64,000 nucleotides of DNA from positions 96,001 through 160,000 of the forward strand of contig CAWJTV010000011.1 in NCBI GenBank assembly GCA_963845755.1, given 5' to 3'. How positions within the stretch are numbered: the first letter of the stretch is position 1; each line of letters begins with the position of its first letter. This document shows positions 1-64,000 of the stretch, piece by piece. The stretch comes from an uncultured Planctomycetota bacterium (GTDB taxonomy: Bacteria; Planctomycetota; Planctomycetia; Isosphaerales; Isosphaeraceae). The position numbers and the translations under genes are program-made. The notes beneath the pieces are model-generated. The model was not told the DNA's origin. It worked only from the letters and a program-made list of their open reading frames with translations, and did no database searches.

Positions 1-548
1 ATACGTTCGAGCGCTTCGGCATGACCGTTCTGGCCGTGCTCGCCGTGATGGGGGTGACGCTGCGGGCCCTTGACCGTCGATGGCGCATCGAGGACTGGCT
101 GGAGCGATCCTCGGAGCCAAGCGAGCGACCCGAATCCCGCCTCGACGTCGCGCTCCCCGCCCCGGTCCTGGGCGTGATTGCTCTCGCCGGGCTCGTGGTC
201 CTCAGCGGAGTCGGGTGTTACGCCTATTACCCCGCCCCTGAGGAGACCTTCAAAGAAATGTCGATTCTTCGAGCGGAAGTGTTGACCGCGGCGACCAGCG
301 GCAACACGAAGCACGCCCTGCACTTCATCCCAATCTGGGACGACTGGACACGACGGCTCCAGGTGAGCGCCTTCCTCCGTGCGGGGACGCTCAGTCCCTA
401 TCGGCGGATGAAGGCGAAAGTGTTTCGTGATCGCCTCGAATTCCTCAAGCACGCCGTCGAGGAGGGCGACCGGGAAGAGAGCCGTGAGTACGTCCAGGCC
501 GTCGACCGGGCCTACCGCCGGATCGCACAGGTCTTCCTCGGAACGTAG
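1..548 (+). CDS. C-terminal part of a membrane protein (permease-like), 5' truncated by window edge
   Basis: ORF 21..548 is open toward the window start; two hydrophobic segments then a helical soluble tail. Confidence 0.5.
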   Translation, partial: TFERFGMTVLAVLAVMGVTLRALDRRWRIEDWLERSSEPSERPESRLDVALPAPVLGVIALAGLVVLSGVGCYAYYPAPEETFKEMSILRAEVLTAATSGNTKHALHFIPIWDDWTRRLQVSAFLRAGTLSPYRRMKAKVFRDRLEFLKHAVEEGDREESREYVQAVDRAYRRIAQVFLGT

Positions 549-631
549 GCCTCGAGTCCCTGATTCGTTCGTGGACTGATGCGGGCTCGGACGCTTTGAA
601 TCGCACACCAAGAACATAAGGACTCAAGAAG

Positions 632-1051
632 ATGCCTTCACGAACCCCGATGACTCGGCGCACGATGCTCTCCGGCTCACTGGCCCTGATGCTGGCCGGG
701 TGCGGCGTACCGGAATCGAAGCCGATTCCGCCCGAAGAACGGGGGCTGAAGCAGTTCGCCGAGCTCTATCGCAACCTCGTGACCAAGAACCACCGCGGAC
801 CCAAGTCGCTCAAGGAGCTCAACGTGAAAGGGCAGGGGTATCCGATGGCCGTCGAAGCCATCAAATCGGGCGACATCGTCGTCCAGTGGGGCGCCACGCT
901 GACCCCGACCGGCGAGCCGACGGATGCCGTCCTGGCCTACATGAAGACCGTGCCCGGGCAACGAGAGCAGGTCCTGATGCAGGACGGCTGGACGATCAAG
1001 TCGATGACCGCCGACGAGTTCAAGACGGCGCCGAATGCCAGTCCTCAATGA
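632..1051 (+). CDS. Putative lipoprotein
   Basis: N-terminal TRR + hydrophobic stretch + lipobox LAGC. Confidence 0.65.
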   Translation: MPSRTPMTRRTMLSGSLALMLAGCGVPESKPIPPEERGLKQFAELYRNLVTKNHRGPKSLKELNVKGQGYPMAVEAIKSGDIVVQWGATLTPTGEPTDAVLAYMKTVPGQREQVLMQDGWTIKSMTADEFKTAPNASPQ

Positions 1052-1059
1052 GCCGGGTA

Positions 1060-2916
1060 TCACCGAGAGAGCGAGAACTCCAAGCAAGAGGGGCCGAACC
1101 GCATCATGCCGGCCGGCCCCGGGGGAAGATCGCCGGGTGATGCCCACCCCACGAGAAGAGCCGTCAGGACTACGGCCGGCGTTCCCGCGACTCGGTCTCG
1201 GAGGGCCGCGTTCGAAACGCGCTGGCCTGGAGCAGGACGGGCCGGCTGCCGGGTTGCCGGGCGTCGTGCTGCACTCGCCGCGCCGGCGTTACGTCCCTCC
1301 GGTGTTCCGCGGCGCCCCGCTTCGGCCGCGGGCCGGGCTTCGCGCGCCTCCATCTGACGCGATGATCCCCTCTCCGCCTCATCTCGGTGGGCGACTTCGG
1401 CCCGAGCGCCTCCGGCATGTTCTGCGGGGTGGCCGCCGGGATGGCCTGCGGGATGTGCCGCCGGGTGAGCCGCGATCGGTGAATGGGGCAAGCTCATCGT
1501 CCGGGGCCGGTTGGCCATGCCGGAGCGGGCCGCCTCGCGCTCCTGGTGCAGCCGCTGCTCCCGCAGCTGGTGCAACTGCGCCACATTCTGTCGCAACTGC
1601 CGCCGCTCTGCCTCGCTCACCCGCACCATCCGCAGGTTCCTCCCGGCGATCGGATCAGCGGCTAATCGGTTCAGCGGCATACCCATGGTCCGATGGTCGA
1701 TAACGGTAATGTTCCGCGTGATCGAGACGTTCCGCTCGATCCGAATCTGCTCGGCGTACGTCCCCGGCGGCCGAAACGCCACGTTGTCGCGGCGGAGGAT
1801 ATACGCCTCGCGGACCTGCGCAATCCAGCGCGGGTTCTGCCGAAGATTCACCACCGCATAGTACGAGAACAGCGGGTCGAAATAGGCCGGGCGGCCCGTT
1901 GCGAAGCTGAAGGAGAACCAGGGGACGATCCCGACGCTGACGAAGTTCTGGGCGTAGAAGTTACCGAAGAGGTACTGATTCGTGCTCGCCTGGACGAACA
2001 GGTTGCCGGTCACCGCCGAGCCGACGATGCTGATCGATGGTGTGAAGGCGAAGCCCGGTTGGGCGTAGACCGGCTGGGGGTAGTAGACCGGTGCGAACAT
2101 GAGCCCGCGGTTGGCCACGGGCAGGTCCCAGTAGCCGGGGACGAAGAGATACCCACTGGGAGTCCAGACGTAATGGGCGGGAATCCAGATCCAGTTGGGC
2201 TGGACGGCCGCCCAGAACCCGGGCCGCCAGGCGTAGCCGCCTTGCTGCCAGGACCAATAGCCCGGCGTCCAGGCCACGTTGGGTCCCGGCTGCGGCGTGT
2301 TCGGGCCCGACTCCAGGCTCTGCGGCGGCGGCGGGAGATACGTCGCCTGGCTCTGACCCTGGGGCTGGGCCTGACCCTGACCCTGGGCCGGTCCGGCACT
2401 TACGGGCATCCACGAGCCGGGGACCCACTGGTTACCTCCATCGACCTGATGCCAGTACCCGGGGACCCATTGGGTGCTCGGCGGCGGCTCGCGCCAGATG
2501 CCGCTGACCCACAGGTAGTCGTTGCGCGTGACGTCCCAGGCCCAGTATCCCGGAATCCACTGGATATTCTGGCCCGACGGCTTCTGGTCTGGTGGCATCT
2601 CCTGGATCGGATCCGGCGGTCCCTTGGGTACGATCGGTCCGGCCTTGGCGTCGTGAACCACCGGCGCGGCGAACGCCTCATGAACCGGCCCCTGCGTCAA
2701 GACCTGCCCCCCTTGCGGATCCGTTTCCGCACCCGGTTCCGCCGCCGGACTTCCCTGCGGGTTCGCCCCGTCCGTGACGGGGGTCGGATTCGGGGGCGGC
2801 TCATCCTGACCCCATGCCACCGAGGATCCCATCATCCCGACCGACCACCCCACCATCACGGCAAGAACGATCCGGCTGACAGGCCGAGATTGCCCGGGGA
2901 CTCGAGGAATCGACAC
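1060..2916 (-). CDS. Secreted YXWGXW-repeat (WxxGxW) protein with Pro/Arg-rich tail
   Basis: Repeated WIPGYW/WVSGIW/WVPGYW/WTPGYW/WRPGFW motifs; signal peptide; GTG at 2916 preceded by AAGGAG. Confidence 0.8.
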   Translation of the reverse strand: MSIPRVPGQSRPVSRIVLAVMVGWSVGMMGSSVAWGQDEPPPNPTPVTDGANPQGSPAAEPGAETDPQGGQVLTQGPVHEAFAAPVVHDAKAGPIVPKGPPDPIQEMPPDQKPSGQNIQWIPGYWAWDVTRNDYLWVSGIWREPPPSTQWVPGYWHQVDGGNQWVPGSWMPVSAGPAQGQGQAQPQGQSQATYLPPPPQSLESGPNTPQPGPNVAWTPGYWSWQQGGYAWRPGFWAAVQPNWIWIPAHYVWTPSGYLFVPGYWDLPVANRGLMFAPVYYPQPVYAQPGFAFTPSISIVGSAVTGNLFVQASTNQYLFGNFYAQNFVSVGIVPWFSFSFATGRPAYFDPLFSYYAVVNLRQNPRWIAQVREAYILRRDNVAFRPPGTYAEQIRIERNVSITRNITVIDHRTMGMPLNRLAADPIAGRNLRMVRVSEAERRQLRQNVAQLHQLREQRLHQEREAARSGMANRPRTMSLPHSPIAAHPAAHPAGHPGGHPAEHAGGARAEVAHRDEAERGSSRQMEAREARPAAEAGRRGTPEGRNAGAASAARRPATRQPARPAPGQRVSNAALRDRVAGTPAVVLTALLVGWASPGDLPPGPAGMMRFGPSCLEFSLSR

Positions 2917-3096
2917 GTCTGCTCTCCTTAGAATCGCGTGACTCAAGACCGCCGCATCCCACCGACGGCGAGGAATCCTCCCGACGGCGACTCCTCGTCG
3001 AGTCTGTCGGAGTTCCCGCAGGGTCGGGATTCTACCCGTCGTGCGAGAATCCGTCTGCCAGAGTCTCTCGGAATCGCCCCGTCCGGCCACCACGTT

Positions 3097-3901
3097 TTAT
3101 GCAGCGATGCCATCATGATGGAATTCGCGGGCGGCGATGGCAATCGTTCGTTCATCAACGAGTGCGAGATCCTGCGCGTACGCGATAAGTAAAGCCAGAT
3201 CAGCAATGTGGTTAAGGCGACGAGGGAGGCCGTTGGCGGCGCGGTGGAGAGCGGGCAAGGCGGCGGGAGCGAAGAGGGGGGATCGTGCTCCGGCGGCGGC
3301 AAGGCGTCCGAGAACGTAAGTCGATGCCTCGGACTCGGTCAAGGGAGCGAGGAGGCAGCGCGCCACGAGCCGATCGGCCAGCGTGGAAGGTAGGTCGAGC
3401 AAGGTCTCGGCGCTGCCGATCAACAACAACGAAAGGTCGGGGGATCCATCGGTCGCAAAGTTGAGCAGCAGCCGGAGGGCATCGAAGGTTGAACGGCTGA
3501 TCGATCAGGTGGGCCTCATCGACGACAAGGAGGGGCGCCGGCCCTGGGCGACTGTCGCGGCAAGGTGCCCGCGCAACTGCCGCAAAGACTCGGTCAAAGA
3601 CGCGGGAGGTGACGGTAGGCTGGCGAACTCCTCGGCCAGGTGTGCCACCAGGTCGACCGCGGGCAAGGCCGGGAAAGTCACGTGCACGACCGGGCCAACC
3701 CATCGACTCGATAGCCGGCGTGCCAGGAGCGTCTTGCCCAAGCCCGGCTCGCCGAACAACATCGCCGGACCTCGCCCCTGATCCAGCCGCATATTGCAGC
3801 CGTCGCAACACGCCCTCATGGCTGGACAAGGCCACGTAGGCCGACGGACTCACCGTCTCGTCGAACGGGCGACGTTCCAGGCCATAGTGGGTCTCGTACA
3901 C
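3097..3901 (-). CDS. ExeA/GspA-family AAA ATPase (frameshifted in this assembly)
   Basis: YETHYGLERRPF N-terminus, Walker A GEPGLGKT, Walker B LLVVDEAH, C-terminal GLPRRLNHIADLALL; pieces lie in three frames. Confidence 0.8.
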
Positions 3902-4019
3902 GTTCCCGTCCTCAAGCCTTTGAGATAGTCCGAGAACCCCGTCGGGTGGATGAAATCGACCGAGAATCGGCCCGATCCCGGCAGGTTTCACCCGCTCGGC
4001 AAGGCTTAAGGACTCGATG

Positions 4020-4868
4020 TCAGACGAATGTCTCGGCCAGTCCCAGGAGGGGGACACCGCCCGCCTCGAGGATCTCGCGGGCGCGGAGGATCGCCCGCTC
4101 ACTAGTAAGGCCGTGGTGCTGGACGAGCACGGCGGCGTCTACCGAGCGATGGAGCACCGCCGCGTTCAAGCCGGTGAACAACGGGCCGCCGTCGAGGAGG
4201 ATCAGGTCGAACTCACGGCGGAGCCGGGCCAGGGAGCAGGTCCAGGCCGGTCCGGTGAGGAACTCGCGGGGCCGTGCCACGGCGCCCCGCATCGGCAGGA
4301 CGGCGAGATGGTCGTCGGCTGCGTCGATCAGGGCGTCGGAGAGGGCTCGGCCGTCCTCGGCGACATCATCGAACCCGACCGCGGGCCTCAAGCCCAACAG
4401 GCGCGCGAGCATGGGCCCGGTGAGGTCCGCCTCGACGAGCACGGTGCGGCATGGACGACGCGACAGGGCTCGGGCCAGCGCCAGCACCAGGGTGGTCCGG
4501 CCTTCGGCCCGGTGGCAACTGGTGAACAGGATGACCCGGAGATTCCGCTGCTGCTGGCACTGCAACAGGAATTCGGCCATCCTCTCGAATCGGTCGCCCC
4601 ACTCCCGTTCCAGGTTCAGGACGACCGCCGGCCATTGAAGCTCGGCGCCGGGTCCCGCAACGGTCGCCCTGGAGAATGACCCTGACCCGATCGCCCTCGG
4701 CGGTGCGGATGAGGTCTCCGGTCCCACAGCGAGGACCGGCGTCGCGATCGACTCCGGATGTGGTAGGCCCGGGGACACACGGGCGGGCCAATGAGGTGCC
4801 GGCGGTACGGCCTCGCGCGCATCCCCTTTCTCCCGCTGGGCGTAGGCGCGGTGCGAGCGCCTCATCAA
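4020..4868 (-). CDS. CpsD/CapB-family tyrosine-kinase-like P-loop protein
   Basis: VILFTSCHRAEGRTT, VLVEADL, FDLILLDGGP, LLGLAETF motifs. Confidence 0.75.
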   Translation of the reverse strand: MMRRSHRAYAQREKGDAREAVPPAPHWPARVSPGLPHPESIATPVLAVGPETSSAPPRAIGSGSFSRATVAGPGAELQWPAVVLNLEREWGDRFERMAEFLLQCQQQRNLRVILFTSCHRAEGRTTLVLALARALSRRPCRTVLVEADLTGPMLARLLGLRPAVGFDDVAEDGRALSDALIDAADDHLAVLPMRGAVARPREFLTGPAWTCSLARLRREFDLILLDGGPLFTGLNAAVLHRSVDAAVLVQHHGLTSERAILRAREILEAGGVPLLGLAETFV

Positions 4869-5401
4869 CCTCCCTCATTGGCCGCCTCCTCCAGGCTGTC
4901 GTCGGGCAGCAGGTATCCCGGAAAGATGACGGAAACCTCCGCGTCGGCGATGGGTGCCCCGATCGCCGGCTCGAGGGGTCGAACCGCCCCGGAAGACGCG
5001 TCGATCGCGACAACAGCCGGCATCATCACAGACCGGCTCGATCCGAGCCGCGCGCCCCCCTCGTCGCGGGTTCGCGCGCCGGCCTCGGCGAGTTCACCCC
5101 ATGCTGGCAGGTTGACGGCCCGGGTCGCCAGGCTTGCCCAGCCCAGAGCACCGCCGCCGAGGATCGGCAGCAGGGCAAGGAGGGACCAGCCCGCGAGTCG
5201 CACGTGCCGACGGAGCCGACGCCGCGGCTGATGACGGCGTGGTGGCGACTGCCGCAATCTCTGACGGCTCACGGTCGGTTCCAGAGGACGGACCCGCGGC
5301 GCCTGGACCTTCGGTACCGCGATCAGCACGGCCAACTCGAGGCCCGGCGATCGTCCGGCTCGCTTGCTAGCGGCCGTTGGGTAGGTATCGGTTCGGCTCA
5401 T
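4865..5401 (-). CDS. Hypothetical single-TM protein
   Basis: Arg-rich segment then TM helix; stop overlaps start of the next gene. Confidence 0.5.
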   Translation of the reverse strand: MSRTDTYPTAASKRAGRSPGLELAVLIAVPKVQAPRVRPLEPTVSRQRLRQSPPRRHQPRRRLRRHVRLAGWSLLALLPILGGGALGWASLATRAVNLPAWGELAEAGARTRDEGGARLGSSRSVMMPAVVAIDASSGAVRPLEPAIGAPIADAEVSVIFPGYLLPDDSLEEAANEGG

Positions 5402-5836
5402 GGCGGCATTCCCCCGCGTTCCAGGCTGTCCCCATCGCGTCGCAGATTCAAGGTCGGTGCTGACCGATTGCCGCACGCCGACGCTTGGCGGCTCTCCCGG
5501 TCGATTTGTTTCATCGTCCCGTCAACCCGTCAAACTTGAACAGCCATGACGAAAATACCGAAACCGGGATCTTGCCGGATCAATTGGGTTAAAAAGCCGC
5601 TACATCCGCGCCAGCCGACAACATCACCGTGGCTTGACGTGATCGATTCCGCAGTCGCAGGAAAAGAGGCTCGGCCCTGGGTGCAACCAAGAGGCCCGAA
5701 TCAGGATCGCCCGGCGATGGACGGTTCCCAAGTCGGGCCTGACACGAAGACGGTGATAGGCTACGGAGCGATCGGGCACAACCGAGTTCAGAAGAGTCCA
5801 TCGCCGGAAGGAGGGATGGGATGGCAGTCCGTCGGC

Positions 5837-7396
5837 TCATCGTCCCCGGAAGAATCCGAAGAGGCCCCCCCTGGTTCGCATCGGTGAGCTGACCTGGGCC
5901 GGAGTGTTGGCGACCATCGCCGGTCGGCCGGATTCGTACTGGAGGACCGGCCGGAACTGCGGCGGGGCACCGGCCAGCCGACCTGAAGCGATCCCGCCGT
6001 TGGCGAGGTCCACCGATCGGACGTTGGCCTCGGTCACGTAGGGATTGTGCCCAGCCCATCGCGATTCCAAGAGTTCCAGCACGTTCAGCGGCGCGAACAT
6101 CCCCTCGCCGCCGACCGAGATCCAATCCGCCGCGTAGGGGTTGCTCTCGTCCACCCGGCCGTCCAACCCGTAGACCAGGCTATATTCGTAGAAGACCACG
6201 CGGTCTTTGTCCTCCTGGCCGTTGAGCATCGAACCGGCGTTCGCATGCAACTCCATCACGACGCCTACAGCGCGGGGACCGCGGCCGGGTAGGGCATGAT
6301 AGGTCGCAATATACTTGTAGATCCCGTGATTCCACACCTCATTGATCACGCCGCGGGGCGGGAACGCCCGAAGATTGGCCAGCAGCGCCTTGTGCTCGCC
6401 GCGGATATGGGTCTCGAGCATCGCGTGCACACGCGACACCTGGTAATCGGTCGGATCGGAACCCGGCCGCGGCGGGCCCGGTGGGATATCCGTGGCATAA
6501 TCGCCGATCCGGTGGTTGAGATGGTTCTCGCCCAGCTCGACCCACAGGGCTTTGAGCTCGTCCTTCGTCAGCCCCGACCCGGGTGCCGGGACCGGCTCAT
6601 TCAGCAGGATGGAGGCCGCCGCTCCCCCCAGGCAATGGCCGGGCCATCGGGAGACCCCGTTGGTCTGGCTGTACGCCGCCTCCCACTGCCGTGCCCCTGT
6701 TCCAAAGAGCTGGTCGTACTTGAGCAAGGGCGATTGGGTGAGGAAGATCGTCAACTGGCCGCCGTGCTCCTTGTCGGGTCCCAGCCAGGTCAGGTCGTCG
6801 AAGAGGTTCGGGAACCAGGTCGCCTCGTCCCCGGGCGCCGGCTGGGTCTCGAGCAAGCCGTTAGGCCCGGCCATCACGATATCCACTCCGGGAGGGATGT
6901 AAGTCCCCGGAGTCGCGATCAACTGGTCGTCACCATTGACGATCATGGTGTCAACCACGCCATTGCCACCGGCCCAGGGCTCATGGATCGAGTCGGCCTT
7001 TGTGGGCCAGTAGTAGAAGTTCCAGGGCTTCTTGAGACTCTGGCCGACCTGGACAAAGGTCGTCTCCACTGTGTACGACTTCTTGGCCCCCTCTACCTTG
7101 AAAGTGACCCACCCCTGGTGATCCCGGCCGATCTCCTGGCCATCAGTCAGACTCTGACCATCCGCGAATCTCATCTCGACCACTCGCCCGAGACTCGCTT
7201 TGATTTTCAACTCGCCGCCGAACCGTGTCGGAATGTACACACCGAAGTAACGGTCGCCGGTTTGCACATCCGAAGCGCCTCCCAACGGGACACTTGTCAC
7301 GTGCTCGGTGGTCTGCGCGTGAACGGCCACACCCATCAGGATTGTGGCGGCCAACGCCCACACCAAGAGACTACCGAGCCGGTTGCCACTGCACAT
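5837..7396 (-). CDS. Secreted protein with transglutaminase-elicitor-like Cys/His motifs
   Basis: Signal peptide; PWNFYYWP, SPLLKYD, WPGHCLGGAAASIL, EVWNHGIYKY resemble the TGase_elicitor pattern. Confidence 0.6.
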   Translation of the reverse strand: MCSGNRLGSLLVWALAATILMGVAVHAQTTEHVTSVPLGGASDVQTGDRYFGVYIPTRFGGELKIKASLGRVVEMRFADGQSLTDGQEIGRDHQGWVTFKVEGAKKSYTVETTFVQVGQSLKKPWNFYYWPTKADSIHEPWAGGNGVVDTMIVNGDDQLIATPGTYIPPGVDIVMAGPNGLLETQPAPGDEATWFPNLFDDLTWLGPDKEHGGQLTIFLTQSPLLKYDQLFGTGARQWEAAYSQTNGVSRWPGHCLGGAAASILLNEPVPAPGSGLTKDELKALWVELGENHLNHRIGDYATDIPPGPPRPGSDPTDYQVSRVHAMLETHIRGEHKALLANLRAFPPRGVINEVWNHGIYKYIATYHALPGRGPRAVGVVMELHANAGSMLNGQEDKDRVVFYEYSLVYGLDGRVDESNPYAADWISVGGEGMFAPLNVLELLESRWAGHNPYVTEANVRSVDLANGGIASGRLAGAPPQFRPVLQYESGRPAMVANTPAQVSSPMRTRGGLFGFFRGR

Positions 7397-8053
7397 GCTG
7401 CCTCCCGAAACCGGTGTTGATTGAACTCGTCTGATCGCGCCGACGCTGGATAGAAGGACTCCGGCTCCCGATTCTGTTGCTTAGCAGATCCCCACAAAAC
7501 GGGACGAATTTTCGGTCTTTCGACAAACTCGTCCTCATTCTTGCGCCAATGTCTCGTAAGCGAATCAGAACCGATCGGAGCCAGGCGCGGTTTGCCGGAA
7601 CCCCCCCTTTTCGTTCGGCTGAGCAACCGGCAGCGGTGGATAGCAATTCGCCAAGTCTCTCCAGCTATCTTCTAGAAACTCGTCAAAGCCCCTAGAGTTC
7701 GTCAAGGCGGCATTTTGTCGATTTTCTCAAGTTCAGTGAATCATCGGCAGCGGTGAAGCCGATAACCTTCAACGGCCACCCCTGGGGTGGAGAGCGAGAG
7801 TCGGCCAAGACGACCGGCTTGAGGCTTCCGCCACCGTGAAAGGCCTTTGTGATCAAATCCCCATCGCGGGTTGGGGATCCGGTTCGCTCGAGGGCGCCAA
7901 CGGCGCCGAGTCAGCGGACTCCAGTGGGGACGGTGGTGTTGGCGATCGGACGTTGTCCACCATCGGCCGTGCCGAACCATCAGGGGATCTTAAGCTCACC
8001 GACTCGATCGAGACATCGACCGACAACCTCTCTCTTCACAAGAGGACATCGCG

Positions 8054-8667
8054 ATGACCAGTGCGGTACTTGTTATTGCTTTGAGTTTGTCTGGCCAAAG
8101 CCCGCAAGGGGCCTGGCCAGCCGCTCAAGGCCCAGGCAAAGTCCTTCCGCAAGCTCAGGCGCCGGCGAAGATCGCTCCGGCGCCCCAGGCTCCAGCGAAG
8201 ATCGCTCCGGCACCCCAGGCTCCGACGAAGATCGCTCCGGCACCCCAGGCTCCGAGCAAGATTGCGCCGGCGCCCCAGGCTCCGAGCAAGATGGCCCCGG
8301 CACTTATGCCCCGAGCAAGATCGCCCCGGCGCCCCAGGCTCCGGGCAAGATGGCCCCGGCGCCTTATGCTCCGAGCAAGGTCGCCCCGGCGCCCCAGGCT
8401 CCGGGCAAGATGGCCCCGCACTTATGCTCCGAGCAAGATCGCCCCGGCCCCAGGCTCCGGGCAAGATGGCCCCGGCACTTATGCTCCGAGCAAGATCGCC
8501 CCGGCACCCAGGCTCCGAACAAGATCGCCCCGGCACCCCAGGCTCCGAACAAGATCGCCCCGGCGCCCCAGGCTCCGGCCAAGATCGCCCCGGCACCCCA
8601 GGCTCCGGCCAAGTATGTGCCGACCGCTGTTCCCCAAGCCCCGGTCAAATCCTCGGGCCAGTATTGA
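8054..8667 (+). CDS. Secreted Pro/Ala-rich tandem-repeat protein (K[I/M]APAPQAPx)n
   Basis: AGAGGA RBS, signal peptide, about 15 repeats of 30 nt; frame slips within the repeats. Confidence 0.7.
8161..8612 (+). repeat. 30-bp coding tandem repeat (aagatcgccccggcaccccaggctccg...)
   Basis: Directly visible repeated units with QAP/YAP variants. Confidence 0.9.
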
Positions 8668-8737
8668 TGGGTGAGTGACGCGCCGACCGGATTCACGGTC
8701 AACACGTTACCCATCGTGCTGAGGCCGACGGGTTCAA

Positions 8738-8790
8738 ACAATCGCGGTGGCGACTCTCCATCGGGAGGGTCGTCGCCGTTGTTGTCTTTC
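8738..8790 (+). terminator. Probable intrinsic terminator hairpin
   Basis: cggtggcgactctcc...gggagggtcgtcgccg stem followed by ttgttgtcttt, downstream of the repeat gene. Confidence 0.5.
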
Positions 8791-8897
8791 GAACTCCGGC
8801 CTGCGGACTGACCATGCCTACCCAGCGGACCGATTCGATCTACGATGACGGGCGGAAGTTGGTCGCATCGACCTGAACGCGATAACGAAATGCCGGA

Positions 8898-9308
8898 TCA
8901 ATTCCGCTCGGGGTCGGACGCGGTCGAAGGGAGGACGGGGTCCCCTTGACGGAGGGTGTTCCAGATCTCGACGAAAGCTTGAGCCTCGGCGTCACGCCAG
9001 GAGAGGCCGGTCTCTTCCAACTCGTTCGCACGGCAGCCCCACCGTTCGCGCCACGGGACAGGCCAGCCTGCAACCACGCCGCGATAAGCCAGAGGGTGGA
9101 CGACCGAAAGCCGATCGGCTGGAGGCGCCGAAAAGCGATGATGAGGAACGTCGGCGGATCTCGACGTTCTTGATGGGGAAACCGATTGCGGCTCGGGCTC
9201 AATCGCGACGGCCGCGTCCTCGTCCCCCATCAGCAGGGAGAGCCGTCCTTGGACACACCGAACTTGAGGTCCGTCCGGTCCTCGTCTCAGGGTCCGAAGA
9301 TCGCTCAT
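8898..9308 (-). CDS. Hypothetical protein (possibly frameshifted)
   Basis: ORF track; C-terminal LEETGLSWRDAEAQAFVEIW looks protein-like. Confidence 0.35.
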   Translation of the reverse strand: MSDLRTLRRGPDGPQVRCVQGRLSLLMGDEDAAVAIEPEPQSVSPSRTSRSADVPHHRFSAPPADRLSVVHPLAYRGVVAGWPVPWRERWGCRANELEETGLSWRDAEAQAFVEIWNTLRQGDPVLPSTASDPERN

Positions 9309-9473
9309 GGGATCACCCCCAACGTGCTCCCCTGGTGGCTGGCCTCCAAACCTCCAGTCGCCCCTACGTGAATATCCTCTTTAGTCATTCTTCGGTCATG
9401 GTCTGGTGATTGTCCACCGCTACGCCGATAATTCATCGTTTTCTCCCCATTTTTACATTCCTCCAACCGCCGG

Positions 9474-10922
9474 GTGGATGCAATGATGCCCGTAGACAAC
9501 GCGACTCCGGGAATTGGTGACGCGGTGTCGGCCAGCGCGGATCGGATGCCGGCTGAGTTCGGCCTGGCGATGGCAACCTTCATGGTCGTGGCGAGCATGG
9601 TGGGAACCGGCGTCTTGACGACCTCGGGCTACACGGTCGCCAGCGTGGGCAGCAACCAGTGGATGCTGCTCCTCTGGGTCGTCGGGGGGCTGACCGCAGT
9701 CTGTGGGGCGTTGACACTGGCGGAGCTCTCGGCGGCCCTGCCGCGGACGGGTGGCGACTACGTGTACCTCTATGAGGCGTACGGGCCGTTGCCGGCATTC
9801 TTATCGGGCTGGGTCTCGTTTGTGATCGGGTTCGCCGGTCCCGGCGCCGCGGCGGCGTTCAGCTCGGCGAAGTACATGCTCAGGCCCTTCTTCAAGCCGG
9901 GCGCGGAGGTGGTGATCCCGGAGCGTTCGCTGGCGACACTTCTGATCCTGGCCTTCGCAGCGATCCATGTCTCAGGCCGTCGCCAGACCGCCCAGGTGCA
10001 GGTCTGGATCACGGTAGTGAAGCTGATGCTGCTCGTCGGGTTCGCCCTGGTCGGCATGGCGGTGGGTTGGCCGCACGCGGCCAATCTCGTCGATCCGACG
10101 CCGGTGAACGGCTCCCTCGCCCTCGGCATGCTGATGTCGCTCGTTTACATCTATTACGCATATACGGGCTGGAATGCTGCATCCTACCTGGCGGGAGAAG
10201 TCCGGGAGCCTCAGCGCCTGCTGCCGCGGGCGATCTTGCTGGGAACGGGGGGGGTCCTTCTCCTCTACCTGGCGGTCAATGTGGTCTACGCGTTGGCCCT
10301 CACGCCCGCCGACATTCGTGGCATCATCAACGACCCGGGGAATCATCGGAATCCGGACGCCGTAGCACCGATTGCCGAGATCGCCGCGGCGCGGCTCTTC
10401 GGAACCCGGTGGGCTGCTCCGCTCGGTATCGCCTTTGGCGTGATGCTCTTGTCCAGCCTCAGCGCTTACCTCTTGATCGGGCCCCGGGTCCTTTTCGCCA
10501 TGGCCCAGGCGGGCCAGTTTCCGTCGATCGCCGCCCGCCTGACCCGGCGGGCCAGCACCCCTGCCATCGCCACCGCGTTCCAGGTCGCAGTCTCGCTCAT
10601 CTTGCTCTGGATCGGTTCGATCGAGAGCCTCATCTTGTATGCCGGCGTGGGCCTGTCGATCTTCTCGATGCTGGCGATGAGCTCGATCTACATCCTCCGC
10701 CAGAGGCGCCCCGAGTTGCCCCGGCCGTTCCGCACGCCCGGTTATCCGATCACGCCGGCGGTTTACCTGGTCTTGACCGGTCTCATGACCCTTGCCGCAT
10801 TCTCCCAACGCCCGAAGGTCTCGGCCTATGCCCTCGCGAGCATCCTGGCCGGCGTCCCGGTTTATTACCTCTGGGAGTCTCTCAAGCGGAGGAAGCCGGC
10901 TGATAGACCGCTCTCCGATTGA
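9474..10922 (+). CDS. APC-family amino acid permease
   Basis: MVGTGV, AELSAALPRTGGDYVYLYEAYG, YAYTGWN, RPFRTPGYP; about 12 TM helices. Confidence 0.92.
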   Translation: MDAMMPVDNATPGIGDAVSASADRMPAEFGLAMATFMVVASMVGTGVLTTSGYTVASVGSNQWMLLLWVVGGLTAVCGALTLAELSAALPRTGGDYVYLYEAYGPLPAFLSGWVSFVIGFAGPGAAAAFSSAKYMLRPFFKPGAEVVIPERSLATLLILAFAAIHVSGRRQTAQVQVWITVVKLMLLVGFALVGMAVGWPHAANLVDPTPVNGSLALGMLMSLVYIYYAYTGWNAASYLAGEVREPQRLLPRAILLGTGGVLLLYLAVNVVYALALTPADIRGIINDPGNHRNPDAVAPIAEIAAARLFGTRWAAPLGIAFGVMLLSSLSAYLLIGPRVLFAMAQAGQFPSIAARLTRRASTPAIATAFQVAVSLILLWIGSIESLILYAGVGLSIFSMLAMSSIYILRQRRPELPRPFRTPGYPITPAVYLVLTGLMTLAAFSQRPKVSAYALASILAGVPVYYLWESLKRRKPADRPLSD

Positions 10923-10999
10923 TCCCGAGCAGCGTTCGCCTGTTAATCTGGCCCATGCCCGCAGGGCGAATGGTGTGTCGATAAAGTCGCGAGGGCGAA

Positions 11000-11455
11000 T
11001 TATTGGGAATCCGTGCCGCCGGTATGCGGATCGAATGTGACGCCAGGCCTGTTAGCGAGGTCTGCGAGTTTCTTGCAAACTTCTTTCACGTGTTGCCGCT
11101 TGGCCATGTCTGGGTCGTTATAGGAAGCGTGATTGATCTCGGGCGCGATCACATGGCCGGGCAAGTCGCCTTCCTCTTGCTTGGGGTGTAAGGCTAATCC
11201 GGCAGCCAGCAAGTCTCGGGCAACCATCCTCGCGACTCTGAAATGACCAGCGGCCTTGTTCGTCGCGGCGACTAACTCGTAAGCTGAAAGTTGGCGTTCG
11301 CGATAGAAAGAGATGCCGTCAGTGTCCCCTTTATTTGGCCTGAACGCCCCAGCCTGAACCGGGGGGGCCTTCTCGGGATCGAAGTATCCTGGAGTGACGG
11401 GGATTCGTCGGAGGATGGTCTCGTCCGGGTCAATCGGGAGCGTAGCATCGCTCAT
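11000..11455 (-). CDS. Hypothetical protein, possible ADP-ribosyltransferase-like toxin
   Basis: ILRRIP...AFRP...DGISFYRE...PGHV pattern; last gene of a 3-gene module. Confidence 0.45.
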   Translation of the reverse strand: MSDATLPIDPDETILRRIPVTPGYFDPEKAPPVQAGAFRPNKGDTDGISFYRERQLSAYELVAATNKAAGHFRVARMVARDLLAAGLALHPKQEEGDLPGHVIAPEINHASYNDPDMAKRQHVKEVCKKLADLANRPGVTFDPHTGGTDSQ

Positions 11456-11520
11456 CCTTGGTAACCCGATGGGCTCCTCGGTGAGTTCTGGCGGACGTCA
11501 TCTATTAGCAACTGCTTGGA

Positions 11521-11929
11521 TCAGGTCGCTCCGTGTGTAACGATCCCGTCTCCATCGACACGCATCCACTCGGCATAATAAGGCGATCTGATCTCGATTT
11601 CCAAATACTCAGGGTCCTCCCAAGTGAAGAGGATGGTCCCGGCTGGCGTCGGTGCGACGGTTGTCGGTGCTGAATGATCGATCCGCCCGAGATAGTTAGC
11701 CAAGTCGATCGCGCTATCGACTAGTTCGATGGAGGGTGCTGCCGCTCCCAAGCCGTCCCAGTTGTCCCCGAGTCGCCTGAGTGGTTCAAGAGCCCGGACG
11801 ACCTTTCTCCACGTGTCGCGCGAGTGGTGAACAAACCCCACGAGAGCAATCGTGGTCTTCAGATAGGGATCCATCGGCCGGGTATAGCCCGACAACGCCT
11901 GGCCCGGGCTGTCCAAAGTGGCAATCATG
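11521..11929 (-). CDS. Hypothetical protein (NWDGLGAAAP motif), possible antitoxin
   Basis: LGDNWDGLGAAAP...VAPTPAGTILFTWE...LEIEI; directly follows the TIGR04255-like gene. Confidence 0.5.
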
Positions 11930-12751
11930 CTACTTGATCCTCCAATGCTTATGAGCTGCATCTGAAGAAAGACTTACGAACGTTTGAACCAACGCCCGGT
12001 GGCCGAGTTCGAGGCCCGATGCGATATCACGGCCGGGAGTCTCTTGTTCGATCGGACCACGGGCGGTCAACTGCAAGACCAGGAGTTCCTCGCCTGTCCC
12101 AAGATTCTTGCCGTGTTGCCCGAAGACATGGAGTCTACCTCTCTGAGGCACGATCTCGTAATGCCATTCTCCAGTAACGCTTTCGAGTCGGACCATGCCG
12201 TGCCGAGCCGGCGGGATATAGAGCCCGGGCAACACGTTATGCCAATCGTCCTGTGAAGCCCAGAGTTCGCCCTTTGGAATATGATTTATATATGTAACTT
12301 CCCACTGATTCGGGGAAATATTCTCGAGCCCAGCGATGCCAAGGAAGTTGCGAAAGCCCTCGAGTTTGCCCATGAATTCTGGATAGATCGTCTCAAACCT
12401 GGGATAGCGAGCGTCTTTCTTCCTCCAATTATAAAGAAATCGATTATTCTGAATTTGTATCACTCTGTCGTCCGATTCAGAAATGATTTGCAGCCGGACG
12501 GAAGTCTCAGACACAACCTTGACTTGGAGCATCGGCAGATTCCAAGACCTCTGCTCCCCAAACCTCTCAAACTGCTCAATGAGCGGCGGCGCCTCGGCTG
12601 TCTTTGTCCAGTTTTGGTCCAAGCAACTCTTCCAATACCACCCGAAGTGCCCGGCCGTCATACCGGGGGTTGGCGCGAATTGGACGCCCAATACGGTCTC
12701 GATGACCGGGGGATTCTCGAATCCAGGGAGATCGTTCGACTGGTCTAGCAT
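11930..12751 (-). CDS. TIGR04255-family protein
   Basis: FENPPVIETVLGVQF, IQIQNNRFLYNWRK, YPRF, EVTYINHI motifs. Confidence 0.8.
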   Translation of the reverse strand: MLDQSNDLPGFENPPVIETVLGVQFAPTPGMTAGHFGWYWKSCLDQNWTKTAEAPPLIEQFERFGEQRSWNLPMLQVKVVSETSVRLQIISESDDRVIQIQNNRFLYNWRKKDARYPRFETIYPEFMGKLEGFRNFLGIAGLENISPNQWEVTYINHIPKGELWASQDDWHNVLPGLYIPPARHGMVRLESVTGEWHYEIVPQRGRLHVFGQHGKNLGTGEELLVLQLTARGPIEQETPGRDIASGLELGHRALVQTFVSLSSDAAHKHWRIK

Positions 12752-12921
12752 ACGTGCATCCTGCGACTCTCGGCCTAGGGATTCCCATCTCTACAATACT
12801 ACGGCGTGGGGCGACCTCCAACGGGTCGGACCGATTTTCACAAGAGCCAATTCCGCCAACAAGCCACGCCACGGCGCGACGGGACGATGATCCGCGAACC
12901 TCATCGCGGCCGTCAAATGAC

Positions 12922-15395
12922 TCAGAAGTGGGATGCGTGGACCCGGCGGAAGTTGAGTTGGGGCGTTTGGCTGTCGGCCATGGCATCGCGGATGCCGCCG
13001 CGAAGTGCGTCGATCAGGTCTTCCTCCGGATGGCCGTCGGCCGGGTAGTCGACCCACTGGCCGCCACGGCGCTGCTTGGAGTAGTTCCGGAAAGCGTCCT
13101 TCAGCCGCGTGCACCGCGGGTGAATCGTCAGGTTGCCGGTCTCCAGGAGCAGCTCGATCGCGTCGAGGCCATCCAGGACCAGGTGTCGGGGCCAGCGATC
13201 GAGGATGCGCGTGCCGAAGACGCGTTCGTATTCGCCATAGGCGGCCGGGCCCAGCGAGGACCGCGCTGTCGCCGCGGGGTCGACACGGACGGAGTCGATC
13301 CGGCCACGGCACGGCAGCTCATCGGCCAGCGCCTTGATGGCACGGGCATTCTTCTCGCTTACCCGATCAATCGCGTGGTAATCGCCGAAGACCGTCACGC
13401 GCGACCAGCCGGCCGCCGGATTCGGTCGGACCTGGAAGAAGACCGCTGCGGTGTGGCGCGACGTACCGGCGTCGATGGCGCAGCGGACCGGGTATCCGGG
13501 GTGATACTCGGCCTCGGTGGAGACGTGCCGGGCAGGGTCGAAGTTGGCGAACCAGACGCCTTCGGTCGTCTCCAGGAACTCGGCGTAGATCTCCTGGCGG
13601 CCCAGCCGGGTATGCTCGTACAGGCTGACGATCTGATCGACGAACTCGCGGGGCAAGTGGACCTGGTTGTCGTAAGTGGTTTCGGTCGTCCGGACGGTGG
13701 TCGGCTCGCCCAGGATTCGCTTCAGGACGGCGACGCGGCGCGGCGTGGTCGTGATGAGGGCCTGGGGATTGGCCCCGTCCCGCAGGGCCAGCATCGCCAG
13801 GTCCCAGGTCATCTGGGCGCGCTTCCAGCAGTTATGGACCAGGATCCCGTTGGCATAGAACTCGTGGGCATCTTCGACGTGAAGGTCGTAGACGGGTGCC
13901 CTATCGGGAAGTTTCTCGATCCTTACGACGGAGGGCGGACTGCTGGCTCCAATGAATTGCCTGACAGCGTCGCGAGCACGTGATCCGCAGGTGTAAATTG
14001 GCTGACGAGAATGGTTGTTGACAGATGGGACACAACTTTGCCGGCCTGCGCTTGATGCGCCGGCGCACGCGATAGGCATCCCCACATTCTCGTGAGCACG
14101 TGACCGTTCGAGGATCGCGGCTCGGAATGGAGTGCCACAGATCGCACACGGCTTCTCGGTTCGCCTCCGTTGAGAGACCTTTGGCTTCTTCGGCCTCGGT
14201 TTAACTCTGCCGGTCCGGTAATAGTACCGTTGCGCACACCGGATGTTGCAGAACTTCGCTCGCATCCCAGTGCTCTGGTAGACAGTTCCGCACCCGACAC
14301 AGACGACGTCGCGCGGCTCCCTTTCGCCCCACTGCTTCCATGAATTCTCCTGAAACTGCTCCTTGGACCATGCAGCCCAACCCTTGGGCCTATGTCGTTT
14401 GAGATGTACCGAGCGAGGAATCGCTTCGAGGTTTTCCGGCGCCCAGTTCGTCTTGTCCTCATCCTTATGGTGGACGTCGTATCCTCTTGGGATTTCTCCG
14501 CAGTGAGCGCGGTAAACGGCGCGATGCAGCATCCGCCCGTTTCGGGACACATAGTACCCGCCGTTGAGATACCAACGGATCCCTCCCCAAGACACGACGC
14601 GAGGTGACGATTGTCCCATGCATTGATTCTATCGCCATGCTGCAAAAGATCAATCCGAATCCACCCCTTTTCATCGATGAATACAAGATGGTTGGCGGTG
14701 CCTTCGAGCGTTCGTCCGTCGGAGAACGTGACCCGGTAGATTTCGGCGGAAGGATTGGACTGCCAGGAATCGAGAACGCGGCGGGGGCCGACGCGGGTCC
14801 ACACGTGCTCGCCGGCTCGCACCGATTCGATCGGCCTCAAGCCTTCGATCGTCTGGACGAGGGTCCCCGCGACCAGGCACGCCAGCTCGTCGGCCCAGAG
14901 GGTGTCGAGGTTCAACCCGCGGGCGCGCTCGGGCTCCTCGCCGCTGAGACAGACGGCACGGGCGCCGTTGGGCCAGGTGACGCGGCGTTTGGACGGCTCG
15001 AACCGAGGCCGGCACCACGGGGACGCGACCGCGAGCAACCCGGAGGGGCCCTCGACCATCACATCGCGGATATCGGCGTTGGTCGGAGCGATCAGGCCGC
15101 CGAGCTTCATGATGCCGGACTCGACCCGGGACTGGATCCAGCAGGCCCCTCCGCGCGTCTTTCCGGCACCTCTCCCGGCGATGTATCCCCAGACGCGCCA
15201 GTCACTTGCGGGCGGACGCTGGGCGACCCGCGCCCGGGGATGAATACGGCACGCGCCGGCAGGCAGCCCGCACGGGCAGGATTCGGCGTACCAATCCCAA
15301 ACCGAGCGGTCGGCCACCAGGGGTGCGAGCGTGCCGAGGCGGGCCTCAGCTCGCGCAATCCGCGCTGCCAGTCCGATCACCGATCTGCTCCTCAA
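12922..15395 (-). CDS. terL: Phage terminase large subunit interrupted by an intein (one apparent 1-nt frameshift near 14120)
   Basis: Walker A AGRGAGKT, GEEPERARG, Walker B LWADELA, LITTTP, TTYDN, RLGRQEIYAEF, nuclease AIDAG and EEDLIDALR. Confidence 0.9.
13831..14879 (-). mobile_element. Intein in terL (inserted right after Walker B), about 350 aa
   Basis: Begins CLVAGTLV..., block B LEGTANHLV, ends VYDLHVEDAHEFYANGILVHN followed by Cys+1 (CWKRA). Confidence 0.92.
13901..14619 (-). CDS. HNH homing endonuclease with CxxC zinc-finger repeats, nested out of frame inside the intein
   Basis: LHRAVY...GEIPRGYDVHHKDEDKTNWAPENLEAI...H; CVGC..FCNIRC, CAIC..TCSREC, CPIC..TCSRRC. Confidence 0.85.
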
Positions 15396-15740
15396 TCTGG
15401 GACATGCGGCGCTCGAGCCCCGCGTAATTCGAGATGGCCATCATGTCGGAAAGGATGGCCCGCAGCGCTGTCAACTTGACGGACTCGGACTCGGCCTCCC
15501 GGGCGAGCACGATGATCCCATCGGCCGCGCGGGTGACGTTCTTGGACATCCGGCCGATGGCCCGGTCGACGGCACGGCGGCGATACGCCTTCACGGCGTC
15601 CTGGACCCTGGGCTCCTTGGCCCATCGGTAGGCCGTCCGCCTGGCGACCTGGTGCTCCCGCGCCACGAGGCGACGGACGTTCCCTGGGCGATTGCCAGGG
15701 CGAGGTTGGACTTCTTGCCTGGGGGATGCGGTTCGGTCAT
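15346..15740 (-). CDS. Terminase small subunit-like HTH protein (frameshifted near 15665)
   Basis: LALAIAQGTSVASW/AREHQVARRTAYRW HTH, helical C-terminus; immediately upstream of and overlapping terL. Confidence 0.65.
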
Positions 15741-15969
15741 GGCGTCAATTGGCAGTCAACGGCAAGGATCCGTCGGCACTCCAGCGCCCCACTCGCGGTT
15801 CTCAGCCCGAGGCCCAGGCTGGCCGGCATGCCCGCGAGGGGCGAGGAAGTGACGTCAAGCAGGATCGAGCACGAGACTCCGACGCGAAGCTCGACGGTCC
15901 GACCGCACCGGCACGCTGCCAGGGGCCCGACTGCCGATCATCGACAGTCGCTTTCACCGTCGTTACTTA

Positions 15970-16087
15970 CAGGATGCCGCAACTTTGGAATTTCGTTAAT
16001 GCACCTACGACGGTTTCTAGCTGTTTTCGCGGCGCAACCCTCGGTATCAACACGAATTAAGAATTTTCAAAAAATTTTTTGCGCTGG
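15970..16087 (-). promoter_or_regulatory. Conserved upstream element, copy 1 (terS-terL operon)
   Basis: Reverse complement of 15970-16007 matches 42308-42345 at 35/38 nt; A/T tract 16061-16087 matches 42228-42254. Confidence 0.75.
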
Positions 16088-16156
16088 AGATTAGCTCAGC
16101 TCATCTCCTTATCAAATGTTTACCAAGGCGTCTTTTTCCTCTTCCCCCGACGGCGG

Positions 16157-18029
16157 TTAGCGGGTTGCTGGGGGTGGCCCGTGGCCCACCGGGGGCAGGA
16201 AGTGCGGCCGCGCCGTGTCCACCGGCAGGACCTCGCCGGGGGGTCGCGTCGAGCTGATCTCCTGGGCCGGGTACCCCAGGGCGTGGAACAGCTCGAACTG
16301 CGCCCGGTTGTACTCGGAGACCGTCGTGAAGTATTCCTCGAAGGCCACCCACAAGAGTTGGAGCGCAAAGACCGCTTCTTGTGGACGGTTGATCAGGACC
16401 AGGACGTTGCCGAACCGCTTGATCTGCGTCAGGCCCTCGAAGTTGCCGTTGAGATTGATGATGCCCGTGCGGAGGGCGCGATCGGCCTGGAGGACGCGGG
16501 TGGCCGCCAACTGGACGCGCGCCAGGGCCCGGTTCACGTCCGCCGCCACCCGGTCCTGCGCGCGGTAGAGATCGACGATGGCCTGCGATTGCTGGGCCCG
16601 TTGCCGCTTGATCATCGCGAGGTTGCCGAACCCGAAGTTCTGGAGCTGCCACACGAGCTGGACGCTGACATCGTCGCGGCCCCTCCACTGGTTCATGAGG
16701 CCGTTGGGGCCCAGGCCGAAGATCCCGCCCTGGATCAACATCCCGCCAGGGGACTGGAAGCCGCCGATCACGACGGTGGGGAGGGCCGGGCGCATCGTCT
16801 CCCGGCGGATCCCCGCCGTCGCGGACTCGATCATCGCTTTGCGCGAGGCGACCTCGGGCCGGTTGGTCAGGGCGACGGACATCAGGTCCTCGAGCGAGCG
16901 GCCGGGGTCAACCAGCGTGATCTGGAGGTGGTCGTGCTCCAGCGGCTCGACGACGGCGCGGGGTCCAGCCGCAGGACCTGCGTCAGGTTGGCGCTTGGAC
17001 CCGCCACTGCTGCCGGGCTGAGACGGCCCGCTGCTGGAGGTCGGCGACCATGTTCTTGGCCCGCTCGACCTCGAACTCCACGACCAGGTCGCGGCTCATC
17101 GAGGCGAGCCGCTCGACCAGCTCGTGCCCCCGCTTGACGCAGTAGAGCGCACCGGCGTACTTCCCGCGATACTGGTGCACCAGGAAGTAAGCGTCGGCGG
17201 TCCGGAGCAGGGCGTCGTTCTTGGCCGACTGGACATCCCAGTGGCGGGCCTTCAGGGCCTGCCGGGCCACCAGGGGCTGGTAGATCGCATCCGTCGTGGC
17301 GATGGCCCCCCAGAGGCCGCCACCGCCGTAGAAGTAGTTGGCGCTGACCGCGGTCATAATGCCCTTGTTGAAGTCCGGGCCGCCGCCGTCGTGGCGGAGG
17401 TAGTCGGCGCCGACGTTGATCCCGGGGAGCCAGAGGACCTTGGCCTGCTGGAGGTCGGCCTCGGCGACCCAGACGCTGGCCTGGGCGGCGGCGACGATCA
17501 GCGGCCGGGCGTCGGAGAGCCGCAACGCGGTCGCCAGGTTGATCGGAAAGCGGAGGTCGGTCGGCACGAACGGCGCTGGGTCGAGCTTGACGGTCAACTC
17601 CAGGGGGGAGGGTGGCAGTGCGGCCGCATCGCTCCTCTCCTGCGCACGGCCCGGAGCCGCTCGCGACGGCAGGGGCGACAGCACATCGTGGTCGTCCACG
17701 CTCGCTGGGCGGTTGACAGCCGATGGCGCGGTCGTCCCCGGCCGTGAGGATGGCCCTTGCCAGTGGCCCGGTGACGTCAGAGGGATCGGCGGCGGGGCCG
17801 GTGGAGGCAAGTCCCGGCCACTTTGTCTCATGAAGCGTTGGATGACGGGGGACACCGTCAACGGCGGCAAGGGCGGCGGCTGTGTGGGAGGCGCGGGGTT
17901 CGTCGGCGTCGCGCCGGTCGGGGGCTGGGCCGCGCGCGCCGGAGACCCGAGCCAGGGAAGCAGCGAGGCTACGATCAGCATCCAGGGCCAGGCAGATCGT
18001 TGCCTCATTCGAAATCCCACTCCCATCAT
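16157..18029 (-). CDS. TolC-family outer membrane efflux protein, paralog 2 (frameshift near 16985)
   Basis: RFPINLATALRLSDARPL, ALTNRPE, EYNRAQFELFHALG; signal peptide. Confidence 0.8.
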
Positions 18030-18105
18030 GATCGCTCGCCCCGATTAAGGCGTCGGCGGCTCCAACCCGTCCGGATTTCGCGGGGAACCCGGGGATGACC
18101 GGCGT

Positions 18106-19776
18106 TCATCGGGTGGCCGGGGGCGGCCCGTTACCGACCACCGGCAGGAAGGCCGGCCGGGCCGTGTCCACCGGCTGGACCTCGCCGGGGGGCCGGAGCC
18201 ACGAGACCTCCTGGGCGGGATAGCCCAGGGCGTGAAACAGCTCGAACTGCGCCCGGTTGTACTCGGCCACCGTGGTGAAGAATTCGTCGAAGGCCACGTT
18301 CAAGAGCTGGAGGGCATAGACCACCTCCTGCGGCCGGTGGATCGGGACCAGGACGTTGCCGAAACGGCTGGTCTCGGTCAGGCCCTCCAGGGATCCGTTG
18401 AAGGTGATGAGGCCGGTGCGCAACGAGCGATCGGCCTGGACGACCCGGGCGGCCGCCGACTGTACGTCCGCCAGGGCCCTGGTCACGTCCGCCGCCACCC
18501 GATCCTGGTTCTCGAACAGCTCGATGATGGCCTGCGACTGCATGCCGCGCTGCCGCTTGATCATCGCCAGGTTCCCCAGGCCGAGATTGGAGAGCTGCCA
18601 TATGGGCTGAAAGCTGAAGTCATCGCGGCCAACCCACTGGTTCATGCTGCTGTTGGGGCCCAGGGCGAAGATCCCGGCCTGCAACAGCTCGAGGGGGGTC
18701 TGGAAGCCGTTGAGCGCGACGTTGGGAATGAGCATGCGCACCCTCTCGCGGCGGATCGCCGCCGCCGCCGCCTCGACCATCGCCTGGTGCGAGGCGAGCT
18801 CGGGCCGGTTGGTCAGAGCCATCGGCATCAGGTCCTCGAGCGAGCGGCCGGGGTCAACCAGCGTGATCTGGAGGTGGTCGTGTTCCAGCGGCTCGACGAC
18901 GGCGCGGGGGTCCAGCCGCAGGACCTGCGTGAGATTGGCGCTCTGGACTCGCCACTGCTGCCGCGCCGTGACCGCTTTCTGCGAGAGGTCGGCGAGCATA
19001 TTCCGGGCCCGCTCGACCTCGACCGCCGGGACCAGGTCGCGGCTCAGGGTGGCGATCTGCTCGACGAGGTCGTGCCCCCGCTCGACGCAGTAAAGCGTCC
19101 CGGCATACATCCCGCGCACCTGATGCACGCGGAAGTAGGCGTCGGCGGTCCGGAGCAGGGCGTCATTCTTGGCTGTCTGCACGTCCCAGTGCCGGGCTTT
19201 GAGGACCTGGCGGGCCACCAGGGGCTGGAAGATGGCATCGGTCGTCGAAATGATTCCCAGGGCCGGTCCGGTCATGCCGGCACCGGCGTAGAAGAAGTTG
19301 GTGCTGGGCGAGGTCAGGATGCCCTTGTTGAAGTCCGGGCCGCCGCCGTCGTGCCGGATGTAATCGAAGCCGATATTGAGGTTGGGGACCCAGAGGACCT
19401 TGGCCTGAGCGAGATCGGCCTCGGCGACCCAGACGCTGGCCTGGGCGGCGGCGACGATCAGCGGCCGGGCGTCGGAGAGCCGCAACGCGGTCGCCAGATT
19501 GATCGGAAAGCGGAGTTCGGTCGGCAGCGGTGTCGCCGTCGGGAGCGTCAGGCCGGTGTCGAGCGGGCTCGGGCCCATCGCCCCGGTCTCGCTCGGCGCC
19601 GAAGCCGGCGGCGAGGGCTGGGCTCGCCGACTCCGATCGGGAAGGACGACCGGGGGCGCCGGCGAAGGCGGAACGGGCGTCTGCGCCGTGCAGGGGGTGA
19701 ACCCGACCCACGAAAGCAGCATAGCCCCACCGAGCATCCCCCTCCAGGTGGATTGTCCCATGACCCCATCCCTCAC
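18106..19776 (-). CDS. TolC-family outer membrane efflux protein, paralog 1
   Basis: Same motifs as its neighbour; intact ORF; lies in the RND locus. Confidence 0.82.
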   Translation of the reverse strand: MRDGVMGQSTWRGMLGGAMLLSWVGFTPCTAQTPVPPSPAPPVVLPDRSRRAQPSPPASAPSETGAMGPSPLDTGLTLPTATPLPTELRFPINLATALRLSDARPLIVAAAQASVWVAEADLAQAKVLWVPNLNIGFDYIRHDGGGPDFNKGILTSPSTNFFYAGAGMTGPALGIISTTDAIFQPLVARQVLKARHWDVQTAKNDALLRTADAYFRVHQVRGMYAGTLYCVERGHDLVEQIATLSRDLVPAVEVERARNMLADLSQKAVTARQQWRVQSANLTQVLRLDPRAVVEPLEHDHLQITLVDPGRSLEDLMPMALTNRPELASHQAMVEAAAAAIRRERVRMLIPNVALNGFQTPLELLQAGIFALGPNSSMNQWVGRDDFSFQPIWQLSNLGLGNLAMIKRQRGMQSQAIIELFENQDRVAADVTRALADVQSAAARVVQADRSLRTGLITFNGSLEGLTETSRFGNVLVPIHRPQEVVYALQLLNVAFDEFFTTVAEYNRAQFELFHALGYPAQEVSWLRPPGEVQPVDTARPAFLPVVGNGPPPATR

Positions 19777-19898
19777 TGCATCAAGGGAGTCGCGGTACGA
19801 TCAGCGCGTCGGCCGCGCCGATAGGACCGGATCAGAGGATTTATCGACCGGGACGGGTGGCCGGAATGATAACGATTTTGCGGGATGGGCGGGATTGA

Positions 19899-21659
19899 TC
19901 AGGGCGCTTTCGGGGAAATATCGGGCTTCTTGGCGATCTCCGTCTCTTCGAGGACCTTCCGCCACGCCCTCGCCTTGTCAACCTGGCCCCAGGCTTCGTA
20001 GAGGCTCACCAGGCGTTCGAGTGCCTTGATGAGGTGGGGCTTGTCCTGGGGCGGTATTTTGTCCTCACGTTGTTTCATGCCCTCGTAGCCCGCAACGAGC
20101 CGCGGTTCGGCCTCGGCGAATTTCCGTTGCTCCAGGAGCGCCCGGCCCAGGAGTGACTCCGTGTCGAACGTCACCCAGTCGTCGGGCTGGAGCTTCTGGC
20201 GCATGGCCAGGCTCTCGCGCAGCTTCAGCTCAGCCTCGGCGAAGTTCTTCTGGGAGAGTAGCAGCGATCCGCGGACGGCGAGCGCCGAGGCGCGGGCGGG
20301 CGAATTGAGATCGCGTTCATAAAGTCGCCCCCCCTCGTCCGCGCGGCCAGCGAGCCGGTAGGCGACGGCCAGTTGATTGCGGCAGGCGGCCGTATCGGGA
20401 TGGTTGAGTCCCTGCATGGCTTGCCGCAAGCCGAAGGCCCGCTCGTACTCCTTGACCGCCTGCGTTGCGTCTCCCAGACTCAGGTACGCCAGGCCCAGCA
20501 TCTCGCGGAGTGAGGCTTCGGCCAGGGGCCGGTCCGTGAACGCTTCGCCGACCTGAGCCTCGGTCAGATCCACCGCCTTGCGCAGCGTCACGTCCTTGCC
20601 CTGGCCACCGGTCCAGAAGGCCTCCGTGAGCGACACCGACCCCGGCCGGCCGGCCGACAACAGCGAATTCTTGAGGAACGCGAGGATCGCTTTCTTCTCT
20701 TCTTCCGAGGCCCGCGCCGTCTTCTCCGACTCCCGGGCCTGTTGGAGTTCCTTCACGGCGGCCAACCACGCCACCTCTGCCTCGACGAGCTTGCCCGCGC
20801 CCGGGTTCTTCTCATTCGAAGTCGAATTCTTCCTCGTGCCGGCCTCCTGGCTCGAGTCGGATTCGTCGCTCGAGTCCGCTCCCTGACTCGAGTCGGGGCC
20901 CTGGCTCGATCCACCCTTGCTCGATCCGCCTTTGCTCGATCCGCCCTTGCTCGATCCGCCCTTGCTCGATCCGCCCTTGCTCGAAGACGTCTCATCTCCC
21001 GACTTGTCCGACCCGAAGAAGTAGGAGTAGCCCCAGGCGCCGACGACCCCGCAGACCAGGGACACGACGCCCGCGAACAATAGGATCCGCGTGAGCGAGG
21101 GTGACTGGGCCGACTGGCCGAGCCATTTCTTGGCGCCCTCGCCGGAGCCCTTCTGATCGTCGTTCTGGTCCTGCTTGCCAGGGGACCGGGCTTTCTTGGT
21201 GTCGCCCTCCTGCCCACCCTGGCTCTTGGAGCCCTTGCCCTGTTCGCCCTTGCCCTGTTCGCCCTTGCCCTGCTCGCCCTTGCCCTGCTCGCCCTCCTTC
21301 ACTTTCCCCTCCCCGTTCCCTCCGCCGGAACGGTCCTGCGATGGTCGATCCGGTTCGATGGGGACCATGACAAAGTTGGGATTGAACGCCTCGTTGGGCT
21401 CACGGATCCGGTTCGTCTGGACGACCATGATTCGATCGGGGTGACTCGCCCAATCGGATTGGATCGCCGGTCCCAACGTGATGATCGGGGCGGTGGTCTC
21501 GATGACCTGAGGGGACTCCGGCCCGCGGCTGCGGGGCGACTCAGACCCCTGTTCCGGCTCCTGGCCCTGGTTCGAATGGGACCCGTGTTCCTGGTCTTGA
21601 TCCTGGGGCGCGTCGGATCCTTGTTGCTGGTCTTGGTCCTGCTGATCTTGACGTTCCAT
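19899..21659 (-). CDS. Single-TM tetratricopeptide-repeat protein with low-complexity linkers
   Basis: TM helix, GKGEQ and SSKGG repeats, C-terminal TPRs (LGLAYLSLG, HPDTAACRNQLA, AEAEPRLVAGYEGM). Confidence 0.75.
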   Translation of the reverse strand: MERQDQQDQDQQQGSDAPQDQDQEHGSHSNQGQEPEQGSESPRSRGPESPQVIETTAPIITLGPAIQSDWASHPDRIMVVQTNRIREPNEAFNPNFVMVPIEPDRPSQDRSGGGNGEGKVKEGEQGKGEQGKGEQGKGEQGKGSKSQGGQEGDTKKARSPGKQDQNDDQKGSGEGAKKWLGQSAQSPSLTRILLFAGVVSLVCGVVGAWGYSYFFGSDKSGDETSSSKGGSSKGGSSKGGSSKGGSSKGGSSQGPDSSQGADSSDESDSSQEAGTRKNSTSNEKNPGAGKLVEAEVAWLAAVKELQQARESEKTARASEEEKKAILAFLKNSLLSAGRPGSVSLTEAFWTGGQGKDVTLRKAVDLTEAQVGEAFTDRPLAEASLREMLGLAYLSLGDATQAVKEYERAFGLRQAMQGLNHPDTAACRNQLAVAYRLAGRADEGGRLYERDLNSPARASALAVRGSLLLSQKNFAEAELKLRESLAMRQKLQPDDWVTFDTESLLGRALLEQRKFAEAEPRLVAGYEGMKQREDKIPPQDKPHLIKALERLVSLYEAWGQVDKARAWRKVLEETEIAKKPDISPKAP

Positions 21660-21829
21660 TGAACTGCCCTCCCACAGTCAAGCCTGCTGAGATCGTACGC
21701 AACGCGCGTGCCGCGTGATCCGCCGGGCTCCAATTTGCGCATTTAATAATTCGCCGCCGCATAAGAGCCAGTGATCTCGAGCGCTGCACGATTTGGACTG
21801 CGCCTGCGCGAGGAATCCCCTGACCCTCT

Positions 21830-21895
21830 GTAGGGTGCTCTGCGAGCACCAAAGCGTGCCGGCCGCGGGGGATCGGTGCTCACAGAGCACCCTAC
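21830..21895. repeat. REP/REPIN-like inverted repeat (GTAGGGTGCTCTGCGAGCACC...GGTGCTCACAGAGCACCCTAC)
   Basis: GTAG-headed 21-nt palindromic units in inverted orientation. Confidence 0.8.
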
Positions 21896-21931
21896 GTCTA
21901 TGTCTCGTGTGCAACGCAACCGTAATGCGCT

Positions 21932-23411
21932 CTAACCACCTCCCGCCTGGTCGGACGAGGTCTCTTCCGATCCCGCCGCGATCGGCGCCGGCGACTTGTC
22001 GAGTCGCACCGGGCCGCCGTCAGTGAGGATGGACAGCTTGCTACCGATGAGCACCTGGTCCGAGGTTTCGATCGGTACCCACTTTTCCTTGAGGAGCGCT
22101 TCCGTCTTGACGCGACGATTGGTGACCGCGATCCACTGGCCATCCGAGGGCCCCGTCTGGATCTCGGTACGAATCGCGCAGGCCTTCCACGTACCGCCAG
22201 ATGAAGGACTTGCCGCCGGCGAGGGTGAGGGCCGATTTCGGCAGCGCCGGACGGCGGGGCGCTGGACGTCAACCTCGCCGTAGGCATACATCCCCGGCAG
22301 GATCTGGCTGCCGGGATTGGGCAGGTCGATCTCGGCACGCATCGTACGGCTGTGGGTGTTGAGGGCCCAGGCGATGCGCGTCACGGTCGCCTGTAGCCAC
22401 TCGTCGCGATAGGCCCACACCTTGACGCGCGCCTCGGACCCGATATGGATGTAGTTGGCATCCCGCTCGGGGACGTCAACGTAGATCCGGACGATGTCCG
22501 TGCGATCGACCACGTAGATCGGTGCGGCCTGACGGCTGGGCGAGAGGTCGGGAGCCCGATCCATGGCCGTGGGGTCGCCGGAGGTCGGCAGGACGAAGTC
22601 CCAGGTGTTGGCATTGCGGGCTACGATGATGCCGTCATAAGGCGCCAGGAGCTTGAGGTAGCCTACCCACGCCTCGAGCCGCTTCGCCTCGCTCCGGGCC
22701 ACCGCCAGGTCGGCGCGGGCGACGGCGACGTTGACCTCGGCCCGCTCCAGTGTGGCATCGGCGGCCACGAGATCCGCCTGCGCCTTCAAGATCGCCGCCT
22801 TCGCGGCGTCCCGCGCGGCGATGTTCGACTTCCACTGATTGGTCGAACTCGAGGAGGATCTGGGGGTCAACCACGGTCCGATGGACCTCGCGGGTGAGCC
22901 GCTGGACCTGGATGTCCCAGCGTTCGACTTCGGATTCATACTTGCCGAGAATTGATTGCGTCTCTTCGAGGCGCGCCTTGGCCGCCTCGACCAGGGCTCG
23001 ATCGACTTCCACATCCTTCAGGGCAAACCGGACCCGCTCCGAATCCAGCTCGACCGTAGACTTCTTCGTCGTCAACATCTCGCGCAGCTCGGGCACGAAG
23101 AGGTCGGCGAGCACGTCGCCCTTCTGGACCTTGTCGCCGATATCCACGTTCCACTTCTCGATGAATGCGGACACCTTCGGGTAGATCGACGTGCGCTCGT
23201 AGCTCTGGACGAAGCTCGGCTGCCCGACCAGGCGGACGATCTTCCGGGGCCGGGGATGGATCATCTGGAGGGCCGGGGGCTCCAGGACGCTCGGCGCCGT
23301 CGGCTCTTCCTTGGAGCAGCCGTCCGCCGCGAGGGCGGCCAGGAGCCAGAGCCCGAGTCGGCTGCACCGAGCGGAACGAACCGTGATGTCAGGCCGAAAG
23401 GCGGTTTGCAA
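21932..23411 (-). CDS. RND efflux periplasmic adaptor (MFP) subunit, frameshifted
   Basis: IYPKVSAFIEKWNVDIGDKVQKGDVLA, LLAPYDGIIVARN, VRIYVDVPE, RTMRAEIDLPN, LPGMY. Confidence 0.85.
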
Positions 23412-23480
23412 CGCTCATCTCCCGTTGCAGGTGAGACGGACCGGGCTGGCCCGCCGTGGGAATCTCTGTCCGAGAACCCT

Positions 23481-23540
23481 GTAGGGTGGGTGAAACCCAC
23501 CAGGATCGGGGCGATTCTCGGTGGGTTTCACCCACCCTAC
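23481..23540. repeat. REP/REPIN-like inverted repeat (GTAGGGTGGGTGAAACCCACC...GGTGGGTTTCACCCACCCTAC)
   Basis: Perfect 21-nt inverted pair with GTAG head, intergenic, with outer gtccgagaac/gttctcggac arms. Confidence 0.85.
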
Positions 23541-23580
23541 AAAGGCCGGACGCCGTTCTCGGACCGTTTCGCAGTCCTTG

Positions 23581-26500
23581 TCAGGGGGCCTCCTCTTCTT
23601 CCGCCGCATTGTCACCACCCTTGTCTTCCTCCTCGCCGCCGTTGCCCTCACCGAAGGCCTCGGGATCGTAGTGCGCGCTTTCGGGATTGGCCGGGTAGAG
23701 GGAGGGCGAGCGGGGTTCCTGGCGGCCGATCACCAGCGCGAAGATCGAGGGGAGGACCAGCAAGGTGGCGAACGTGGACATCACGAGTCCCCCGATCACG
23801 GCGCGGCCGAGCGGGGCCTCCATCTGGCTGCCGCGCTCCAGGGCCAGCGCCATGGGCACCATGCCGACGGTCATCGCGCAGGCCGTCATCAGGATCGGCC
23901 GTAGCCGTTCGCTGGCACCCATGATGGCGGCCTCGGTCGAGCGCTTGCCCGCCTTCCAGTGTTCGTCCATGAACGTGACCATCATCACCGAGTTGGAGAC
24001 CGAGACGCCCAGGCACATGATCGAACCCATGAACGACTCGATGTTAACCGTGGTCTTGCTGAAGTAGAGGATGGTCACGATGCCGGCGAGCACGCCCGGC
24101 ACGGCCCCGATGGAGATCAGGGCCAGGCGCGGGGATTGGAAATAGGCCGTCAACAGGACGAGGATGACGAAGACAGAGACCGCCAATCCGATCCCCAGGG
24201 CCTCGAACATCTTGCTCATCGGCGGCAGCGATCCCATCTCCTCCAGGCGGACGCCGCGGGGCAGCTCCCCGACCTCGTCGCACGCCTGGCGGACCTGCTT
24301 GGCGGCCCGACCCAGGTCCTCACCCTCGACGTTGGCGATCACGGTCAGGTACGCGCTGCGACATGTCGCGGTCGTACTCGCCGGGCCGCACGCTCTCATG
24401 AACCTGGCCGTCCTTCAACACGTCGCGGACCATCAGGGGAACATAGGGGTTGACCGACTCCAGCGGCAACTCTTCGAGATCCGACGGCTTCTCCATCCGC
24501 AAGGCCGGCACCTGGATCTGCACCAGGTAGTCGAAGCCGGTCTTCTCGTCGATCCAGTAATTGAGATTGGTGAAACGGGTCGAGGCGGTCGCCATGACGA
24601 GTGCACGCTCGACGTGCTTGAGGGTGACGCCGACCAGGCCCGCCAGCTCGCGGTCGATGGTGACCTCGACCGTGGGGTAGTCGAGCGTTTGCTCGAAGCC
24701 GACATCGCGGAGGAAGGGATTGCGCCTCAGCGCGGCGGCCACCTTCTCGGCATGCGCACGGATGGCATCATAATCGGTGCCGACGAGGCGAACCGCGATC
24801 GGCTTCGAGGAGCCGAAGCTCATGACCTGACTCACGATGTCGCCCGGCTCGAAACCGAAGGTGCTCTTGTCCGCCTGTTTCTGCGCCTCGTCCTTGGACA
24901 ATCCGCCCGTCTCCAGCCGGTTCGCCAGCCAGGGGCCCACCCGCTCGGGGAGGACCTTCCGGAGCCGCTCGCGGAACTCGTCGAGCTTGATCTTGCTGTC
25001 CTCCTTCAACTTGACGCGCAGCCAGCCGTCGTCGGGCCCGCGCATGAACAGCACCATGTTGTCGATGCCGAAGTTCGGGGCGACCTGGCCGACGAAGCCC
25101 ATCGTGATCGAGACGTTGTCGGTCCCCGCCTCGTTCTCGACCTCCTGGAGGCATTTGATCCCCATCTCGCGGGTCAGCTCGTAGCTCGACCCCGCAGGCG
25201 GTCGGAACCGCAGCACGAATTCCCCCTGATCGATCTGCGGGAACAATTCGGTGCCGACCTCGAGACCCAGCACCCCCAGGATGAGGCCGCACGCGCCGAG
25301 ATAGATCATGACCACCCAGAAGCGATGCGCGACGAACGCTTGCACGGCCGTGCGATAAGCCCCGCTGACCCGGTCGAACAGTCCGGGCTTCTTCTCGCCC
25401 TGTTCCTTCTTGTGCTTGAGCAGGTAGACGCTCATGATCGGCACGAATGTGCTGGAGAGCAGGTACGAAAAGACCATGGCGAAGCCGACCGCCAGGGTCA
25501 GCGGCATGAACAACGACCGCAGCGGGTCTTCCATGATGAACGCCGGGATGAACACCGACAGGATGCAGAGCAAGGCCAGCAGCCGCGGCACGGCCGTCGC
25601 GTTGCTGGCGTTGAGTACCGCCGTGGCGATGTTCGAGGTTTCCTCCATCTGCACGTGGGTGTTCTCGATCGTCACGGTCGCCTCATCGACCAGGATGCCG
25701 ATGGCCAAAGCCATGCCGCCCAGCGACATGATGTTGATCGTGTTCTGCGTCACCCAGAGTCCGAACAGGGACCCCATCAGGGCGAGCGGGATGTTGCAGA
25801 CGACGACCATCACGCTCCGCAGGTCGCGGAGGAACAGGAGGATCATCAGCCCGGTCAGGCCCGCGCCGATCGCGCCCTCGGTGGCCACGCTCTCGACCGC
25901 ATGCACCACCGTGGGCGACTCGTCGAACTCGAAGGTGATCTTCACGTCGGGCGGGACGGCGGCGCGGAAGGTCTCCAGCGACTTGTTGACGTCGGCGACG
26001 ACGGTGAGCGTCGAGCCGGTGTCCTTCTTGATGATCGGCAGGTGGATCGCCTTCTGGCCGTTGACGAGGGCATAGCCGTAGGTGATGTCGGTGTCGTCCT
26101 GGATGGTCGCCACGTCGCGGAGGTAGACGTTCTGGCCCAGCCGGAGCGGGATGTCGCCCAGGCGCTGGATGTCGACCACCGTGGCGTTGTTGTGGACGAT
26201 CGGCATCGCGTCCTTGACGTAGATGTTCCCCGACGGGATGACGACGTTCCCGTTCTTGAGGGCCTCGACGACGTGCTGGGGGTTGAGGTTGTATTCGAGG
26301 AGCTTTCGGGGATCGACATTGACGATGATCGACCGCATGTTCGGGCCGAATGGGGAGATGGCGACCGTGCCGGGGACGTTCTTCTGCACGAGTGGCCGGA
26401 TGATGTTCTGCGCCAGGTCGCCCATCGCCCCGATCGAAGTCTTGTCGCCCTCGCTGGTGAAGACGAGGTAGCCGATCGGGACGCTGCCGGCGTCCATGCG

Positions 26501-26974
26501 CATGATCATCGGCGGCAAGGACCCCGGGGGCATCCACGCCATGGCCCGGTCGGACATCGCCACGACCTGGGCCATGGCCTGGCCCATCTCGGTGTCGTGG
26601 AAGAAGCCGAGCTCGCACAAGCCGACCTGCTGGATGTTCCGCGATTTGATGTCCTGGATGCCGTCGACGTACTGAAAGTACAGCTCGAGCTCGTTGACGA
26701 TGAATCCCTCGATCTGGTCGGGACTCATGCCGATGAAATCGAAGAAGACGTAGATCTTCGGGGTGTTCAGCGAGGGGAAGATGTCCACGCGCATCTTCCC
26801 GTAGGCCAGGATGCCCAGGCTGATCAGAGCCAAGACCAGCATCATGAGGGTGATGGGATGATCCATCGCCAGGACGGTGGGATTCGCGGATCCGGCTTTC
26901 TTCCTGGGTTCGGCGGCCACGAGTAGAACTCCTCGATGCGGCTGGCTCCAGTCGTTCGGCGAGGCGCCGCGCAC
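23581..26974 (-). CDS. RND efflux permease (AcrB/CusA family), frameshift near 24350
   Basis: VDIFPSLNTP, SLGGMALAIGILVDEATVTIEN, ERLRPILMT, PLGRAVIGGL. Confidence 0.9.
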
Positions 26975-27351
26975 ATTTGCGATCGGCCGGAACGGTGGGC
27001 CGATTCCATCGTCGGACGGCGGCCGCCGTCACGCCCCGGTCTCGCAGAGTGATCACTCCCGCGCCTCGCCAGGCATCAACCGACGAGACGACTCCCCGGC
27101 TCTCGTTCCTCGCGCTGCGCGATCAACCTTTTGCAAGCAATTCCTGCGCCAGATGCGTCCCGGTGAGCTTACCTTCCGAACGACTTCACCGGCCGGACGA
27201 GCCGGCCGTGGTCGACCCTCCAGTGAGCTTTGCGCCTTCCCAGCCCAGGTTTTTTGCCCTTATCACCGCGACCCTCGCCGACTACAGTGATCGGGGCGGA
27301 AGATTCCGATTCGGCGGATTGCGCCGATAGTCGGGGCGAATACCAGGGAGG

Positions 27352-30069
27352 ATGGCGAGGTCAGGACGCCTCGCGAAGGTTCGATGCAACGAGCCGGAGT
27401 GGGGTGCACTGCGATCGCCGATCCCGAGAGGGTCAGCCCTTGCGCTCTTGTCGGACGCGGTACGCGGCTGGTTCACAACCGCGTTTCCGGAGGGCCCAAC
27501 GCCGGCGCAGGCACTCGCCTGGCCGCCGATCACGGCGGGCGAGCATGTACTGCTGGTCTCGCCGACCGGGACGGGCAAGACGCTGGCCGCGTTCCTGGCG
27601 ATCCTCGACCGACTCTTCCGTGCGTGGGAGAGGGGAACGCTGGCGCGCGGACTGTGCTGCCTCTATGTCTCACCCTTGCGGAGCCTCAACTACGACATCG
27701 AGCGCAACCTGACCGATCCGCTGGCGGGGATCGGCCGGCGGCTCGAGCGGGAGATCAGCCCGGTCCGGGTTGGGGTGCGGACTGGCGACACGTCCGCCTA
27801 CGATCGCCGTAAGTTGCGGGACGATCCGCCGCATGTGTTGATCACGACGCCCGAGAGCCTGTCGTTGCTGTTGAGCCAGGAGAGTTGGCTGGCCCATTGG
27901 CGGACCGTCGAGCACGTGATTGTCGATGAAGTCCACGCACTGGCGCCGACGAAGCGGGGAGCCGATCTGGCCGTCTCGCTCGAGCGTGTGGCGGCGCTGG
28001 CCGTGCGCGACCCCTGCCGGGTCGGCCTGTCGGCGACCTGCCGGACGGACGAGGCGATCACCCACTTCCTGGTCGGCCCGTCGCGGACCTGTCGCGTCAT
28101 CGAGGCACCCCCTCCTGCTGGCACGCCGCCCATGGAGATCGCCGTCGAGAGCTTGATCAAGCCCGGTGAGGCTCCTCATCGCGGGCTTAGCTACCGACGG
28201 CTGCATCGACGCCTCCGACGGATCATCGGGTCGAACCGGACCACCGTCGTCTTTGCCAATACGCGAGCCTTTGCCGAGAAGATCACGCATGATCTGCGCC
28301 TCCAAGTGGGGCGATCCGCAAGCACCGACGAGGTCGTGCCGGTGCTCGCAGAGCACCCGACAGGAGATCCGGACGAATTGGTGATCGCTGCCCACCATTC
28401 GGCGCTCGATGCCCGGCGAAGGCGGGCGATCGAGTCGGGGCTGAAGTCGGGTGCGGTCCGGGCGGTGGTGACCAGCACCAGCCTGGAGCTCGGCGTGGAC
28501 ATCGGCACGGCGGACCTGACGGTCCAGGTCGGGTTGCCGGGCGCAGTGTCGCGTTGCGTGCAGCGGGTGGGCCGATCGGGCCATCGCCGGGGTGCCGGAT
28601 CGCGCGGGCTCTTGCTGGCAGCGACGCCCGGCGAGCTGGTCGGCGCCGCGATCACGGCGCGAGCCGCACTGGCGGGTCGGGTCGAGCCGATTCGGGGGGT
28701 CGCCGGTCCGCTGGATGTCGTCTGTCAGCAGCTCATCGGCATGGCCTGCGCGGGGGAGCAGTCGGTCGGCGCGGCGTTCGAGGTGATCCGTAAAGCCGGG
28801 CCGATGAGCGGGCTATCCCGGGCCGATTTTGACGCCTGCCTCGCCTTCCTGGCCGGCGAACTCGGGAGCCCGGCCGGTGCGTATGAGCCCGAGCCGGGCG
28901 CACCGCCACGATGGACATCACCGCGGATCTGGAAGCACGCCGGTCATTTCGGTACTCGCAACCGGCGCGTGACGCGATGGTTCCGCAGCAACGTCGGGAC
29001 GATCTGCTCGGAGGAGTCGGTGCGGGTGCTGGAGGGGGGGGTTGCCGTCGGGACACTGGAGGCATCGTACGCCGAGCGGCTGGCGGCCGGCGACCGCTTT
29101 GTCCTGGATGGCCGCGCGCTGGAAGTCCGTCGGATCGAGGGCGCGATCGTCCACGCGCGGCCGGCCGGCGGCGAGCCGAGCCTGCCGCGATGGACCAGCG
29201 ATCGCCAGTCGTTCTCGCCCGAGCTGGCACGCGAGCTGGCCGGCTTCCGTGCTGAGGCGGCTCGCCGGCTGGCCGAGGAAGGTGCGGAGACGCTCCGCCG
29301 CTGGCTGCTCGCGGAGCTCGGCCTGGCCCCCGAAGCCGCCAGCTTGGTGATCGAGCTGTTCGAGGCCCAGGAGCAATGGAGCGAGGTCCCCGGCGCCGAG
29401 GACTTGTTGGTCGAGGAGTCGCCGGCGCCGGAGGGCCCCGGACGGATCTACACGTTCCACGCGCCGTTGCATCGCGCGGCGTGCGAGGCGATGGGGCGCG
29501 CCATCGGCGCCCGGCTGGGTCGCCGGCTCGGCCGAGACCTCGTGCTGGGGATCGCCGACCTGGGCTGGTCCATCCGCCTACCCGATGACGAAGCAATCGC
29601 CCCGAGTGAGCTCTCGTCGCTGCTGGATCTCGATCACTTCGTAGAAGACGTGCTCGAGGGACTGGACCGTGGCGAACTGCTGGCGAGGCGGTTCCGCCAG
29701 GTCGCCACGACGGCGCTGATGATCCTGCGCAATCCGGAGCCGGGGCGCCGGGTGCGCGTCGGCGGGTTGCACTGGGCCAGTACCCGATTGTACCCGCTGG
29801 TGCGGGCTGCGTGCCCCGACCATCCCTTGCTCCGCCAGACACGCCGCGAAGTCCTCGAGGACGTCCTCGACGTGCCATCCGCCCGGCACTGGCTCGAAGC
29901 GCGGCCGACGGTGCGGTTCCGTCGCCTGCCGGGCCTCTCGCCGTTCGCCGCCGCCTGGATCGAGCCGGCCGCGGCCGATTCCCTTCGCTACGAGCCGCCC
30001 GACGCCGCACTGCGCCGCCTGCACGCGCGGCTACTCTCCGCCAGCGGGGCAGGGGATCGCGAACCATGA
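27352..30069 (+). CDS. lhr: Lhr-like ATP-dependent DEAD/DEAH-box helicase
   Basis: SPTGTGKT, YVSPLRSL, ITTPESL, VDEVH, GLSAT, AHHSAL, TSTSLELGVDIG, QRVGRSGH. Confidence 0.9.
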   Translation: MARSGRLAKVRCNEPEWGALRSPIPRGSALALLSDAVRGWFTTAFPEGPTPAQALAWPPITAGEHVLLVSPTGTGKTLAAFLAILDRLFRAWERGTLARGLCCLYVSPLRSLNYDIERNLTDPLAGIGRRLEREISPVRVGVRTGDTSAYDRRKLRDDPPHVLITTPESLSLLLSQESWLAHWRTVEHVIVDEVHALAPTKRGADLAVSLERVAALAVRDPCRVGLSATCRTDEAITHFLVGPSRTCRVIEAPPPAGTPPMEIAVESLIKPGEAPHRGLSYRRLHRRLRRIIGSNRTTVVFANTRAFAEKITHDLRLQVGRSASTDEVVPVLAEHPTGDPDELVIAAHHSALDARRRRAIESGLKSGAVRAVVTSTSLELGVDIGTADLTVQVGLPGAVSRCVQRVGRSGHRRGAGSRGLLLAATPGELVGAAITARAALAGRVEPIRGVAGPLDVVCQQLIGMACAGEQSVGAAFEVIRKAGPMSGLSRADFDACLAFLAGELGSPAGAYEPEPGAPPRWTSPRIWKHAGHFGTRNRRVTRWFRSNVGTICSEESVRVLEGGVAVGTLEASYAERLAAGDRFVLDGRALEVRRIEGAIVHARPAGGEPSLPRWTSDRQSFSPELARELAGFRAEAARRLAEEGAETLRRWLLAELGLAPEAASLVIELFEAQEQWSEVPGAEDLLVEESPAPEGPGRIYTFHAPLHRAACEAMGRAIGARLGRRLGRDLVLGIADLGWSIRLPDDEAIAPSELSSLLDLDHFVEDVLEGLDRGELLARRFRQVATTALMILRNPEPGRRVRVGGLHWASTRLYPLVRAACPDHPLLRQTRREVLEDVLDVPSARHWLEARPTVRFRRLPGLSPFAAAWIEPAAADSLRYEPPDAALRRLHARLLSASGAGDREP

Positions 30070-30770
30070 AAAGCCGGCACATCGCGATGAACCCGTCTCG
30101 CGAGGAACCGGGCCTCTTCCGATGGGGCTCGTGGCAGCTCGCACCGGAGGGGGCGGCGATCCATCGGGAGGAGCGAACAGCGGTGATCGCCGACGTGCAC
30201 CTCGGTTATGAATGGGCCCGGGGTTCGGCCGGAGATTGCGTCCCGGCTCACTCCTTGAGCGAGACCTTGATCGGGCTCGATCGCCTGCTGGCCCGCGCGC
30301 CGATCGCGCGGCTGGTCGTGGCCGGCGACCTGGTCGAGTCGCCGCGATTTTGCTCCCGGACCGCCGCCGATGTGCGGCGACTCCGCGACTGGCTCGATTC
30401 GTTGGGTGTGAGCCTCACGATCCTGGAGGGGAACCACGATCGGTCGCTTTCCCTGCCCACCACCTGCACGGTCAACGGCTGGACGATCGGCCACGGCCAT
30501 CGGCCGTTGCCCGGAGATCGAACGATTTCAGGGCATTTGCACCCGGTCGTCCGGGTTGCTGGAAATGGCGCGCGGTGCTTCCTGGCCGGTCCGGACCGGA
30601 TTATACTGCCCGCGTTCTCACTCAACGCCGCCGGTCTCGACGTCGTCACGGCGCGCGTTCCCGCCGAGTGGCTGGAAGTCCCGATGTGCTGCATCGCCAG
30701 TACCGGCGATGATCTGCTCGACCTGGGTCCTCTGCCCATGCTCCGCCGCTATCGACATCTTGTCGTCTGA
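30066..30770 (+). CDS. Metallophosphoesterase (PdeM/ICC-like, Lhr-associated)
   Basis: ADVHLG, VAGDLV, EGNHD, GHGH, GHLHP, LPAFS; ATGA overlap with the helicase stop. Confidence 0.85.
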   Translation: MKSRHIAMNPSREEPGLFRWGSWQLAPEGAAIHREERTAVIADVHLGYEWARGSAGDCVPAHSLSETLIGLDRLLARAPIARLVVAGDLVESPRFCSRTAADVRRLRDWLDSLGVSLTILEGNHDRSLSLPTTCTVNGWTIGHGHRPLPGDRTISGHLHPVVRVAGNGARCFLAGPDRIILPAFSLNAAGLDVVTARVPAEWLEVPMCCIASTGDDLLDLGPLPMLRRYRHLVV

Positions 30771-30795
30771 GCGGCGACGCAGGTCGGAGCAACGC

Positions 30796-32235
30796 TCAGG
30801 CCAGGATCGAGTGGACCACCTTGCCGAAGGTATCGGTCAAGCGATCCTCGCGGCCGTTGTGGGGGAATGTCAGTCGGGTGTGGTCGAGGCCCAGCAGGTG
30901 AAGGATCGTGGCGTGGAGGTCGTGGACGTGCACGGGGTCGACCTCGGCGCGGAGGCCGATCGCGTCGGTGGCGCCATGGATCGTCCCTCCCTTGATGCCG
31001 GCGCCGGCCAGCCAGACGGTGAAGCCGTGTGGGTTATGATCGCGGCCTCGGCCGCTCTCGGACATGGGCATCCGGCCGAACTCGCCGCCCCAGATCACGA
31101 GAGTCTCCTCGAGCAGTCCCCGGCGCCTCAGGTCTTTCAACAACCCCGCGATCGGCAGGTCGGTCCGGGCGCACATCCGCGCGTGGTTGGCCTCGACATC
31201 GTCGTGAGCGTCCCAGCCGTTGACATCCCCCGAGTAAAGCTGGATGAACCGGACGTCCCGCTCGACCAACCGGCGGGCCAGCAGGCATCGGGTGCCGAAC
31301 TCGACCGTCTCCGGGCGGTCGAGGCCATAGAGAGTCTTCGTCTCCTCGCTCTCGCTGGCCAGGTCGACGGCGTCGGGCGCGGCCGATTGCATCCGGTACG
31401 CCAGCTCGTACGCCTGGATGCGGGCGGATAGCTCGGTGTCGTCGCCCCGCTCGGCGAGATGGCGGGCGTTCAGCTTGCCGATCAGGTCGAGCGTGCGGCG
31501 CTGGGCGACATCGGACATCCCATCCGGAGGCTCGAGGTCCAGGATCGGCCGCGAGCCCGACCGCATGACCGTACCCTGATGACTCGCCGGTAAGAAGCCC
31601 GCGCCATAGGCAGGCGGACCGCCCTTGATCCCGCCGGCCGGGTCGGGCAATACGACGAAAGCGGGCAAGTCCTGGTTCTCCGTCCCGAGACCGTAGCCGA
31701 CCCAGCTCCCCAGGCTCGGCTTACCCATCAGGACCGAACCTGTGTTCATCTGATAGACCGCTTGCGGATGGTTGACACTGTCGGCCCGGCACGACCGGAT
31801 GACCGCAAGCTCGTCGGAGCACTCGGCGATGTGGGGAAGGAAGTCGGAGACGGGCAGCCCGCTCCGGCCCGCGGGGCGGAAGATTCGCTTGGTGCCCAGG
31901 AGGGGGTTCGCCGCGACCTGCCGGCGGGTGGCCACGCGGCCGAAGCTCGGCGGCAGGGGTCGCCCGGCCAGGCGCTGGAGATCGGGCTTGGGATCGAACG
32001 TCTCGAGGTGACTGGGCCCCCCGTGCATGAAAAGGTAGATGATCCGCGTCGCCTTCGCCGGGAAGTGCGGAGGCCGCGGCGCCATCGGGCTGCGCGGGGC
32101 CGCGGCGCGTGCCGGCTCCTGTTCCAGCAGCCAGGCGGCGGCAATCGCTCCGAAGCCGCCTCCCGTCTGGCGGAGGAATGACCTCCGCGTCCCGACGGGC
32201 TCTGCCAGCCTCGATTCCTTCAAAGAATCGGACAT
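30796..32235 (-). CDS. DUF1501 domain protein (Tat-exported)
   Basis: TRRSFL, IYLFMHGGPSHLETFDPKP, CLLARRLVER, WGGEFGRMP, GRDHN, HVHDLHATILHLLG. Confidence 0.9.
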   Translation of the reverse strand: MSDSLKESRLAEPVGTRRSFLRQTGGGFGAIAAAWLLEQEPARAAAPRSPMAPRPPHFPAKATRIIYLFMHGGPSHLETFDPKPDLQRLAGRPLPPSFGRVATRRQVAANPLLGTKRIFRPAGRSGLPVSDFLPHIAECSDELAVIRSCRADSVNHPQAVYQMNTGSVLMGKPSLGSWVGYGLGTENQDLPAFVVLPDPAGGIKGGPPAYGAGFLPASHQGTVMRSGSRPILDLEPPDGMSDVAQRRTLDLIGKLNARHLAERGDDTELSARIQAYELAYRMQSAAPDAVDLASESEETKTLYGLDRPETVEFGTRCLLARRLVERDVRFIQLYSGDVNGWDAHDDVEANHARMCARTDLPIAGLLKDLRRRGLLEETLVIWGGEFGRMPMSESGRGRDHNPHGFTVWLAGAGIKGGTIHGATDAIGLRAEVDPVHVHDLHATILHLLGLDHTRLTFPHNGREDRLTDTFGKVVHSILA

Positions 32236-32437
32236 TTCCAAGACCCTCGCTGAAGACGGGCCAATCGGGAAGCGTAGCTTTCCCGCCTCATCCTCATGAT
32301 AATCGGAGATTGGCTCTCCATCCACCACATAGGACCGAGTTCCGTCGCCCACGACCGTCTCGTGAATCGGAATCCTGTGAGTCAGACGGGACACCGGCTG
32401 CTTGAACCCTTCGCTTTATCGACCGGAGGTACCGACC

Positions 32438-33076
32438 ATGTCCGATCCGATTTCACGCCGCGCGTTCAGCTCCGCGACCGCGGGGTTGGCCCTCGGCTCT
32501 GCGACCCACCTCGCGTCGGCCGATGACGCGCCGAAAGGCCAGCCACCCGTGACCCCCAGCCATCCTACGGAGGCCCCCTTCGAGCGGACTTATTCGCCGC
32601 CGGGATTCAAACCGTCGTGGAAGAAGCCACAGCTCAACCGCCTGCTCGTGCAGGACTTCGTCATCTTCGCCCACTCCGATCTTGACATGGTGAAGAAGTT
32701 GCTGGACCTGGAGCCCACCCTACTCAACGCGACGATGGACTGGGGTCACGGAGACTGGGAAACCGGCCTTGGCGGGGCCTCTCACATGGGGCGGCACGAC
32801 ATCGTCGAGTTCTTGCTCGATCGCGGGGCGCACATTGATATTTTCTGCGCGGCGATGATGGGCCAGCTCGATGCTGTCAAGTCGTTCCTCACCCTCCAGC
32901 CCAAGCTGATCGACGCGAAAGGCCCGCATGGTTTCACCCTCCACTTCCATGCCCAGGTTGGCGGCGAAATCGCTGAACCTGTGCTGGCGTACCTTCAGTC
33001 GATCAAGCGGCTGGAATTGAAGCCGGTCCCTTTCCTGAAGAAGTCGTCCGGCGCCGCAGCCAAGCCGTCAAGGTGA
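32438..33076 (+). CDS. Tat-signal ankyrin-repeat-like protein
   Basis: SRRAF signal; GDWETGLGGASHMGRHDIVEFLLDRGA; GGAGG RBS. Confidence 0.7.
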   Translation: MSDPISRRAFSSATAGLALGSATHLASADDAPKGQPPVTPSHPTEAPFERTYSPPGFKPSWKKPQLNRLLVQDFVIFAHSDLDMVKKLLDLEPTLLNATMDWGHGDWETGLGGASHMGRHDIVEFLLDRGAHIDIFCAAMMGQLDAVKSFLTLQPKLIDAKGPHGFTLHFHAQVGGEIAEPVLAYLQSIKRLELKPVPFLKKSSGAAAKPSR

Positions 33077-33315
33077 GAGGACTGCCGGTTTCGAGAATCC
33101 TCCGCAATCGAGAATCTCGAATCCGGTCAAGTCCGGCGTAGGAAACGCCGATGGTAAAAGATGAGTGGGAATCTCGCGCGGCGGGCCGCCCGCCATGTGT
33201 ACGAGTCGGGTTCCGGGGTTGACAGTCGAGTCAGTTCGATTAAAGTCGCCCGCAGTTCATCTCAGTTCCCGATCGCGGCCCGTCCGTGCGTTTGTCATCG
33301 ACCACGAAATCCGCC

Positions 33316-34185
33316 ATGGGATCGCTCCATCATCCCGTTCTTGTCGATGAGGTCGTGGGCTGGCTGGCGCCCCGCGATGGGGCGATCCTCGTCGAACGGG
33401 ACGGTCGGCGGCGGCGGCCATGCCGCGGCGCTTTCGCGTCGGGTTGGGTCGAGCGGGCGGGTCATCGGGCTGGATCGGGATCCAGCAATGTTGGCCCTGG
33501 CTGGTGAGGCGGTCCACGAGTTGCCGGTGACCCTCGTTCACGCGCCCTACCGCGAGCTGCCCAGGGTCGTCGAAGAACTGGGGATCGACCGGGTTCAGGG
33601 GGTGCTTTTGGACTTGGGCCTTTCGTCGGATCAGCTCGCCTGGGAGGACCGGGGTTTCAGCTTCGTCGCCGACGGGCCGCTCGACATGCGGTTCGACCCG
33701 CACTCGGGAGGCCCGACGGCCGCCGATCTGCTCAATCGCCTTTCGGCCGAGAACCTGGCAAACCTGTTCTACGAATTCGGGGAGGAACGATTCAGCCGGC
33801 GGATCGCGCCCGGATCGTGGAGGCGAGGCAGGGGGGCGCGATCCGCACCACCGGCCAACTGGCGGACCTGGTCCGCCGAAGCGTACCAGGTCGGAACCGG
33901 CATGGGCCGATCGACCCATCGACTCGCGTCTTCCAGGCGCTTCGGATCGCGGTCAACGACGAGCTCGATCAGCTCGACGCCGCGCTGAAAGCCATACCCG
34001 ATGTCCTGGCTGCGGGTGGACGGGCCGCGATCATCAGCTTCCACTCTCTGGAAGACCGACGCGTCAAGTGGGCGTTCAAGACGGATCCCAGGCTGACCGT
34101 GCTGACCAAGAAACCCGTGACCGCGACGGTCCAGGAAGTGACCGTCAACCCCCAAGCGCGTCAGCGCCAAACTAAGGGTGGCTGA
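33316..34185 (+). CDS. rsmH: 16S rRNA m4C1402 methyltransferase RsmH (frameshifted)
   Basis: [69 protein letters not shown]. Confidence 0.92.
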
Positions 34186-34188
34186 GCG

Positions 34189-37109
34189 ATGTCCGAATTG
34201 ATCTCGAATCCGACGTTGGTGCCCGAGCCGGAGGCCGTGGACTCCGTGCATCTCCCCGCGGATACCGGCCCGGCCGAGTCGGCACCCACCAAAGTCGTCG
34301 TCCGTTACCGTGCCAATGCCGATTCCTCGGATTCCCGCGACACTCTCGAGGAGCAGGCGGATCCCAACGGACCCGAGATCCCTTCGGCGCCGGATCGCGA
34401 TTTCGGCGCACACCGGCGTCGAGCGCGTGCCCTGGCCCGCGTTCTGGCCAGCAGCCTCGGCACCATCACGAAGGCCGGGATCCACGGAGCCCTTCGCTAT
34501 CCCCGATCAACAGCCGTGGCGGCCCTCTCCCTGCTGATCCTCGGCGCCATCCTTCGCACACAGCCCGACAAGCCAACGCCGAAGGCACAGATTGACCAAA
34601 GACCGTCGGCCATCTCGTCCGCCGAAAAAAAGGGGACTGGGGAGAATAATGAGCCGGCGTCGAATGTAAGGCCGATCGTGGACAACGACGTTCCTTTGAA
34701 CACGGATACCGGGAAGAACCCGGCGAAGGAAAACGGTCAGCCGCCGGCCTCACCCCCGAATTCGGCCTCCAGTCCACTGCCGCCCCTCCCGGTTGATGCG
34801 GTGGCTCAAGGACAAACCCAGCCTCCCGAGAATCCAGGAACCGAAAACGGACCCGTGGCCGGAAACGCGGTACCCGCCCCGCGCCTCCACACCTGGCCGA
34901 GCAGGGCGACGCCACCATTTTGACCCCCGCGCTTCCGGACTCGGCCCCCGCACCGTCACCTTCGAGCGCATCATCTCCGACCCCGACAGAGTCCGCGCCG
35001 CACCCCGGCACGACGAATTCAACCGTCTCGAAGTCGGGGCCGGAGTCGCCGGCGCCCGCCCCATCATCCGACGAAACGCTCCCGACCTCCCTGGCAGAAT
35101 TGCCGTCCGCTCCGTCGTCTCCCGTTTCACCGCCGAATCTGACGACCCATCCACCAGCCGATCCAATACTACCTCCCGTCGGAGAGGACCTCACCCTGAC
35201 GAGCGGGGAGAAGAGTGTGGGTTCACCGTCGAGTCCCTCAACCTCATCTGGGACCGTCGATAAGCCGTCTGACCCCGCCAAAGGATCGGCCGCGAGTCCC
35301 AGTCCAGGTCCCGTTGTGCCCAAGACCGCTGCATCGAAACCCGAGGAAACGAAGACGGAAACCATCCAGAAACCATCAGAGTCCCAGGGCTCGATCGCAG
35401 AACGGCCAACGACCCAGCCCGATTCACCCAAGTCGAACGTCCCGGTCTCCCAACCGCCCACACCGAAGCCTGACCAACCCACAGACCCCTCGACATCCGG
35501 ACCCGAGATTCCAGGATCCGCGCCACCCCAGCCACAGGTTCCCCCTCCCGCACCCGGACAATCCGGGCCTGGCGAGACCACAGGTCCCGAACTCCCCAAG
35601 GTCGAGGCCCCCGCGACGACGCCCGAGACATCCAATACCGGACCGATCACACCTCCTGCGACGGCCACGGTTCAGGACCTGAAGCCAGAGTCCGGGCCGG
35701 CCAGCCCCGATACCAAACTCGAGCCCGCCGGCCCGCTGCCTCCCCAGACAATTCCCCAACCGGAGGGCCCTAAACCTCAGATCGCGCCTGGGGCCGAGAC
35801 GGTGCAGCCTGGCACCCTGAAGGTGGAAGACTTGACGCCTGTCACGACGGCGATGCCACCTCGACCGCAGGGGACGGTGGACGAGCCAAAGGCCCGCGCA
35901 CCGGAGGCGGCGAGCTCCCCATTGAAGGTTGGGGAGGCCCCGAATCAATCCGGCATTTCAGGCCCGCATCCGGTATCCGAACCACCTGGGCCGAGGAGCC
36001 AGGACATGGCTCCCCGGAACGAGCCTGTTCTGACAAAGCCGGATGAAACCAATCCAGTGACAGCTCGCTCATCAGCCAGTCCGCTCCAGGACGAGTCGGT
36101 TGCAAAGAGGGTGCGGCTCCCCAATACCGGCAAGCTCTCGGCCGCGGGCGCGATAGGGGACCGATTCGATCCGGTCGGAGGGGTCGCCGGCACCGTGGCC
36201 GAGCCAATCCGCGACGCGAGCGCTCATGCCGACAAGGACCTGAGCTTCGATGTCGAATCGCCTCATGAACGCCCAAGCAATCGTACAAGTCCGGGATCGG
36301 ATCAGGCCGAAGATCGCCCGCCACCGCGACCGGCCAGCTCCAAACCGTCCGCCGGTTCCCGGCTGCCAAACGAGCCCCGCGCCGAAGCGGTCTCACCCCG
36401 AGTCGAGGCCGTACCCCACATCGTCGAGCGCGGCGAGAACTTCTGGACGATCTCGCGGTTGTACTACAACAACGGACGCTATTATCGCGCGCTCTGGAAA
36501 GCGAACGACCAGAGAGTCCCCAAGATCGACGAGTTGCCCGTCAATCAAGTGATCGTGATCCCGCCCGTCGAAGATCTCGACCCGGCTTACATCGACCCGC
36601 CGCGCGTTCGATCGGCTCTCGGTGGAATGAACCGGGGAGCGCCTGGTGCGAGGGTCGCGACATCGGCTCCGGTGGCCGGGCGACCCGAGTCGCTCCCGAC
36701 GACGAGGACGGCCCCGTCATCGAGGTTTGCTTCGATCCGTGGCATCCCGACGAGCCGTTCCGATCGGACCGATGCGGTACTCGAGCTACCCATCGGGGAT
36801 ACCGGCTCCCCCCGACGCCGTGGCAGCCGCCAGGTCGGCGACGAGACCCATGACGACGGGACGGAGACGCGCATGACCGCACGGCCCCGCGCCTCTGCCC
36901 CCGTCAGCCGGCCGGTCTACAAGGTGCGCCGTTATGACACCCTGCGCTCGATCGCCCGCGATACCCTCGGAGATCCGCGCCGCGCCGATGAGATCCTCGA
37001 TCTCAATCGCGACATCATCGACGACCCAACTCAACTGATTTCCGGTCAACGCATCGAATTACCGGAAGATGCTGATACCCGTCGCATAACCATCCGAGAT
37101 CGATACTGA
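34189..37109 (+). CDS. Membrane-anchored Pro-rich protein with two LysM domains (frameshift near 34890)
   Basis: TM helix, long P/S/T-rich linker, HIVERGENFWTISRLYY and YKVRRYDTLRSIARDTLGD LysM motifs. Confidence 0.8.
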
Positions 37110-37437
37110 CACACTGCGACGGCTGAACCCAAACCCCCGCGCACCGCGGCGCCGCCTTCAGAATTCGCGCCGATCTCCACCGCGTCATTCGGCACGCCCA
37201 GTTCGATGGCTGCGGCGTCCGCCCATCCAGATTCGGAGCCGACGCTTCCCTCGTGGAAGCGTCAAAGCTCGTCCTCCGTGTGTCAGAATCTTGCATCCCG
37301 CCCCTGCCGCGTTTACTCTCGGGGCTTCCTCCTTGTGCTCTCTCCTTCGTCAGAGCCCCTAAAAAGGGGGCTGGCTTCGAAGACCCGGAGCCAGTCCCCC
37401 TTTCGTTAGCGACTCTTATTCTTCCTCGGATGGTCCC

Positions 37438-39779
37438 ATGTGGTTGCGCACCGTGAGTCTGACGGCGATTGTGATCGTCTTCCTGGGGAGGCTGGACAGC
37501 GCGGTGGTCGGGGCGGAAGAGTTCGGCCCCCCGTTGCCCGGTACGAAACCCTTGACCATGACCGGCGATATCGCCAGTGAGCTGGTGGCGGGTGTCAACC
37601 GGTTCCTCTTGAAACAAATCGATGCGTCGACCGCGAAACGAGCGGCGTACTGGAAGCGGGATTTCACCTCTTCCCAGGCGTATCAAGCCTCGGTCGAGCC
37701 CAACCGCAAGCGGTTGGCCCACATACTGGGAGTTCGCGAACCACGGACGGCTACTCGAAAGGAAGTGGTCGATCCGGCGATTCTGGCGGCGCCTGGCCAG
37801 GGGACCCAAGTGGTGAGCTTGACCTGGCCGGCCTTCGGCGACGTGACCGGCGAGGGATTGCTCGCCGTCCCCAAGGGCCCGTCCACCATCGACCTCAACA
37901 TCATCGTGATCCCCGACGCCGACCAGTCGCCCGAACAGCTCATGGGCGTCGTCCCCGGTGTGCCGCCCGCTTCGCAGGTTGCCCGCAGGTTGGCCGAAAG
38001 CGGCTGCACCGTGGTCGTTCCCGCGCTGATCGATCGAACCGTGGCTCCTCGCAACGGCCGGGCCAAACTCACAAATCGGGAATTCCTCTACCGCTCGGCC
38101 TTCGAGTTAGGTCAACACCTGATCGGCTACGAGGTCCAGAAGGTGCTGGCGCTCGTCGACCTCCTGAGCCGACCCGACACGGCCAACGGCGGCTCCGCGA
38201 GCAAAAAGAAGATCGGCGTCTTCGGCTATGGTGAAGGGGCCGAGATCGCGCTGTTTGCCGCAGCACTCGACCCGAGGATCGACGCCGTCTGTGTCAGCGG
38301 CTACTTCGACGACCGCAACGACGTCTGGCGACAGCCCGTCAACCGCAATGTCTTCGGGCTGCTCGAGCAGTTCGGCGACGCCGAGGTCGCCTCGTTAGTC
38401 GCGCCTCGGCCGTTGATCGTCGAGGCGAGCAGGGGCCCTGAATACCTCATCCCCACAGGGACCGGCGGCGCGCCGGGCGCCTGGTCACTCCGAAGCTTGA
38501 AACCGTCAAGGCCGAGGTTGAACGTGCGCGCCATCTTATCGCGGACCTGAAACCCACTCTTCAGATCGATCTTGTTACGAGCGGATCTGACGGAAACGGT
38601 CCTTTTGGGACTGAAGAGGCGCTTCAGAAACTCCTGGAAGCGTTGAAACCCGGCGCCAACCTCTCCGTTCGCGAAACGCCGTCTGTTCGATTCGACCAGA
38701 TTCCCCTGGGTCACACAAAAAGTCGCCAGGAGCGACAGCTTCATGAACTCGACCGTCATAACCAGCAGCTTCTGGTGGAAAGTCCCGACGTACGCCGTGA
38801 GTTCATGAAGAAGCTCGATACGAGCTCGATCGACGCCTACACGAAATCCGTCGAACCCTACCGGGCTTTCTTCGCGAATGAGGTCATCGGCCGGTTCGAC
38901 CTCGAGCGGATGCCTCCCAACATCCGCTCGCGCCGGATCTATGAGGAGTCGAAGTTCACGGGCTATGAGGTGGTGATGGACGTCTTCCCCGAGGTCATCG
39001 CCTACGGCATCCTGCTCCTCCCCAAGGGGATCAATGCGGGCGAGCGGCGGCCCGTGGTCGTCTGCCAGCATGGCCTGGAGGGGCGGCCGCGCGATATCGC
39101 CGATCCCCAGGTTGATAATCCGGCCTATCACCGTTTCGCCGTCCGTCTGGCTGAAGAAGGTTTCATCACATTTTCGCCTCAGAACCTCTACATCTTTCAG
39201 GACCGATTCCGAACACTCCAGCGCAAAGCCAATCCCTTGAAAAAGACGTTGTTCTCCGTGATCGTGCCCCAGCATCAGCAGATTACCGACTGGCTCAAGA
39301 CGCTGCCGGCCGTCGACCCGGCGCGCATTGCCTTCTACGGGCTCAGCTATGGGGGCAAGTCGGCGATGCGAATCCCGCCGCTGGTCGAGAATTATTGCCT
39401 GTCGATCTGTTCGGCCGATTTCAACGAATGGGTCTGGAAGAACGCCTCGACGCAGAGCCTGTATAGCTACGTCTGGGGCGGCGAATACGAGATCTTCGAG
39501 TTCGACCTGGGAAGCACGTTCAATTACGCCGAGATGGCGGCCTTGATCGCTCCCCGACCGTTCATGGTCGAGCGGGGCCATTTCGACGGCGTCGCGCCCG
39601 ATGAGACGGTCGCATACGAATTCGCCAAAGCGTATCACCTCTATCACGCCCGGCTGGGAATCGGGGATCGCTGCCGGATCGAGTTCTTCGTCGGTCCCCA
39701 CACCATCAACGGGAAGGGCACGTTCGCCTTCCTGCGCGAGCACCTGCGCTGGGCCGAAACGCGCGAGAATCGACAATAA
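37438..39779 (+). CDS. Secreted tandem alpha/beta-hydrolase (dienelactone hydrolase-like), frameshifted
   Basis: VFGYGEGA..AAALDPRI; VCQHGLEG; FYGLSYGGKSAM; LIAPRPFMVERG. Confidence 0.8.
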
Positions 39780-39830
39780 AATCGACATTAATAAACTCCA
39801 GCGACTCCACTTTCCGGAGCTGATCCGCGT

Positions 39831-41728
39831 TCATCCGCCGGCGCCCGCCATGGCCGAGGTCTGCTGGCGATGGGTCTCGGCATAACGGCCACCTCGCGCG
39901 ATCAGGTCGGCGTGAATCCCCTGCTCGACAATCCTCCCGGCTTCGAGGACGACGATCCAATCGGTGCCGCGAACCGAGGCGACTTTGTGCGAAACGATCA
40001 CAAAAGTTCGCCCCGGAAGACTGCGATCGAGAGCCTGCTGGATGCGGGATTCGGTCTCGGAATCCAGGGCGCTGGTGCAGTCGTCCAGGAGCAGGACGGT
40101 TGGCTGGGCCACGACCGCGCGGGCCAAGGCAAGCCGTTGCCGCTGGCCGCCGGAGAGCGAATAGCCTCGCTCGCCGACAGGGGTATCCAGTCCAGCGGCC
40201 AGGGAGGCGACCGTGTCGGCGAAATCGGCGATCCGAAGCGCTTCCCACATGTGGGCGTCCGTCGCCTCGGGATTGGCGTAGAGCAGATTCGTCCGTATCG
40301 TCCCCTCGAAGAGGAGGGCTTGCTGGGGCACCAGCGCCACGGCCCGCCTGAGATCGGCCAGCTTGACCGCGCGAACGTCTCTGCCATCGAAGCAAACCGC
40401 ACCCCAGGGCCTCCCATGGACGTCGATCCCCTCGGGGACATCATAGAGTCGTGGGACCAAGGCCAGGAGAGTCGACTTGCCAGCACCACTGGCGCCCAGG
40501 ACGCCGAGACGCATCCCCGGCTCGATCCGCAGGTCGATATCGACCAGCACCTTGGCGCCCTCGGGCGAGTACGCGAACGAGACACCGCGATACTCGACCA
40601 TCCCGCGCGGGGCGACGATTGAGGCGGCGCCGGGGCGGTCGCGTACCGGCTCCGGCTCATCGAAGATCTCGTAGAGCCGCTCGACCGATACCTGGGTCGC
40701 CAGGGCGGTCGCCTGGAACTGCGTCAGCCGGACGATGGGCTGATAGAGCTGGCCCACCAGCGCATAGATCGCCAGCAACTCACCGACGGTCAGCAGGCCG
40801 CGGCCGACCAAGAGGATGCCGTAAGCGATGACGAACACGGTCCCGAGCCCACTGATCAGGGCCGCCAGCGCCCCCAGGGCCGCCGCGGTGCGCGTGTTGT
40901 CCCAGCTCAAGTCGCGGTGACGGTCAATCCGCTCGTCCAGCTCGTTGAGCTCGTCTTCCTCCTTGGCGTAACTCCGCACCACCCGTACGGCCGAAACGCG
41001 CTCGCTCAAGAGGGCATAGAGCGTGGCAACCTGCGCGCGGATCTCGTCGGAGAGCCGGCGCAAGGTCCCGAAGAAAGCCCTCTGGTTGAGGGCATACAGC
41101 GGGACGGCCACCAGGGCAACCAAAGCGAGACGCCACTGGAGCCAGGCGAGTAAGACCGCGATGGCCATCGACAGGATCAAATCGTTGAGCAACTGCAAGA
41201 TGCCGCTCCGGATGAACATCAGGATGCTGCCAACATCGCTGGTGACTCGGGCCATCAGCCTGCCGGTCTGCTGCGCGTCGAAATAGGCCATCGGGAGTCG
41301 CATCAGCTTGCGATGCAACGCCCCGCGCAACGCAACAACCACCTCCTGGCTAATCCGGCCCATCATGGCGGCGATCCGCCACGCCAGCGCCGCACGCGCC
41401 GCATGCAGGACGATCGTGGCGCCAAAGTCGTCGCGATGGCCCGGATGACCGAGGAGCGAGAAGGTCCAGCCGAAACTGCAGCCTGTCCGGAGAGGACCGT
41501 CGTCGGAGATTCGGAGGATCGCGATTGCCCGACAGCCTGGCAATAGGCCACCAGCCGATCGACCACCCAACCTTGCAAGAGGGGGATCGGCAACAACAAG
41601 ACAGACTGGACCAACAACCCCAGCAGGCCCAGCAAGATCAGTTCGCGATACGGACGAAGGAACTCGGCCTCGAATCGGCGTAGGACCGCGGGCGTCAGGA
41701 GTGGAACCCGATCCTTAGTCGAGGTCAT
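39831..41728 (-). CDS. ABC exporter, fused TM + ATPase (MsbA-like), frameshifted N-terminus
   Basis: GASGAGKST, LSGGQRQRLALARA, LLLDDCTSALD, VSH; ABC membrane domain. Confidence 0.9.
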
Positions 41729-42227
41729 TCGTCCAGAAGCTAGGGGTAAGGGAGCGTCACGATGCGTGACAGAAACCGGGCTCGACAACCAGTCTTCCCC
41801 GCGAGTCAAGCTTCGAGGCTACAATATCGCCCGGAACGGAGGATCCTGGATTCCAACGCGTCTGGCGATCGATCGAGTCGATGGTTAACTCGCGGACGGC
41901 GGCCGAGGATTGCTCAGTATCTGACGAAGGTCTCGCGGCAGGCAAGGGGAAGAGATCGCTCAACCGCGCAGTAAGCCTCTCCGAAAGCCAGGCATACCGG
42001 CTCAGAAAGACAGTGCCTTCGCTGAGACCCTGAGTCTCGCGGTCTGACACCCGCCCGAAAAACACGCACGATTGCATGAATTGAAAGCGTCCCGTCGATT
42101 GCTCTTTCGGGAATACACGTCGCTACCTGGTCAGACCGAGCGGAATTTCTGCGCATTCTTTGAGAAGAGTACTGGACTAAAGATCACTAAATGGAGCCTG
42201 AATAGCGGATTTTGGGGGTCATAAACA

Positions 42228-42345
42228 CCAGCCAAAAATTTTTTTGGAAAATTTACAACTCCTTTCTCATTTGTCATTTACGCAGAAAAATCCCGTAAAA
42301 TTCGGAATAGGTGCATTAACGAAATTCAAAACCTGCGGCATCCTG
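42228..42345 (+). promoter_or_regulatory. Conserved upstream element, copy 2 (morphogenesis cluster)
   Basis: ccagccaaaaatttttttggaaaattt ... taggtgcattaacgaaattcaaaacctgcggcatcctg, homologous to 15970-16087 on the minus strand. Confidence 0.75.
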
Positions 42346-42369
42346 AGAGTATGAGGTGCGAAGAGGAGA

Positions 42370-43058
42370 GTGAAAACAAGAGGGGCCGCAAGGTCTACGA
42401 CGATGGGGATTGAAAACACGCTGACTGGTGACGTCGGGGCATCAACAGACGAAATGGCCGATCTGGATCGAGGCTACGATCCCGTTTACGGGAATGATGC
42501 CCATTGTCGCCAGGGAAAAGGGAATCGCCGCGTGGAGACATTGCCCCGCACCGACCGGACACTGACGCTGGCGGTGGCGGCTAAAGAGTACATCTGGCTG
42601 TACGATCGTCGTCACGGAATGAGTATCAACGAGATTGCGGCTCGTGAAGGGCTGAACGTCGACCGGGTGAGGTATGGTCTGAAGCGGCGCGGGCCATCGA
42701 CAAGAAAACCTCGCGGGATGTGCAGTCCGGGCCCTGGAATCAGGATGCCGACATTGTTCATGCTCCCCGGTTGATTCCGCTGTTTCCGATCGGGCCCTAC
42801 ACGCCGCAGTTGACCTGCCCACACCGCGAGGCGATCGAGCAAGGCTCGGCTCTGTGTTGCATGGTCTGCCACAATTCCGGCATGGACGCACACCCTTCAC
42901 TGCGCCGCGACCCGCAAACAGAACCCGCACCCGAGCCCCAGGACGAGCCCGCCCCCGACCTCACCTTGCGATTCAAGACCGGCGAGTCGCTTGAGACTCG
43001 CAAACAACGGCGGCGGCGGATGTTTGCCCAGCAAGCCGCGACAGCCCCGAGCCGTTAG
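42370..43058 (+). CDS. HTH (sigma70 region-4-like) plus Cys/His-cluster protein, possible regulator (frameshift near 42690)
   Basis: GMSINEIAAREGLNVDRVRYGL HTH; CPH...CCMVCH..G.D.HP in the second frame. Confidence 0.55.
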
Positions 43059-43143
43059 AAATGAGCGCGGGGCCGATCACGTCCTTCCTGATTCCTCCAC
43101 GACTGGCCGCAAGCTCCTTGATCTTCCATCGAGGTATTCGACG

Positions 43144-43590
43144 ATGCCGTTCCAAGCGATTTGGGCCGCGATCCCGAGCCGGCGCACGCTCTTAACCATC
43201 GTGATTTCGAGCCTGCTGGGAGGGGGTCTGGCATTGGGTATCTCGACCTGGTTGGGCTCGCCCATCGGGCCGGTTCCAAGCCCCCGGGCACCGCATGATC
43301 CGCGATTCGTGCGCATCGGCCGGACCTATCTCACCGCTCTCGGCAAGACATACGCCTCGGCCTGGGACGAAGGCGCCAAGGGACTCGATAGCGGCCAGAA
43401 CCTCTCCACCGTGCTCAGTGCCGTCGCCAAGACATGGAGCACGAACCGGACCCAACTCTTTGACCAGATGGTCACTCCAGAATTCGGCAAACTGATCCCG
43501 GAGACGAAGAAAGACACCGACGTCACTCCTCAGGAACGTGCCGCCATGGCCGCGGCCTGGCGGGGATTCGCCCTGGGACTCCAGAAGTAA
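43144..43590 (+). CDS. Hypothetical single-TM protein
   Basis: TM helix then helical domain; GAGG RBS. Confidence 0.6.
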   Translation: MPFQAIWAAIPSRRTLLTIVISSLLGGGLALGISTWLGSPIGPVPSPRAPHDPRFVRIGRTYLTALGKTYASAWDEGAKGLDSGQNLSTVLSAVAKTWSTNRTQLFDQMVTPEFGKLIPETKKDTDVTPQERAAMAAAWRGFALGLQK

Positions 43591-43776
43591 TTAGCGGGGA
43601 GCCGATCGTCGGGGCGATCACGAACGCCAAGGCCTCGACGGCTCTCGACCGTGTCGAATCACCGACGACGAAGTCGTTGATTCGACGCAACCGGAATCCT
43701 AGCACGCCTCGGCCGAGAGGTCGTCGATCGCTCCGCGCAACCGAGTCTTGCCACCAACCAGTCTGCTGAACATCAC

Positions 43777-44693
43777 ATGACCGAGAGTCTAAAAATGCTT
43801 GATGATGCAGCATGTATGCCCCTTTGTGGTTGGAGGGGTAGTGACGCCATCCAACAGGCCTTCGCCTGCCAGTTCCCAACACTGGTGCAATCTGCTCCGC
43901 ACCTGATGGCAGCACCCGCGCCTACGGAGCCGGTCCTCCTTTTCAAGGCTTGGCGGGATGTTCTGGGCAAAGACCCGGCCTACCCCGCACAACAGATCGG
44001 CGACTGCGTCTCATTTGGCCATGGGCACGGGAACGACCTCCTCCAGTGCATCGAGATCGGCCTGGGTGAGCCGCTCGTATTCCAGGAGACCGATACCGAG
44101 TTTATTTACGGAACCTCTCGCGAGGTCGCCGGCATCCTCGGGCGTCAGGACGGCTCCTATGGCTCGGCGGCCGTGAAGGCGATGATGACGATCGGTATGG
44201 TCAGCCGGAAGATGTTGGGCTCGGACGGGACCTACTCCGGCCAGCGAGCCAAGGATTGGGGATGGCACGGAGCGCCGGCCGCCGTGAAGAGTGAGGCCGC
44301 GCCATTCAAACTGGGCAACGCCGCGCTGGTCTCGACGTGGGATGAACTGGTCGCGGCCGTCCAGAACGGATACCCCGTCACGATCTGCACGGGTCAAGGA
44401 TTTACCCTGACCCGCGATCTTGATGGATTCTGCAATGCCAGGGGAAGTTGGGGCCACTGCATGTTCATCGCGGGTGTCCGCTTCGACCGGCCGGGAGCCT
44501 GCATCGTCCAGAGTTGGGGGCCGGAGTGTCCCACGGGTCCGACCGCGCTGGGCCAGCCCAGCTTCTCGTTCTGGGCCGATCGGCCGGTCATCGAGCGCAT
44601 CCTGGGACAGGGCGATTCCTGGCGCTATCGAAGTCGCCCGCATTCGAGAAGCGAGACCTGCCTCCCGCATGGCGCTACCATGACGCCGCTTGA
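43777..44693 (+). CDS. Papain-like (C1-type) cysteine peptidase, frameshift near 44620
   Basis: QQIGDCVSFG (oxyanion Q, catalytic C), WGHCM (His), IVQSWG. Confidence 0.75.
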
Positions 44694-44749
44694 AGCGCCG
44701 CGAGTGGCTCAAGCCTAAATACAGATTTCAAAAATTGAGGATTTACAAT

Positions 44750-44989
44750 ATGTTTACGGCTTTTGTGGCTGCGATCGTGGCCTACCTGGCCAAGAACTGG
44801 CTGACGCTGACCTTGAAGTGTACGCCGTTCGTCGTGCTCCTCGTGTCGGGCTTGGTGCTCTACTTCACCAGTTCGACCGCCACTCGGATCGCGCTGGCCT
44901 GTGCGACGGTATCGGAGTTCGTCGTCGCCGCCATGGCATTCGGAAAGCTGACGTCCATCACGTTGTCGCCATCATCCCCCAAATCCTGA
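44750..44989 (+). CDS. Small multi-TM protein (holin-like)
   Basis: 79 aa, almost wholly hydrophobic, next to the peptidase. Confidence 0.45.
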   Translation: MFTAFVAAIVAYLAKNWLTLTLKCTPFVVLLVSGLVLYFTSSTATRIALACATVSEFVVAAMAFGKLTSITLSPSSPKS

Positions 44990-45054
44990 TCTCGAGTCGC
45001 AGGCACATGGATCACACGGGATTCACCGGACCTTAGCCAGCCGAAACCACGATC

Positions 45055-45579
45055 ATGCACTTCTGCCACGACACCATCTGGAAGGGAGTCACGACGACGT
45101 TCGTGGGCATCGCCGCGACGATCTACGGACTCGCGGGCCGGATCATTCTCGCCGCCACGGCGGTCAAGCCTCTCTACGGGGCGGCGTCCGACGCGATGCC
45201 GATCACAATGTCGGACATCTCGACGCTCGTAGGGTTCATCACGACAATCGGGGGCGGCATCTGGACCTGGTTGTTGCTGCAAAAGGCGAAGGCGACCGAT
45301 GCTCGACGAGAGGAAGCTCGCAAGGACGCCGATGCGGCGCGGGATCGGCGGGTCGATGACCGGATGGCCGATATCCAGCTCATGGTTGCGGAAGGGCTGG
45401 CCAAGATCCAGCTCGAACACGTCAAAGTCCATGCGACGGTGCAGGAGCACACAGCCGCGATCCAGGCGATGACGCATGGAGCCGCGATGACCGAAGTTCC
45501 GGCCGCGAACGTGCGGAAGAGAAGCGGCGGTGTTGCTGGGAATGCGCAAGATTCTCCGAACGAACACCCAGTCCGCTGA
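45055..45579 (+). CDS. Membrane protein with C-terminal coiled coil
   Basis: Two hydrophobic segments then a charged helix (ARREEARKDADAARDRR). Confidence 0.55.
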   Translation: MHFCHDTIWKGVTTTFVGIAATIYGLAGRIILAATAVKPLYGAASDAMPITMSDISTLVGFITTIGGGIWTWLLLQKAKATDARREEARKDADAARDRRVDDRMADIQLMVAEGLAKIQLEHVKVHATVQEHTAAIQAMTHGAAMTEVPAANVRKRSGGVAGNAQDSPNEHPVR

Positions 45580-45887
45580 GGCTGCCAGCCGATCAAGCCG
45601 AGACCACGCCTCACGGAATCGCGAACAGCACGATGCCGCATGTGATCCACCCGGCCATTGCCGCCAGGTCCTGAATCCTTTACTGCGAACAGCCTGGAGA
45701 TCTGGAGATCGGGCATCCGGTCTCGTCTCCGGGAAGGACAACCGGCCCCGTCCACGCTCGACACCGATCAACGCCCGGCGCAGCCTCTGAGGTTCGACAT
45801 CCGGTTCGCTGTCGCCGCCGTCGTGACCATCAACACTCCGTTCACTCCTTATCGCGGGTTCGCCCGTCCCTGGAGATTGTCCTGGCC

Positions 45888-46166
45888 ATGAAATTTACCG
45901 CCTTCTTGCTCGTCGTCGTCAACGGTTACAAGACGTATGCCTCGGCAATCCTCGCAGTCGTCGCGGGATTCGGGATGATCCTCACCAAGGACTACGAGGG
46001 GATCGTCTCTCAGCTCTTCCAGGCCCTCATCCTCATCTTCGGCGGCACGAGCGTCGTTGGCTTGAGGCATGCGGTGGCCAAGCTCGAGCGACCCAGCCAG
46101 GTGGGGTTGAGGCACGCCGTGGCCGAGAATTGTCCCAACAGCAACATCGCTGGGAATACCAATTGA
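45888..46166 (+). CDS. Small 2-TM holin-like protein
   Basis: VNGYKTY..ILAVVAG, second TM, GLRHAVAK tail. Confidence 0.55.
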   Translation: MKFTAFLLVVVNGYKTYASAILAVVAGFGMILTKDYEGIVSQLFQALILIFGGTSVVGLRHAVAKLERPSQVGLRHAVAENCPNSNIAGNTN

Positions 46167-46239
46167 CAGCTCGACTGTTCCCGAAGATACGAGGCCTGGA
46201 TCGACCGTACCGACAATTACGAATGAACATGATCGACGC

Positions 46240-46905
46240 TCGCTGATTCAGAGGACCAATGCGGCGAGGCGTCGCCGCTTCGAGCCGGATGACGCTTGCC
46301 CGCGACCCAACAACTCGGCTATCTGGCTTACAGCATTCGATGAGTCGTTCCATGTCACCACGACCACGGATTACAAGCCCGGACTTCCCGTGCATCTGGC
46401 CGTCAATCCGGGTGTCCACCGAGGTACCAGCCAGCACGGGCTTCGACCCCGACTCGCCGGCCGGGAACATGTTGCCACAGTTTTCGACAGCTCCTTCGCC
46501 TCAGGAGAGTCCGCCGAAGCCAAGGTCATGCGTATGCGATCCCGAGAACTCCGCAAGGTCGGAATGACCTACGTGATGGGCTCGATGAAGCCGGCGGAGC
46601 ATTGCCGACTCTGCAACGAGGTGAAAGTAGAGGGCTTCCTGATGCGACTTCGATACTCCTGGCTCGACCTTGTGACGTACCCGATCACCTTTGTGCTCCT
46701 GGCGCCCTGGCCTGGCATTTGGTCCGAATCCTACTCGATTTCCTGGGCTATCCGACCATGGATCGATGACCATCGATCGTGTGGTGCCCGCGGCGCACTC
46801 GACAATCCGGGGTTCGCTGACGACCCTCTTCACCAAGCATTATCACCCTATGCCATTCGACTGGCTCAAGAAATCGACGTCCCCCCAGCCGGGGCGCGGC
46901 ACTAG
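46240..46905 (+). pseudogene. Degenerate terminase large subunit remnant (nuclease-domain region only)
   Basis: IWLTAFDESFHVTTTTDYKPGLPVHLAVNPG aligns ungapped (13/31 identical) to VWFANFDPARHVSTEAEYHPGYPVRCAIDAG of the terL at 12.9-15.4 kb; sits just upstream of the portal. Confidence 0.65.
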
Positions 46906-48778
46906 CCGCGATGGGAGATTCGTGGTGAACACGGATTCGCCCTCGGCCGGGCCGAGGCCTGACGAGGATCTCGACGGCAAGCTCGTCGTCCAGCGCCGGC
47001 ACGTGGACTGGCTCGAGCACCAGATCCGCTGGCGGTGGCTCCTCGACAGCTTCGAGGGGGGAGACCGCTACCGCAACGCGGTCTACGGGCCGGACCGACG
47101 CGGCCTGCCGACGCGGAACCTGTTCCGGCACAAGCGCGAATACCCCGACCCGCAGATGTACCCCAACGTGTACCAGGGGTTCGCCGGGTTCCTGGGGAGC
47201 GTCAACGCGCAGACGCAAGATGTCGGATACGGGCCCTATCCCGGCATGATTGGAGCCGACCCGGCCGCGACGGCGCAGGACGATGACTACGAATACCGGC
47301 GCAGCCGGACGCCCATTCCCGAATTCGTCGCCGAGGCCGTCGAGATCCACATGGCGAAGGTGTACGACCAGGAGGTCGTGCGGGACGGGCCCGACGACCT
47401 CAAGGGATGGTGGAGGGACGTGGACGGCCGCGGCACGCCGATCGACGACTGGATGCGGGAAACGCTCGCCCCACTCCTTCTGGTCCTCGGCTGCATCGAT
47501 GTCTGCCTCGACCATCCCCAGGCGCCACCGGGCGAGACGATCCGCACCCGGGCCGATGAATTGCGATTGGGTCTCGACCGATGCGTCGCCAGCTACATCC
47601 TCCCCGAGAACATGGTCTGGTGGCGAAACGATGCGGCAGGGCGATACCTCGAATGCCTGGTACGCGAATACACGAATCCCTCGGATCGCGTGGATTACGA
47701 TAAGAACGGCAACGCGATCGACCCCCAGGACCCGGGAAACGTCGGCGAAGCGTGGCGGCGGAACTATGTGAGATATCGCCTCTGGCGGCCCACCGAGTCC
47801 ATCCTCTTCTCCTACGATGGGGGCGAGATTATCGAGCGCGTGCCGCATCCGTTCGGCCGCGTGCCGATCGTACGGTTGGTGGACCTCCCGCGGCACCGGA
47901 CCCCACACATCGGCAAATCCCGGTATGAGGCGATCGCCGAGTACCAGCGCGAGTATTACAACCGGGACAGCGAGCTGATCCTTTCCGACACCTTGCAGGC
48001 CCACCCGTTCCTATCCGGGGCGGAAGATTTCTGCAAGAGCGACAACACCCTCTCGGTCGGCCCGGGCTATGTACTCCCGATGAAGAAGAATCCGGAGTCG
48101 GGCTCGTACCAGGGGTGGGAGTTCGTCAGTCCCCCTAAAGACCCGGCTGAGTCGCTACGGCGGAACAAGGAGGACATCGTCGAGATGAAGGATCGCCGGG
48201 CCTGCCTCATGAAGCCGGCTGGAGCTACAGGCTCTTCTACCATCAGCCAGTCCGGGATCTCCAAGCAGCTCGACGCCGTCGCGGGTCACAAGCTATTCGG
48301 CGCCATCGCGAAGTCGCTCGCAAAAGCCGAGCGGTTCCTCGCCGAGTACGCCGCCATGGTGCTCCGGAACGCCCCCATCGGGCGAGAGGAACGGGAGCAG
48401 ATCCGCGTGACTTACCCGGCACGGTTCGAGCTGTTCGCGGCCACAGAGCTGATCGACAACCTCACCAAGCTCCAGGTCACGCTGAAGTCGGCCGGCGAGG
48501 CCCCGAACACCGAGCGCGAGATCCTCCAGGCGATCGTCCGCCAGACGCTCCTTGGCCTGACCGACTCGGAGTACGAGCGGCTTGACGACGAGCTCGAACT
48601 CATGGTCAAGACCAAGTCGCGACTGAAGGAGCCGGTACAGGAGATGGCTGATGCCGGCGTCTCGTCCCAAGCCGAGGCGATGCAAGGACCCGGATCGGCC
48701 GAACAGGCCGCGGGCGAGGACCCCACCGGTCAGTCCGGCGGGACGTTGGTCGGCAACATGATCCCCAGTGTGATGTAA
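46850..48778 (+). CDS. Phage portal protein
   Basis: 642 aa; RWRWLLDSFEGG..Y, DVDGRGTPIDDWM, HPFGRVPIVRL, SGISKQLD; position upstream of scaffold and capsid. Confidence 0.75.
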   Translation: MPFDWLKKSTSPQPGRGTSRDGRFVVNTDSPSAGPRPDEDLDGKLVVQRRHVDWLEHQIRWRWLLDSFEGGDRYRNAVYGPDRRGLPTRNLFRHKREYPDPQMYPNVYQGFAGFLGSVNAQTQDVGYGPYPGMIGADPAATAQDDDYEYRRSRTPIPEFVAEAVEIHMAKVYDQEVVRDGPDDLKGWWRDVDGRGTPIDDWMRETLAPLLLVLGCIDVCLDHPQAPPGETIRTRADELRLGLDRCVASYILPENMVWWRNDAAGRYLECLVREYTNPSDRVDYDKNGNAIDPQDPGNVGEAWRRNYVRYRLWRPTESILFSYDGGEIIERVPHPFGRVPIVRLVDLPRHRTPHIGKSRYEAIAEYQREYYNRDSELILSDTLQAHPFLSGAEDFCKSDNTLSVGPGYVLPMKKNPESGSYQGWEFVSPPKDPAESLRRNKEDIVEMKDRRACLMKPAGATGSSTISQSGISKQLDAVAGHKLFGAIAKSLAKAERFLAEYAAMVLRNAPIGREEREQIRVTYPARFELFAATELIDNLTKLQVTLKSAGEAPNTEREILQAIVRQTLLGLTDSEYERLDDELELMVKTKSRLKEPVQEMADAGVSSQAEAMQGPGSAEQAAGEDPTGQSGGTLVGNMIPSVM

Positions 48779-48885
48779 GAACAAGGGGTGTCGAGAGTCG
48801 GGCTGTGCGCATTGCGAACGGAAATCGCCTACCCAGACTCTCCACCCCATCCTCTAGACCGTTTGACAAACGCCCAATATCTGAA

Positions 48886-49114
48886 ATGCCCACTCTCACC
48901 TCCAATCAGGCCCAATGGCTCACGTTGGCGTTTGTCGTGGCTGTCACCATCCTGGTGGTCGGCTATGACCTCCTGGCCATCCACACCTATGGTGTTGAGG
49001 CATCGATTTCTCGGGTACTGCGGCGTCTCTTCACCCGGTACCCGACGCTATTCGCCGCGATGGTGTTCTGGATGGGCGTTCTGGTGGGGCATATCTGGCT
49101 GTCGAACGGAGTAA
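48886..49114 (+). CDS. Small 2-TM membrane protein
   Basis: WLTLAFVVAVTILVVGYD...AAMVFWMGVLVGHIW; 3' end uncertain (frameshift). Confidence 0.55.
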
Positions 49115-49121
49115 TCGATCG

Positions 49122-49538
49122 ATGTTTGTGCTGCCGAGTCTTGGACTGGCGATCTGTCTGGGATGGCCGCAGACACCGCCGTTTCTCGCCGACCTGGAAT
49201 TCGCGATGGCGGTCGAGGAGTCGGTCATGGGCGAGCCGGGCGCGAGGCCGCCCGAGCCCTACAAGGGACTGATCGAACGACTCGGCTCGGACTGCTTCCA
49301 GTGTCGCGAGATTACTTCTCAGAAACTCCTGAGGGCCTCGCGGTTCGACCAGCGATGGCTGTTCTGGGGAAGGAAGCATCGCGACCCCGAGGTGCGGCTC
49401 CGAGCGAATGCGATCCTCCGCAGGATCAACCCATGCTCGTCTTGCGGAGGCAGCGGGGAGTCTCGCCACTATACGGGATACCCGTGCTGGGATTGTCAGG
49501 GGTGGCGGACGATCTGGTTGTGGTCGGCCTGGGATTGA
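49122..49538 (+). CDS. Hypothetical protein with HEAT-like helix pair and CxxCxGxG zinc finger
   Basis: LIERLGSDCFQCRE, DPEVRLRA, CSSCGGSG...CWDCQG. Confidence 0.55.
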   Translation: MFVLPSLGLAICLGWPQTPPFLADLEFAMAVEESVMGEPGARPPEPYKGLIERLGSDCFQCREITSQKLLRASRFDQRWLFWGRKHRDPEVRLRANAILRRINPCSSCGGSGESRHYTGYPCWDCQGWRTIWLWSAWD

Positions 49539-49563
49539 ATGATTTGACGACAGGAGGCTAATC

Positions 49564-49785
49564 ATGCCTGAGACATCGGCGTCCATCAGCGACTCGGCCG
49601 TCCTTCCGGACTCGGCGACCGTCGCTGTCATTCTCGATGCTGGGGCGGCAAGATCACTGTTGGCGAGCCTGGTGAGCGGCGGCTCTCCTCGCCCTGAGAT
49701 AGCAAAGACCGTCTCACTCGCCCTGGTGGAAGCGTTAAATGTGGCAGAGAGCGGGGAAAGAGCCGATGACACCTGTATCTTCTGA
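49564..49785 (+). CDS. Small hypothetical protein
   Basis: Strong AGGAGG RBS, 73 aa. Confidence 0.45.
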   Translation: MPETSASISDSAVLPDSATVAVILDAGAARSLLASLVSGGSPRPEIAKTVSLALVEALNVAESGERADDTCIF

Positions 49786-49867
49786 GCATCGGCACTCGCG
49801 ACCTCTCGTTGGAACTGTCGGGGATTTCGCGCCATCTGGTTGTAGCTGGTTTGGGACTGAAACATCC

Positions 49868-50629
49868 ATGCGTATCGAAGCAGTTATGGTCTGCATCGGG
49901 TACGGCGACTTCCTCGCTGTTACCGCGAGCGAGAACCAGCATCTCCTTGACGACCTGGTCGTCGTTACGTCACCGGACGATGATGAGACCCGCGAGGTGT
50001 GCCGCCGGTACTCTCTTCGGCACGTCTTGAGCGAGGACCATCGTCGCGGAGGGCCGTTCAACAAGGCCCGGCTGATCCAGCGAGGATTCGATCAGATCGG
50101 CGCGAGGGACTGGGTCTTGCACCTCGATGCCGACATCGTGTTGCCGCGCCAGTTCCGCACTCTGCTGGAAATGGCGCACCCCGACGAGCGGGCGATCTAC
50201 GGAGCCGACCGATGCAACTTGGTCGGCTTCGAAGCCTGGCAACGACTCAAACGAGACAAAGGTTCCTGGGACAATTACTCTTACGAGTCCTACCTCCGGT
50301 TCAACCAGGAGGCCTCGCCCGGATCCCGGTGGTGCTCGAAATTGCACGGTTATGTGCCCATCGGGTTCTTCCAACTCTTCCACGGCTCGGCGATCGTCCA
50401 GCACGGTTACCACATCCGCTCCTATCCGTATCATCACGGCGACGCGGCGCGGACCGACGTCCAATTCGCATTACAGTGGGACCGGCGGTGTCGCCGGCTC
50501 TTACCCGAGGTAATCGTGCTCCATCTGGAGAGCGAGCCGTCACCCCTCGGAGCGAACTGGCGGGGCCGGACGACGGCCCGCTTCGGTCCGCGCGCGGGGA
50601 CGCCTCCACTCGTCAGCAGCGTGAGCTGA
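49868..50629 (+). CDS. GT-A fold glycosyltransferase
   Basis: VMVCIGYGDFL, VVVTSPDD, FNKARLI, WVLHLDADIVLP (DxD), GFFQLF, D..FALQW. Confidence 0.75.
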   Translation: MRIEAVMVCIGYGDFLAVTASENQHLLDDLVVVTSPDDDETREVCRRYSLRHVLSEDHRRGGPFNKARLIQRGFDQIGARDWVLHLDADIVLPRQFRTLLEMAHPDERAIYGADRCNLVGFEAWQRLKRDKGSWDNYSYESYLRFNQEASPGSRWCSKLHGYVPIGFFQLFHGSAIVQHGYHIRSYPYHHGDAARTDVQFALQWDRRCRRLLPEVIVLHLESEPSPLGANWRGRTTARFGPRAGTPPLVSSVS

Positions 50630-50702
50630 CGCCCTCGAATCCGCCCTCAGACCATCACGCTTCACCAGCTACATCAGGGACACCTCCACCGCGGAGTATC
50701 GT

Positions 50703-51452
50703 ATGACCGAAGCGACCCTCTCGACGCCGGTAAACCCGGCAACCCCCGTCCAGGCCACGGCGCCAATGGCGGCCCCGACGGTTTCGTCGGCGACCGCAAC
50801 GACCCAACAGACCGTGACGATCCCGCTCGAGCAGATCCAGGCCTTCACGAGCATGCAAGCCAGGCTGGCACAGCTCGAGATCGAACAGCGGAGCCGCGAT
50901 CAAGCCGCGCAGCAGGAGCAAGCACGGGTTATGGCCGAGAAGGGCCAGGTCGAGAACGCCTTGCGGATGCTCCGCGATCAGTCGGAACAACAAGTGCAAG
51001 CCGAACGGGCGAGGCTCGTGCAGGTCGAGGACCGCGCCAAGCGATATGCCCTGGACGGTGAGTTGTCCCGCGCCCTGGCCGCGTGCAACCTGGTCCCCGG
51101 CGGTGCGGAGCAACTGACTCAACTCTGGCGGAACCAGTTCACCGTCGAAGCTCAGGGGGATAGTTTCACGGTGCGTACGCCGACGTTCCAGTCGGTCGGC
51201 GAGTTCGTCTCTCAGCAGCTTGCCCGTACCGAGTATTCCCATTTCCTCCGGGCCCAGAACCCAGGCGGGGGTACCGGCGGAGTCCAGCCGTCGGCACAGA
51301 CACCACCGAGCACGCCCGCCAACCCGGCCCAGATGCCACAACCGAAGAACATGGGCGAGGCCGTCATCCTTCACATGCAGGGCATGCAAAAAGCCCAGGG
51401 TGACCCGAGGGCCAACATGACCCTGCCGATGGGACTCAAGGCCGCGCGGTAA
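50703..51452 (+). CDS. Capsid scaffolding protein (putative)
   Basis: Coiled-coil core, HFLRAQNPGGGTGG, Pro-rich tail, directly upstream of the capsid gene. Confidence 0.65.
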   Translation: MTEATLSTPVNPATPVQATAPMAAPTVSSATATTQQTVTIPLEQIQAFTSMQARLAQLEIEQRSRDQAAQQEQARVMAEKGQVENALRMLRDQSEQQVQAERARLVQVEDRAKRYALDGELSRALAACNLVPGGAEQLTQLWRNQFTVEAQGDSFTVRTPTFQSVGEFVSQQLARTEYSHFLRAQNPGGGTGGVQPSAQTPPSTPANPAQMPQPKNMGEAVILHMQGMQKAQGDPRANMTLPMGLKAAR

Positions 51453-51568
51453 TTCCGTCCTAAATCGTTTTCCACTGTCGTTTGATGCCCAAGTGACGGC
51501 CTTCGAGGCCATGCCGGCCGGGTCTAGTGCGACCCGAGAACCGCGGTTGCACTCAGGGACTCCAATCC

Positions 51569-52789
51569 ATGGCCGACTTTTTGCAAGGGTTCCTCGGAAC
51601 TCAGCAAGCTGGTGTCGAGGCACGAAATGATGTTACCGTTGCGATCAGGAATTGGTTTGCTAACCGCAACCCGCTCGTGACCCGCTTGCCGTATGTCCCG
51701 GTCGAGCGTGTCGACTTCCAGATGTACACGCACAAGTACCGGGCGCGGAGCACCACGCTGAATGCCGCGATCTCCAGCAGCTCTCAGACCAGCCTGACGC
51801 TGGCCGACGCCACATTCCTGATGAACCACGACGTCCTGGAGCTGGTCAACCCCAGCGGCAACGTCGAGCGCGTCCAGGTCAGCGGCGATCCGACCAGCCC
51901 GACCACGGTCAACGTGACCCGCGGTCTCTATACCGAGGTCTTGGGGGCGGTCACGCTCCCGAGCGGGTCCAACAACTACGTGACCGGCCTCACCACGTTC
52001 ACGACCGGAAATACCGTCAACCTGATCGGCAACAGCCGGACCGGCGCGGAGGTTCAGCAGACCGGCCTGACCACGATCGGCGTGGCCCGCACGCAGTATT
52101 GCCAGACGTTCCAGTTCCCCGTGCAAATCGGTGGATCGGCCCAGACGGCGCGGGCGCAGGTGATGCCCGGCGGCATCCAGACGCCGTTCGACTTCAACAT
52201 GACCGTCCAGCTTCAGAACATGGTGGACGACATCGAGAACTCCGTCTACTACGGCGTTGCCCAGGCGCCCAGCGACAGCGCCGGCGTCACGGCCAAGATG
52301 AACGGATTGCGGTCGATCTTCGTGACCAACAATATCTCGACCTGGACCAACACGACGCCGGTCAACGCCGCGGCCTATGGCTCGACCGACCTGATCCGCG
52401 ACACGCTCCAGGTGGCCCGGTCCGGCGGCGGCGAGCCGGACCTGCTCGTTGTCTCGACCAATTTCATGAGCGGGTTCGCGACCTGGGGGCAGGCGATCCA
52501 GCGCGTCCCGGCCGGCGAGACCGTCTTCGGCACGCCCATCAACGTCCTGGAGGCGCCGTTCTTGCACGGCGTCACGATCGTCGAAGCCCCGCTGTTGCGG
52601 CCCTACACGGCGATCGCGCTGACCAGCTCCGAGGTCTACATCCGCAACAAGCGGAACCCGTTCTGGCAGCTCCGCGGCAGCCGCGGCGATATGGTCGAGG
52701 GAGACTGGATCGCCGAGCTGGCGATCGAGGTCGTCAACGAGTCTCATCACGCCTGGGTTGAGGGCATCACCGCCTTCAGTGCGAACTGA
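51569..52789 (+). CDS. Major capsid protein (DUF5309/SU10-like, HK97 fold)
   Basis: RTQYCQTFQFPVQIGGSAQ, DIENSVYYG, KMNGLRSI, GDMVEGDWIAELAIEVVNESHHAWVEGI. Confidence 0.8.
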   Translation: MADFLQGFLGTQQAGVEARNDVTVAIRNWFANRNPLVTRLPYVPVERVDFQMYTHKYRARSTTLNAAISSSSQTSLTLADATFLMNHDVLELVNPSGNVERVQVSGDPTSPTTVNVTRGLYTEVLGAVTLPSGSNNYVTGLTTFTTGNTVNLIGNSRTGAEVQQTGLTTIGVARTQYCQTFQFPVQIGGSAQTARAQVMPGGIQTPFDFNMTVQLQNMVDDIENSVYYGVAQAPSDSAGVTAKMNGLRSIFVTNNISTWTNTTPVNAAAYGSTDLIRDTLQVARSGGGEPDLLVVSTNFMSGFATWGQAIQRVPAGETVFGTPINVLEAPFLHGVTIVEAPLLRPYTAIALTSSEVYIRNKRNPFWQLRGSRGDMVEGDWIAELAIEVVNESHHAWVEGITAFSAN

Positions 52790-52797
52790 CGTTCGCA

Positions 52798-52878
52798 CTG
52801 AAGGCGGAAAGGCTGAAGGATTAATAAATTTAGTCTTACTCATCTTTTATCCTTCAGCCTTCAGCCTTCGGCCTTCCT
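52798..52878 (+). terminator. Inverted repeat of 7-mer units after the capsid gene
   Basis: gaaggcggaaaggctgaaggat ... atccttcagccttcagccttcggccttc around an AT-rich loop. Confidence 0.6.
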
Positions 52879-52955
52879 TGAAGAACCCCCATCCGGTCCT
52901 TCGGATCACCTTCCCCCACAAGGGGGAAGGAAACAACCAGGAGCGAAGCGAAGCT

Positions 52956-53442
52956 ATGTGGCGATTCCGGGGAAGCCCGCACTACATCGACCAGCAGGGG
53001 GATCGCCTGGGCGTTCCCAAGATCCTGACCGACCGGGCGCGGCACAACCCGGAGATCTACCGGGTTTCGGTCCTCATCGGCCAGCTTTGCGAACGATACC
53101 ATCGAGCCCCGAAGGACAACGGGCTGCACGGTCGTATCGCCGGCCGAGCTGGCACAGATCCGGGGCACCCTTGGTCAGTGCGAGCAGGAATTGGAGAAAC
53201 TCCACGTCCTGGCGGCCGCCTCTCAAGTCATCGTCGATGAGGCTCACCGTGCCTTCGGGCTCACTCCTCCGGACCGCCGTTTCCGAGTTCGTTGTGATTT
53301 CGACGATCTACCCGAACCTGCCGAGCTCGCCGCCAAGGAAGCACACATCTCTCATGTCTCCTCTGCTACAGGGGAGAGGACACTCGCGTCGAGCTCCGAT
53401 TCAAACACCCACGCGAAACCGAGACACGAGAAGGCACGATAA
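52956..53442 (+). CDS. Hypothetical virion-cluster protein (frameshift near 53140)
   Basis: MWRFRGSPHYIDQ... continuing as ...EQELEKLHVLAAASQ...; stop overlaps the next ATG. Confidence 0.5.
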
Positions 53443-54176
53443 TGGCCTACATCAGCCCCGCGATCACCGCCAGCAGCACGACGTTCGCTCAATTCCAAGC
53501 GGGTGGCGCATCCCGGCACCTGGAGAATCTCATCACGGCGAGCTTGAACGGCACCCAAGCCCCTTCGTCCGCGCCGACCCTATCGGTCTCGGGCACCGGA
53601 GGCCTGCTCGCCGCGGGCACGTACCGTCTCATGATCACCGAGACCAACGGCCTCGGCGAGACGACGGCGAGCCCCGAATCAGCCCAATTCAGCGTGACCG
53701 CAGGTCAAATCCCGACGGTCACCTTCCCGGCACTCCAGGCCGGCAATTCGGCTCGCAATGTCTACCTCACGCCGATAGGCGGTCCCAGCGGAAGCGAGCT
53801 CCTTTACGCCTCCGGTATCACGACCAGTACGTATAGTCTCTCATTCGCTGCGCCCTCGAGCTCCTACGCCGTCGCACCGCCAACGACGAATACTACCGGG
53901 CTAACGAGCTCCAAGATCCAGCTCCTCCGGTATGCGAAGACCGGCCAGTTCCAGAAGGTGTGGGACTTCCTCCATGAACTTCTCAGCGTCTTCAACCAGG
54001 GGGATCCCGCGTCCTATCAGAGCATCATGATAAAGCTGCGAGATGTCCACACCGTCTTCGCCATGATGTCGCAACTCTGCGCCGAGGGCGGAACCCTCAT
54101 CGACGCCAACCCCGGCCATTTCGTCAATGTCAGGACAGGGATCGGTGGGACGAGGACCGAACGGACGTGGCCCTGA
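53442..54176 (+). CDS. Putative virion structural/decoration protein (beta-rich domain)
   Basis: GGLLAAGTYRLMITETNGLGETTASPES...ARNVYLT. Confidence 0.55.
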   Translation: MAYISPAITASSTTFAQFQAGGASRHLENLITASLNGTQAPSSAPTLSVSGTGGLLAAGTYRLMITETNGLGETTASPESAQFSVTAGQIPTVTFPALQAGNSARNVYLTPIGGPSGSELLYASGITTSTYSLSFAAPSSSYAVAPPTTNTTGLTSSKIQLLRYAKTGQFQKVWDFLHELLSVFNQGDPASYQSIMIKLRDVHTVFAMMSQLCAEGGTLIDANPGHFVNVRTGIGGTRTERTWP

Positions 54177-54389
54177 CCTCAAACAGTTCTGCAGCATAAG
54201 AATTTTACTTATGAGCAATACACGGATTCTCCGCATAGGACAACACGCCGTGTCCGATCTTGTCATCGTCGTGCGATGTCGCAAGTCATTCAAGCTCCGG
54301 TTCCAACTGGCGATGTGTCTGATGCGCATCGCCGGCCGGATCGGCGGATTCAAGTCGGTGAAGGTGACTCGAGAGAGGTGAGGAATTCC

Positions 54390-54755
54390 ATGGCAAGAAC
54401 TCCGGTTTCCCGCGGAGCCGAGCGCGGCGTCGTACGCCCCCCCAACCAGCCCGGAGCGGCCGGTAGCGCCGCCAAGAACAGCTACCTTCCCCTGGACCGC
54501 AGGGATGTCGGTGTCAACGCATCCAATTACGGGACCGGCGGCGACCGCCGCGGCGGTTCGGCGGATCTCACCGGTCAGTCCAGCCCAATACTACCACCCA
54601 ACCACCGTTTCGACGTCAGCATGGCCAAGATGCCTCAGCCCCCATCGGCGATCGAACCAGGCAAGGGGGCGGTACCGGTAACGCCGTGGACTCCCACGGG
54701 CCAGCCGAATCGGGCAATTCCAGAGCCCGACACACCCCGGCAACTACGCAAATGA
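54390..54755 (+). CDS. Small Pro/Gly-rich hypothetical protein
   Basis: GAGG RBS, 121 aa, low complexity. Confidence 0.45.
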   Translation: MARTPVSRGAERGVVRPPNQPGAAGSAAKNSYLPLDRRDVGVNASNYGTGGDRRGGSADLTGQSSPILPPNHRFDVSMAKMPQPPSAIEPGKGAVPVTPWTPTGQPNRAIPEPDTPRQLRK

Positions 54756-55010
54756 GCAAGCCGATCCGCGACTCGATGGCGTCCTGAGTCTCCGCTCGCT
54801 GCCGGCATGACGGCTCATTGCCGTACCGCTCGCCGATGCCCGGGCGCACGTAGGGTCGGGACGTTCCATGCGGCCCGAGACCGTCTTATCGAGCTTCGTC
54901 GATTTGCTCAGCCTGTCGTGAAAGAGAACATGAGAAAGCAGTTCGCACGGCACCAGGCGAGCGAATGGATTCCCGAAGCTCTACTCGAGTTCGAGAGAAG
55001 GGTCAATTCG

Positions 55011-55148
55011 ATGGCGAAGAAATCGGCTCCGAAGTGCAAACCGATCGTTCCCGGCAAGGGCCCCAAGCCGGCCGGCATGAATCAACCGCCCGCCGGCCGG
55101 GCGAAGATGGTCAACCCGCGAGCCAAGACCGGCAAGAAGGGCCGATGA
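55011..55148 (+). CDS. Small basic Lys/Pro-rich peptide
   Basis: MAKKSAPKCKPIVPGKGPKPAG...KTGKKGR. Confidence 0.4.
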   Translation: MAKKSAPKCKPIVPGKGPKPAGMNQPPAGRAKMVNPRAKTGKKGR

Positions 55149-55366
55149 GCCAGCGGCGATGCGTGGCGAGTGACGGATCCTGGTCACCTCCGCAGCACGT
55201 CTTCAAGCCACGATCGGCGCCGCGGTGGATTATCTCCCGGGCATCGTTGTCCGGCGAAAACTCGATCATGGGACATCGGTACCGGGAACCCGACAGTCCG
55301 AATTGATGACATCCCGAATCGCCTAACTATAATTCCCGCCGCCAAAGGCGGCCGAGGGCACCCTTC

Positions 55367-56068
55367 ATGACCCTCAGTGCATCCCTGCCCGAACAGACGA
55401 CGCCCGTTTATTGCACGGACGAGGACATCCTCGTGCATGCCGGCGGCGACTTCATCACGCTCTGCCCTCCCTGGCAACAAATGGCCGCTGGAACCGATGG
55501 GAGCTTCGCCTCTGGGACTCCGTGGGTGCTGACCTCGGCTTCCGTCGACTTCGCCGCAAACGGAGTAAGTGCTAATCAAGTGATCTGGCTGACGGCGCCG
55601 AAGACGCAGTACCCCGGCGGCGGCCAGCTCCTGGCGATCGACAGCGTTTCGGGCAACTCCATCACGCTCAGACGACCGCACAAGGACCTTTACGTCGGCC
55701 AGCCGCCGGCACCCGCCTCGGGTTTGACCACGGTCGCCTTCACCATCAACACCCTCGACCCCCAATCCGAAGAAGCCAGCTTCGACCTCAAGCGACGGTT
55801 CGCCATCGACGACACGGTCGGCGGCGACTTCAGCCGGTCGAGTTCCTGGGTCTACGATCTACGCGACCTCCGGATGGCCACGGTCCTCTCGGTCCTCCAT
55901 GACCGCTACACGCAGGAGACGCGCACGGACAAGGGCGACTACGCGATCAAGATCAAGCGAATCGACCAGCAGCTAAACGACGTCCTGTCTCGCGTCCAGG
56001 TGCGCTGGGGGCCGTTTGGCAATTCGGCCGAGCCGTCCACGCTTTTTAGCTGCAAGCTGAGTCGATAG
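55367..56068 (+). CDS. Head-tail adaptor-like protein
   Basis: N-terminal VYCTDEDI, helical C-terminus; position after the capsid. Confidence 0.55.
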   Translation: MTLSASLPEQTTPVYCTDEDILVHAGGDFITLCPPWQQMAAGTDGSFASGTPWVLTSASVDFAANGVSANQVIWLTAPKTQYPGGGQLLAIDSVSGNSITLRRPHKDLYVGQPPAPASGLTTVAFTINTLDPQSEEASFDLKRRFAIDDTVGGDFSRSSSWVYDLRDLRMATVLSVLHDRYTQETRTDKGDYAIKIKRIDQQLNDVLSRVQVRWGPFGNSAEPSTLFSCKLSR

Positions 56069-56149
56069 TTCCCAGTTCCCAGCGAATGCCGATGCACCAG
56101 GATTCGCTGGCCACGCGTAACCAGCAACCCCAAGAAGGGACCTTTTCCC

Positions 56150-56608
56150 ATGGCTGCCTTGCAAGGCCAGGTCGCTTTCGGCGCCGGCGCGACCTGCCCG
56201 CTCAGTGCCGGGATCCCCAGGACTCCGGTCTCGGTCTCGGCACCCAGCAACCAGCGGCTCAAGATCCTCGGCTACGGATTCTTCTTCGACGGCACTCTCA
56301 ACTCGGCCCAACCGGTCGAGATCGACATCAAGAGGGCAACGGCCGCGGGGTCCGGCACCACGGCGACTCCTCAGCCTAATGAAGGGGAACTTACCGAGAC
56401 GTTCCAGTCTTCCTGGTTGATCGATTGCACGACTGAGCCGACCTACACCAGCACATTGAAAACGATCACGGTCCACCCCCAACTTGGCTACGAGTACCTG
56501 GCCCCGGTCGGCCAGGAGATCATCGTCAAAGGGGGCGGCATCCTGGGATTCCAGGCGAACGCCCCGGCGGCGGTGAACATTCGCGGTTATGTGATGTACG
56601 AGGAGTAA
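56150..56608 (+). CDS. Putative virion structural protein
   Basis: 152-aa beta-rich ORF in the morphogenesis cluster. Confidence 0.5.
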   Translation: MAALQGQVAFGAGATCPLSAGIPRTPVSVSAPSNQRLKILGYGFFFDGTLNSAQPVEIDIKRATAAGSGTTATPQPNEGELTETFQSSWLIDCTTEPTYTSTLKTITVHPQLGYEYLAPVGQEIIVKGGGILGFQANAPAAVNIRGYVMYEE

Positions 56609-56612
56609 GCCG

Positions 56613-57473
56613 GTGCCGACCATTCGTGGCACCCTTGACAGCGCGGCCCCGAACACGGGCGTGCCAAACCGCGCGATCTCGATCCGTGGCACCATCAGCA
56701 ACGCGGGCAGCGGCTCGTCGGTCGCGAGACCCGTCGCTCGGCACGGTACGCCGCTGTTCCGCGGCGAGGTCCGGCTGGGCACCTTGGTGCTCAGGGCTCC
56801 GGTGAATGAGGTCCAGTATCATGTCTACAGGAACAGCGCAGGCAGCAGTCCGATCAACTACGGATCCCCGGCCGCGACCGTCTTGGCCACCACCTGGACT
56901 ACCGGAACCCTAGAAGCGCCTGGCACTTGGCTATTTGGAGTCCGGGCGTTCAACGACGGCGGCGAGGAGCAGAATCTCGACTGCGCCGTCGAGATTGTGC
57001 TGGACGCCACCGGCAACGACATCACCAACATCCCGCTTCCACCCACTGGACTCAGGACTTTCGCGACTTCTGGTGGTGGCATTCGGGTCGAGTGGTGGTA
57101 TCCCGCGACGCCAGGTCCAAGGGCACCGACGGGGTTCCACGTCTATGTGAGCGGCCACGCGTCCTATGGGGCCGTGCCGAACATCGTCGTGCCGGGCAAT
57201 TCTGCCGCCGTGAATGACGGCTCCGTCACGGCCACGGGCAAAGGGGCGACCCCGAACTACTCCACACCGGCGGCGACCGTCCTTTACAGCGCCGGCATCT
57301 TCAACACTTTTCAATCCAATCTCGACAGCCTTTCCGACGGCATCCAATACACCGTCGGGGTTCGGGCTTTCAACGCATCTGGCGAAGAACAGAACACCAC
57401 GGTCGTCACGGTGACGGCCGATGCCACCGGGCCAGCGGCCGTCGATTCGCTGACCGCCACAGCGATCGTGTGA
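56613..57473 (+). CDS. Tandem fibronectin type III-like domain protein
   Basis: Two repeats: YHVY...GVRAFNDGGEEQN and FHVY...GVRAFNASGEEQN. Confidence 0.65.
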   Translation: MPTIRGTLDSAAPNTGVPNRAISIRGTISNAGSGSSVARPVARHGTPLFRGEVRLGTLVLRAPVNEVQYHVYRNSAGSSPINYGSPAATVLATTWTTGTLEAPGTWLFGVRAFNDGGEEQNLDCAVEIVLDATGNDITNIPLPPTGLRTFATSGGGIRVEWWYPATPGPRAPTGFHVYVSGHASYGAVPNIVVPGNSAAVNDGSVTATGKGATPNYSTPAATVLYSAGIFNTFQSNLDSLSDGIQYTVGVRAFNASGEEQNTTVVTVTADATGPAAVDSLTATAIV

Positions 57474-57491
57474 TCCAGAGGATGCGACTCC

Positions 57492-58981
57492 ATGTCAGTG
57501 AATCTGAACAACCTTGCGAACAACGTTTCCGGCTTGACGCTGGCAAATGCGTACACAGCCGGTTCCGGAAGTTTCATGCTCACATCCGGCGGCAGTATGT
57601 TTCCCGCCGCACCTTGCCGCATGACGGTCATCACGGCGGCAACCTATCAGACGCCCGCCGAGACGTTGACCATCTACGAGGTCACGGGTATCGCCGGGAA
57701 CGTCATCACGGTCTCCGGCGCGATCGAGGGTACGACCGATCGCAATTATGCTGTTGGCGACAAGGTCGATCTGAGGCTCACGGCGGGCTCGGTCAACGAT
57801 CTGAATACATCGTTGACGCCCCTGATCGAGACCGTGGCGGCCACTGGCTCGACCCAGGGCGGCGCGGCGGCACTGGCGGCGTCGAGCTTCTTTGCCACCG
57901 AGGGCTTCCACCTGATCACGGCCAGCGCTGCCGCTGGCGTCGTGCTCCCGGCGATTACCTCGGCAGGCCACAAGTCCACCGTCATCAACACGTCGGCGTT
58001 CGTGATCACCGTCTACCCCAATGGCAGTCAGACGATCAATGGCGGCTCTGGGGGCATGGGCATCACCATCCCAGCCGGCGCGACAAAGACCTTCGTCTCC
58101 TCGACCACATCGAACTGGCAGACATCCGGAGCCGGCGTCACGGTCTTCGGCACGGCGGGCGGCTCCGCCGTTGTGAACGCCACATATACCGTGCCTGCGG
58201 GCTGCACAACGCTCCGCATGATCGCCATCGGAGCCGGGGCCGGCGGCGGTGCGGGCGGCGTCGGCGCCAACAGCACATTCGGCGGCAACGGCGGCGCCTC
58301 CGGCGGCTACTCCGACGCGACCTACATCACGTCCGCAATCCCCAGCACCTTCACGGTGAACGTGGGCGCTGGCGGCACGGGGGGCGCCGGCGGCACGAGT
58401 GCGACCGGCAATAGCGGGGCGCCGGCTCGGGCAATAGCACGGTTTCCAACGTCAACCTCTTCCTTTCCGCGTCCTGTGCGGCCACGGGCGGCGGCGGCGG
58501 CGGTGCATCCGTCGGTGCGACGTCGAACGCCGGCACGTCGAACTTCTACGCGGGCGCCGCTGGCGGCCTCTCGACGGCGGGCAACGGCAACGGCGGGACC
58601 AATACCAGCTCCCTCGCGCCCGGTTCCGGGGGCGCCGGTGGTGGGATCAGTAGCGGCGGCGTCGCGGGTAACGGCGGCGGCGGCGGGGCGATGGTGCGCG
58701 TCCAGGCCAACGGTGGTGCCGGCAGCGGCGGTGCGGGCGTGGCGAGCGGGACCCCGAACGCGGGCACGGCGGCTCCGAACCCGGGCGGCATCACCCTGAT
58801 GGCCATCGGTGGCGGTGGCGGCGGCGGTGGCGGCGCCAACAGCGGCGGCAACGGCGGCAACGGCGGCGCGGGTGCATTCCCGGGCGGCGGCGGCGGCGGC
58901 GGCGGTGCTGGCTTCACCGGAAACAGCAGTGGTGGCGGCGCCGCGGGCGCGAATGGGATCGTGATCTTCATCGCATCCTGA
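57492..58981 (+). CDS. Glycine-rich tail-fibre-like protein (frameshifted)
   Basis: GAIEGTTDRNYAVGDKVDLRLTAG; YTVPAGCTTLRMIAIGAGAGGG; C-terminal GGGGGG...GANGIVIF. Confidence 0.7.
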
Positions 58982-59024
58982 GCCCCTCGACCGAAACCCA
59001 ACCCCGCACCTCGAGGGAATCTCC

Positions 59025-62000
59025 GTGCCCAGCCACGTCCCCAACCAGCTCGCGCCGAATACGGCCGTCCCCGGCGCGCTGCCCGTCCGCGCTCTCGACG
59101 CGCGGTGCCGAACCGATTCGTCCCCAACCAGCTCGCGCCGAACGGCCCGGGGCAGGCCGCGATCGTGCCGGTGTATTTCCTGGCGGGCGCGGCGACAGGC
59201 GCTCCGGGCAGCGCGCGTTTGTCGTGACGCTCACTCCGCAATCGATGTCCGGTACTGACACGGTGACGCTCTCCGACGGCGGCGCCGGTGGGACATTTCT
59301 CCCGTCGGCGACTCTGGCGATCACGGCGGCGACGCCGGCTCAGGCGATCTCGTATATTCCGCCGGCCGTCGGCGGCTTCTCGATCACGGCGAGCAGCCTC
59401 GCCGGCTACCAAGTCCGCGGCAATCCCCAGACCATCTCTGTCTCCGCGGAGATCTACCCGAATCTTGAGCTTGGGCAACTGCCGAATGGGCTTCCCTCGG
59501 TCTACGTTGACCAGACTGGGCAGCTCGTCTACTTTCTCGTCCAGCAAGACCACGGCGGTTCTGCGCGGCCGCTGTTGCATCTGCTGCTGCGAACGTCACT
59601 GGAGGTAGTGTCGCCGGGTTCAGTGTTATTTCGGGCGGCTCTGGCTACTCCAGCAGCACGCCCCCATCCGTCTTTCTCGCTGGCGGTGGAGGCACAGGCG
59701 CCACGGCGACGGCGACGGTCTCGGGCGGTGTCGTGACCGGGATCACTGTGGTCAACCCCGGCGGCGGGTACACGTCGGCGCCCACCGTGACGATCTCGCC
59801 AGCACTGCCGTCGTACGTGACCTCGGTCTCGGCCAACCCCACGATCTACAAGAACGGCGTCGCGCAGACGCTGCCGATGATCGTCAATACCATCGCGGTC
59901 ACCGCCGGGGGCCATTCGTACACGCTGGCTCCCGTCGTCACGATCACACCGGCATCCGGGGACACGACCGGCACGGGGGCGACCGCAACCGCCACGCTCT
60001 CGGGCGGGTCCGTCTCCAGCATTACGATCACGTTGCCGGGAGCCTGCTACACCAAGCCCCCCACCGTCACGATCACGCGAGCATCCGGGGACACGACCGG
60101 CACGGGGGCGACCGCAACCGCGACGATCGGGCCGTTCTGGACCAATTCCAGCCACCAGTGGCCGTATGTGGTCTACCAGCTCCCGACCCAGGCCAGCTCG
60201 ACCGACGTCCTGACCTTCAGCGCGCCATCCGGATGGCTGACGACCAGCGCCGGCTCGCTTCCCGCCGTGACTCTGGCCCCGATCACGAATTTCGTGGGCC
60301 AGCTGGAGACGGCCCCGGTCGGCTGGGGGTATTGCTCGTTCGGGACCAACCACGGCGTGATGGGGCTCGGCATCAATGTCGCGTGGCCCAACTCCGACAG
60401 CAGCAGGCCCTATTACCAGTCGCGGAACTGGATGCACCGGGCGACGCGATCCTGGGCGCCGCCGGCAATGTGCCGAACGCCGTCACGATCGACGCGGGGG
60501 GGCACCCCACGGCCATCGTCGCGGCCAACGGGACCGCGTACGCAGGGATGATTTCCACCCTGTTCAATTCGGTGAACACCCAGGGCCTGGCGACGGTCAA
60601 TGGGGTCTGGAGCTTCATCGCCACGGAGAATGCCGGCGGCCCGCTTTACCCCACCGCCACCCCGATGGTCGTGTCGCTCACGGGCACCCCGCTAACGACC
60701 GTCACCGCGCTGCCGGGGTCGCCGACCGGGACCAGCCCCGGGACCAAGGTCTGGCAGTGGCATGTCCACACGCCCAACGGCACCGGGGCTGCGTATGCGT
60801 GCGGGCTCACGCTGGAGGTCCAGACCCCCGGCGGCGGCCCCGGCCCGTGGACCCTCTCGGACGAGTGGTTCCTGACGCCGCAGGCGTTCGCCCCGGCCCC
60901 GGTCGGCGACATCAACGTCACCGCCTATGGCAGCGGCTACACGGCACCCACGGCGACGCTGACCGGCGGCGGCGGCACGGGCGCAACCGCGACCGTCGGG
61001 GCGCTGGCCAACGGCGCCATCATCGCGGCGACGGTCACCAGCGGCGGCACGGGCTACAACGCGAACGCGCGGCCGACGGTCACCGTCTCGGGCGGCGGCG
61101 GCACGGGCTTCGCGGCCTTCGTCAATATCCTGGGCGGCGCCATCGCCAGCGTCGTGGTGTCGAATTGCGGCTCGGGATACACGAGCGCCCCGACGCTCGG
61201 GCTCAGCGGGGGTTCCGGTACGGGCGCGGTCCTGACCGCCGCCGCGCCGGTCAACGGCGTCATCACCAGCATCTCGGTCGGCAATCCCGGCTCGAATTAC
61301 ACCTCGTCGCCCGCGGTGACGATCGCGGACGCCACCGGCTCGGGCGCGACCGCATGGGCGCTCCTGCTGTGCCGACCCCAGAGCACGAACGTCTCGGATG
61401 CGGCGGCGCCCGACCCGAGCGTCGTCGCGATGCTGACGACCCCCTCCGGCAAGACCCCGACGTTCTGCCGGTTCATGGACGTGACCCAGACCTTCGACAA
61501 CGAATCCAACGTCACCGACGCGGACGACCTGATCCAGCTCACGGATTTCTCGTGGGTGAGCCAGCGGCTGCCGGCGGCCACCGCCACGGTCGCGGGCAAC
61601 GCCGTGACCGGGCTCACGTTCACGTTCACGGGCCAGAACCTCTCGTCGGCTCCCGCGGTCGTCTTCACCGGCGGCGGCGGCACGGGCGCGGCCGCGACCG
61701 TGACCGTCGCCGGCGGCTCGATCACGGGATACACGATCACCTCGGGCGGCTCGGGATACACGAGCGCGCCGACGGTTGCGCTGGTGGGCGGCAATACCAC
61801 CAACCTGATGCGCACCTTCGCCATTACCCAGATCGGGCCGTACACGCCGAACAAGGTTTACGTGTCGGACAACTGGCCCGGCACCACGGCGTCAGCGAAT
61901 TATCCGGCAAGCGATCCGCTCCCGTACTACTGGACTCCCACGTCGCCCACTTTCCTGGACTCCTGGTATCAGGGAGGTAATAGCAGCAATTCCTGGGCGG

Positions 62001-63478
62001 CCGAAGCAACGACCGCATTGCCCCACGGCCTCAAGACGGGACAGCAAATCTCCTGGGTCGGCACGGTTGGCGGCACGATCACGGTTCAGGCGCCGGGCGG
62101 CAACGCGGTCAACGTTACCCCTACGACTGCCAGTACCCTCGCGGTATACGTCACCAGTCCGACCACGTTCGCTTTCTGGATGAACTCGAACTCGCTGAAC
62201 AAGGGGTTCGGGATCGCGAGCGTCACGTCCGCGGCGGTCTCGTGTCGCCCTGGTCGGCACCGTCATCGTCCCGGACCAGGGCGTCGTGGCGTACGAGGTC
62301 CCGGCCGACTACTCCAACTATCTGCCGGGCAGCAACCTCCACATCAACATCCCGCACAATGCGACGCTCGCGTGCACCCAGGCCATCGCCGTGCGGCGTG
62401 CTCGCGGTCGTCTCGCCGGACGTGCTGATCGAGGTCGAATTCACGAACGAGCACTGGGACAACACCTTCGTCCGCAACAACATACTGTGGAGCTACGGCA
62501 ACATCTCGGGGCTGTTCCCCACCTCGTCGACGGTCCTCGACCAGATTTACACCCTGAGGGCCTCCCAGGTCCATCAGGCGTTCTTTGACGTCTTCGACGC
62601 AGCAGGGCGCGGCAACCAGATCATCCGGCTATTCGCCGGATTCTGGGTTGAGCCGATCGTCACGACGAATATGTGCGCCTATGCGGCGGCGAACAACATC
62701 CAGATGGATGCCATCGTGATCGCCCCCTATCCGGGCATCCCCAGGGATATACCACTGATCTCAGCCGGCGCCCTGCTGGCGACCTACAGCGCGGACAGCG
62801 TCCTGTTTGGAGCGACCTCGCCGTGGACGCGGCCCATGATGTCCTCGGTCCTCCGGCATCACACCAAATACGGTTCGGACTCAAACCTCTGGGCACAGCA
62901 CGCGTCTGCGATCACCCAGAACTACATCGGTGCGGGAGCGCCCGCCACGCGCTTTGGCCGGTTCCCGGTCATCGGCTGCTACGAGAACTGCGCTCACCCC
63001 CCTCATCCCGACTGGCGTGGACCTGTTCAGTTCGGACGTCAATTCGGTGAGTTTGCGGTCGCAGTTGACGTTTGACCTGCGCTACGACCCGTCGCTCTAC
63101 TCCGCCCAGCATGCGCTCTACGAGTCGGCACAGGACGGCGGGGCGACCTATTGCATCCATTACAACTTCTGCGGGGCGAACAGCACGACGGCCACGCAGT
63201 ACGACGGCCCCAGCGCCCTCAATTATCCCCTCTATACCTGGCTCGGCCAGTTGTGGGGCTACGGGGACGGCTCCGACGGCAAGCCGGTCAACCAATTCGC
63301 CGCGCCCACTTTCGTCACTGCTCATGACTATCAGAACGTCTCGGTGATGGGTCAAGCGTGGCGCGACTGGGCGGACGCGGCCAACACAGCGTTGTTGCCA
63401 CGCCGTGCGAGCAACACGTTGACGAATTGTCGGTGGTTTCCGAAATTGCAACGCCCTGTCGCCCGGATGAGAGCATAA
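59025..63478 (+). CDS. Large fibre/spike-like protein with [10 protein letters not shown] repeats and a glycoside-hydrolase-like domain (several frameshifts)
   Basis: Repeated [12 protein letters not shown] units; [25 protein letters not shown] motifs across successive frames. Confidence 0.6.
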
Positions 63479-63487
63479 GAGGTTAGG

Positions 63488-63943
63488 ATGTCCAGAGAAC
63501 GCGACGTTCGGAACGCCTTACAGACGGCCCTCCTGGCGACCGGTTCGTTCAGCGACGTGTGGCTGAGCGGGCTTCCCGAGGCTTTCGGCCATGGGGTCAG
63601 CGACCTCACAGCGGCGGCGATTGAGCCAGTTGCGAGCGAATTCAGCGCGGGCTGGGATTCGGCTCCCGGTGGCTCGCTCGATTATACGACCACTTTGCGC
63701 GTGACGTTGCTGGCGCGACATCCGGACCCACAACTTCGCGATGAACTCGCTGAGCAACTCCTGAACTATTTGAACGACGCCGTGAACGGACAGGCACTCG
63801 TACCTGGGTACACCGTTCCCCAGAAGACGTCGGTGACTTCTTGGCAATGGCAGACCGCAGTACCCCCGGAACGGCGCATTGTGGCGGTGGCCAGCATCTC
63901 CTACCTGGTCGAAGGTTGGGACAACTTCGACGTCTCTGAATAA
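63488..63943 (+). CDS. Tail terminator/completion-like protein
   Basis: MSRERDVRNALQTALLATGSFSDVW..., 151 aa, typical size and position. Confidence 0.55.
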   Translation: MSRERDVRNALQTALLATGSFSDVWLSGLPEAFGHGVSDLTAAAIEPVASEFSAGWDSAPGGSLDYTTTLRVTLLARHPDPQLRDELAEQLLNYLNDAVNGQALVPGYTVPQKTSVTSWQWQTAVPPERRIVAVASISYLVEGWDNFDVSE

Positions 63944-63955
63944 GGGTTCTAGTTC

Positions 63956-64000
63956 ATGTCAGCAACGGCACTTCAGCTAAATTGGAGTTCTGTCGAGTTC
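63956..64000 (+). CDS. Start of next structural gene (possibly tail tube), truncated
   Basis: ATG TCA GCA ACG GCA CTT CAG CTA AAT TGG... open to the window end. Confidence 0.35.
   Translation, partial: MSATALQLNWSSVEF

Follow-up and report, generated by a model that had tools for sequence, protein, structure and literature searches.

The 64,000-nucleotide stretch of DNA analysed here (the window) carries a cluster of phage-type head and tail genes that probably encodes a host-owned particle of the gene-transfer-agent (GTA) kind. The spread of the cluster within the Isosphaeraceae, the congruence of trees, the synteny of its flanks and its dS and dN/dS values support its interpretation as a domesticated element derived from phage morphogenesis genes, as proposed in an earlier note on this DNA, and as vertically inherited and non-mobile. 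The wider GTA-like reading of that note was partly supported: domestication and the lack of a working terL in cis held, whereas the identity of the terminase pair, the conservation of its linkage to the cluster and the privacy of a shared upstream element did not.

Layout and gene content of the cluster

Both loci described earlier were recovered by matches to Pfam and PHROGs, namely a terS-terL pair at 12.9-15.7 kb on the minus strand and a head and tail cluster starting at 42.3 kb on the plus strand, in which portal, scaffold, capsid and fibre-like genes were recognised. The approximately 26 kb between them were confirmed to hold ordinary genes, identified by Pfam as outer-membrane efflux proteins (OEP), HlyD, AcrB, Lhr, DUF1501, rsmH, a LysM protein, two dienelactone hydrolases (DLH) and an ABC exporter. 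In extended coordinates the cluster ends at about 72.9 kb, 9 kb beyond the window, which gives it a length of about 30 kb, and it is followed by genes for a pentapeptide protein, an alternative sigma factor (found 3' of the cluster in five genomes) and an M32 peptidase. Its GC content is 63.0%, compared to 64.4% for the genome. A search of the window against Rfam gave no matches, and when sequencing runs were searched, only five metagenome runs were found to contain 5-7% of the sampled words, with no RNA run listed among them. Hereafter, G000 is the genome carrying the window, the remaining G-numbers are sampled relatives and C-numbers are contigs.

The first gene of the cluster (42370..43058, +) encodes a helix-turn-helix N-terminal part and a Cys-rich C-terminal part, which lie in two frames in the assembly and are both spanned by the 227-aa homolog of G079. 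No family match was found for it in Pfam, PHROGs or NCBIfam, and the PHROGs search of the G079 cluster gave one marginal transposase match (E 0.008), to this gene. A conserved gene with no assigned function follows (42991..43590, +), with homologs in G048, G083 and G079 and dN/dS values of 0.21-0.48. The best-conserved gene of the cluster (43777..44718, +; dN/dS 0.09-0.10, 443 homologs) encodes a papain-like (C1) cysteine peptidase. It had no Pfam match at E <= 0.01, and its sequence contains the C1 motif Gln-x5-Cys, then His, then Asn/Gln-Ser-Trp-Gly, with residues Q72, C77 ('QQIGDC'), H227 and Q245-S-W-G invariant across 17 sequences; its nearest Atlas clusters are viral, some of them with PF00112, which is taken as a lead.

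A small conserved gene (45888..46166, +), located 5' of terL in the relatives, precedes the head module. The portal protein (46691..48778, +), single copy in the genome, matched phrog_145 (5e-33; dN/dS 0.08-0.11), the scaffolding protein (50703..51452, +) matched phrog_206 (6e-10; dN/dS 0.10-0.12), and the major capsid protein (51527..52789, +) belongs to the SU10_MCP family (PF17236, 7e-34; dN/dS 0.10-0.14), as do the capsids of relatives (about 1e-35 to 1e-41); no PDB sequence match to the capsid was obtained with phmmer at E <= 0.09. Within the same module there is a family-2 glycosyltransferase gene (49739..50629, +) with weak Pfam GT2 matches and 72-75% identity in G048 and G083. A head-closure-like protein (53442..54176, +) showed a weak match to phrog_8040 (5e-5) and is kept in G048, G083, G066 and G029. 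The ORF at 52958-53836 was dropped as a gene, as a dN/dS above 1 at low dS indicated a wrong frame.

The product of 55367..56068 (+), with homologs in all ten relatives compared, is regarded by its modelled fold as a putative head-to-tail adaptor (neck): its AlphaFold model (pLDDT 82) was aligned by VIA-align mostly with phage neck/adaptor chains (Z 6.3-8.2), and Foldseek gave no match at E <= 0.001. Then come FN3-like and glycine-rich fibre-like proteins (56613..58799, +; a weak fn3 match, a Gly_rich_2 match and tail-fibre PHROGs), with a 78% identical paralog on contig C40, and a large repeat-domain virion protein (59733..62428, +) in two frames in the assembly, with matches to the virion structural repeats phrog_701, phrog_19630 and phrog_460 and internal repeats D5-D10, so that the fibre-like genes reach 62.4 kb. 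The tail module starts with a conserved 151-aa gene (63488..63943, +) with homologs in G048, G083, G066, G029, G079, G087 and G052, which gave no match in Pfam, PHROGs or PDB sequences (phmmer) and is, by its position, a candidate for the tail tube. The cluster has a long-tail module with a hub that was recognised by its fold as being of the gp27/VgrG type, the 732-aa hub protein having 647 relatives in metagenomes at the 50% cluster level; a phmmer search of PDB sequences with L001:3304-4023 (extended coordinates) yielded nothing useful.

The structural genes of a GTA are therefore represented by portal, scaffold, capsid and fibres (Pfam, PHROGs) and by the adaptor and hub folds. The terminases, portal, capsid, hub and peptidase had no counterpart in NCBIfam, and no holin or endolysin was recognised in the cluster. 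Since about half of the cluster ORFs remained without a family assignment, genes for lysogeny, replication or lysis could have gone unrecognised among them.

Spread, descent and selection

Of the 101 genomes sampled from the family, assigned to Isosphaeraceae and not to Gemmataceae by the names attached to two homologs, 78 had a capsid match, mostly a single one per genome. Counted by genus or by high-quality genome the capsid was present in 42/53 and 32/41, respectively, with whole genera scoring 5/5 or 0/3. The 23 genomes without a match include G020, the one genome of the same genus, which is also devoid of an ortholog of the flanking ABC exporter. Outside the family, 11 of 400 genomes of the phylum matched the capsid, all of them at 24-28% identity, with no close relative among them.

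The capsid tree mirrored that of RpoB in the 29 genomes compared, with three major clades and many pairs in common. On the capsid tree, genus labels required 6 changes (minimum 6) and host-clade labels 4 (minimum 3), and none of 500 label shuffles reached either count. The capsids of G034 and G023 showed long branches away from the place of their hosts. Synteny extends to the two flanks in G000, G048 and G083, which represent two genera: rsmH-LysM-DLH-DLH-ABC exporter precedes the cluster and pentapeptide-sigma-M32 peptidase follows it. The flanks differ between distant genera, and gene order within the cluster is kept along about 30 kb in genera that share only 42-43% capsid identity.

The dS values of the cluster (0.6-1.5) were like those of flanking host genes (ABC exporter, 0.64-0.89). 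For most cluster genes dN/dS was about 0.1-0.2 (range 0.04-0.48, compared to 0.08-0.41 for the host flanks), and the values of about 0.1 for capsid and portal indicate purifying selection, as expected for the structural genes of a GTA. The comparisons of synteny, of capsid and species trees and of dN/dS that the earlier note had proposed thus came out in favour of domestication, and the presence in 78/101 genomes, the congruent trees, the syntenic flanks and a dS equal to that of the flanks correspond to the vertical inheritance of a GTA.

An upstream element common to both loci

A promoter-like dispersed element was located upstream of terS (15964..16090, -), with an AT-rich box followed by the core GGTGCATTAACG-N8-AAAGTTGCGGCATCCTG at 16005-15970, and a second copy upstream of the first cluster gene (42230..42351, +), with its core at 42310-42345. 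That the same element precedes both loci, as had been noted before, was corroborated by the alignment of 15964-16037(-) with 42278-42351(+), 74 nt at 74%, which extends to about 140 nt including the AT-rich box. The genome contains at least 92 copies of this element, mostly 5' of ordinary genes; all 40 other sites examined precede ordinary genes, and 37 of 64 ORFs downstream of the element had a Pfam match, none to a phage family. Four of the copies in G000 precede the cluster, the window pair, a terL on contig C28 and a terS on contig C26, which leaves at least 88 elsewhere. Genus-specific variants were detected upstream of the cluster and of two terS-terL cassettes in G048, and upstream of the cluster in G083. 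The simple form of the proposal that the element is a plain housekeeping promoter was rejected, since the strict motif was found in 2 of 41 genomes, both of genus g1.

With regard to the apparent co-regulation of the two loci proposed earlier, the element recurs before the cluster and the cassettes in a second genus but is not private to the two loci. As the cluster and the cassettes each lie behind a copy of the element, a common host factor may switch both on.

Native terL, clade B and the packaging motor

As the earlier note had stated, the cluster's own terL position holds only a decayed remnant. This 150-residue sequence, 5' of the portal gene (46240..46689, +), was detected by tblastn and corresponds to the nuclease-domain part of the native (clade A) terL (residues 332-484 of the intact cluster terL of G083, 44% identity, E 1e-29); the terLs of G079, G087 and G052 detected it as well. 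In the tree, the window terL belongs to a second, multicopy clade (B). The native ortholog in G000 is an orphan clade-A terL at the end of contig C4, which falls inside clade A at the place predicted by the host tree, and the same genome has a solo clade-B terL on contig C28 and terL fragments on contig C37. Walker A/B and the nuclease Asp are retained in all three G000 terLs (window, C28 and C4), and the clade-B exteins showed dN/dS values of 0.13-0.26 against their relatives.

Both terL types were scored in 13 genomes including G000, with relatives that are not independent and classes defined after the data had been seen. Clade A was intact without B in G027, G063 and G090 (3/13), intact with B in G083 (1/13), interrupted by three stops in cis with B in G080 (1/13), truncated with B in G071 and G000 (2/13) and absent with B present in G048, G039, G078, G066 and G029 (5/13), whereas G014 carries a clade-B terL in cis, between the homolog of 45888-46166 and the portal gene (1/13). 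No genome lacked both types (0/13).

As the native terL of G000 is a remnant, packaging would depend on terminase genes elsewhere. In the comparison of G048 with G071, both without an intact cis terL, the dN/dS was 0.096 for the capsid and 0.113 for the scaffold, and this purifying selection on head genes argues for a motor in trans. To this extent the supply of the motor from a second locus, as the earlier note had put forward, is sustained, but the window pair belongs to clade B and is not the relocated native terL, the ortholog of which is on C4. The pairing of the two loci 26 kb apart did not hold either, as this linkage is not conserved and the closest B copy in G048 is on another contig. 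Clade-B terL was also found in two genomes that gave no capsid or portal match, G020 and G037, and in G083, which retains its native terL intact; clade B may therefore serve something other than the cluster. The B cassettes are multicopy and lie in unrelated contexts; tblastx between cassette loci was noisy and readable only in that homology between copies is limited to terS-terL.

These properties of clade B would also fit a domesticated cluster with a product other than a GTA, such as a particle that is empty of DNA or loaded with its own DNA and serves in killing, defence, adhesion or the delivery of cargo, with the B cassettes as an unrelated element family. The repeated loss of the native terL while head genes stayed selected favours such a particle, as do the genomes with B and no detectable capsid and the scattered contexts of the cassettes. 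Against it stand the strong purifying selection on the portal, the presence of one or other terL type in all 13 close relatives scored, the B terL placed in cis in G014, and the upstream element that cassettes and cluster have in common in two genera, and we consider it a serious though unlikely explanation.

The window terS-terL pair, its intein and its frame breaks

The small terminase subunit gene (terS, 15346..15740, -) matched phrog_2538 (1.3e-9 for 15346-15666), and its N-terminal part lies in another frame up to an ATG at 15740, with a frame break at a G run near 15680 that was read in three frames against the intact G048 copy. It is 63-66% identical to the cassette terS of G048 and G083. 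The clade-B terL (12922..15395, -), which matched phrog_2 and HNH families, occupies two overlapping frames, 13923-15395(-) and 12922-14619(-). Pfam Terminase_6N was matched in both halves (profile 3-117 and 108-211), with Hint_2/Intein_splicing and HNH_3 between them; therefore, terL is real, with an HNH intein and a frame break inside.

From its junctions, 'WADELA/CLVAGT' and 'VHN/CWKRAQ', the gene was divided on the minus strand into an N-extein to about 14880, an intein at about 14879-13831 and a C-extein at 13830-12922, the insertion site being directly 3' of Walker B. The features of a class 1 intein were found, that is, a Hint domain, Cys1, TxxH (block B 'TANH'), a C-terminal HN followed by Cys, and an HNH endonuclease domain. 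Its frame is not continuous, with a change near 14620 and a length of 1049 nt, not a multiple of 3. The intein and its frame break had not appeared in the earlier note. Among clade-B terLs the intein was present only in the window copy; none was found in the three copies read fully (G000 C28, G048 C5 and G014 in cis), and partial clade-B matches showed no sign of one.

The assembly also breaks rpoB, with a frame of 678 aa compared to about 1240-1530 aa in most relatives, as well as rsmH, acrB and others, so the breaks in terS, terL and the intein may be assembly errors. Taken at face value, the broken frames of terS, terL and several cluster genes, together with the terL remnant, the fragments on C37 and the three stops in the cis terL of G080, would suit an old defective prophage decaying in place, the other terminases being scraps of dead prophages and nothing being functional. 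This is quite improbable, since rpoB and rsmH are broken too, most cluster genes have host-like dN/dS values of about 0.1-0.2 at a dS of 0.6-1.5, the cluster is kept in 42/53 genera, and collinearity over about 30 kb persists between genera with such divergent capsids.

Search for mobility and lysogeny functions

The statement that neither locus has integrase, repressor or replication genes was upheld by Pfam and PHROGs, which detected none across the window and its two 20-kb flanks, including the sequence beyond 64 kb where the earlier note had suggested looking for them and for att sites; the 40-kb loci of G079, G087 and G052 were likewise free of such genes by Pfam, and in the G079 cluster PHROGs gave only the marginal transposase match mentioned above. 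A tRNA scan of the window gave none, and no att-like direct repeat was found, the longest word common to the cluster ends being 14 nt. The hallmarks of an integrated prophage (integrase/recombinase, att repeats, tRNA target) were thus missing from the regions searched and, as in a GTA, no replication, integration or lysogeny module was seen among the recognisable ORFs, about half being without a match. A temperate phage lineage, still active or active until recently, that infects the whole family and in which one preferred integration site mimics vertical descent, would account for the complete-looking head, neck, tail and fibre set, for the GtrB-like glycosyltransferase in the G079 cluster, a moron of the kind typical of temperate phages, for the metagenome relatives of the hub and for the different flanks of distant genera, but it is very improbable given that integrase, excisionase, repressor or replication genes were recognised in 0/4 genomes, that att repeat and tRNA were lacking, that cluster dS equals that of flanking host genes, that the capsid tree fits genus labels perfectly and that terL is missing at the locus in at least five genomes.

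A GTA-like model and its relation to known systems

In the GTA-like reading that we favour, an Isosphaeraceae ancestor would have acquired the particle gene set, and its descendants would have inherited the cluster as a fixed chromosomal locus. With its portal, scaffold, SU10-family capsid, neck adaptor, fibres, long-tail module with hub and papain-like peptidase, the cluster may build DNA-filled tailed particles for the host. The native terS/terL module beside the portal would have decayed to a remnant in G000, and the candidate motors would be the clade-B pair at 12.9-15.7 kb, in which terL has to be freed of its HNH intein by splicing, the solo clade-B terL on C28 and the relocated native clade-A terL on C4. 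Through the promoter-like element, a common host factor may co-switch the cluster and the cassettes. For this combination of ancestral acquisition, fixed locus, GTA-like function, terminase in trans and joint switching by the shared element, we see a modest balance of probability in favour. A more extensive proposal is put forward tentatively, namely that this is a family-wide Isosphaeraceae GTA with an origin separate from that of every GTA described so far, that in one sublineage the native terminase has been repeatedly displaced by trans-acting multicopy terS-terL cassettes, one of them intein-gated, and that the particle locus and the cassettes belong to a host regulon whose hallmark is a promoter element that evolves fast and differs from genus to genus.

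No GTA in Planctomycetota was described in the titles and abstract openings on which a full-text literature search was mostly judged, and the term gene transfer agent is absent from a 2025 review of Planctomycetota; in another paper, prophages appear only as the label of a category. If the GTA-like reading is true, a family-wide selected particle locus would be a natural route of DNA exchange in bacteria that are hard to manipulate, and possibly a genetic tool. The graded states of the native terL (intact, stop-bearing, truncated, absent, replaced in cis or in trans) would constitute a natural experiment on the exchange of the packaging motor in a domesticated virus and on the dispersal of such a virus to several loci.

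The capsid resembles that of SU10-family tailed phages in its match to PF17236 (7e-34). Phage SU10 is short-tailed, whereas the cluster has a gp27/VgrG-type hub, as in long-tailed phages and contractile systems. Large terminases that bear inteins with homing endonucleases are of a known kind, and the window terL agrees with them in its class-1 signature (Cys1, TxxH, HN+Cys) 3' of Walker B and its HNH endonuclease domain, but differs in the broken reading frame of the intein in the assembly.

RcGTA of Rhodobacter capsulatus and the alphaproteobacterial GTAs consist of head-tail genes of phage origin that come with no replication or integration functions, are distributed over several loci and are under host control. 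The cluster has in common with RcGTA its head-tail genes without such functions, a stable place on the chromosome with vertical transmission throughout a large clade, purifying selection, essential parts at several loci and a presumed control by host regulators that govern many other genes. In contrast, its length of about 30 kb is roughly twice that of the RcGTA head-tail cluster, and the terminase is in trans, in several paralogous copies, one of them with an intein. The likeness is one of gene organisation, in a system known from its genes and with a capsid assigned to Pfam SU10_MCP.

GTA-like packaging is also described in Faecalibacterium and other Oscillospiraceae/Ruminococcaceae (Borodovich et al., Nat Commun 2026, PMC12946183). 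That system belongs to a different phylum and its packaged DNA was sequenced, whereas the present one is deduced from comparative genomics; both would be newly recognised cases of capsid-based mobilisation of host DNA outside the Proteobacteria, by a system inferred to belong to the host.

Composition of the head-tail cluster

The window spans positions 96001-160000 of contig C11 in genome G000. The loci, the terminase remnant and the shared upstream element described in the earlier note were confirmed by profile scans, tblastn and alignment. The phage-derived cluster, encoded on the plus strand, begins at 42.3 kb with an HTH/Cys-rich gene, followed by two conserved genes without assigned function that lie alongside a papain-like peptidase (43777-44718, invariant Q72/C77/H227/QSWG), by a small gene and by a remnant of the large terminase gene terL (46240-46689). 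After the remnant come, in this order and on the same strand, the portal, a GT2 glycosyltransferase, the scaffold, an SU10-family capsid, a head-closure-like gene, a neck adaptor recognized by its fold, and fibre-like and repeat proteins. One of these, at 57492-58799, is 78% identical to the fibre protein of a second phage-like region on contig C40 of the same genome, G000 (L009:8970-12713), which also carries a different small terminase gene, terS (phrog_6299), and a head protease.

The cluster extends past the window end to about 72.9 kb (locus L001), where the conserved genes include one for a 732-aa protein. Because the structure model of this protein (pLDDT 83) resembles the baseplate hubs and central spikes found in contractile systems, in myophages and in siphophages (Foldseek E-values 3e-10 to 1e-6), the tail is predicted to be of the long-tailed kind. 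Next in L001 are genes for a pentapeptide-repeat protein, an RpoD/RpoS-like sigma factor, a PEP-CTERM protein and an M32 carboxypeptidase. The first two (L001:9786-12563) come after the cluster in each of the five genomes compared (G000 and its relatives G079, G087, G048 and G083), even where other flanks differ, and they may be part of the particle element.

Profile, tRNA and repeat searches revealed no integrase, repressor, replication gene, tRNA or att repeat in the window or its flanks, including the tail module beyond 64 kb. Likewise, Pfam detected neither an integrase nor a replication gene in the loci (40 kb each) of G079, G087 and G052, where the host flanks are different, and the sole addition made by PHROGs to the cluster ORFs of G079 was a marginal transposase match of the first gene (E 0.008). 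About 33 kb downstream of the window, a reverse-transcriptase-like ORF (L002:13240-14091; RVT_1, 4e-6) adjoins an LRR protein.

The genes between the terminase pair and the cluster (16 to 42 kb) encode, according to HMM scans, three OEP (outer-membrane efflux) proteins, a TPR protein, HlyD, AcrB, Lhr, DUF1501, an ankyrin protein, RsmH, a LysM protein, two dienelactone hydrolases (DLH) and an ABC exporter. A tandem duplication of about 1.95 kb (16151-19776, 81-94% identity) covers the OEP genes. Elsewhere in the window, eleven copies of a tandem repeat with a 30-nt period (8100-8643) lie within an ORF without family match (7849-8667).

Distribution and descent of the cluster

The capsid gene, present in one copy in G000, was detected in 78 of the 101 sampled genomes of the family, corresponding to 42 of 53 genera and 32 of 41 high-quality genomes, with a worst best-hit E-value of 2e-24. 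The family was recognized as Isosphaeraceae by homolog names (Aquisphaera giovannonii, 'Isosphaeraceae bacterium'). Presence was consistent within genera (for example, 5/5 in g16, g20 and g30, and 0/3 in g21), and outside the family only 11 of 400 sampled genomes of the phylum gave capsid matches, all at 24-28% identity.

When capsid and host trees of 29 genomes were compared, the latter built on a 494-aa RpoB segment, three major clades and many sister pairs were common to both. For genus labels (7 genera, 17 rows), the capsid tree required 6 changes, which is the minimum, and for four host-clade labels (28 rows) it required 4 against a minimum of 3; for either set, none of 500 label shuffles was as low. 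The exceptions, G034 and G023, are on long branches.

G048, G083, G066 and G029 keep the gene order collinear between 42.7 and 72.9 kb, as do the distant genera of G079 and G087, whose capsids are 42-43% identical by tblastn; a shorter version was found in five further genomes. Both flanks are common to G000, G048 and G083. Between G000 and the latter two, cluster genes showed dS of 0.5-1.5 (a few higher) and dN/dS of 0.04-0.48, with 0.10-0.14 for the capsid and 0.08-0.11 for the portal, and flanking host genes resemble them in divergence (ABC exporter, dS 0.64-0.89, dN/dS 0.09-0.12). Domestication of the cluster, as proposed in the earlier note, is thus well supported computationally by its distribution, the congruence of the trees, the conserved flanks and purifying selection.

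The terminase genes

In distant relatives, an intact native terL of 526-551 aa is directly upstream of the portal gene, whereas at this site G000 keeps only residues equivalent to terL 332-484. A terL tree of 36 rows (16 in an earlier version) was divided into two fully supported clades. Clade A contains all portal-adjacent terLs of the three host clades, together with an orphan gene of 508 aa located where contig C4 of G000 ends (G000:C4:66883-68397, L008:11871-13397, minus strand), whose neighbours are a D-serine dehydratase-like gene, DUF4365 and an M20 peptidase. Because this orphan groups, on a long branch (0.81), beside the genus that is sister to G000 in the RpoB tree, it is the native terminase of the cluster, relocated.

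Clade B contains the terL of the window and those of the other cassettes. It was detected in 25 of the 101 family genomes (E <= 1e-60), nearly all in a large-genome sublineage and often with 2-7 matches per genome. The G000 copies are found amid ordinary genes, as for that of C28, between a sulfatase gene and mnmE, and homology between clade-B copies is confined to terS-terL.

In the window, HMM scans detected terS (15346-15666, phrog_2538) and terL as two overlapping frames (13923-15395 and 12922-14619), all on the minus strand, with Hint/Intein_splicing and HNH_3 domains between two Terminase_6N halves. Residue-by-residue reading showed an N-extein ending in LWADELA, the Walker B motif, an insert that starts with CLVAGT, has TANH as block B and ends in VHN, and a C-extein opening with CWKRAQ; the intein-free terL of G048 reads uninterrupted across this point (WADELACWRRAQ). 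By domains and residues, this is a class-1 intein with an HNH endonuclease, directly after Walker B (13831-14879, minus strand). Three clade-B copies were read from end to end (G000 C28, G048 C5 and the cis copy of G014), and all lack it.

Assembly errors may account for the frame breaks seen in terS, the intein and some cluster genes, since housekeeping genes of G000 are likewise split (rsmH, 33161-34185; acrB, 23581-26974; the M32 peptidase gene, L001:14575-16165; and also DUF1559, BipA and phospholipase D (PLD) genes), and the two breaks inspected, in rsmH and terS, are at short G/C runs. The open frame of rpoB (L091) reaches 678 aa, compared to about 1240-1530 aa in most relatives. Single-base indel errors are therefore probably numerous in the assembly (14.27 Mb, 49 contigs, GC 64%), and would likewise account for its completeness estimate of 88%.

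When the state of terL was compared in 13 close relatives, clade A was intact with no clade B found in G027, G063 and G090, intact together with B in G083, interrupted by three stops with B in G080, truncated with B in G071 and G000, and absent with B present in G048, G039, G078, G066 and G029, while in G014 a cis copy of B separates the small gene from the portal. None lacked both types, although this is a pattern and not a test, the genomes being kin and the classes drawn after the fact. In G048 and G071, both without an intact cis terL, capsid and scaffold showed dN/dS of 0.10-0.11 at dS of 0.36-0.47. Clade-B exteins are also under purifying selection (dN/dS 0.13-0.26), and all three terL candidates of G000 retain Walker A/B and the nuclease aspartates. 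Against a strict link, clade B is present in G020 and G037, in which neither capsid nor portal was detected; in G020, the cluster region may simply be unassembled, because the ortholog of the flanking ABC exporter is missing too. A terminase acting in trans, as the earlier note had suggested, is therefore supported circumstantially, but not specifically for the terS-terL pair of the window.

The shared upstream element

The match between the regions upstream of the terS-terL pair (15964-16090, minus strand) and of the cluster (42230-42351, plus strand) is real, and corresponds to a dispersed, oriented element of about 140-150 nt, in which an AT-rich box accompanies a 36-nt core. When up to 9 mismatches were tolerated, the core was located at 92 sites in G000, including sites upstream of the C28 terL (149 nt) and of a terS-like gene on C26 (253 nt). 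Of the 88 not located before a cluster or terminase gene, 40 were examined, which covered 36 of 62 single sites and, for four repeat families, representative members. Pfam matches were obtained for 37 of 64 downstream ORFs, all with ordinary functions and none to phage families; among them are 2-oxoglutarate and pyruvate dehydrogenase E1, UvrB, RecO, GroES, HisRS, AsnB, ECF sigma factors and CheW. Seventeen copies head a repeated unit encoding a 402-aa ORF without Pfam or NCBIfam match (for example, G000:C12:25633, L042:192-1400), which may be a mobile element.

The strict motif occurred in genus g1 only, with 72 sites in G000 and 118 in its congener G020, and was absent from 39 other genera. 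A variant particular to G048 occupies 38 sites, of which three precede its cluster and two terS-terL pairs, and in G083 a variant is directly upstream of the cluster; the element is homogeneous within a genome and drifts between genera. By our own arithmetic, 92 oriented sites spread over 14.27 Mb would place one by chance in about 0.16% of 500-nt upstream regions, so that finding the element at four of the seven loci for packaging or the cluster is far above chance. The element therefore looks like a promoter or operator that serves a sizeable host regulon, to which the particle genes would belong. The co-regulation proposed earlier holds in this weak sense of a shared regulon element, but the element is not private to the particle genes.

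Comparison with known systems

No description of a planctomycete gene transfer agent (GTA) was found among the titles and abstract openings listed for GTAs, Planctomycetes, Gemmataceae, Isosphaeraceae and SU10, nor in passages of PMC12603096, and the term 'gene transfer agent' has no occurrences in a 2025 review of Planctomycetota (PMC12673574). Homology between the Isosphaeraceae system and RcGTA is not demonstrated, and the two differ in size and capsid family. RcGTA is a multi-locus GTA, and the Isosphaeraceae system would work in a like manner. The putative inclusion of the particle genes in a host regulon resembles the control of GTAs by global host regulators. In contrast, what is placed in trans is the terminase in the Isosphaeraceae system and accessory parts in RcGTA, and the paralogous terminase cassettes and the intein further set the former apart.

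Follow-up and report, generated by a model that had tools for sequence, protein, structure and literature searches.

Homing endonuclease genes that lie on the same strand as an intein but out of frame with it have been reported twice, in 2015 and in 2025, among the sources reached by our literature search, which covered few subscription journals. The 2015 report on brucellaphages (PMC4422536) already notes an HNH gene nested in an intein; in phage Tb, gp07 and gp08 represent a terL intein with a same-strand zinc-ribbon HNH between its splicing halves, in another frame and as a separate CDS. A 2025 preprint by Gosselin et al. describes a same-strand, out-of-frame endonuclease of the endonuclease VII family (IPR004211) within contiguous inteins, often in terL. 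Two further arrangements are related. The ShiLan domain (Arsenault et al. 2025, PMC11855218) is a hidden out-of-frame HNH in a mycobacteriophage methylase. The 'fractured genes' of Dassa et al. (2009, PMC2677866) are split inteins whose two halves flank a free-standing endonuclease gene.

The locus considered here lies in a stretch of 64,000 nucleotides from an uncultured planctomycete (the window) and comprises a prophage-type terL gene, which functions in DNA packaging, interrupted by an intein directly after its Walker B motif. All features are on the minus strand, the frames of which are named by coordinate modulo 3 (A = 2, B = 0, C = 1):

15346..15666, minus strand: small terminase subunit gene (terS), directly upstream of terL; PHROGs phrog_2538 'terminase small subunit', E 1.3e-9
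14880..15395, minus strand: TerL N-extein, the ATPase domain as far as Walker B (...LWADELA); Pfam Terminase_6N positions 3-117, E 1.8e-10; phrog_2; taken from the ORF list
13831..14879, minus strand: whole intein as assembled, 1049 nt, or 350 codons minus one base
14622..14879, minus strand: predicted N-terminal splicing half (IntN; Cys1 in CLVAG, block B GTANH), frame A; relatives' profile E 1.2e-28
14125..14619, minus strand: HNH ORF part 1, frame B (-1 of the intein frame); predicted HNH_3 domain, helical region, zinc ribbon 1 and first CxxC of ribbon 2
14111..14124, minus strand: stretch one base short relative to all relatives, shifting the intein frame from A to B and the HNH frame from B to C
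13901..14122, minus strand: HNH ORF part 2, frame C (open over 14149..13901); predicted second half of ribbon 2 and ribbon 3
13831..13932, minus strand: predicted C-terminal splicing half (IntC; ...VYDLHVEDAHEFYANGILVHN), frame B; relatives' profile E 4.9e-20; Pfam Intein_splicing positions 122-155
12922..13830, minus strand: TerL C-extein, the rest of the ATPase domain and the nuclease domain, frame B; Pfam Terminase_6N positions 108-211; phrog_2, E 9.6e-11

Frame A runs from the N-extein (for which TTG 15395, merely the first start codon of its ORF, is a putative start) to ...LWADELA, enters the intein with CLVAG at 14879 and remains open to 13923. Beyond the HNH coding region, frame B reads VVRIEKL...ANGILVHN/C, with the intein ending at 13831, Cys+1 at 13830-13828 and the C-extein continuing to 12922. 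The intein has a lower G+C content (0.586) than the exteins (0.689). As judged from its motifs, a Cys1 and a TxxH block B (GTANH) at one end and a C-terminal His-Asn followed by Cys+1 at the other, the element is a class 1 Hint intein with predicted splicing halves; C1, T62 and H65 are invariant in an alignment of 19 relatives (A4), and the matches of IntN to Pfam Hint_2, PT-HINT and Intein_splicing all fall under the cut-offs of those models. It does not have the form of a split intein, in that frame A continues to 13923 with no stop right after IntN, and the sole start codon in frame B upstream of IntC is the HNH ATG at 14619. As assembled, no single frame connects N-extein, intein and C-extein, IntN being read in frame A but IntC in B.

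The nested ORF starts at ATG 14619 (intein codon 87) and stops at 13903-13901, 70 nt before the end of the intein. Its product is, by sequence, a predicted HNH_3 His-Me finger nuclease with three zinc ribbons: Pfam HNH_3 (PF13392) matches at E 2.1e-12 (46.9 bits against a cut-off of 24.8), and a Pfam search at E values up to 0.1 found HNH_3 alone, with no match to Endonuclease_7. Profiles built from relatives match 14589-14113 in frame B (E 1.2e-27 and 5.8e-17) and go on at 14113-13937 in frame C (E 8.2e-10, this stretch having been absent from the alignment behind the profile). H46, H47, N59 and H68 are invariant in the alignment of these proteins (A3), in which the row for the window retains VHHK...NL...H. 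The sequence before ATG 14619 contains no Shine-Dalgarno motif. The preliminary description, made from the letters alone, had outlined an intein from 14879 to 13831, one base under 350 codons, and an HNH/zinc-finger ORF beginning at ATG 14619 in another frame, and every one of these elements was recovered where it had been placed.

With this organization the window belongs to the class of inteins with a same-strand, out-of-frame homing endonuclease gene to which the 2015 and 2025 reports refer, while differing from each described example. In Tb the HNH lies, by coordinates, in the +1 frame rather than the -1 frame found here, and gp08 carries its zinc ribbons ahead of the HNH domain, unlike the present family. 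Its similarity to that family is weak and confined to short stretches (best BLASTP E 0.001 for a relative, L009, and 0.011 for the window), and the window is not of the Tb type when both homology and the same architecture are considered. The preprint of Gosselin et al. reports the same frame offset as ours and proposes the same origin, the invasion of an intein by a free-standing homing endonuclease gene; the nuclease family differs, with HNH_3 and zinc ribbons here in place of endonuclease VII. The ShiLan domain resembles the present case in that an HNH is overprinted on a stop-free host-gene frame with internal initiation proposed, but it lacks splicing domains and its insert remains in the host protein. 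The fractured-gene arrangement outlined by Dassa et al. is found in three relatives of the present intein (L057, L075 and L087), whereas in the window and in 36 relatives the intein frame is contiguous; according to the Gosselin et al. preprint, the nuclease family of Dassa et al. differs from the present one. The nearest solved structure is that of I-HmuI (phage SPO1 intron, PDB 1U3E), with weak scores both by sequence profile (E 0.0074) and as the top Foldseek row (E 0.1), no row for the HNH model against the PDB having reached E 0.001. I-HmuI shares an HNH core with an N-terminal beta-sheet, but is intron-encoded and without zinc-ribbon repeats. Within the limits of the same literature search, no previous account was found that places this HNH_3 family in inteins.

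The frame relation is a property of the family. The terL intein of L009, from a genome of the same family as that of the window, has a continuous frame of 990 nt with a complete HNH and three-ribbon ORF at -1. In tblastn searches of the collections, 37 loci gave IntN, HNH and IntC hits; in 33 of them the HNH lies at -1, the intein length is divisible by three and the intein frame is free of stops. Classification by profiles, which were built from 19 of the same 123 loci to which they were applied, detected at least one Hint half near the HNH in 61 of the 123 loci encoding this HNH family; the HNH lies at -1 in 54 of those 61 and never in frame with the intein. Both Hint halves share one stop-free frame, with the HNH at -1, in 36 of the 123, loci of 30-45% G+C with 15-34 stops in their third frame included. 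In three relatives (L057, L075 and L087) the intein is truly split: an HNH of the same family separates the halves, IntN is terminated just after the splicing half, and IntC has a start codon of its own. By record titles, the hosts include planctomycetes, Firmicutes, Bacteroidota, actinobacteria and archaea. Two cultured phages, phiCDHM19 (gp2) and TJE1 (terL), have the same layout with the HNH unannotated, and are viable phages with an overprinted intein. A search for fused forms returned no protein longer than 289 aa at E values up to 1e-5, which is weak evidence; among the 150 best representatives of a profile search, 19 longer proteins were tested, and all lacked a Hint domain (0/19) and contained a second HNH_3 or extra zinc ribbons instead.

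The contiguous overprinted arrangement anticipated in the preliminary description is therefore borne out by the layout of L009 and by the tblastn and profile counts. Homologues with both frames open, which were to be looked for, exist in the 36 relatives; homologues with the HNH in frame, which were to count against the overprinted reading, were sought among the 61 loci with a Hint half and did not appear, so this test did not refute that reading. Its judgement that the layout is unusual holds in part: unusual it is, but already in print (2015, 2025). The overprinted layout is real and common, and previously reported.

In the window the intein frame contains no stops on either side of the break. 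Synonymous-codon shuffles left the intein frame stop-free in 17% of trials where the HNH is read in frame B and in 42% where it is read in frame C, and the open intein frame of the window by itself is not significant (P about 0.07); the statistical weight for dual coding rests on the relatives. No stop interrupts the intein frame in any of 21 representatives that share less than 80% HNH identity; their third frame has 1-34, and 15-34 in the loci at 30-51% G+C. Synonymous shuffles of these loci produced zero stops in 0.05-57% of trials per locus. Over the same DNA, the BLOSUM62 score per residue across 210 pairs is 1.52 in the HNH frame versus 0.24 in the intein frame, identifying the HNH frame as the conserved one. 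AlphaFold2 models of L009 gave a mean pLDDT of 82 for the HNH ORF; for the intein frame, residues 1-90 and 291-330 reached 94-97 and residues 91-290 about 40, without secondary structure. A start codon is present at intein codon 82-92 in 19 of the 21 representatives, and AGGAG(G) is found 6-8 nt upstream of the internal start in five, phiCDHM19 among them.

The explanation that we regard as probable is a class 1 Hint intein inserted past Walker B, with a nuclease gene in its -1 frame, as in the large family to which it would belong, and a missing base that is an assembly error. What it takes from the sequences directly are the predicted splicing halves, the HNH_3 and zinc-ribbon ORF, the relation of their frames and its conservation among relatives. 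Translation of terL would yield the N-extein, IntN (~87 aa), an unstructured spacer of ~200 aa, IntC (~35 aa) and the C-extein, the spacer being the HNH gene read one base off; the two Hint halves would then splice the exteins into active TerL. Other ribosomes may begin at the internal start near intein codon 87 (ATG 14619) and produce a free HNH protein of ~239 aa with DNA-binding zinc ribbons. This enzyme would cut or nick intein-less terL alleles, the repair of which would copy the intein in (homing). Selection on TerL would hold the spacer frame stop-free, and selection for homing would hold the HNH frame.

Candidate target alleles are known. The intein-less form VDEL|CAFRY is carried by a paralogue within this genome and by another genome of the genus, and in a contig from a soil metagenome a related allele is missing precisely the intein stretch (joint 13810->14877, with 17 letters between); such alleles suggest mobility of the intein. 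The C-extein is 56% identical to an intein-less terL paralogue in the same genome. Several terL paralogues are present there, one of them (on contig C37) split over three frame pieces, and the empty sites of these paralogues are uninvaded. The neighbours of terS-terL are non-phage genes (an amino-acid permease, efflux genes and a TPR protein), with no phage structural genes beside them and no PHROG match for four other nearby ORFs. A tRNA was ruled out as the origin of a repeat adjoining terS, no tRNA having been found.

The preliminary description had also placed a missing base near 14120 that breaks both frames, and this is supported. The profile matches in frames B and C meet at 14113, and a relative of 235 aa (P0001, 65% identical) aligns with frame B over residues 1-164 (65% identity) and with frame C over residues 167-235 (55%, E 1e-17), with residue 164 falling on codon 14118-14116 (frame B) and residue 167 on codon 14110-14108 (frame C). 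Essential genes of the same genome contain frameshifts (one in rpoB, two in rpoC and one in dnaE, over ~11 kb in total), all single-base changes in G+C-rich and mostly non-homopolymer context, and a neighbouring efflux gene contains two more. At ~0.35 frameshifts per kb in essential genes, ~0.9 artefacts would be expected in a gene of the length of terL. Because the assembly error rate is high and P0001 is contiguous across the break, the missing base is probably an assembly error rather than biology, and the broken extein-to-extein frame probably an artefact with it. None of 22 public sequencing runs matched half or more of the sequence words (best share 0.13). Contigs from four runs covered 13881-14114, 14163-14429, 14382-14532 and 14706-14856 and none spanned 14115-14162; two exact-match scans of metagenome contigs, anchored by 26 bases on each flank of the break, gave no hit.

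The alternatives differ mainly in how they treat this break. Since terS-terL sits among non-phage genes, the locus could be a decaying prophage remnant that tolerates a real frameshift, with terL and the nested HNH as recent pseudogenes whose layout was inherited from a functional overprinted intein. The lack of phage structural genes, the fragmented paralogue and the uninvaded empty sites fit such decay, and no read attests the extra base, but the gene has a single lesion in 2.47 kb, its catalytic and splicing motifs are whole, and the assembly alone would be expected to introduce about one artefact; we consider this reading unlikely, though it carries appreciable weight. Much less probable is that the sequence is correct and the gene works as two trans-splicing pieces, a step from an overprinted to a split intein. 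Both ORFs are indeed open as assembled (15395..13923, an N-extein-IntN with a junk tail, and 14619..12922, a truncated HNH-IntC-C-extein), and the three split relatives have the same HNH family between their halves. In those relatives, however, a stop directly follows the IntN splicing half and IntC begins at a separate start codon, whereas IntN here would carry a tail of ~230 aa and IntC a broken nuclease of ~230 aa; the frameshift also severs a zinc ribbon, and an assembly error is simpler. It is similarly improbable that the absent base is real and the copy in transition from an overprinted to a split intein through one deletion, which in the dual-coding stretch would swap the frames such that the HNH start drives IntC and the C-extein while N-extein-IntN ends apart. 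If this were true, contiguous overprinted inteins could turn into fractured genes like those of the three relatives in a single step.

Two other readings concern the frames themselves. The -1 relation in 54 of 61 loci might reflect programmed -1 ribosomal frameshifting that creates an N-extein-IntN-HNH fusion, in place of internal initiation. In-frame slippery heptamers are present in only five of the 21 representatives, at differing places, and we reject this mechanism, as highly improbable, because the slippery site is not conserved. The start codon in 19 of 21 representatives and the strong Shine-Dalgarno sequence in five also argue against it. A simpler reason for the -1 relation is that this frame costs least to hold open (from shuffles, 0.5-4.4 stops are expected in it and 2-35 in the other). 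The presence of three frames within 1 kb of an error-prone assembly could instead suggest a canonical in-frame HNH intein wrecked by three frameshifts (A to B at ~14620, B to C at ~14120 and C to B at ~13930). This was rejected, and retains next to no probability, since relatives normally show the A to B and C to B changes, with the HNH never in frame. A soil contig of ~98% identity spans 13881-14114 ungapped, which shows that no indel in this assembly produced the C to B change, and the 19 longer family proteins without a Hint domain likewise speak against this reading.

On the preferred reading of an overprinted intein with one assembly error, the present copy adds little alone. It extends the family to planctomycete chromosomes and to a second terL site, at Walker B; the more usual site is where the nuclease domain ends. 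Given the frequent single-base indels, broken genes in this assembly are not to be taken as biology without reads. The family as a whole appears to be a natural case of dual coding over ~600-700 nt under two different selections, and supports the view that inteins gain endonucleases through invasion by free-standing genes. Many terL annotations, those of cultured phages included, conceal an unannotated predicted nuclease gene.

The large terminase gene (terL) of the window carries an intein on the minus strand, with an HNH nuclease ORF lying inside it in a different reading frame. The preliminary description had proposed this arrangement, and our annotation agrees with its coordinates to the base; the intein and the nested ORF are real features of the sequence. 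They are organized as follows, where frames A, B and C are minus-strand frames with a coordinate modulo 3 of 2, 0 and 1 (frame B being one base upstream of frame A):

15666..15346, minus strand: small terminase gene (terS; phrog_2538, E 1.3e-9), directly preceding terL
up to ...LWADELA, minus strand, frame A: TerL N-extein (Pfam Terminase_6N positions 3-117)
from 14879, minus strand, frame A: N-terminal half of the Hint domain, CLVAGTLVQTIEG..., with block B GTANH (read from the sequence)
from ATG 14619, minus strand, frame B: first part of the HNH ORF, comprising HNH_3 (E 2.1e-12, above the Pfam cut-off) and one CxxC...CxxC zinc ribbon
14149..13901, minus strand, frame C: second part of the HNH ORF, comprising the rest of ribbon 2, ribbon 3 and a stop codon at 13903-13901
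minus strand, frame B: C-terminal splicing half, VVRIEKL...ANGILVHN
from Cys+1 at 13830, minus strand, frame B: TerL C-extein (Terminase_6N positions 108-211, followed by the nuclease domain)

The intein spans 1049 nt and has a G+C content of 0.586 (versus 0.689 for the exteins). The second zinc ribbon is split across frames: frame B supplies its first CxxC, frame C the other. Elsewhere in the window, a weak second TerL-like match lies at 46312-46518 (33% identity over 71 residues, E 4.9e-5), together with ORFs of 171 and 695 aa. The interval between terS and a neighboring efflux gene (15964-16044) holds an element of ∼40-75 nt that is present in at least 40 copies in the window's own genome and in many copies in G020, a genome of the same genus; ARAGORN identified no tRNA in it, and it could represent a small dispersed repeat.

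The HNH ORF is single-copy in its own genome (the one match being itself) and has a match in five of 101 Isosphaeraceae genomes, its own included. The best family match, locus L009 of the related genome G012, is also a terL gene with an intein, whose insertion site precedes the window's by five codons (W|CDELA versus ADELA|C). Its intein frame is unbroken over 990 nt, with a middle of Ser/Thr/Arg/Gly-rich filler, and its −1 frame holds a complete ORF with an HNH domain and three ribbons, stopping 64 nt short of the intein end. A further intein of the LAGLIDADG type (Pfam LAGLIDADG_3, E 6.4e-8) lies upstream at L009:2-1234, so that one gene contains two inteins with differing endonuclease arrangements.

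Using an alignment of these two HNH sequences as query, we collected 43 loci from genome contigs and 80 from viral contigs. Tblastn with parts of the window and L009 as queries matched both splicing halves and the HNH in 37 loci, a count that includes L009, its two duplicates and two cultured phages; in 33 of these the halves share one stop-free frame, the HNH lies at −1 and the intein has a length divisible by 3 (810-1014 nt). Profile classification of the 123 collected loci, among which the 19 used to build the profiles match by construction, assigned 36 as contiguous and stop-free with the HNH at −1, 17 as having one detected Hint half with the HNH at −1, one as having the HNH at −1 with stops present, three as having a +1 HNH and halves in a common frame containing many stops, three as having halves in differing frames, and one as having the N-terminal half alone and a +1 HNH; the remaining 62 lack any Hint half. 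At least one half is present in 61 loci, and in none of these does the HNH share its frame; the relatives thus support the earlier interpretation of the HNH as overprinted. The three +1 loci, all from viral contigs (L057:2209-3189, L075:2215-3189 and L087:2101-3201), are real split inteins, in which a stop closes the N-terminal half, the HNH-family gene is free-standing and the C-terminal half has its own start codon. Locus L026 has a frameshift within its N-terminal half. When 1.84 billion representatives were searched with a profile, 1261 clusters matched at E ≤ 1e-30; the best 150 are mainly 198-300 aa in length, and all 19 longer proteins tested among them lack a Hint domain. The nearest solved structure to the HNH, weakly matched, is I-HmuI.

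Judged by codon-level comparisons, dual coding of the intein and HNH frames is evidently under selection. Across 21 representatives sharing <80% HNH identity (155-223 HNH codons each), the intein frame contains no stops over the HNH codons, versus 1-34 in the third frame (15-34 in loci at 30-51% G+C). Permutation of synonymous codons within each ORF (2000 trials per locus) gave zero stops in 0.05% to 57% of trials, values that cannot simply be multiplied because the loci are related; all 21 lie at the extreme of their own permutation distribution. With the HNH protein fixed, 0.5-4.4 stops are expected in the intein's frame versus 2-35 in the other, and the near-universal −1 relation would be explained most simply by the intein's frame being intrinsically cheap to keep open. 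Over 210 pairs, the HNH frame has a mean identity of 39% and scores 1.52 BLOSUM62 units per residue, and the intein frame of the same DNA 0.24. AlphaFold2 models of L009, made with family alignments, gave a mean pLDDT of 82 for the HNH ORF; in the intein frame residues 1-90 and 291-330 alone fold (pLDDT 94-97), and the 200 residues between the halves have a pLDDT of ∼40 and no secondary structure.

The nuclease itself is likely produced by internal initiation. An ATG, GTG or TTG lies at intein codon 82-92 in 19 of the 21 representatives (the window's ATG is codon 87). AGGAG or AGGAGG precedes the start by 6-8 nt in five, including Clostridium phage phiCDHM19; seven more have a 4-nt match only, and ATG 14619 is preceded by no Shine-Dalgarno motif. 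Programmed frameshifting would instead call for slippery heptamers, and these occur in frame in just five of the 21, at scattered, unrelated positions; together with the recurrent starts, this makes it an unlikely source.

The break in the window's HNH ORF was examined against a 235-aa metagenome protein (P0001), which matches the frame B part at 65% identity (residues 1-164, E 4e-79) and the frame C part at 55% (residues 167-235, E 1e-17). Five window bases (14115-14111) face two of its residues, which places the absence of exactly one base within 14111-14124, as had been suggested for a position near 14120. None of the sequencing runs searched contains the break, run-derived contigs end at 14114 and restart at 14163, and two exact-match scans of metagenome contigs found no match there. 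The contig over 13881-14114 is gapless, which shows that the C-to-B frame change where the HNH ORF ends is real; all relatives share this change.

We consider the missing base to be probably an assembly error. Profile matches to three essential genes of the same genome are each divided between adjacent frames (one, two and one shifts, respectively, in ∼11 kb):

C34:79366-83015: rpoB
C34:567489-571586: rpoC
C33:84022-87148: dnaE

The reading shifts by a single base at each junction, in G+C-rich sequence and for the most part away from long homopolymers, and the residues expected there are those of what we take to be conserved motifs. Such splits point to an assembly with frequent single-base indel errors; a rate of ∼0.35 shifts per kb would put about 0.9 artefacts in a 2.47-kb gene. 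An efflux gene 2.9 kb away (16157-18029, minus strand), encoding a TolC-like outer-membrane protein, is in three frame pieces; compared with G020 it has two deletions of one base each near 16960-17000, and the G020 copy is itself shifted elsewhere in the gene. The main rival to an assembly error is a real, recent pseudogene, which the location of the terS-terL pair among ordinary chromosomal genes would favor; were the frameshift real, a functional two-piece gene would be unlikely. Broken genes in this assembly need read support. A terL paralog of the same genome (C37:4547-5393) is also in three adjacent frame pieces, through either pseudogenization or further assembly indels.

TerL Pfam domains were found in the N-extein of 15 of 19 representatives tested (four had no match). 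In most representatives the intein sits close to where the nuclease domain ends, leaving C-exteins of 18-79 aa; the Walker B site is used in the window, in L009 and in L126, an IMG/VR phage terL. In L126 (2166-3551) both neighboring Walker B sites are occupied, by an overprinted-HNH intein and, four residues (CDEI) further on, by a mini-intein of 127 aa whose site is that of the window. The terL paralogs of the window's genome (on C28, C37 and C4) are uninvaded, and intein-less alleles exist: the site reads VDEL|CAFRY in C37 and G020, and in a soil metagenome contig precisely the 1049 nt are absent. Among GenBank phages the HNH family is present in 77 records (tblastn). It lies beneath the annotated terL CDS, at −1 by the annotated coordinates and itself unannotated, in phiCDHM19 (2029-2719) and TJE1 (about 2414-3059), and is free-standing beside terL in Pseudomonas phage PAE1 and Salmonella phage Shemara.

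An out-of-frame endonuclease within an intein is a layout already in print. Tevdoradze et al. (2015, PMC4422536) report it for brucellaphages, and the coordinates of the Tb gp07/gp08 pair bear this out; the Tb HNH differs in lying at +1, in its domain order (ribbons first, then HNH) and in being barely similar to the window's family. Gosselin, Arsenault and Gogarten (bioRxiv 2025) report actinophage inteins that carry an endonuclease VII-like gene in ‘frame 3’, with invasion by a free-standing gene as its proposed origin, and Arsenault et al. 2025 (PMC11855218) report a hidden HNH without an intein. Within the literature covered, which excluded most subscription journals, we found no description of this HNH_3 plus zinc-ribbon family inside inteins. 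The evidence supports interpreting the window's intein as a further case of this known layout.

Follow-up and report, generated by a model that had tools for sequence, protein, structure and literature searches.

Two phage-like operons of a Planctomycetota genome are headed by copies of a dispersed, promoter-like intergenic module

Phage-like operons and intergenic modules at the locus

The window, i.e. the whole stretch of 64,000 nucleotides that we have analysed, lies on contig C11 of a 14.3-Mb Planctomycetota genome (G000; window coordinates are C11 coordinates minus 96000), and it has been compared with a congener (G001, 87% complete) and with a genome from another genus (G015). Two phage-like operons are located in the window, each behind an intergenic module: copy A (15961-16099, reverse strand; C11:112099-111961) matches positions 9-147 of the 150-position nhmmer model at 106.7 bits, and copy B (42214-42356, forward strand) matches positions 7-149 of 150 at 90.3 bits.

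The first good ORF behind copy A encodes the terminase small subunit, TerS (15346-15666, reverse strand; phrog_2538, E 1.3e-09; GC3 0.89); the operon continues with the terminase large subunit, TerL (12922-15395, reverse strand, by family matches), which is split by an intein that contains an HNH endonuclease. The N part of TerL is located at 13923-15395 and the C part at 12922-14619, in frames that overlap, and the apparent frame change falls inside the intein. Behind copy B, the first ORF (42370-42774, forward strand; 134 aa) matches no family and has a homolog at the same place in G015; further downstream lies the head-tail cluster (46691-52789, forward strand), with the portal at 46691-48778, the scaffold at 50703-51452 and the SU10-type major capsid protein (MCP) at 51527-52789. 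Between the two copies, about 26 kb (16157-41570) are occupied by ordinary cellular genes: two OEP genes, HlyD, AcrB, TPR, an Lhr helicase, DUF1501, an MraW-type methyltransferase, LysM and an ABC transporter.

The order on contig C107 of G015 is the same as around copy B, i.e. ABC flank, module (G015:C107:38049, reverse strand), homolog of the 42370 ORF, and onward; copy B is orthologous to this module, which heads a homologous head-tail cluster, and is an old, orthologously conserved head of the phage-like cluster. In G015, TerL adjoins the portal; the TerS-TerL pair behind copy A has therefore been relocated, being shifted by ~30 kb and inverted relative to the G015 arrangement, and copy A heads an operon that has moved away from the head-tail cluster.

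Anatomy of the two copies

The similarity of the two sites was first reported in the initial annotation, and most of its description agrees with a direct comparison of the sequences: the reverse complement of 15970-16007 and the site at 42308-42345 are identical at 35 of 38 positions, the A/T tract is located exactly 53 nt upstream of TAGG in both copies, the DNA is AT-rich (GC 0.47 at 42001-42400, against ~0.64 for the genome), and each copy points into its phage-like operon, copy A into TerS/TerL and copy B into the portal, scaffold and SU10-type capsid cluster. The degenerate pattern TAGGTGCATTAACGAAATTCNAAANNTGCGGCATCCTG fits both 38-nt sites with no mismatches, and 100 shuffles of the window contain no match of this type. 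The shared element had been estimated at ~120 bp; in our alignment of both regions the similarity spans ~145 nt, with 62% identity, while a repeat search of the window reports the pair as 74 nt at 74%.

Read from 5' to 3', the cassette begins with an A/T tract (about -120 to -95) and a GAGAGTT box (about -80), followed by box 1, TAGGTGCATTAACG, which ends in the -35-like hexamer TTAACG, by a T-rich variable stretch, by box 2, AAAGTTG(C/A)GGCATCCT, which ends in the -10-like hexamer CATCCT, and by a short A/T-rich close. The A/T tract, a conserved block of the family consensus, is ccagcgcaaaaaattttttgaaaattc at 16061-16087 in copy A and ccagccaaaaatttttttggaaaattt at 42228-42254 in copy B. Box 1 is TAGGTGCATTAACG in both copies, at 15994-16007 (TTAACG at 15994-15999) on the reverse strand and at 42308-42321 (TTAACG at 42316-42321) on the forward strand; box 2 is AAAGTTGCGGCATCCT at 15971-15986 in copy A (CATCCT at 15971-15976) and the AAAACCTGCGGCATCCT region at 42329-42344 in copy B (CATCCT at 42339-42344). 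A sigma70-family holoenzyme would be expected to initiate about 7 nt past CATCCT, i.e. near 42351 (forward strand) and 15964 (reverse strand), and to transcribe the downstream operon. In copy B, a purine-rich, Shine-Dalgarno-like stretch follows at 42353-42368, and then the GTG at 42370, 25 nt past CATCCT.

A genome-wide family of intergenic modules

The scan of this genome and its relatives that the initial annotation had proposed has returned 105 module copies of ~145 nt each, spread over many contigs, in G000 (nhmmer), at least 125 in the congener and low copy numbers in two sister genera, the family being largely limited to one genus. Simpler searches separate the family well from their controls: a 20-mer with up to 3 mismatches finds 46 matches against 0 in the reversed control, a 14-mer with up to 1 mismatch finds 83 against 2, and a 48-nt position weight matrix finds 104 matches at 40 bits or more, none at 10-40 bits and none in the reversed genome. 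The median pairwise identity of the family is 49%, and conservation is block-wise: the spacers vary in sequence and are fixed in length.

All 105 copies are intergenic, and no good ORF overlaps any of them. In 63 cases the closest downstream gene runs in the same direction as the module, in 22 it runs against it, and in 20 no gene is called, whereas upstream genes show no orientation bias (42 vs 36); the gene calls behind these counts, including the 22 of 85 called genes that face the module, come from a crude GC3 heuristic. The downstream ORFs (51 scanned for the 105 copies) belong to diverse, unrelated families, such as purA, hisS, kinases and ECF sigma factors. At the orthologous hisS locus of G001, the core, from TAGGTGCA to the -10-like hexamer, is almost unchanged, whereas the flanking intergenic DNA has diverged. 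The first 400 nt behind each of the 105 copies contain no tRNA or tmRNA, which removes the reading of the module as a tRNA promoter.

Viral contigs contain no module matches, metagenome contigs contain two, and genome contigs contain at least two, those listed coming from one Planctomycetota MAG. Module-like matches also occur in G015:C153 and in G012, where the downstream ORFs are uninformative. The sequencing runs in which this DNA is detected include no RNA run; they are soil metagenomes, with small shares of the DNA.

With a probability of roughly 0.6, we read the pair in the window as two copies of a dispersed, lineage-specific, intergenic, promoter-like cassette of ~145 nt. Each copy is one of 105 modules, and the phage-like operons would therefore have the same type of promoter as about 100 host operons that are unrelated to them. 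The shared promoter of the initial annotation thus stands in part: the same promoter-like module does head both operons, but with 105 copies it is not specific to phage genes. The private phage regulon does not stand, as the initial annotation itself had named occurrence across the genome before unrelated genes as the observation that would speak against it; a false lead is thereby removed, the apparent regulon signal being a genome-wide repeat.

A phage-specific promoter or activator site, defining a regulon of two operons under the 42370 protein, would account for the module at both phage-like operons and for the position of the 42370 ORF, which comes first after the module in both G000 and G015. 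The late-operon promoters of phages that encode their own activator, such as the P2 Ogr and Mu C systems, are repeated elements with sites confined to the phage, and the module resembles them in heading packaging and head operons; it differs from them in being overwhelmingly chromosomal and located before housekeeping genes. The 105 copies before unrelated host genes and the absence of matches in viral contigs make this explanation very improbable, as do three further observations: neither a 42370 homolog nor the capsid cluster is found in G001 (87% complete) despite its 125 or more modules, no module lies within 6 kb of a related TerL in G001, and a profile search with the 42370 protein gives no family match and hence no DNA-binding family match. 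The proposal that this protein is the regulator does not hold, since a plausible regulator of the family would be expected to have a homolog in the module-rich congener; within G000 the protein matches only itself. Judging from gene order, it may have a local role at copy B, which is conceivable because in G015, too, the ORF that comes first after the module is its homolog.

The initial annotation also offered the copies as ends of a rearrangement or as a packaging-related site. The rearrangement is partly real, since TerS-TerL is relocated and inverted with respect to G015, and copies A and B are mutually inverted, as such ends could be; the role of the copies as its ends is another matter. 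An inversion between them would flip the 26-kb cellular block and could not extract TerS-TerL from the gap between the 45888 ORF and the portal; the module is also found at 103 other loci; and neither copy is the other's nearest relative, A and B ranking 5th and 4th of 99 and each having 3-4 closer relatives elsewhere in the genome. Nothing links the module to packaging, so a pac or cos site finds no support, and we give very little credence to either version of this explanation, whether scars of the split between TerS-TerL and the capsid cluster or a packaging site.

The promoter-like core

The core consists of TTAACG, 17 nt and CATCCT. Of the 100 anchored copies, 82 have CATCCT and 18 have CATACT as the -10-like hexamer, whose first base C, A2 and T6 are present in all 100; TTAACG occurs in 63, always 17 nt upstream of the -10-like hexamer, and exact box 1 in 57. 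This arrangement matches the sigma70 consensus at 7 of 12 positions, with a -35-like hexamer that does not have the G of TTGACA, and, on its sequence, the core reads like a sigma70-family promoter. Several observations stand against the cassette as a promoter, which we nevertheless regard as the best explanation: an E. coli-type sigma70 scan calls neither copy A nor copy B, the -10-like hexamer starts with C, the -35-like hexamer departs from TTGACA, and about a quarter of the called downstream genes (22/85) face the module.

The regions before tRNA genes in G000, as judged by eye, resemble canonical TTGACA-N17-TAnnnT promoters, and so the module is not the housekeeping consensus. Inside the hexamer spacer, AAAGTTG is conserved, which is unusual for a plain sigma70 promoter; the invariant bases that flank both hexamers suggest that a lineage-specific sigma factor or activator helps or is required. 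A stronger version of this idea, i.e. that one dedicated, lineage-specific sigma factor or activator targets the module and controls a regulon of about 100 operons, including the phage-like packaging and head-tail genes, is consistent with the very high information content of the site, the lack of intermediate-scoring sites, the invariant bases outside the hexamers and the departure from the canonical promoters before tRNA genes. ECF sigma genes make up 3 of the 51 scanned downstream ORFs, and the module is found at 3 of 6 terminase-homolog loci in addition to the capsid cluster, an enrichment that was spotted post hoc. The analysis has yielded no candidate for the factor, and recent copying on MITE-like carriers can also explain the high similarity; a single dedicated factor is thus possible, although we consider it doubtful.

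Other identities of the module have been tried. Sigma54, sigma28, ECF, dif-like and parS-like readings do not fit, by eye against the consensus sequences. Box 1 resembles SP6-type promoters; a search for a T7-like single-subunit RNA polymerase (PF00940) gives no match in G000 or G001, and its control likewise matched nowhere. A search of Rfam 15 with eight loci (modules and leaders) returns only chance-level, miRNA-type matches below the gathering scores. An upstream hairpin, from GAGAGTT to box 1, is rejected (81 copies have a mean z of -0.39 and no consensus fold), and the downstream leader is supported neither as a structured RNA (a weak consensus in which compensatory changes are few; mean z of -0.46 in 39 copies) nor as a coding sequence (an open frame without a start codon, variable stops, 3-periodicity 1.01/0.85/1.09). 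To our knowledge, no promoter has been characterised in the very large genomes of uncultured planctomycetes, and our literature search on planctomycete promoter motifs and Gemmata MITEs found nothing relevant.

Carrier units and the spread of the module

Two classes of carrier units contain the module. Class-1 units are ~437 nt long, with the ends TAGAGCGCC/GGCGCTCTA; the flanks of one class-1 copy (L105) are 792 nt apart in G000 and ~20 nt apart at the orthologous site of G001, the unit being located within ~790 nt of extra DNA that is missing from the congener. Class-2 units are ~550-640 nt long, with 23-nt TIRs that have 230 matches in G001 and 55 in G000; ends of this type also bound units of 1.25-1.5 kb with transposase ORFs (DDE_Tnp_1 or DDE_Tnp_ISL3). 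Bursts of near-identical copies are seen for class 1 in G000 and for class 2 in G001.

Part of the family's expansion in this genus is due to these non-autonomous, TIR-bounded, MITE-like carriers, which took the module along. Both TIR ends are found at 11 of the 105 copies, with A and B not among them, and a subfamily of G001 is TIR-bounded as well; transposition is shown only for a minority, because 80 of the 105 copies, A and B included, have neither TIR type. The window as a whole contains no match to either type, so none is located at copies A and B.

The carriers raise an alternative in which the module has no promoter activity: it would be a selfish repeat derived from a MITE, with boxes conserved for mobility or for some other role at the DNA level. 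The presence and absence of TIR-bounded units between congeners, the class-specific bursts and the near-confinement to one genus would fit such a repeat; however, the conserved boxes are internal rather than terminal, they are kept in the many copies that have neither TIR type, the orientation favours the downstream genes (63 vs 22), and the core has been retained between species at hisS and between genera at the capsid cluster, whereas the flanking DNA of these orthologous sites has decayed. On this evidence we consider the selfish repeat unlikely.

Comparison with putative mobile promoters and related repeats

Putative mobile promoters (PMPs; Nijveen, Matus-Garcia and van Passel 2012, PMC3575422) are very similar non-coding sequences before unrelated genes of one genome, sometimes linked to insertion sequences and proposed to rewire transcription; most PMP families are pairs, with at least 80% identity over 50 nt. 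The module shares with them the occurrence of similar non-coding sequence before unrelated genes of one genome, and differs in its 105-125 members, its conserved boxes with variable spacers, its median identity of only 49%, its identified carriers and its orthologous conservation.

The Correia repeat enclosed elements (CREE) of Neisseria, cited as promoter-bearing in PMC3575422, give rise to promoters at the element ends, according to PMC2649163. The likeness is that of a small, non-autonomous, TIR-bounded intergenic repeat with many copies that supplies promoters, an activity that is predicted for the module; the differences are that the promoter-like part of the module is internal and directional instead of being located at the ends, that the carriers are of two or more types, which differ in their TIRs, and that solo copies persist without TIRs. 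The class-1 and class-2 units resemble prokaryotic MITEs in general (review PMC10969869) in having TIRs, no ORF, many copies, insertion polymorphism and ends in common with transposase-encoding elements; what copies A and B have in common, unlike MITEs, is the cargo, in a window that has neither TIR type.

The module would be a clear natural case of promoter spread, in which the carriers can be identified and the events dated: species-specific insertions, copies kept between species and one copy kept between genera. If the cassette is active, planctomycete genetics would gain an expression element that is ready for use, and the co-wiring of ~100 operons would become accessible.

The head-tail cluster as a possible vertically inherited gene set

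Gene transfer agents (GTAs) such as RcGTA offer a comparison for the phage-like head-tail cluster. The likeness would be a cluster that is passed on together with its chromosomal neighbourhood and kept by purifying selection, with packaging genes at a separate locus and with host-type promoters; unlike RcGTA, the cluster is known from its genes alone (no particles, DNA-packaging phenotype or regulator), it is not found in the congener, and TerL has an intein and an apparent frame change. We have entertained, as an improbable scenario, that the module is a lineage-specific sigma or activator site whose original home would be the head of a vertically inherited, GTA-like domesticated gene set for phage-like particles, kept by purifying selection (head-tail cluster, relocated TerS-TerL and orphan terminases), and that MITE-like carriers later copied it before ~100 host operons in one genus, wiring one regulon.

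The cluster shows, in comparison with G015, dS of 0.8-2.0 (0.91 for the flank) and dN/dS of 0.14-0.27, values from one pairwise comparison; as judged from that comparison, cluster and flank appear to have diverged together, with purifying selection acting on the cluster, which turns domesticated phage particles in Planctomycetota into a testable question. In a sample of further genera that did not include G015, the assemblies are too fragmented to show whether the ABC flank and MCP stay together. A search for the capsid cluster and an MCP homolog in G001 (87% complete) finds neither, and MCP homologs are present in 11 of the 18 genomes of the family.

A dispersed family of intergenic modules

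The similarity between positions 15970-16007, read as reverse complement, and positions 42308-42345 of the plus strand, which the initial annotation had reported, has been confirmed at 35 of 38 identical nucleotides, and so has the placement of the A/T tract, which ends exactly 53 nt upstream in both copies (16061-16087 on the minus strand, 42228-42254 on the plus strand). Alignment of the two regions shows that the similarity, also recorded as repeat I2, reaches about 145 nt and delimits an intergenic module with copy A at 15961-16099 (-) and copy B at 42214-42356 (+). One degenerate pattern fits both copies, with no such match in 100 shuffles of the window; copy B, near 42 kb, lies in the window's lowest-GC 400-nt bin (0.47). 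The ORFs located behind the copies bear out both labels, "terminase operon" and "capsid cluster": a small-terminase ORF (TerS, 15346-15666, -) and a large terminase (TerL, 12922-15395, -) behind copy A, and a cluster with the portal (46691-48778, +), the scaffold (50703-51452, +) and an SU10-type major capsid protein (MCP, 51527-52789, +) behind copy B. The intervening 26 kb code for ordinary cellular functions.

In the source genome (G000; assembly of 14.27 Mb, 64% GC, 88% complete), whose contig C11 supplies the window as positions 96001-160000, a 150-nt profile search has recovered 105 copies of the module. The first 20 nt of the motif have 46 matches with up to 3 mismatches, against none in the reversed control, and the 14-mer TAGGTGCATTAACG has 83 with up to 1 mismatch, against 2 in the control; with a 48-nt weight matrix, 104 sites score at least 40 bits, the range from 10 to 40 bits is empty, and the reversed genome yields no site. 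The layout is of fixed length across copies, which we have aligned by anchoring on GGCATCCT (100 copies; 5 further copies could not be so anchored): an A/T tract, a GAGAGTT box, TAGGTGCATTAACG, about 7 variable T-rich bases, AAAGTTG(C/A)GGCATCCT, and an A/T-rich stretch.

Genes behind the modules

All 105 copies are free of overlap with a good ORF. By crude GC3-based gene calls, the first gene downstream runs in the direction of the module in 63 copies and against it in 22, with 20 uncalled; upstream genes are without orientation bias (42 vs 36). A Pfam scan of 51 downstream ORFs (taken from the 105 copies as candidates of at least 140 aa with GC3 of at least 0.68) has identified, among others, adenylosuccinate synthetase, histidyl-tRNA synthetase, Hen1, MoxR, ThiF/rhodanese, AnmK, DndE, DUF1501, alcohol dehydrogenase and another large terminase, together with three ECF-type sigma factors and two Ser/Thr kinases. 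The initial annotation had proposed a shared promoter site that defines a phage regulon: the shared promoter-like element is retained, but a phage-private regulon is not, since the module precedes unrelated genes genome-wide, a distribution which that annotation had itself set against its proposal. Its candidate regulator, the protein encoded at 42370 directly behind copy B, has likewise been set aside: it has no family hit and occurs once in G000, and the search of the congener, G001, has turned up no homolog.

About half of the modules (e.g. L077, L076, L105-L115) are followed on their 3' side by a conserved leader (GAGATCGGGGATGG ... GTGCCA ... GTGCCA), located at +87 or about +155-169 downstream of the module; the leader box search has matched 59 of the 105 copies, a few of them, including that of copy A, being chance matches inside ORFs. 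Genes such as hisS and purA are thereby preceded by 5' regions of 300-490 nt with the leader. The leader has no match in Rfam, no stable or covarying fold has been seen in it, and as coding sequence it has neither codon periodicity nor a start codon.

The module as a putative promoter

Four features make a promoter the preferred reading. The core has a -35-like TTAACG in its TAGGTGCATTAACG part and, 17 nt further on, a -10-like hexamer, which in the 100 anchored copies is CATCCT (82 copies) or CATACT (18 copies), the A in second and the T in sixth place being invariant; when the two hisS orthologues are compared, hardly any change is seen from TAGGTGCA to the end of the -10-like hexamer, whereas the adjoining intergenic DNA has diverged; the placement of the module is intergenic and biased towards downstream genes; and in copy B, a purine-rich stretch and then a GTG occur only 25 nt after CATCCT. 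TTATACT stands at the -10-like place in some copies of the family. Counting against this reading, only 7 of the 12 hexamer positions agree with the E. coli consensus, a promoter scan of that type does not call the hexamers, the upstream regions of tRNA genes in G000 carry, by eye, the canonical TTGACA-N17-TAnnnT, and the bases that flank both hexamers are conserved as strongly as the hexamers themselves. Weighing both sides, we infer from sequence that the module is a putative sigma70-family promoter, whose activity probably depends on an alternative sigma factor or on an activator.

Carriers and spread

Two classes of carrier have been found. Class 1 comprises about 15 near-identical copies of a unit of about 437 nt with the ends TAGAGCGCC/GGCGCTCTA; at one class-1 locus, about 790 nt including the unit are absent from the orthologous site of G001, where the flanks lie about 20 nt apart, and G001 has one full class-1 copy. 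At L105 (G000:C13:15373-17208), the class-1 unit adjoins a second insertion, an element of about 360 nt that contains internal palindromes (~1136-1492). The G001 site lacks this element too, and a portion of the element has a match at a different locus of G001.

Class-2 units (about 620 nt in G000; paired ends about 550-620 nt apart in the abundant G001 subfamily) hold the module and downstream sequence between 23-nt inverted ends (GAGAGTCCTCGnCGAnnACCACC). G001 contains 230 occurrences of this end and G000 contains 55 (controls, 1-5); the end also bounds units of 1.25-1.5 kb that code for DDE transposases (PF01609; PF01610), as in the insertion sequences at G000:C34:645437-646710 (L126) and G000:C6:57290-58843 (L127), whose ends match the 23-nt class-2 TIR; these insertion sequences are likely the parents or mobilisers of the class-2 carriers. 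Most copies in G000 are solo by their ends: of the 105, 11 are enclosed by a pair of ends of the same type, 14 have a single end, and the other 80, copies A and B among them, have none. The module is present at the orthologous hisS site of G001 and absent at the purA site, so the age of the copies varies.

Taxonomic range and known systems

Across 31 genomes, a 37-nt pattern for which up to 3 mismatches were allowed has 84 matches in G000, 125 in G001, one in G015 (the next-closest genus, with purA 82% identical vs 89% for G001) and none in the other 28. Searches with a sequence-only covariance model, for which 34 diverse copies served as the seed, give at least 75 copies in G000, at least 75 in G001, 4 in G015, 7 weak ones in G012 and 1 in G039 (both of the same family), and none in 36 other genomes of the family; the 16-nt box 2, which contains the -10-like hexamer, is at background in 39 other genera of the family (0-2 matches, controls 0-3). 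There are two matches to the module in metagenome contigs and none in viral contigs, and a Planctomycetota MAG is among the matches listed by a genome-collection scan. These counts indicate that the module family is older than the genus and has multiplied only there.

The closest concept is that of putative mobile promoters (PMC3575422), alongside MITEs that bear promoters, for example the Correia elements (PMC2649163). Compared with both, the module differs in that its promoter-like cargo is internal and directional, that carriers of at least two types contain it, that it persists as solo copies, and that its members are conserved across species and genera. Our literature search has found no relevant planctomycete promoter motif or Gemmata MITE, although one may still be in print.

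Phage-like genes and their rearrangement

Contig G015:C107 (L134-L136) is collinear with window positions 39831-64000, including the ABC-transporter flank. The order in G015 is ABC-transporter flank, module, 42370 ORF homolog, a set of small ORFs, TerL immediately followed by the portal, scaffold, MCP and tail genes. Its module has diverged, yet is clearly orthologous to copy B, with a common TCCCGT...TTCGGAATAGGTGCATTAA stretch. Relative to this order, TerS-TerL in the window has moved by about 30 kb and is inverted, behind copy A. On this comparison the rearrangement itself is real; the suggestion that the two copies are its ends is unsupported, because an inversion between them would not give the observed order and they are not mutual nearest relatives: they share 62% identity over 145 nt (family median 49%), and each has 3-4 nearer relatives elsewhere in G000.

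The displaced segment (window 11000-15666, -) contains TerS-TerL and three ORFs without a G015 homolog, about 30 kb from its place in G015, between the homolog of the 45888 ORF and the portal (window 45888-46691). Homology with G001 breaks off precisely where the OEP gene ends (window 16151). TerL (12922-15395, -) carries an intein with an HNH endonuclease and occupies two overlapping frames, one with the N-extein and the start of the intein, the other with the HNH, the end of the intein and the C-extein; the frame change is either a frameshift or an assembly error. The TerL homologs in G015, G001 (L097) and G000:C28 are without the intein.

In the comparison of G000 with G015, dS of the phage-like genes is 0.8-2.0, similar to that of the flanking ABC gene (0.91), and their dN/dS is 0.14-0.27 (ABC gene, 0.11). 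MCP homologs occur in 11 of 18 genomes of the same family and in none of 12 from other families, and none has been found in G001; each capsid gene occurs once in G000. An orphan intact large terminase (G000:C28:284663-286078, L052/L129) and an orphan small-terminase homolog (G000:C26:82601-83023, L070/L130) are located among cellular genes, each directly behind a module, which by a post hoc count is found at 3 of the 6 terminase-homolog loci of G000. The substitution rates, the range of the MCP, the single-copy capsid genes and the orphan terminases make room for a domesticated GTA-like system, and the head-tail cluster could be a long-resident or domesticated element of this kind; one pairwise comparison, with the copy missing from G001, falls short of establishing this reading. 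These observations on the phage-like genes may be weightier than the original finding.

Other repeats

The region of the outer-membrane efflux protein gene is tandemly duplicated (16151-17566 / 18100-19526; 81-89% identity, period of about 1948 nt), and the gene pair is also found in G001. A partly palindromic repeat of about 73 nt (3928-4013 / 23468-23542; direct and inverted matches of 72-77%) is possibly another dispersed family. Tandem repeats with a 30-nt period are located at 8100-8643 and 58235-58950, with Gly-rich (GGC)n in a tail-fibre-like ORF (Gly_rich_2 domain). Elsewhere in G000, about 40 tRNA genes form a dense one-strand array at C41:590256-593590, and a smaller array lies at C20:450492-451036.

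Follow-up and report, generated by a model that had tools for sequence, protein, structure and literature searches.

Positions 46227 to 46596 of the window, the 64,000-nucleotide stretch of DNA analyzed here, are very probably a nonfunctional relic of a large terminase gene (terL), a pseudogene fragment that originally belonged to a phage-derived head and tail cluster. The window covers positions 96001-160000 of contig C11 in a 14.3-Mb Isosphaeraceae genome of 49 contigs (G000). A sequence-only reading had proposed that the cluster's own terL degenerated in situ, and genome comparison strongly supports such decay: relatives carry a full-length terL at the same position, and the fragment has lost both of its ends and two Asp residues. 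Similarity to a TerL profile and a site directly upstream of the portal gene mark the fragment, as judged from its sequence, as terL by descent. Only about 120 of the roughly 510 codons of full-length orthologs at the same locus are left, and the fragment has neither the Walker A/B ATPase domain nor the complete RNase-H-like nuclease with its acidic residues that characterize a functional TerL.

The fragment (plus strand) covers the last stretch of the linker between ATPase and nuclease together with the beginning of the RNase-H-like nuclease domain, approximately residues 264-400 of the TerL of the relative G083. Using P0001, the translation of the frame 46111..46905, hhalign aligned residues 42-180 to a profile of 10 full-length TerLs from relatives (A3) with 99.4% probability (E 4e-21), and BLASTP aligned residues 45-180 to residues 277-414 of an orphan terL product encoded on contig C4 (50/138 identities, E 1e-21). 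The profile search that had been proposed from the sequence thus succeeded with the relatives' TerLs and failed with Pfam and PHROGs, neither of which matched the fragment; the public profiles are too distant for it, and the family-specific one was not. The similarity first noticed, to the start of the nuclease domain of a remote, intein-bearing terL, also held: BLASTP paired P0001 residues 69-147 with residues 353-435 at the nuclease domain start, in the C-part of that gene (12922..14619, minus strand; 26/83 identities, 4 gap positions, E 4e-8), and a six-frame tblastn search of 41500-49000 with both parts of the intein-bearing terL returned a single match at E <0.1, at 46318..46551 (E 6.9e-7). 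The ATPase part of that gene reached at best E 0.21 in the same interval, so no ATPase remnant is seen there, in agreement with the earlier observation that the domain is missing.

The match first noticed was, however, to the wrong family. The remnant is 44-50% identical at the amino acid level to the terLs that relatives carry in cis, versus 36% to the C4 terL and 31% to the intein-bearing terL. The relatives' TerL belongs to PHROG 2 (E 1.6e-12), and we refer to PHROG-2-like TerLs as type 1 and to Terminase_6N TerLs as type 2. The remnant's family is type 1, and the intein-bearing terL is type 2. Type 1 proteins, namely the C4 terL product and those of the relatives, have no match to Pfam Terminase_6N, which is matched by the intein-bearing terL and by a third terL on contig C28; the nuclease domains of the two types are about 40% identical. 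The remnant's family therefore differs from that of the intein-bearing terL, and an intact orphan terL of type 1 is also present in this genome, on C4. Among sequences of solved structures, the TerL profile found none at E <= 0.01, and fold comparison was used instead. An AlphaFold model of the relatives' TerL, with a mean pLDDT of only 56 and values of 65-84 in the nuclease part, matched T4 gp17 at E 1e-11 together with the D6E and Sf6 terminases, and matched isolated terminase nuclease domains at TM 0.57-0.65. Compared with the TerL of tailed phages (PHROG 2; T4 gp17, Sf6 gp2, and D6E TerL), the fragment corresponds by homology to the linker and the first half of the nuclease and shares the usual site directly upstream of the portal, and it differs as a relic would, by the absence of the ATPase domain and last nuclease third and by the replacement of two invariant Asp residues.

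The anatomy of the locus follows from a DNA alignment (A2) of window positions 45888-46900 with G071, G048, G083, and G092, and in addition from blastn. The ancestral order is tm92, a terS-like gene, terL, an ORF of about 40 aa, and portal. The gene tm92 (45888..46166, plus strand), the "holin-like" gene of the sequence-only reading, encodes a conserved small membrane protein of 92 aa and is recognized by a third-position GC of 0.85-0.88, tblastn, and A2; neither Pfam nor PHROGs matched it. It is the left neighbor of terS-like/terL in relatives, with tblastn matches upstream of terL or portal in 15 of 20 contexts, each of these being a relative with about 12 kb upstream of the portal. Comparison with G092 indicates that a deletion of about 1.26 kb in the G000 lineage (approximately 1256 bp missing) took the terS-like gene and roughly the first 280 codons of terL, and with them the whole ATPase domain. 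Its junction is placed at 46227..46228 by blastn against G092 and by A2: window 46101-46227 matches G092 9561-9688, the 3′ end of tm92 and the downstream spacer, and window 46227-46523 matches G092 10945-11239 (terL nucleotides 841-1135) at 70% identity. In alignments A1 and A2, all sequence before TerL residue 264-276, approximately, is gone from the window. A second deletion of about 0.45 kb (approximately 450 bp relative to G092) removed the C-terminal third of the nuclease domain together with the terL stop. It lies in or beside 46597..46641, a 45-base stretch that separates the last recognizable terL codons from the small ORF and whose origin is uncertain; the protein-level alignment is weak there, and blastn of 46523-46641 against G092 and G083 gave no DNA match.

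In the approximately 120 codons that remain, two invariant acidic residues are lost, and substitutions fell almost irrespective of codon position. All 10 full-length TerLs have Asp at four positions, D321, D384, D478, and D481. D321, the Asp of the A(I/V)D(P/A)G motif, is Asn in the remnant (codon AAT, 46405-46407), which agrees with the exchange of a putative catalytic Asp that had been read from the sequence; D384 is Lys (46588-46590), and D478 and D481 are deleted. D321 and D384 are putative catalytic metal ligands, in view of their invariance, their strand-end position in the model, and the metal-binding role of conserved acidic residues in TerL nucleases. The remnant also has a two-codon in-frame gap after "SAE." Promoter, terminator, and Rfam scans of 45.0-47.5 kb found nothing.

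To the right of the fragment lie two features unrelated to terminase. The portal gene (46850..48778, plus strand) is identified by phrog_145 (E 5e-33), A2, the G083 portal ORF, and a dN/dS of 0.06-0.10; its true start is ATG 46850 (MPFDWLKKST; MPLDWLKKST in relatives) and not 46691, and blastn shows 88% identity over the portal start at 46849-46900. Between fragment and portal is a small conserved ORF (MRLRYSWLDLVTYP...; 46642..46769, plus strand) that is 40-42 aa long in relatives and whose product is probably membrane embedded. This ORF is supported by blastn, A2, G083, and a soil-metagenome contig from run X3. It starts at ATG 46642 and shares 84.5% DNA identity with G092 (window 46641-46736) and 76% with G083, which has an intact 40-aa ORF (MRLRYSWMDLV...) between terL and portal at L041:11785..11907.

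This arrangement explains the long frame, which had drawn attention to the region and is indeed open from 46111 to 46905 (264 codons plus stop). The part at 46227-46596 stands as a terminase remnant; residues 178-264 of the frame do not, consisting of the small conserved ORF and the portal leader, with residues 178-199 being 95% identical to the terL-portal spacer ORF of G092. The 171-aa ORF at 46390..46905 is thus a mosaic of terL remnant, conserved 40- to 42-aa ORF, and read-through into the portal start; it is an accident, not a gene. The window is one base short after 46707 relative to all four aligned relatives, and as a result the frame stays open past the true portal start and ends at 46905. 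The X3 contig, 239 nt long and 98% identical, has a T inserted behind 46707 and five other differences; with this extra T, the small ORF is 42 aa long and ends in TGA at 46767-46769. Single-base indels in this assembly are untrustworthy, given that a host gene for AcrB in the window is likewise broken, into two overlapping ORFs. A 151-nt contig from run X1 is identical to 46245-46395, with no differences, which excludes an assembly artifact for that part of the remnant. The short metagenome contigs are patchy, leaving 46103-46203 and 46406-46607 bare (junction 1 and the two codons for Asn and Lys).

The open frame raises the question of whether the fragment is translated, for example with GTG 46390 as its start, to give an accessory protein without catalytic activity. 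The frame's openness and a third-position GC that is the highest of its three positions would fit such a product. However, the ORF joins three unrelated pieces, its 3′ third needs the 1-nt indel that is absent from the 98%-identical metagenome contig and the four aligned relatives, the piece retained differs in every relative whose terL has decayed, and the three codon positions have nearly equal shares of the substitutions. In simulations that mutated the G092 segment at 25-30% of sites, the frame was open in 9-13% of 20,000 trials, or about 1 in 10 under neutrality, and the window contains 75 stop-to-stop frames of at least 264 codons. The stop-free remnant frame (P = 0.09-0.13 under this simulation) is therefore uninformative, an outcome that is unremarkable but not negligible. 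A long ORF that is pieced together in this way and owes its length to a 1-nt indel makes the inactive accessory protein that the sequence-only reading had allowed for very improbable.

Substitution rates agree with a pseudogene fragment. Using our own Nei-Gojobori script on 88 gapless codons from SLIQ... onward, the remnant and G092 differ with dN 0.343, dS 0.639, and dN/dS 0.54 (23/26/34 differences at the three codon positions), against dN 0.093, dS 1.09, and dN/dS 0.085 (11/6/37 differences) for the intact pair G083 and G092, a comparison that bears out the decay. The near-even differences across codon positions and the high branch dN indicate relaxed constraint. A three-taxon estimate for the G000 branch gave a remnant dN of 0.31-0.33 and a dN/dS of 0.43-0.65, the latter with wide bootstrap limits of about 0.2-2.5 over the 88 codons, such that some residual constraint on the remnant is possible. 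A further point against the pseudogene reading is that the third-position GC of the remnant frame, 0.68-0.73, is still the top of the three positions. On the same branch, the portal gene has a dN of 0.029-0.030 and a dN/dS of 0.06-0.08; dN is 0.045-0.049 for capsid and about 0.05 for scaffold, with dN/dS of 0.10-0.16 for both, and 0.07-0.08 for the connector-like gene j53442. The dS values of these genes are similar to that of the remnant. The branch dN of 0.31-0.33 for the remnant versus 0.03-0.08 for the head genes implies that the latter remained constrained after the death of terL; over a large part of the G000 branch, the fragment has thus been drifting beside head genes under constraint. 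Among intact comparators, the nearest is G092, whose assembly is rich in errors (60% completeness, many split genes); G083 (99% completeness) leads to the same result. A dN/dS value for the major capsid protein against G080 was ignored as an alignment artifact.

Whether relatives carry a full terL between the holin-like gene and the portal had been named as a check on decay at this site, and a full type 1 terL is present there in 10 of the 20 contexts (G092, G083, G099, G080, G027, G082, G034, G052, G097, and G025). The gene order in these contexts is a42370, b42991, c43777, tm92, terL, and portal, followed farther on by scaffold and capsid. In G083, terL is preceded by a 130-aa ORF that is terS-like by position and has no family match. 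Two contexts have another form of the gene, a partial terL in G071 and a type 2 terL at the canonical site in G014, and terL is absent from eight (G045, G039, G048, G044, G029, G066, G032, and G035), in the first five of which tm92 still adjoins the portal. Counted separately over the 29 best portal loci, type 1 terL lies directly upstream in 16, either full length or running to the locus edge; the other 13 comprise 1 partial copy, 1 type-2-level match, and 11 with none, although in 2 of these 11 the sequence available upstream is shorter than 1.5 kb.

The decayed copies differ from one genome to the next. G071, which groups tightly with G092 (94% portal identity), has two different deletions and a frameshift, and its remaining terL codons are still conserved (dN/dS 0.18 versus G092). 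Two fragments of 123 and 48 nt are left in G048, the 3′ end is left in G029, and G045, G039, and G044 have no recognizable terL remnant at the site. We considered a DNA-level function for the stretch near VHLAVDPGVH, which is kept in G000, G071, and G048, and rejected it as unsupported since the breakpoints differ, G029 keeps another piece, and three genomes keep none.

The cluster around the fragment has traits of a GTA-like element. Its scaffold (50703..51452, plus strand; phrog_206, E 6e-10) and major capsid protein genes (51527..52789, plus strand; Pfam SU10_MCP, E 7e-34) are both intact and constrained, and conserved cluster genes extend to about 6.8 kb beyond the window end. The portal was found in 78 of 100 sampled relatives (79 of 101 including G000), representing 43 of 53 genera. 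The host flank to the left of the cluster (a LysM protein, a hydrolase, x38301, and an ABC transporter) also lies beside the cluster in G083, G048, G014, G080, G082, G099, and G039, from at least five genera, and identities of the portal, capsid, and ABC transporter rank the genomes alike. The kept flank and parallel ranks fit vertical inheritance at a fixed chromosomal site, as in a GTA-like element, and so does purifying selection on the structural genes, with dN/dS of 0.06-0.16 on the G000 branch and 0.07-0.14 in pairwise comparisons. Among the cluster ORFs scanned, Pfam and PHROGs turned up no integrase or replication family, with most cluster proteins matching nothing, and a tRNA scan of the window found none, so the cluster edge has no tRNA that could serve as an attachment site. 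Our literature search found no description of a GTA-like element in Planctomycetes or Isosphaeraceae, which is not proof of absence.

How a cluster without its own terL could persist is open to several interpretations. One is that no replacement is needed, the cluster being a slowly decaying cryptic prophage in which terL loss is the first visible step, or having been repurposed without DNA packaging. We regard this as possible, if doubtful. Decay or loss of terL arose independently in at least seven genomes, and orphan terLs are found among ordinary host genes, away from any structural genes, both in its favor. Against it, four structural genes have dN/dS values of 0.06-0.16 on the very branch where the remnant's dN is about 0.32; the cluster is intact in the terL-less short-read assemblies of G039 and G071, where portal, scaffold, and capsid each give one unbroken match; and the cluster is widely distributed across relatives and genera, at a site conserved in at least five of the latter. 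Alternatively, the cluster would still be useful and would obtain its packaging enzyme in trans, to which we give slightly less than an even chance; this rests on the purifying selection on the portal, scaffold, capsid, and connector-like genes along the same branch. Two candidates in this genome could supply the enzyme, a type 2 terS-terL pair 31 kb upstream and the orphan type 1 terL on contig C4.

The first candidate is the remote pair (12922-15666, minus strand) that the sequence-only reading had named as the replacement, a take-over that we find plausible but unproven. Its terL (12922..15395, minus strand) contains an intein with an HNH endonuclease (Pfam Terminase_6N, Hint, Intein_splicing, and HNH_3). 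The N-extein and the N-part of Hint run from 15395 to about 14640 in one frame, and HNH, the intein C-part, and the C-extein occupy 14619 to 12922 in another. The assembled gene is thus interrupted by a frameshift within the intein, near 14630-14650, which weighs against its function; this frameshift may be an assembly error, and the equally split AcrB gene makes indels of that kind likely here. The G083 ortholog is intact, inteinless, and 461 aa long. The accompanying terS (15346..15666, minus strand; phrog_2538, E 1.3e-9), which gives the pair both subunits, has a homolog with 63% identity upstream of the G083 type 2 terL. That this pair now packages the cluster's DNA would fit the constraint on the head genes after terL decay, and type 2 terLs do occur with related portals: G014 carries one between tm92 and portal, with 83% identity to the N-extein in the window and 73% to the G083 type 2 terL, and those of G052 (C1), G066 (C18), and G030 (C114) adjoin portals 43-57% identical to the window's. 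Moreover, the genomes with terL-less clusters G071, G048, G045, G039, G044, and G029 have only type 2 terLs elsewhere, at least two each. However, type 2 terLs are also present in genomes with an intact cis terL (G083, G080, G099, G082, and G092), so their presence does not discriminate, and the flanks of the pair are not conserved between G000 and G083. On balance, we consider packaging by this particular pair somewhat unlikely.

The second candidate, the orphan terL at the end of contig C4 (P0002), belongs to the family of the lost gene. The gene extends to the contig end and is full length to that point (517 aa, PHROG 2), is 57-61% identical to the relatives' cis terLs, and is conserved, with 93% amino acid identity and a dN/dS of 0.13 against G020, a member of the same genus, in a syntenic neighborhood of ordinary host genes. 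That it serves the cluster is nonetheless improbable. A search of G000 found no type 1 terS-like partner, the upstream side is unassembled in both G000 and G020 (a search for its continuation found nothing), and the other genomes with terL-less clusters have no such orphan. G020 itself has no portal or capsid match, which also counts against this role, although its assembly is 87% complete and may miss the region. We set aside the lack of the cluster in G020 as a sign of dispensability: the ortholog of the flanking ABC transporter is missing too, and the cluster region may simply be missing from the assembly.

Known systems offer partial parallels. Cryptic and defective prophages have truncated packaging genes, and the window shares with them in situ inactivation by deletions and a leftover that drifts neutrally; here, by contrast, the structural genes show no decay, being conserved throughout the family and under purifying selection. 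Phage satellites such as P4 and the SaPIs use the terminase of a helper, making packaging by a terminase encoded elsewhere mechanistically possible, whereas the window's cluster has yielded no helper phage, satellite genes, or cos/pac signals. A closer likeness is to the alphaproteobacterial GTAs, for which George et al. 2022 (PMC9254644) give a precedent in Holosporaceae for a terL located away from the main cluster. The window's cluster resembles them in being a vertically inherited, constrained head and tail cluster with stand-alone terLs elsewhere in the genome. It differs from them in its phylum (Planctomycetota, Isosphaeraceae), in its unrelated structural genes (SU10-type capsid), in that the cis terL is kept in most relatives and its remains are visible in the window, and in that the stand-ins are partly of a different TerL family and the cluster is known from its genes alone.

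Taken alone, the fragment is an ordinary pseudogene whose annotation as a gene is unwarranted. Its value lies in being a dated marker, telling us that the cluster's own packaging enzyme is long dead on the G000 lineage while portal, scaffold, and capsid are under purifying selection. The same loss arose independently in several related genera. We tentatively suggest, while thinking it unlikely in its full form, that terL of the Isosphaeraceae GTA-like cluster may have been lost repeatedly in large-genome genera because dispersed type 2 terS-terL modules serve it in trans. The type 2 gene of G014 would then be an in situ replacement, and positions 46227-46596 of the window would be a fossil of the hand-over. 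The domestication of this cluster in the Isosphaeraceae and the packaging of its DNA thereby become testable questions.

The type-2 large terminase gene (terL; Pfam Terminase_6N) at 12922-15395 on the reverse strand of the window carries an intein with an HNH_3 homing endonuclease, inserted after the Walker-B motif 'ADELA|C'. A frame change within the intein, near 14630-14650, leaves this terL split as assembled. An ortholog lacking the intein is present in the Isosphaeraceae relative G083 (locus L075:3384-4766), and the type-2 terL of another relative, G048 (L073), bears a different insertion, immediately after the P-loop 'GRGFGK'. A host gene is split as well: an AcrB-type efflux pump gene on the reverse strand (23581-26974) is read as two overlapping ORFs. 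One, 24320..26974, matches the N-terminal portion of the Pfam model, and the other, 23581..24399, matches model positions 801-1020. The split suggests that the assembly contains erroneous single-base indels here, or else that the gene is a true pseudogene.

Type-2 terL also occurs at the canonical terL site, between portal and tm92, a small membrane-protein gene. In the relative G014 (L043, reverse strand, oriented coordinates 10227-11729) it occupies this position in place of type 1 (PHROG 2) and shares 73% identity with the remote type-2 terL of G083, which looks like an in-situ swap of terminase family. Stand-alone copies of both types lie elsewhere in these genomes. Orphan type-1 genes on the reverse strand of contig C4 of this genome, G000 (L007:9875-11425), and of contig C21 of its congener G020 (L072:10019-11593) share 93% amino acid identity between the two species, with a dN/dS of 0.13; their neighbours are genes of ordinary metabolism, coding for a D-serine-dehydratase-like protein, an M20 peptidase, a hydrolase and RNase D, and both assemblies are interrupted just upstream of the orphan. 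A stand-alone type-2 terL (485 aa, Terminase_6N) on contig C28 of G000 (L008:8625-10079, forward strand) is flanked by genes for a sulfatase and a TrmE-like GTPase, with neither a homolog of terS, the small terminase subunit gene, nor a portal in its vicinity. Multiple such type-2 copies are found in large-genome Isosphaeraceae, with a maximum of eight matches in G044.

Three further genes lie within the phage-like head/tail cluster, all on the forward strand. The conserved genes of the cluster begin with a42370 (42370-42774), which is without any family match; its C-terminal half resembles a helix-turn-helix, as judged by eye, and it could be a putative regulator of the cluster. A conserved hydrophobic ORF of 40-42 aa (46642-46769; L041:11785-11907 in G083), with the consensus MRLRYSW.DLV.YP...LAW.LV, lies between terL and portal in G000, G071, G048, G083 and G092. 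Within the head module, flanked by portal and scaffold, is a family-2 glycosyltransferase-like gene (49739-50629) whose Pfam matches fall slightly under gathering scores; among the relatives' cluster contexts compared, it was found in G071, G083, G048, G014, G082, G045, G044 and G032 and was missing from G080, G039 and G027.

The cluster as a whole spans ~29 kb, from 42370 to the window end at 64000 and on for ~6.8 kb (L077:1-6837), and encodes portal, scaffold, SU10-type capsid and tail-fibre-like proteins. Among the papers listed in literature searches, none described such a gene transfer agent (GTA)-like cluster in Planctomycetes or Isosphaeraceae. Of 100 Isosphaeraceae relatives sampled, 78 carry its portal, representing 43 of 53 genera, and in at least five genera the cluster occupies a conserved chromosomal site. 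Purifying selection acts on its structural genes; the cluster looks domesticated and GTA-like.
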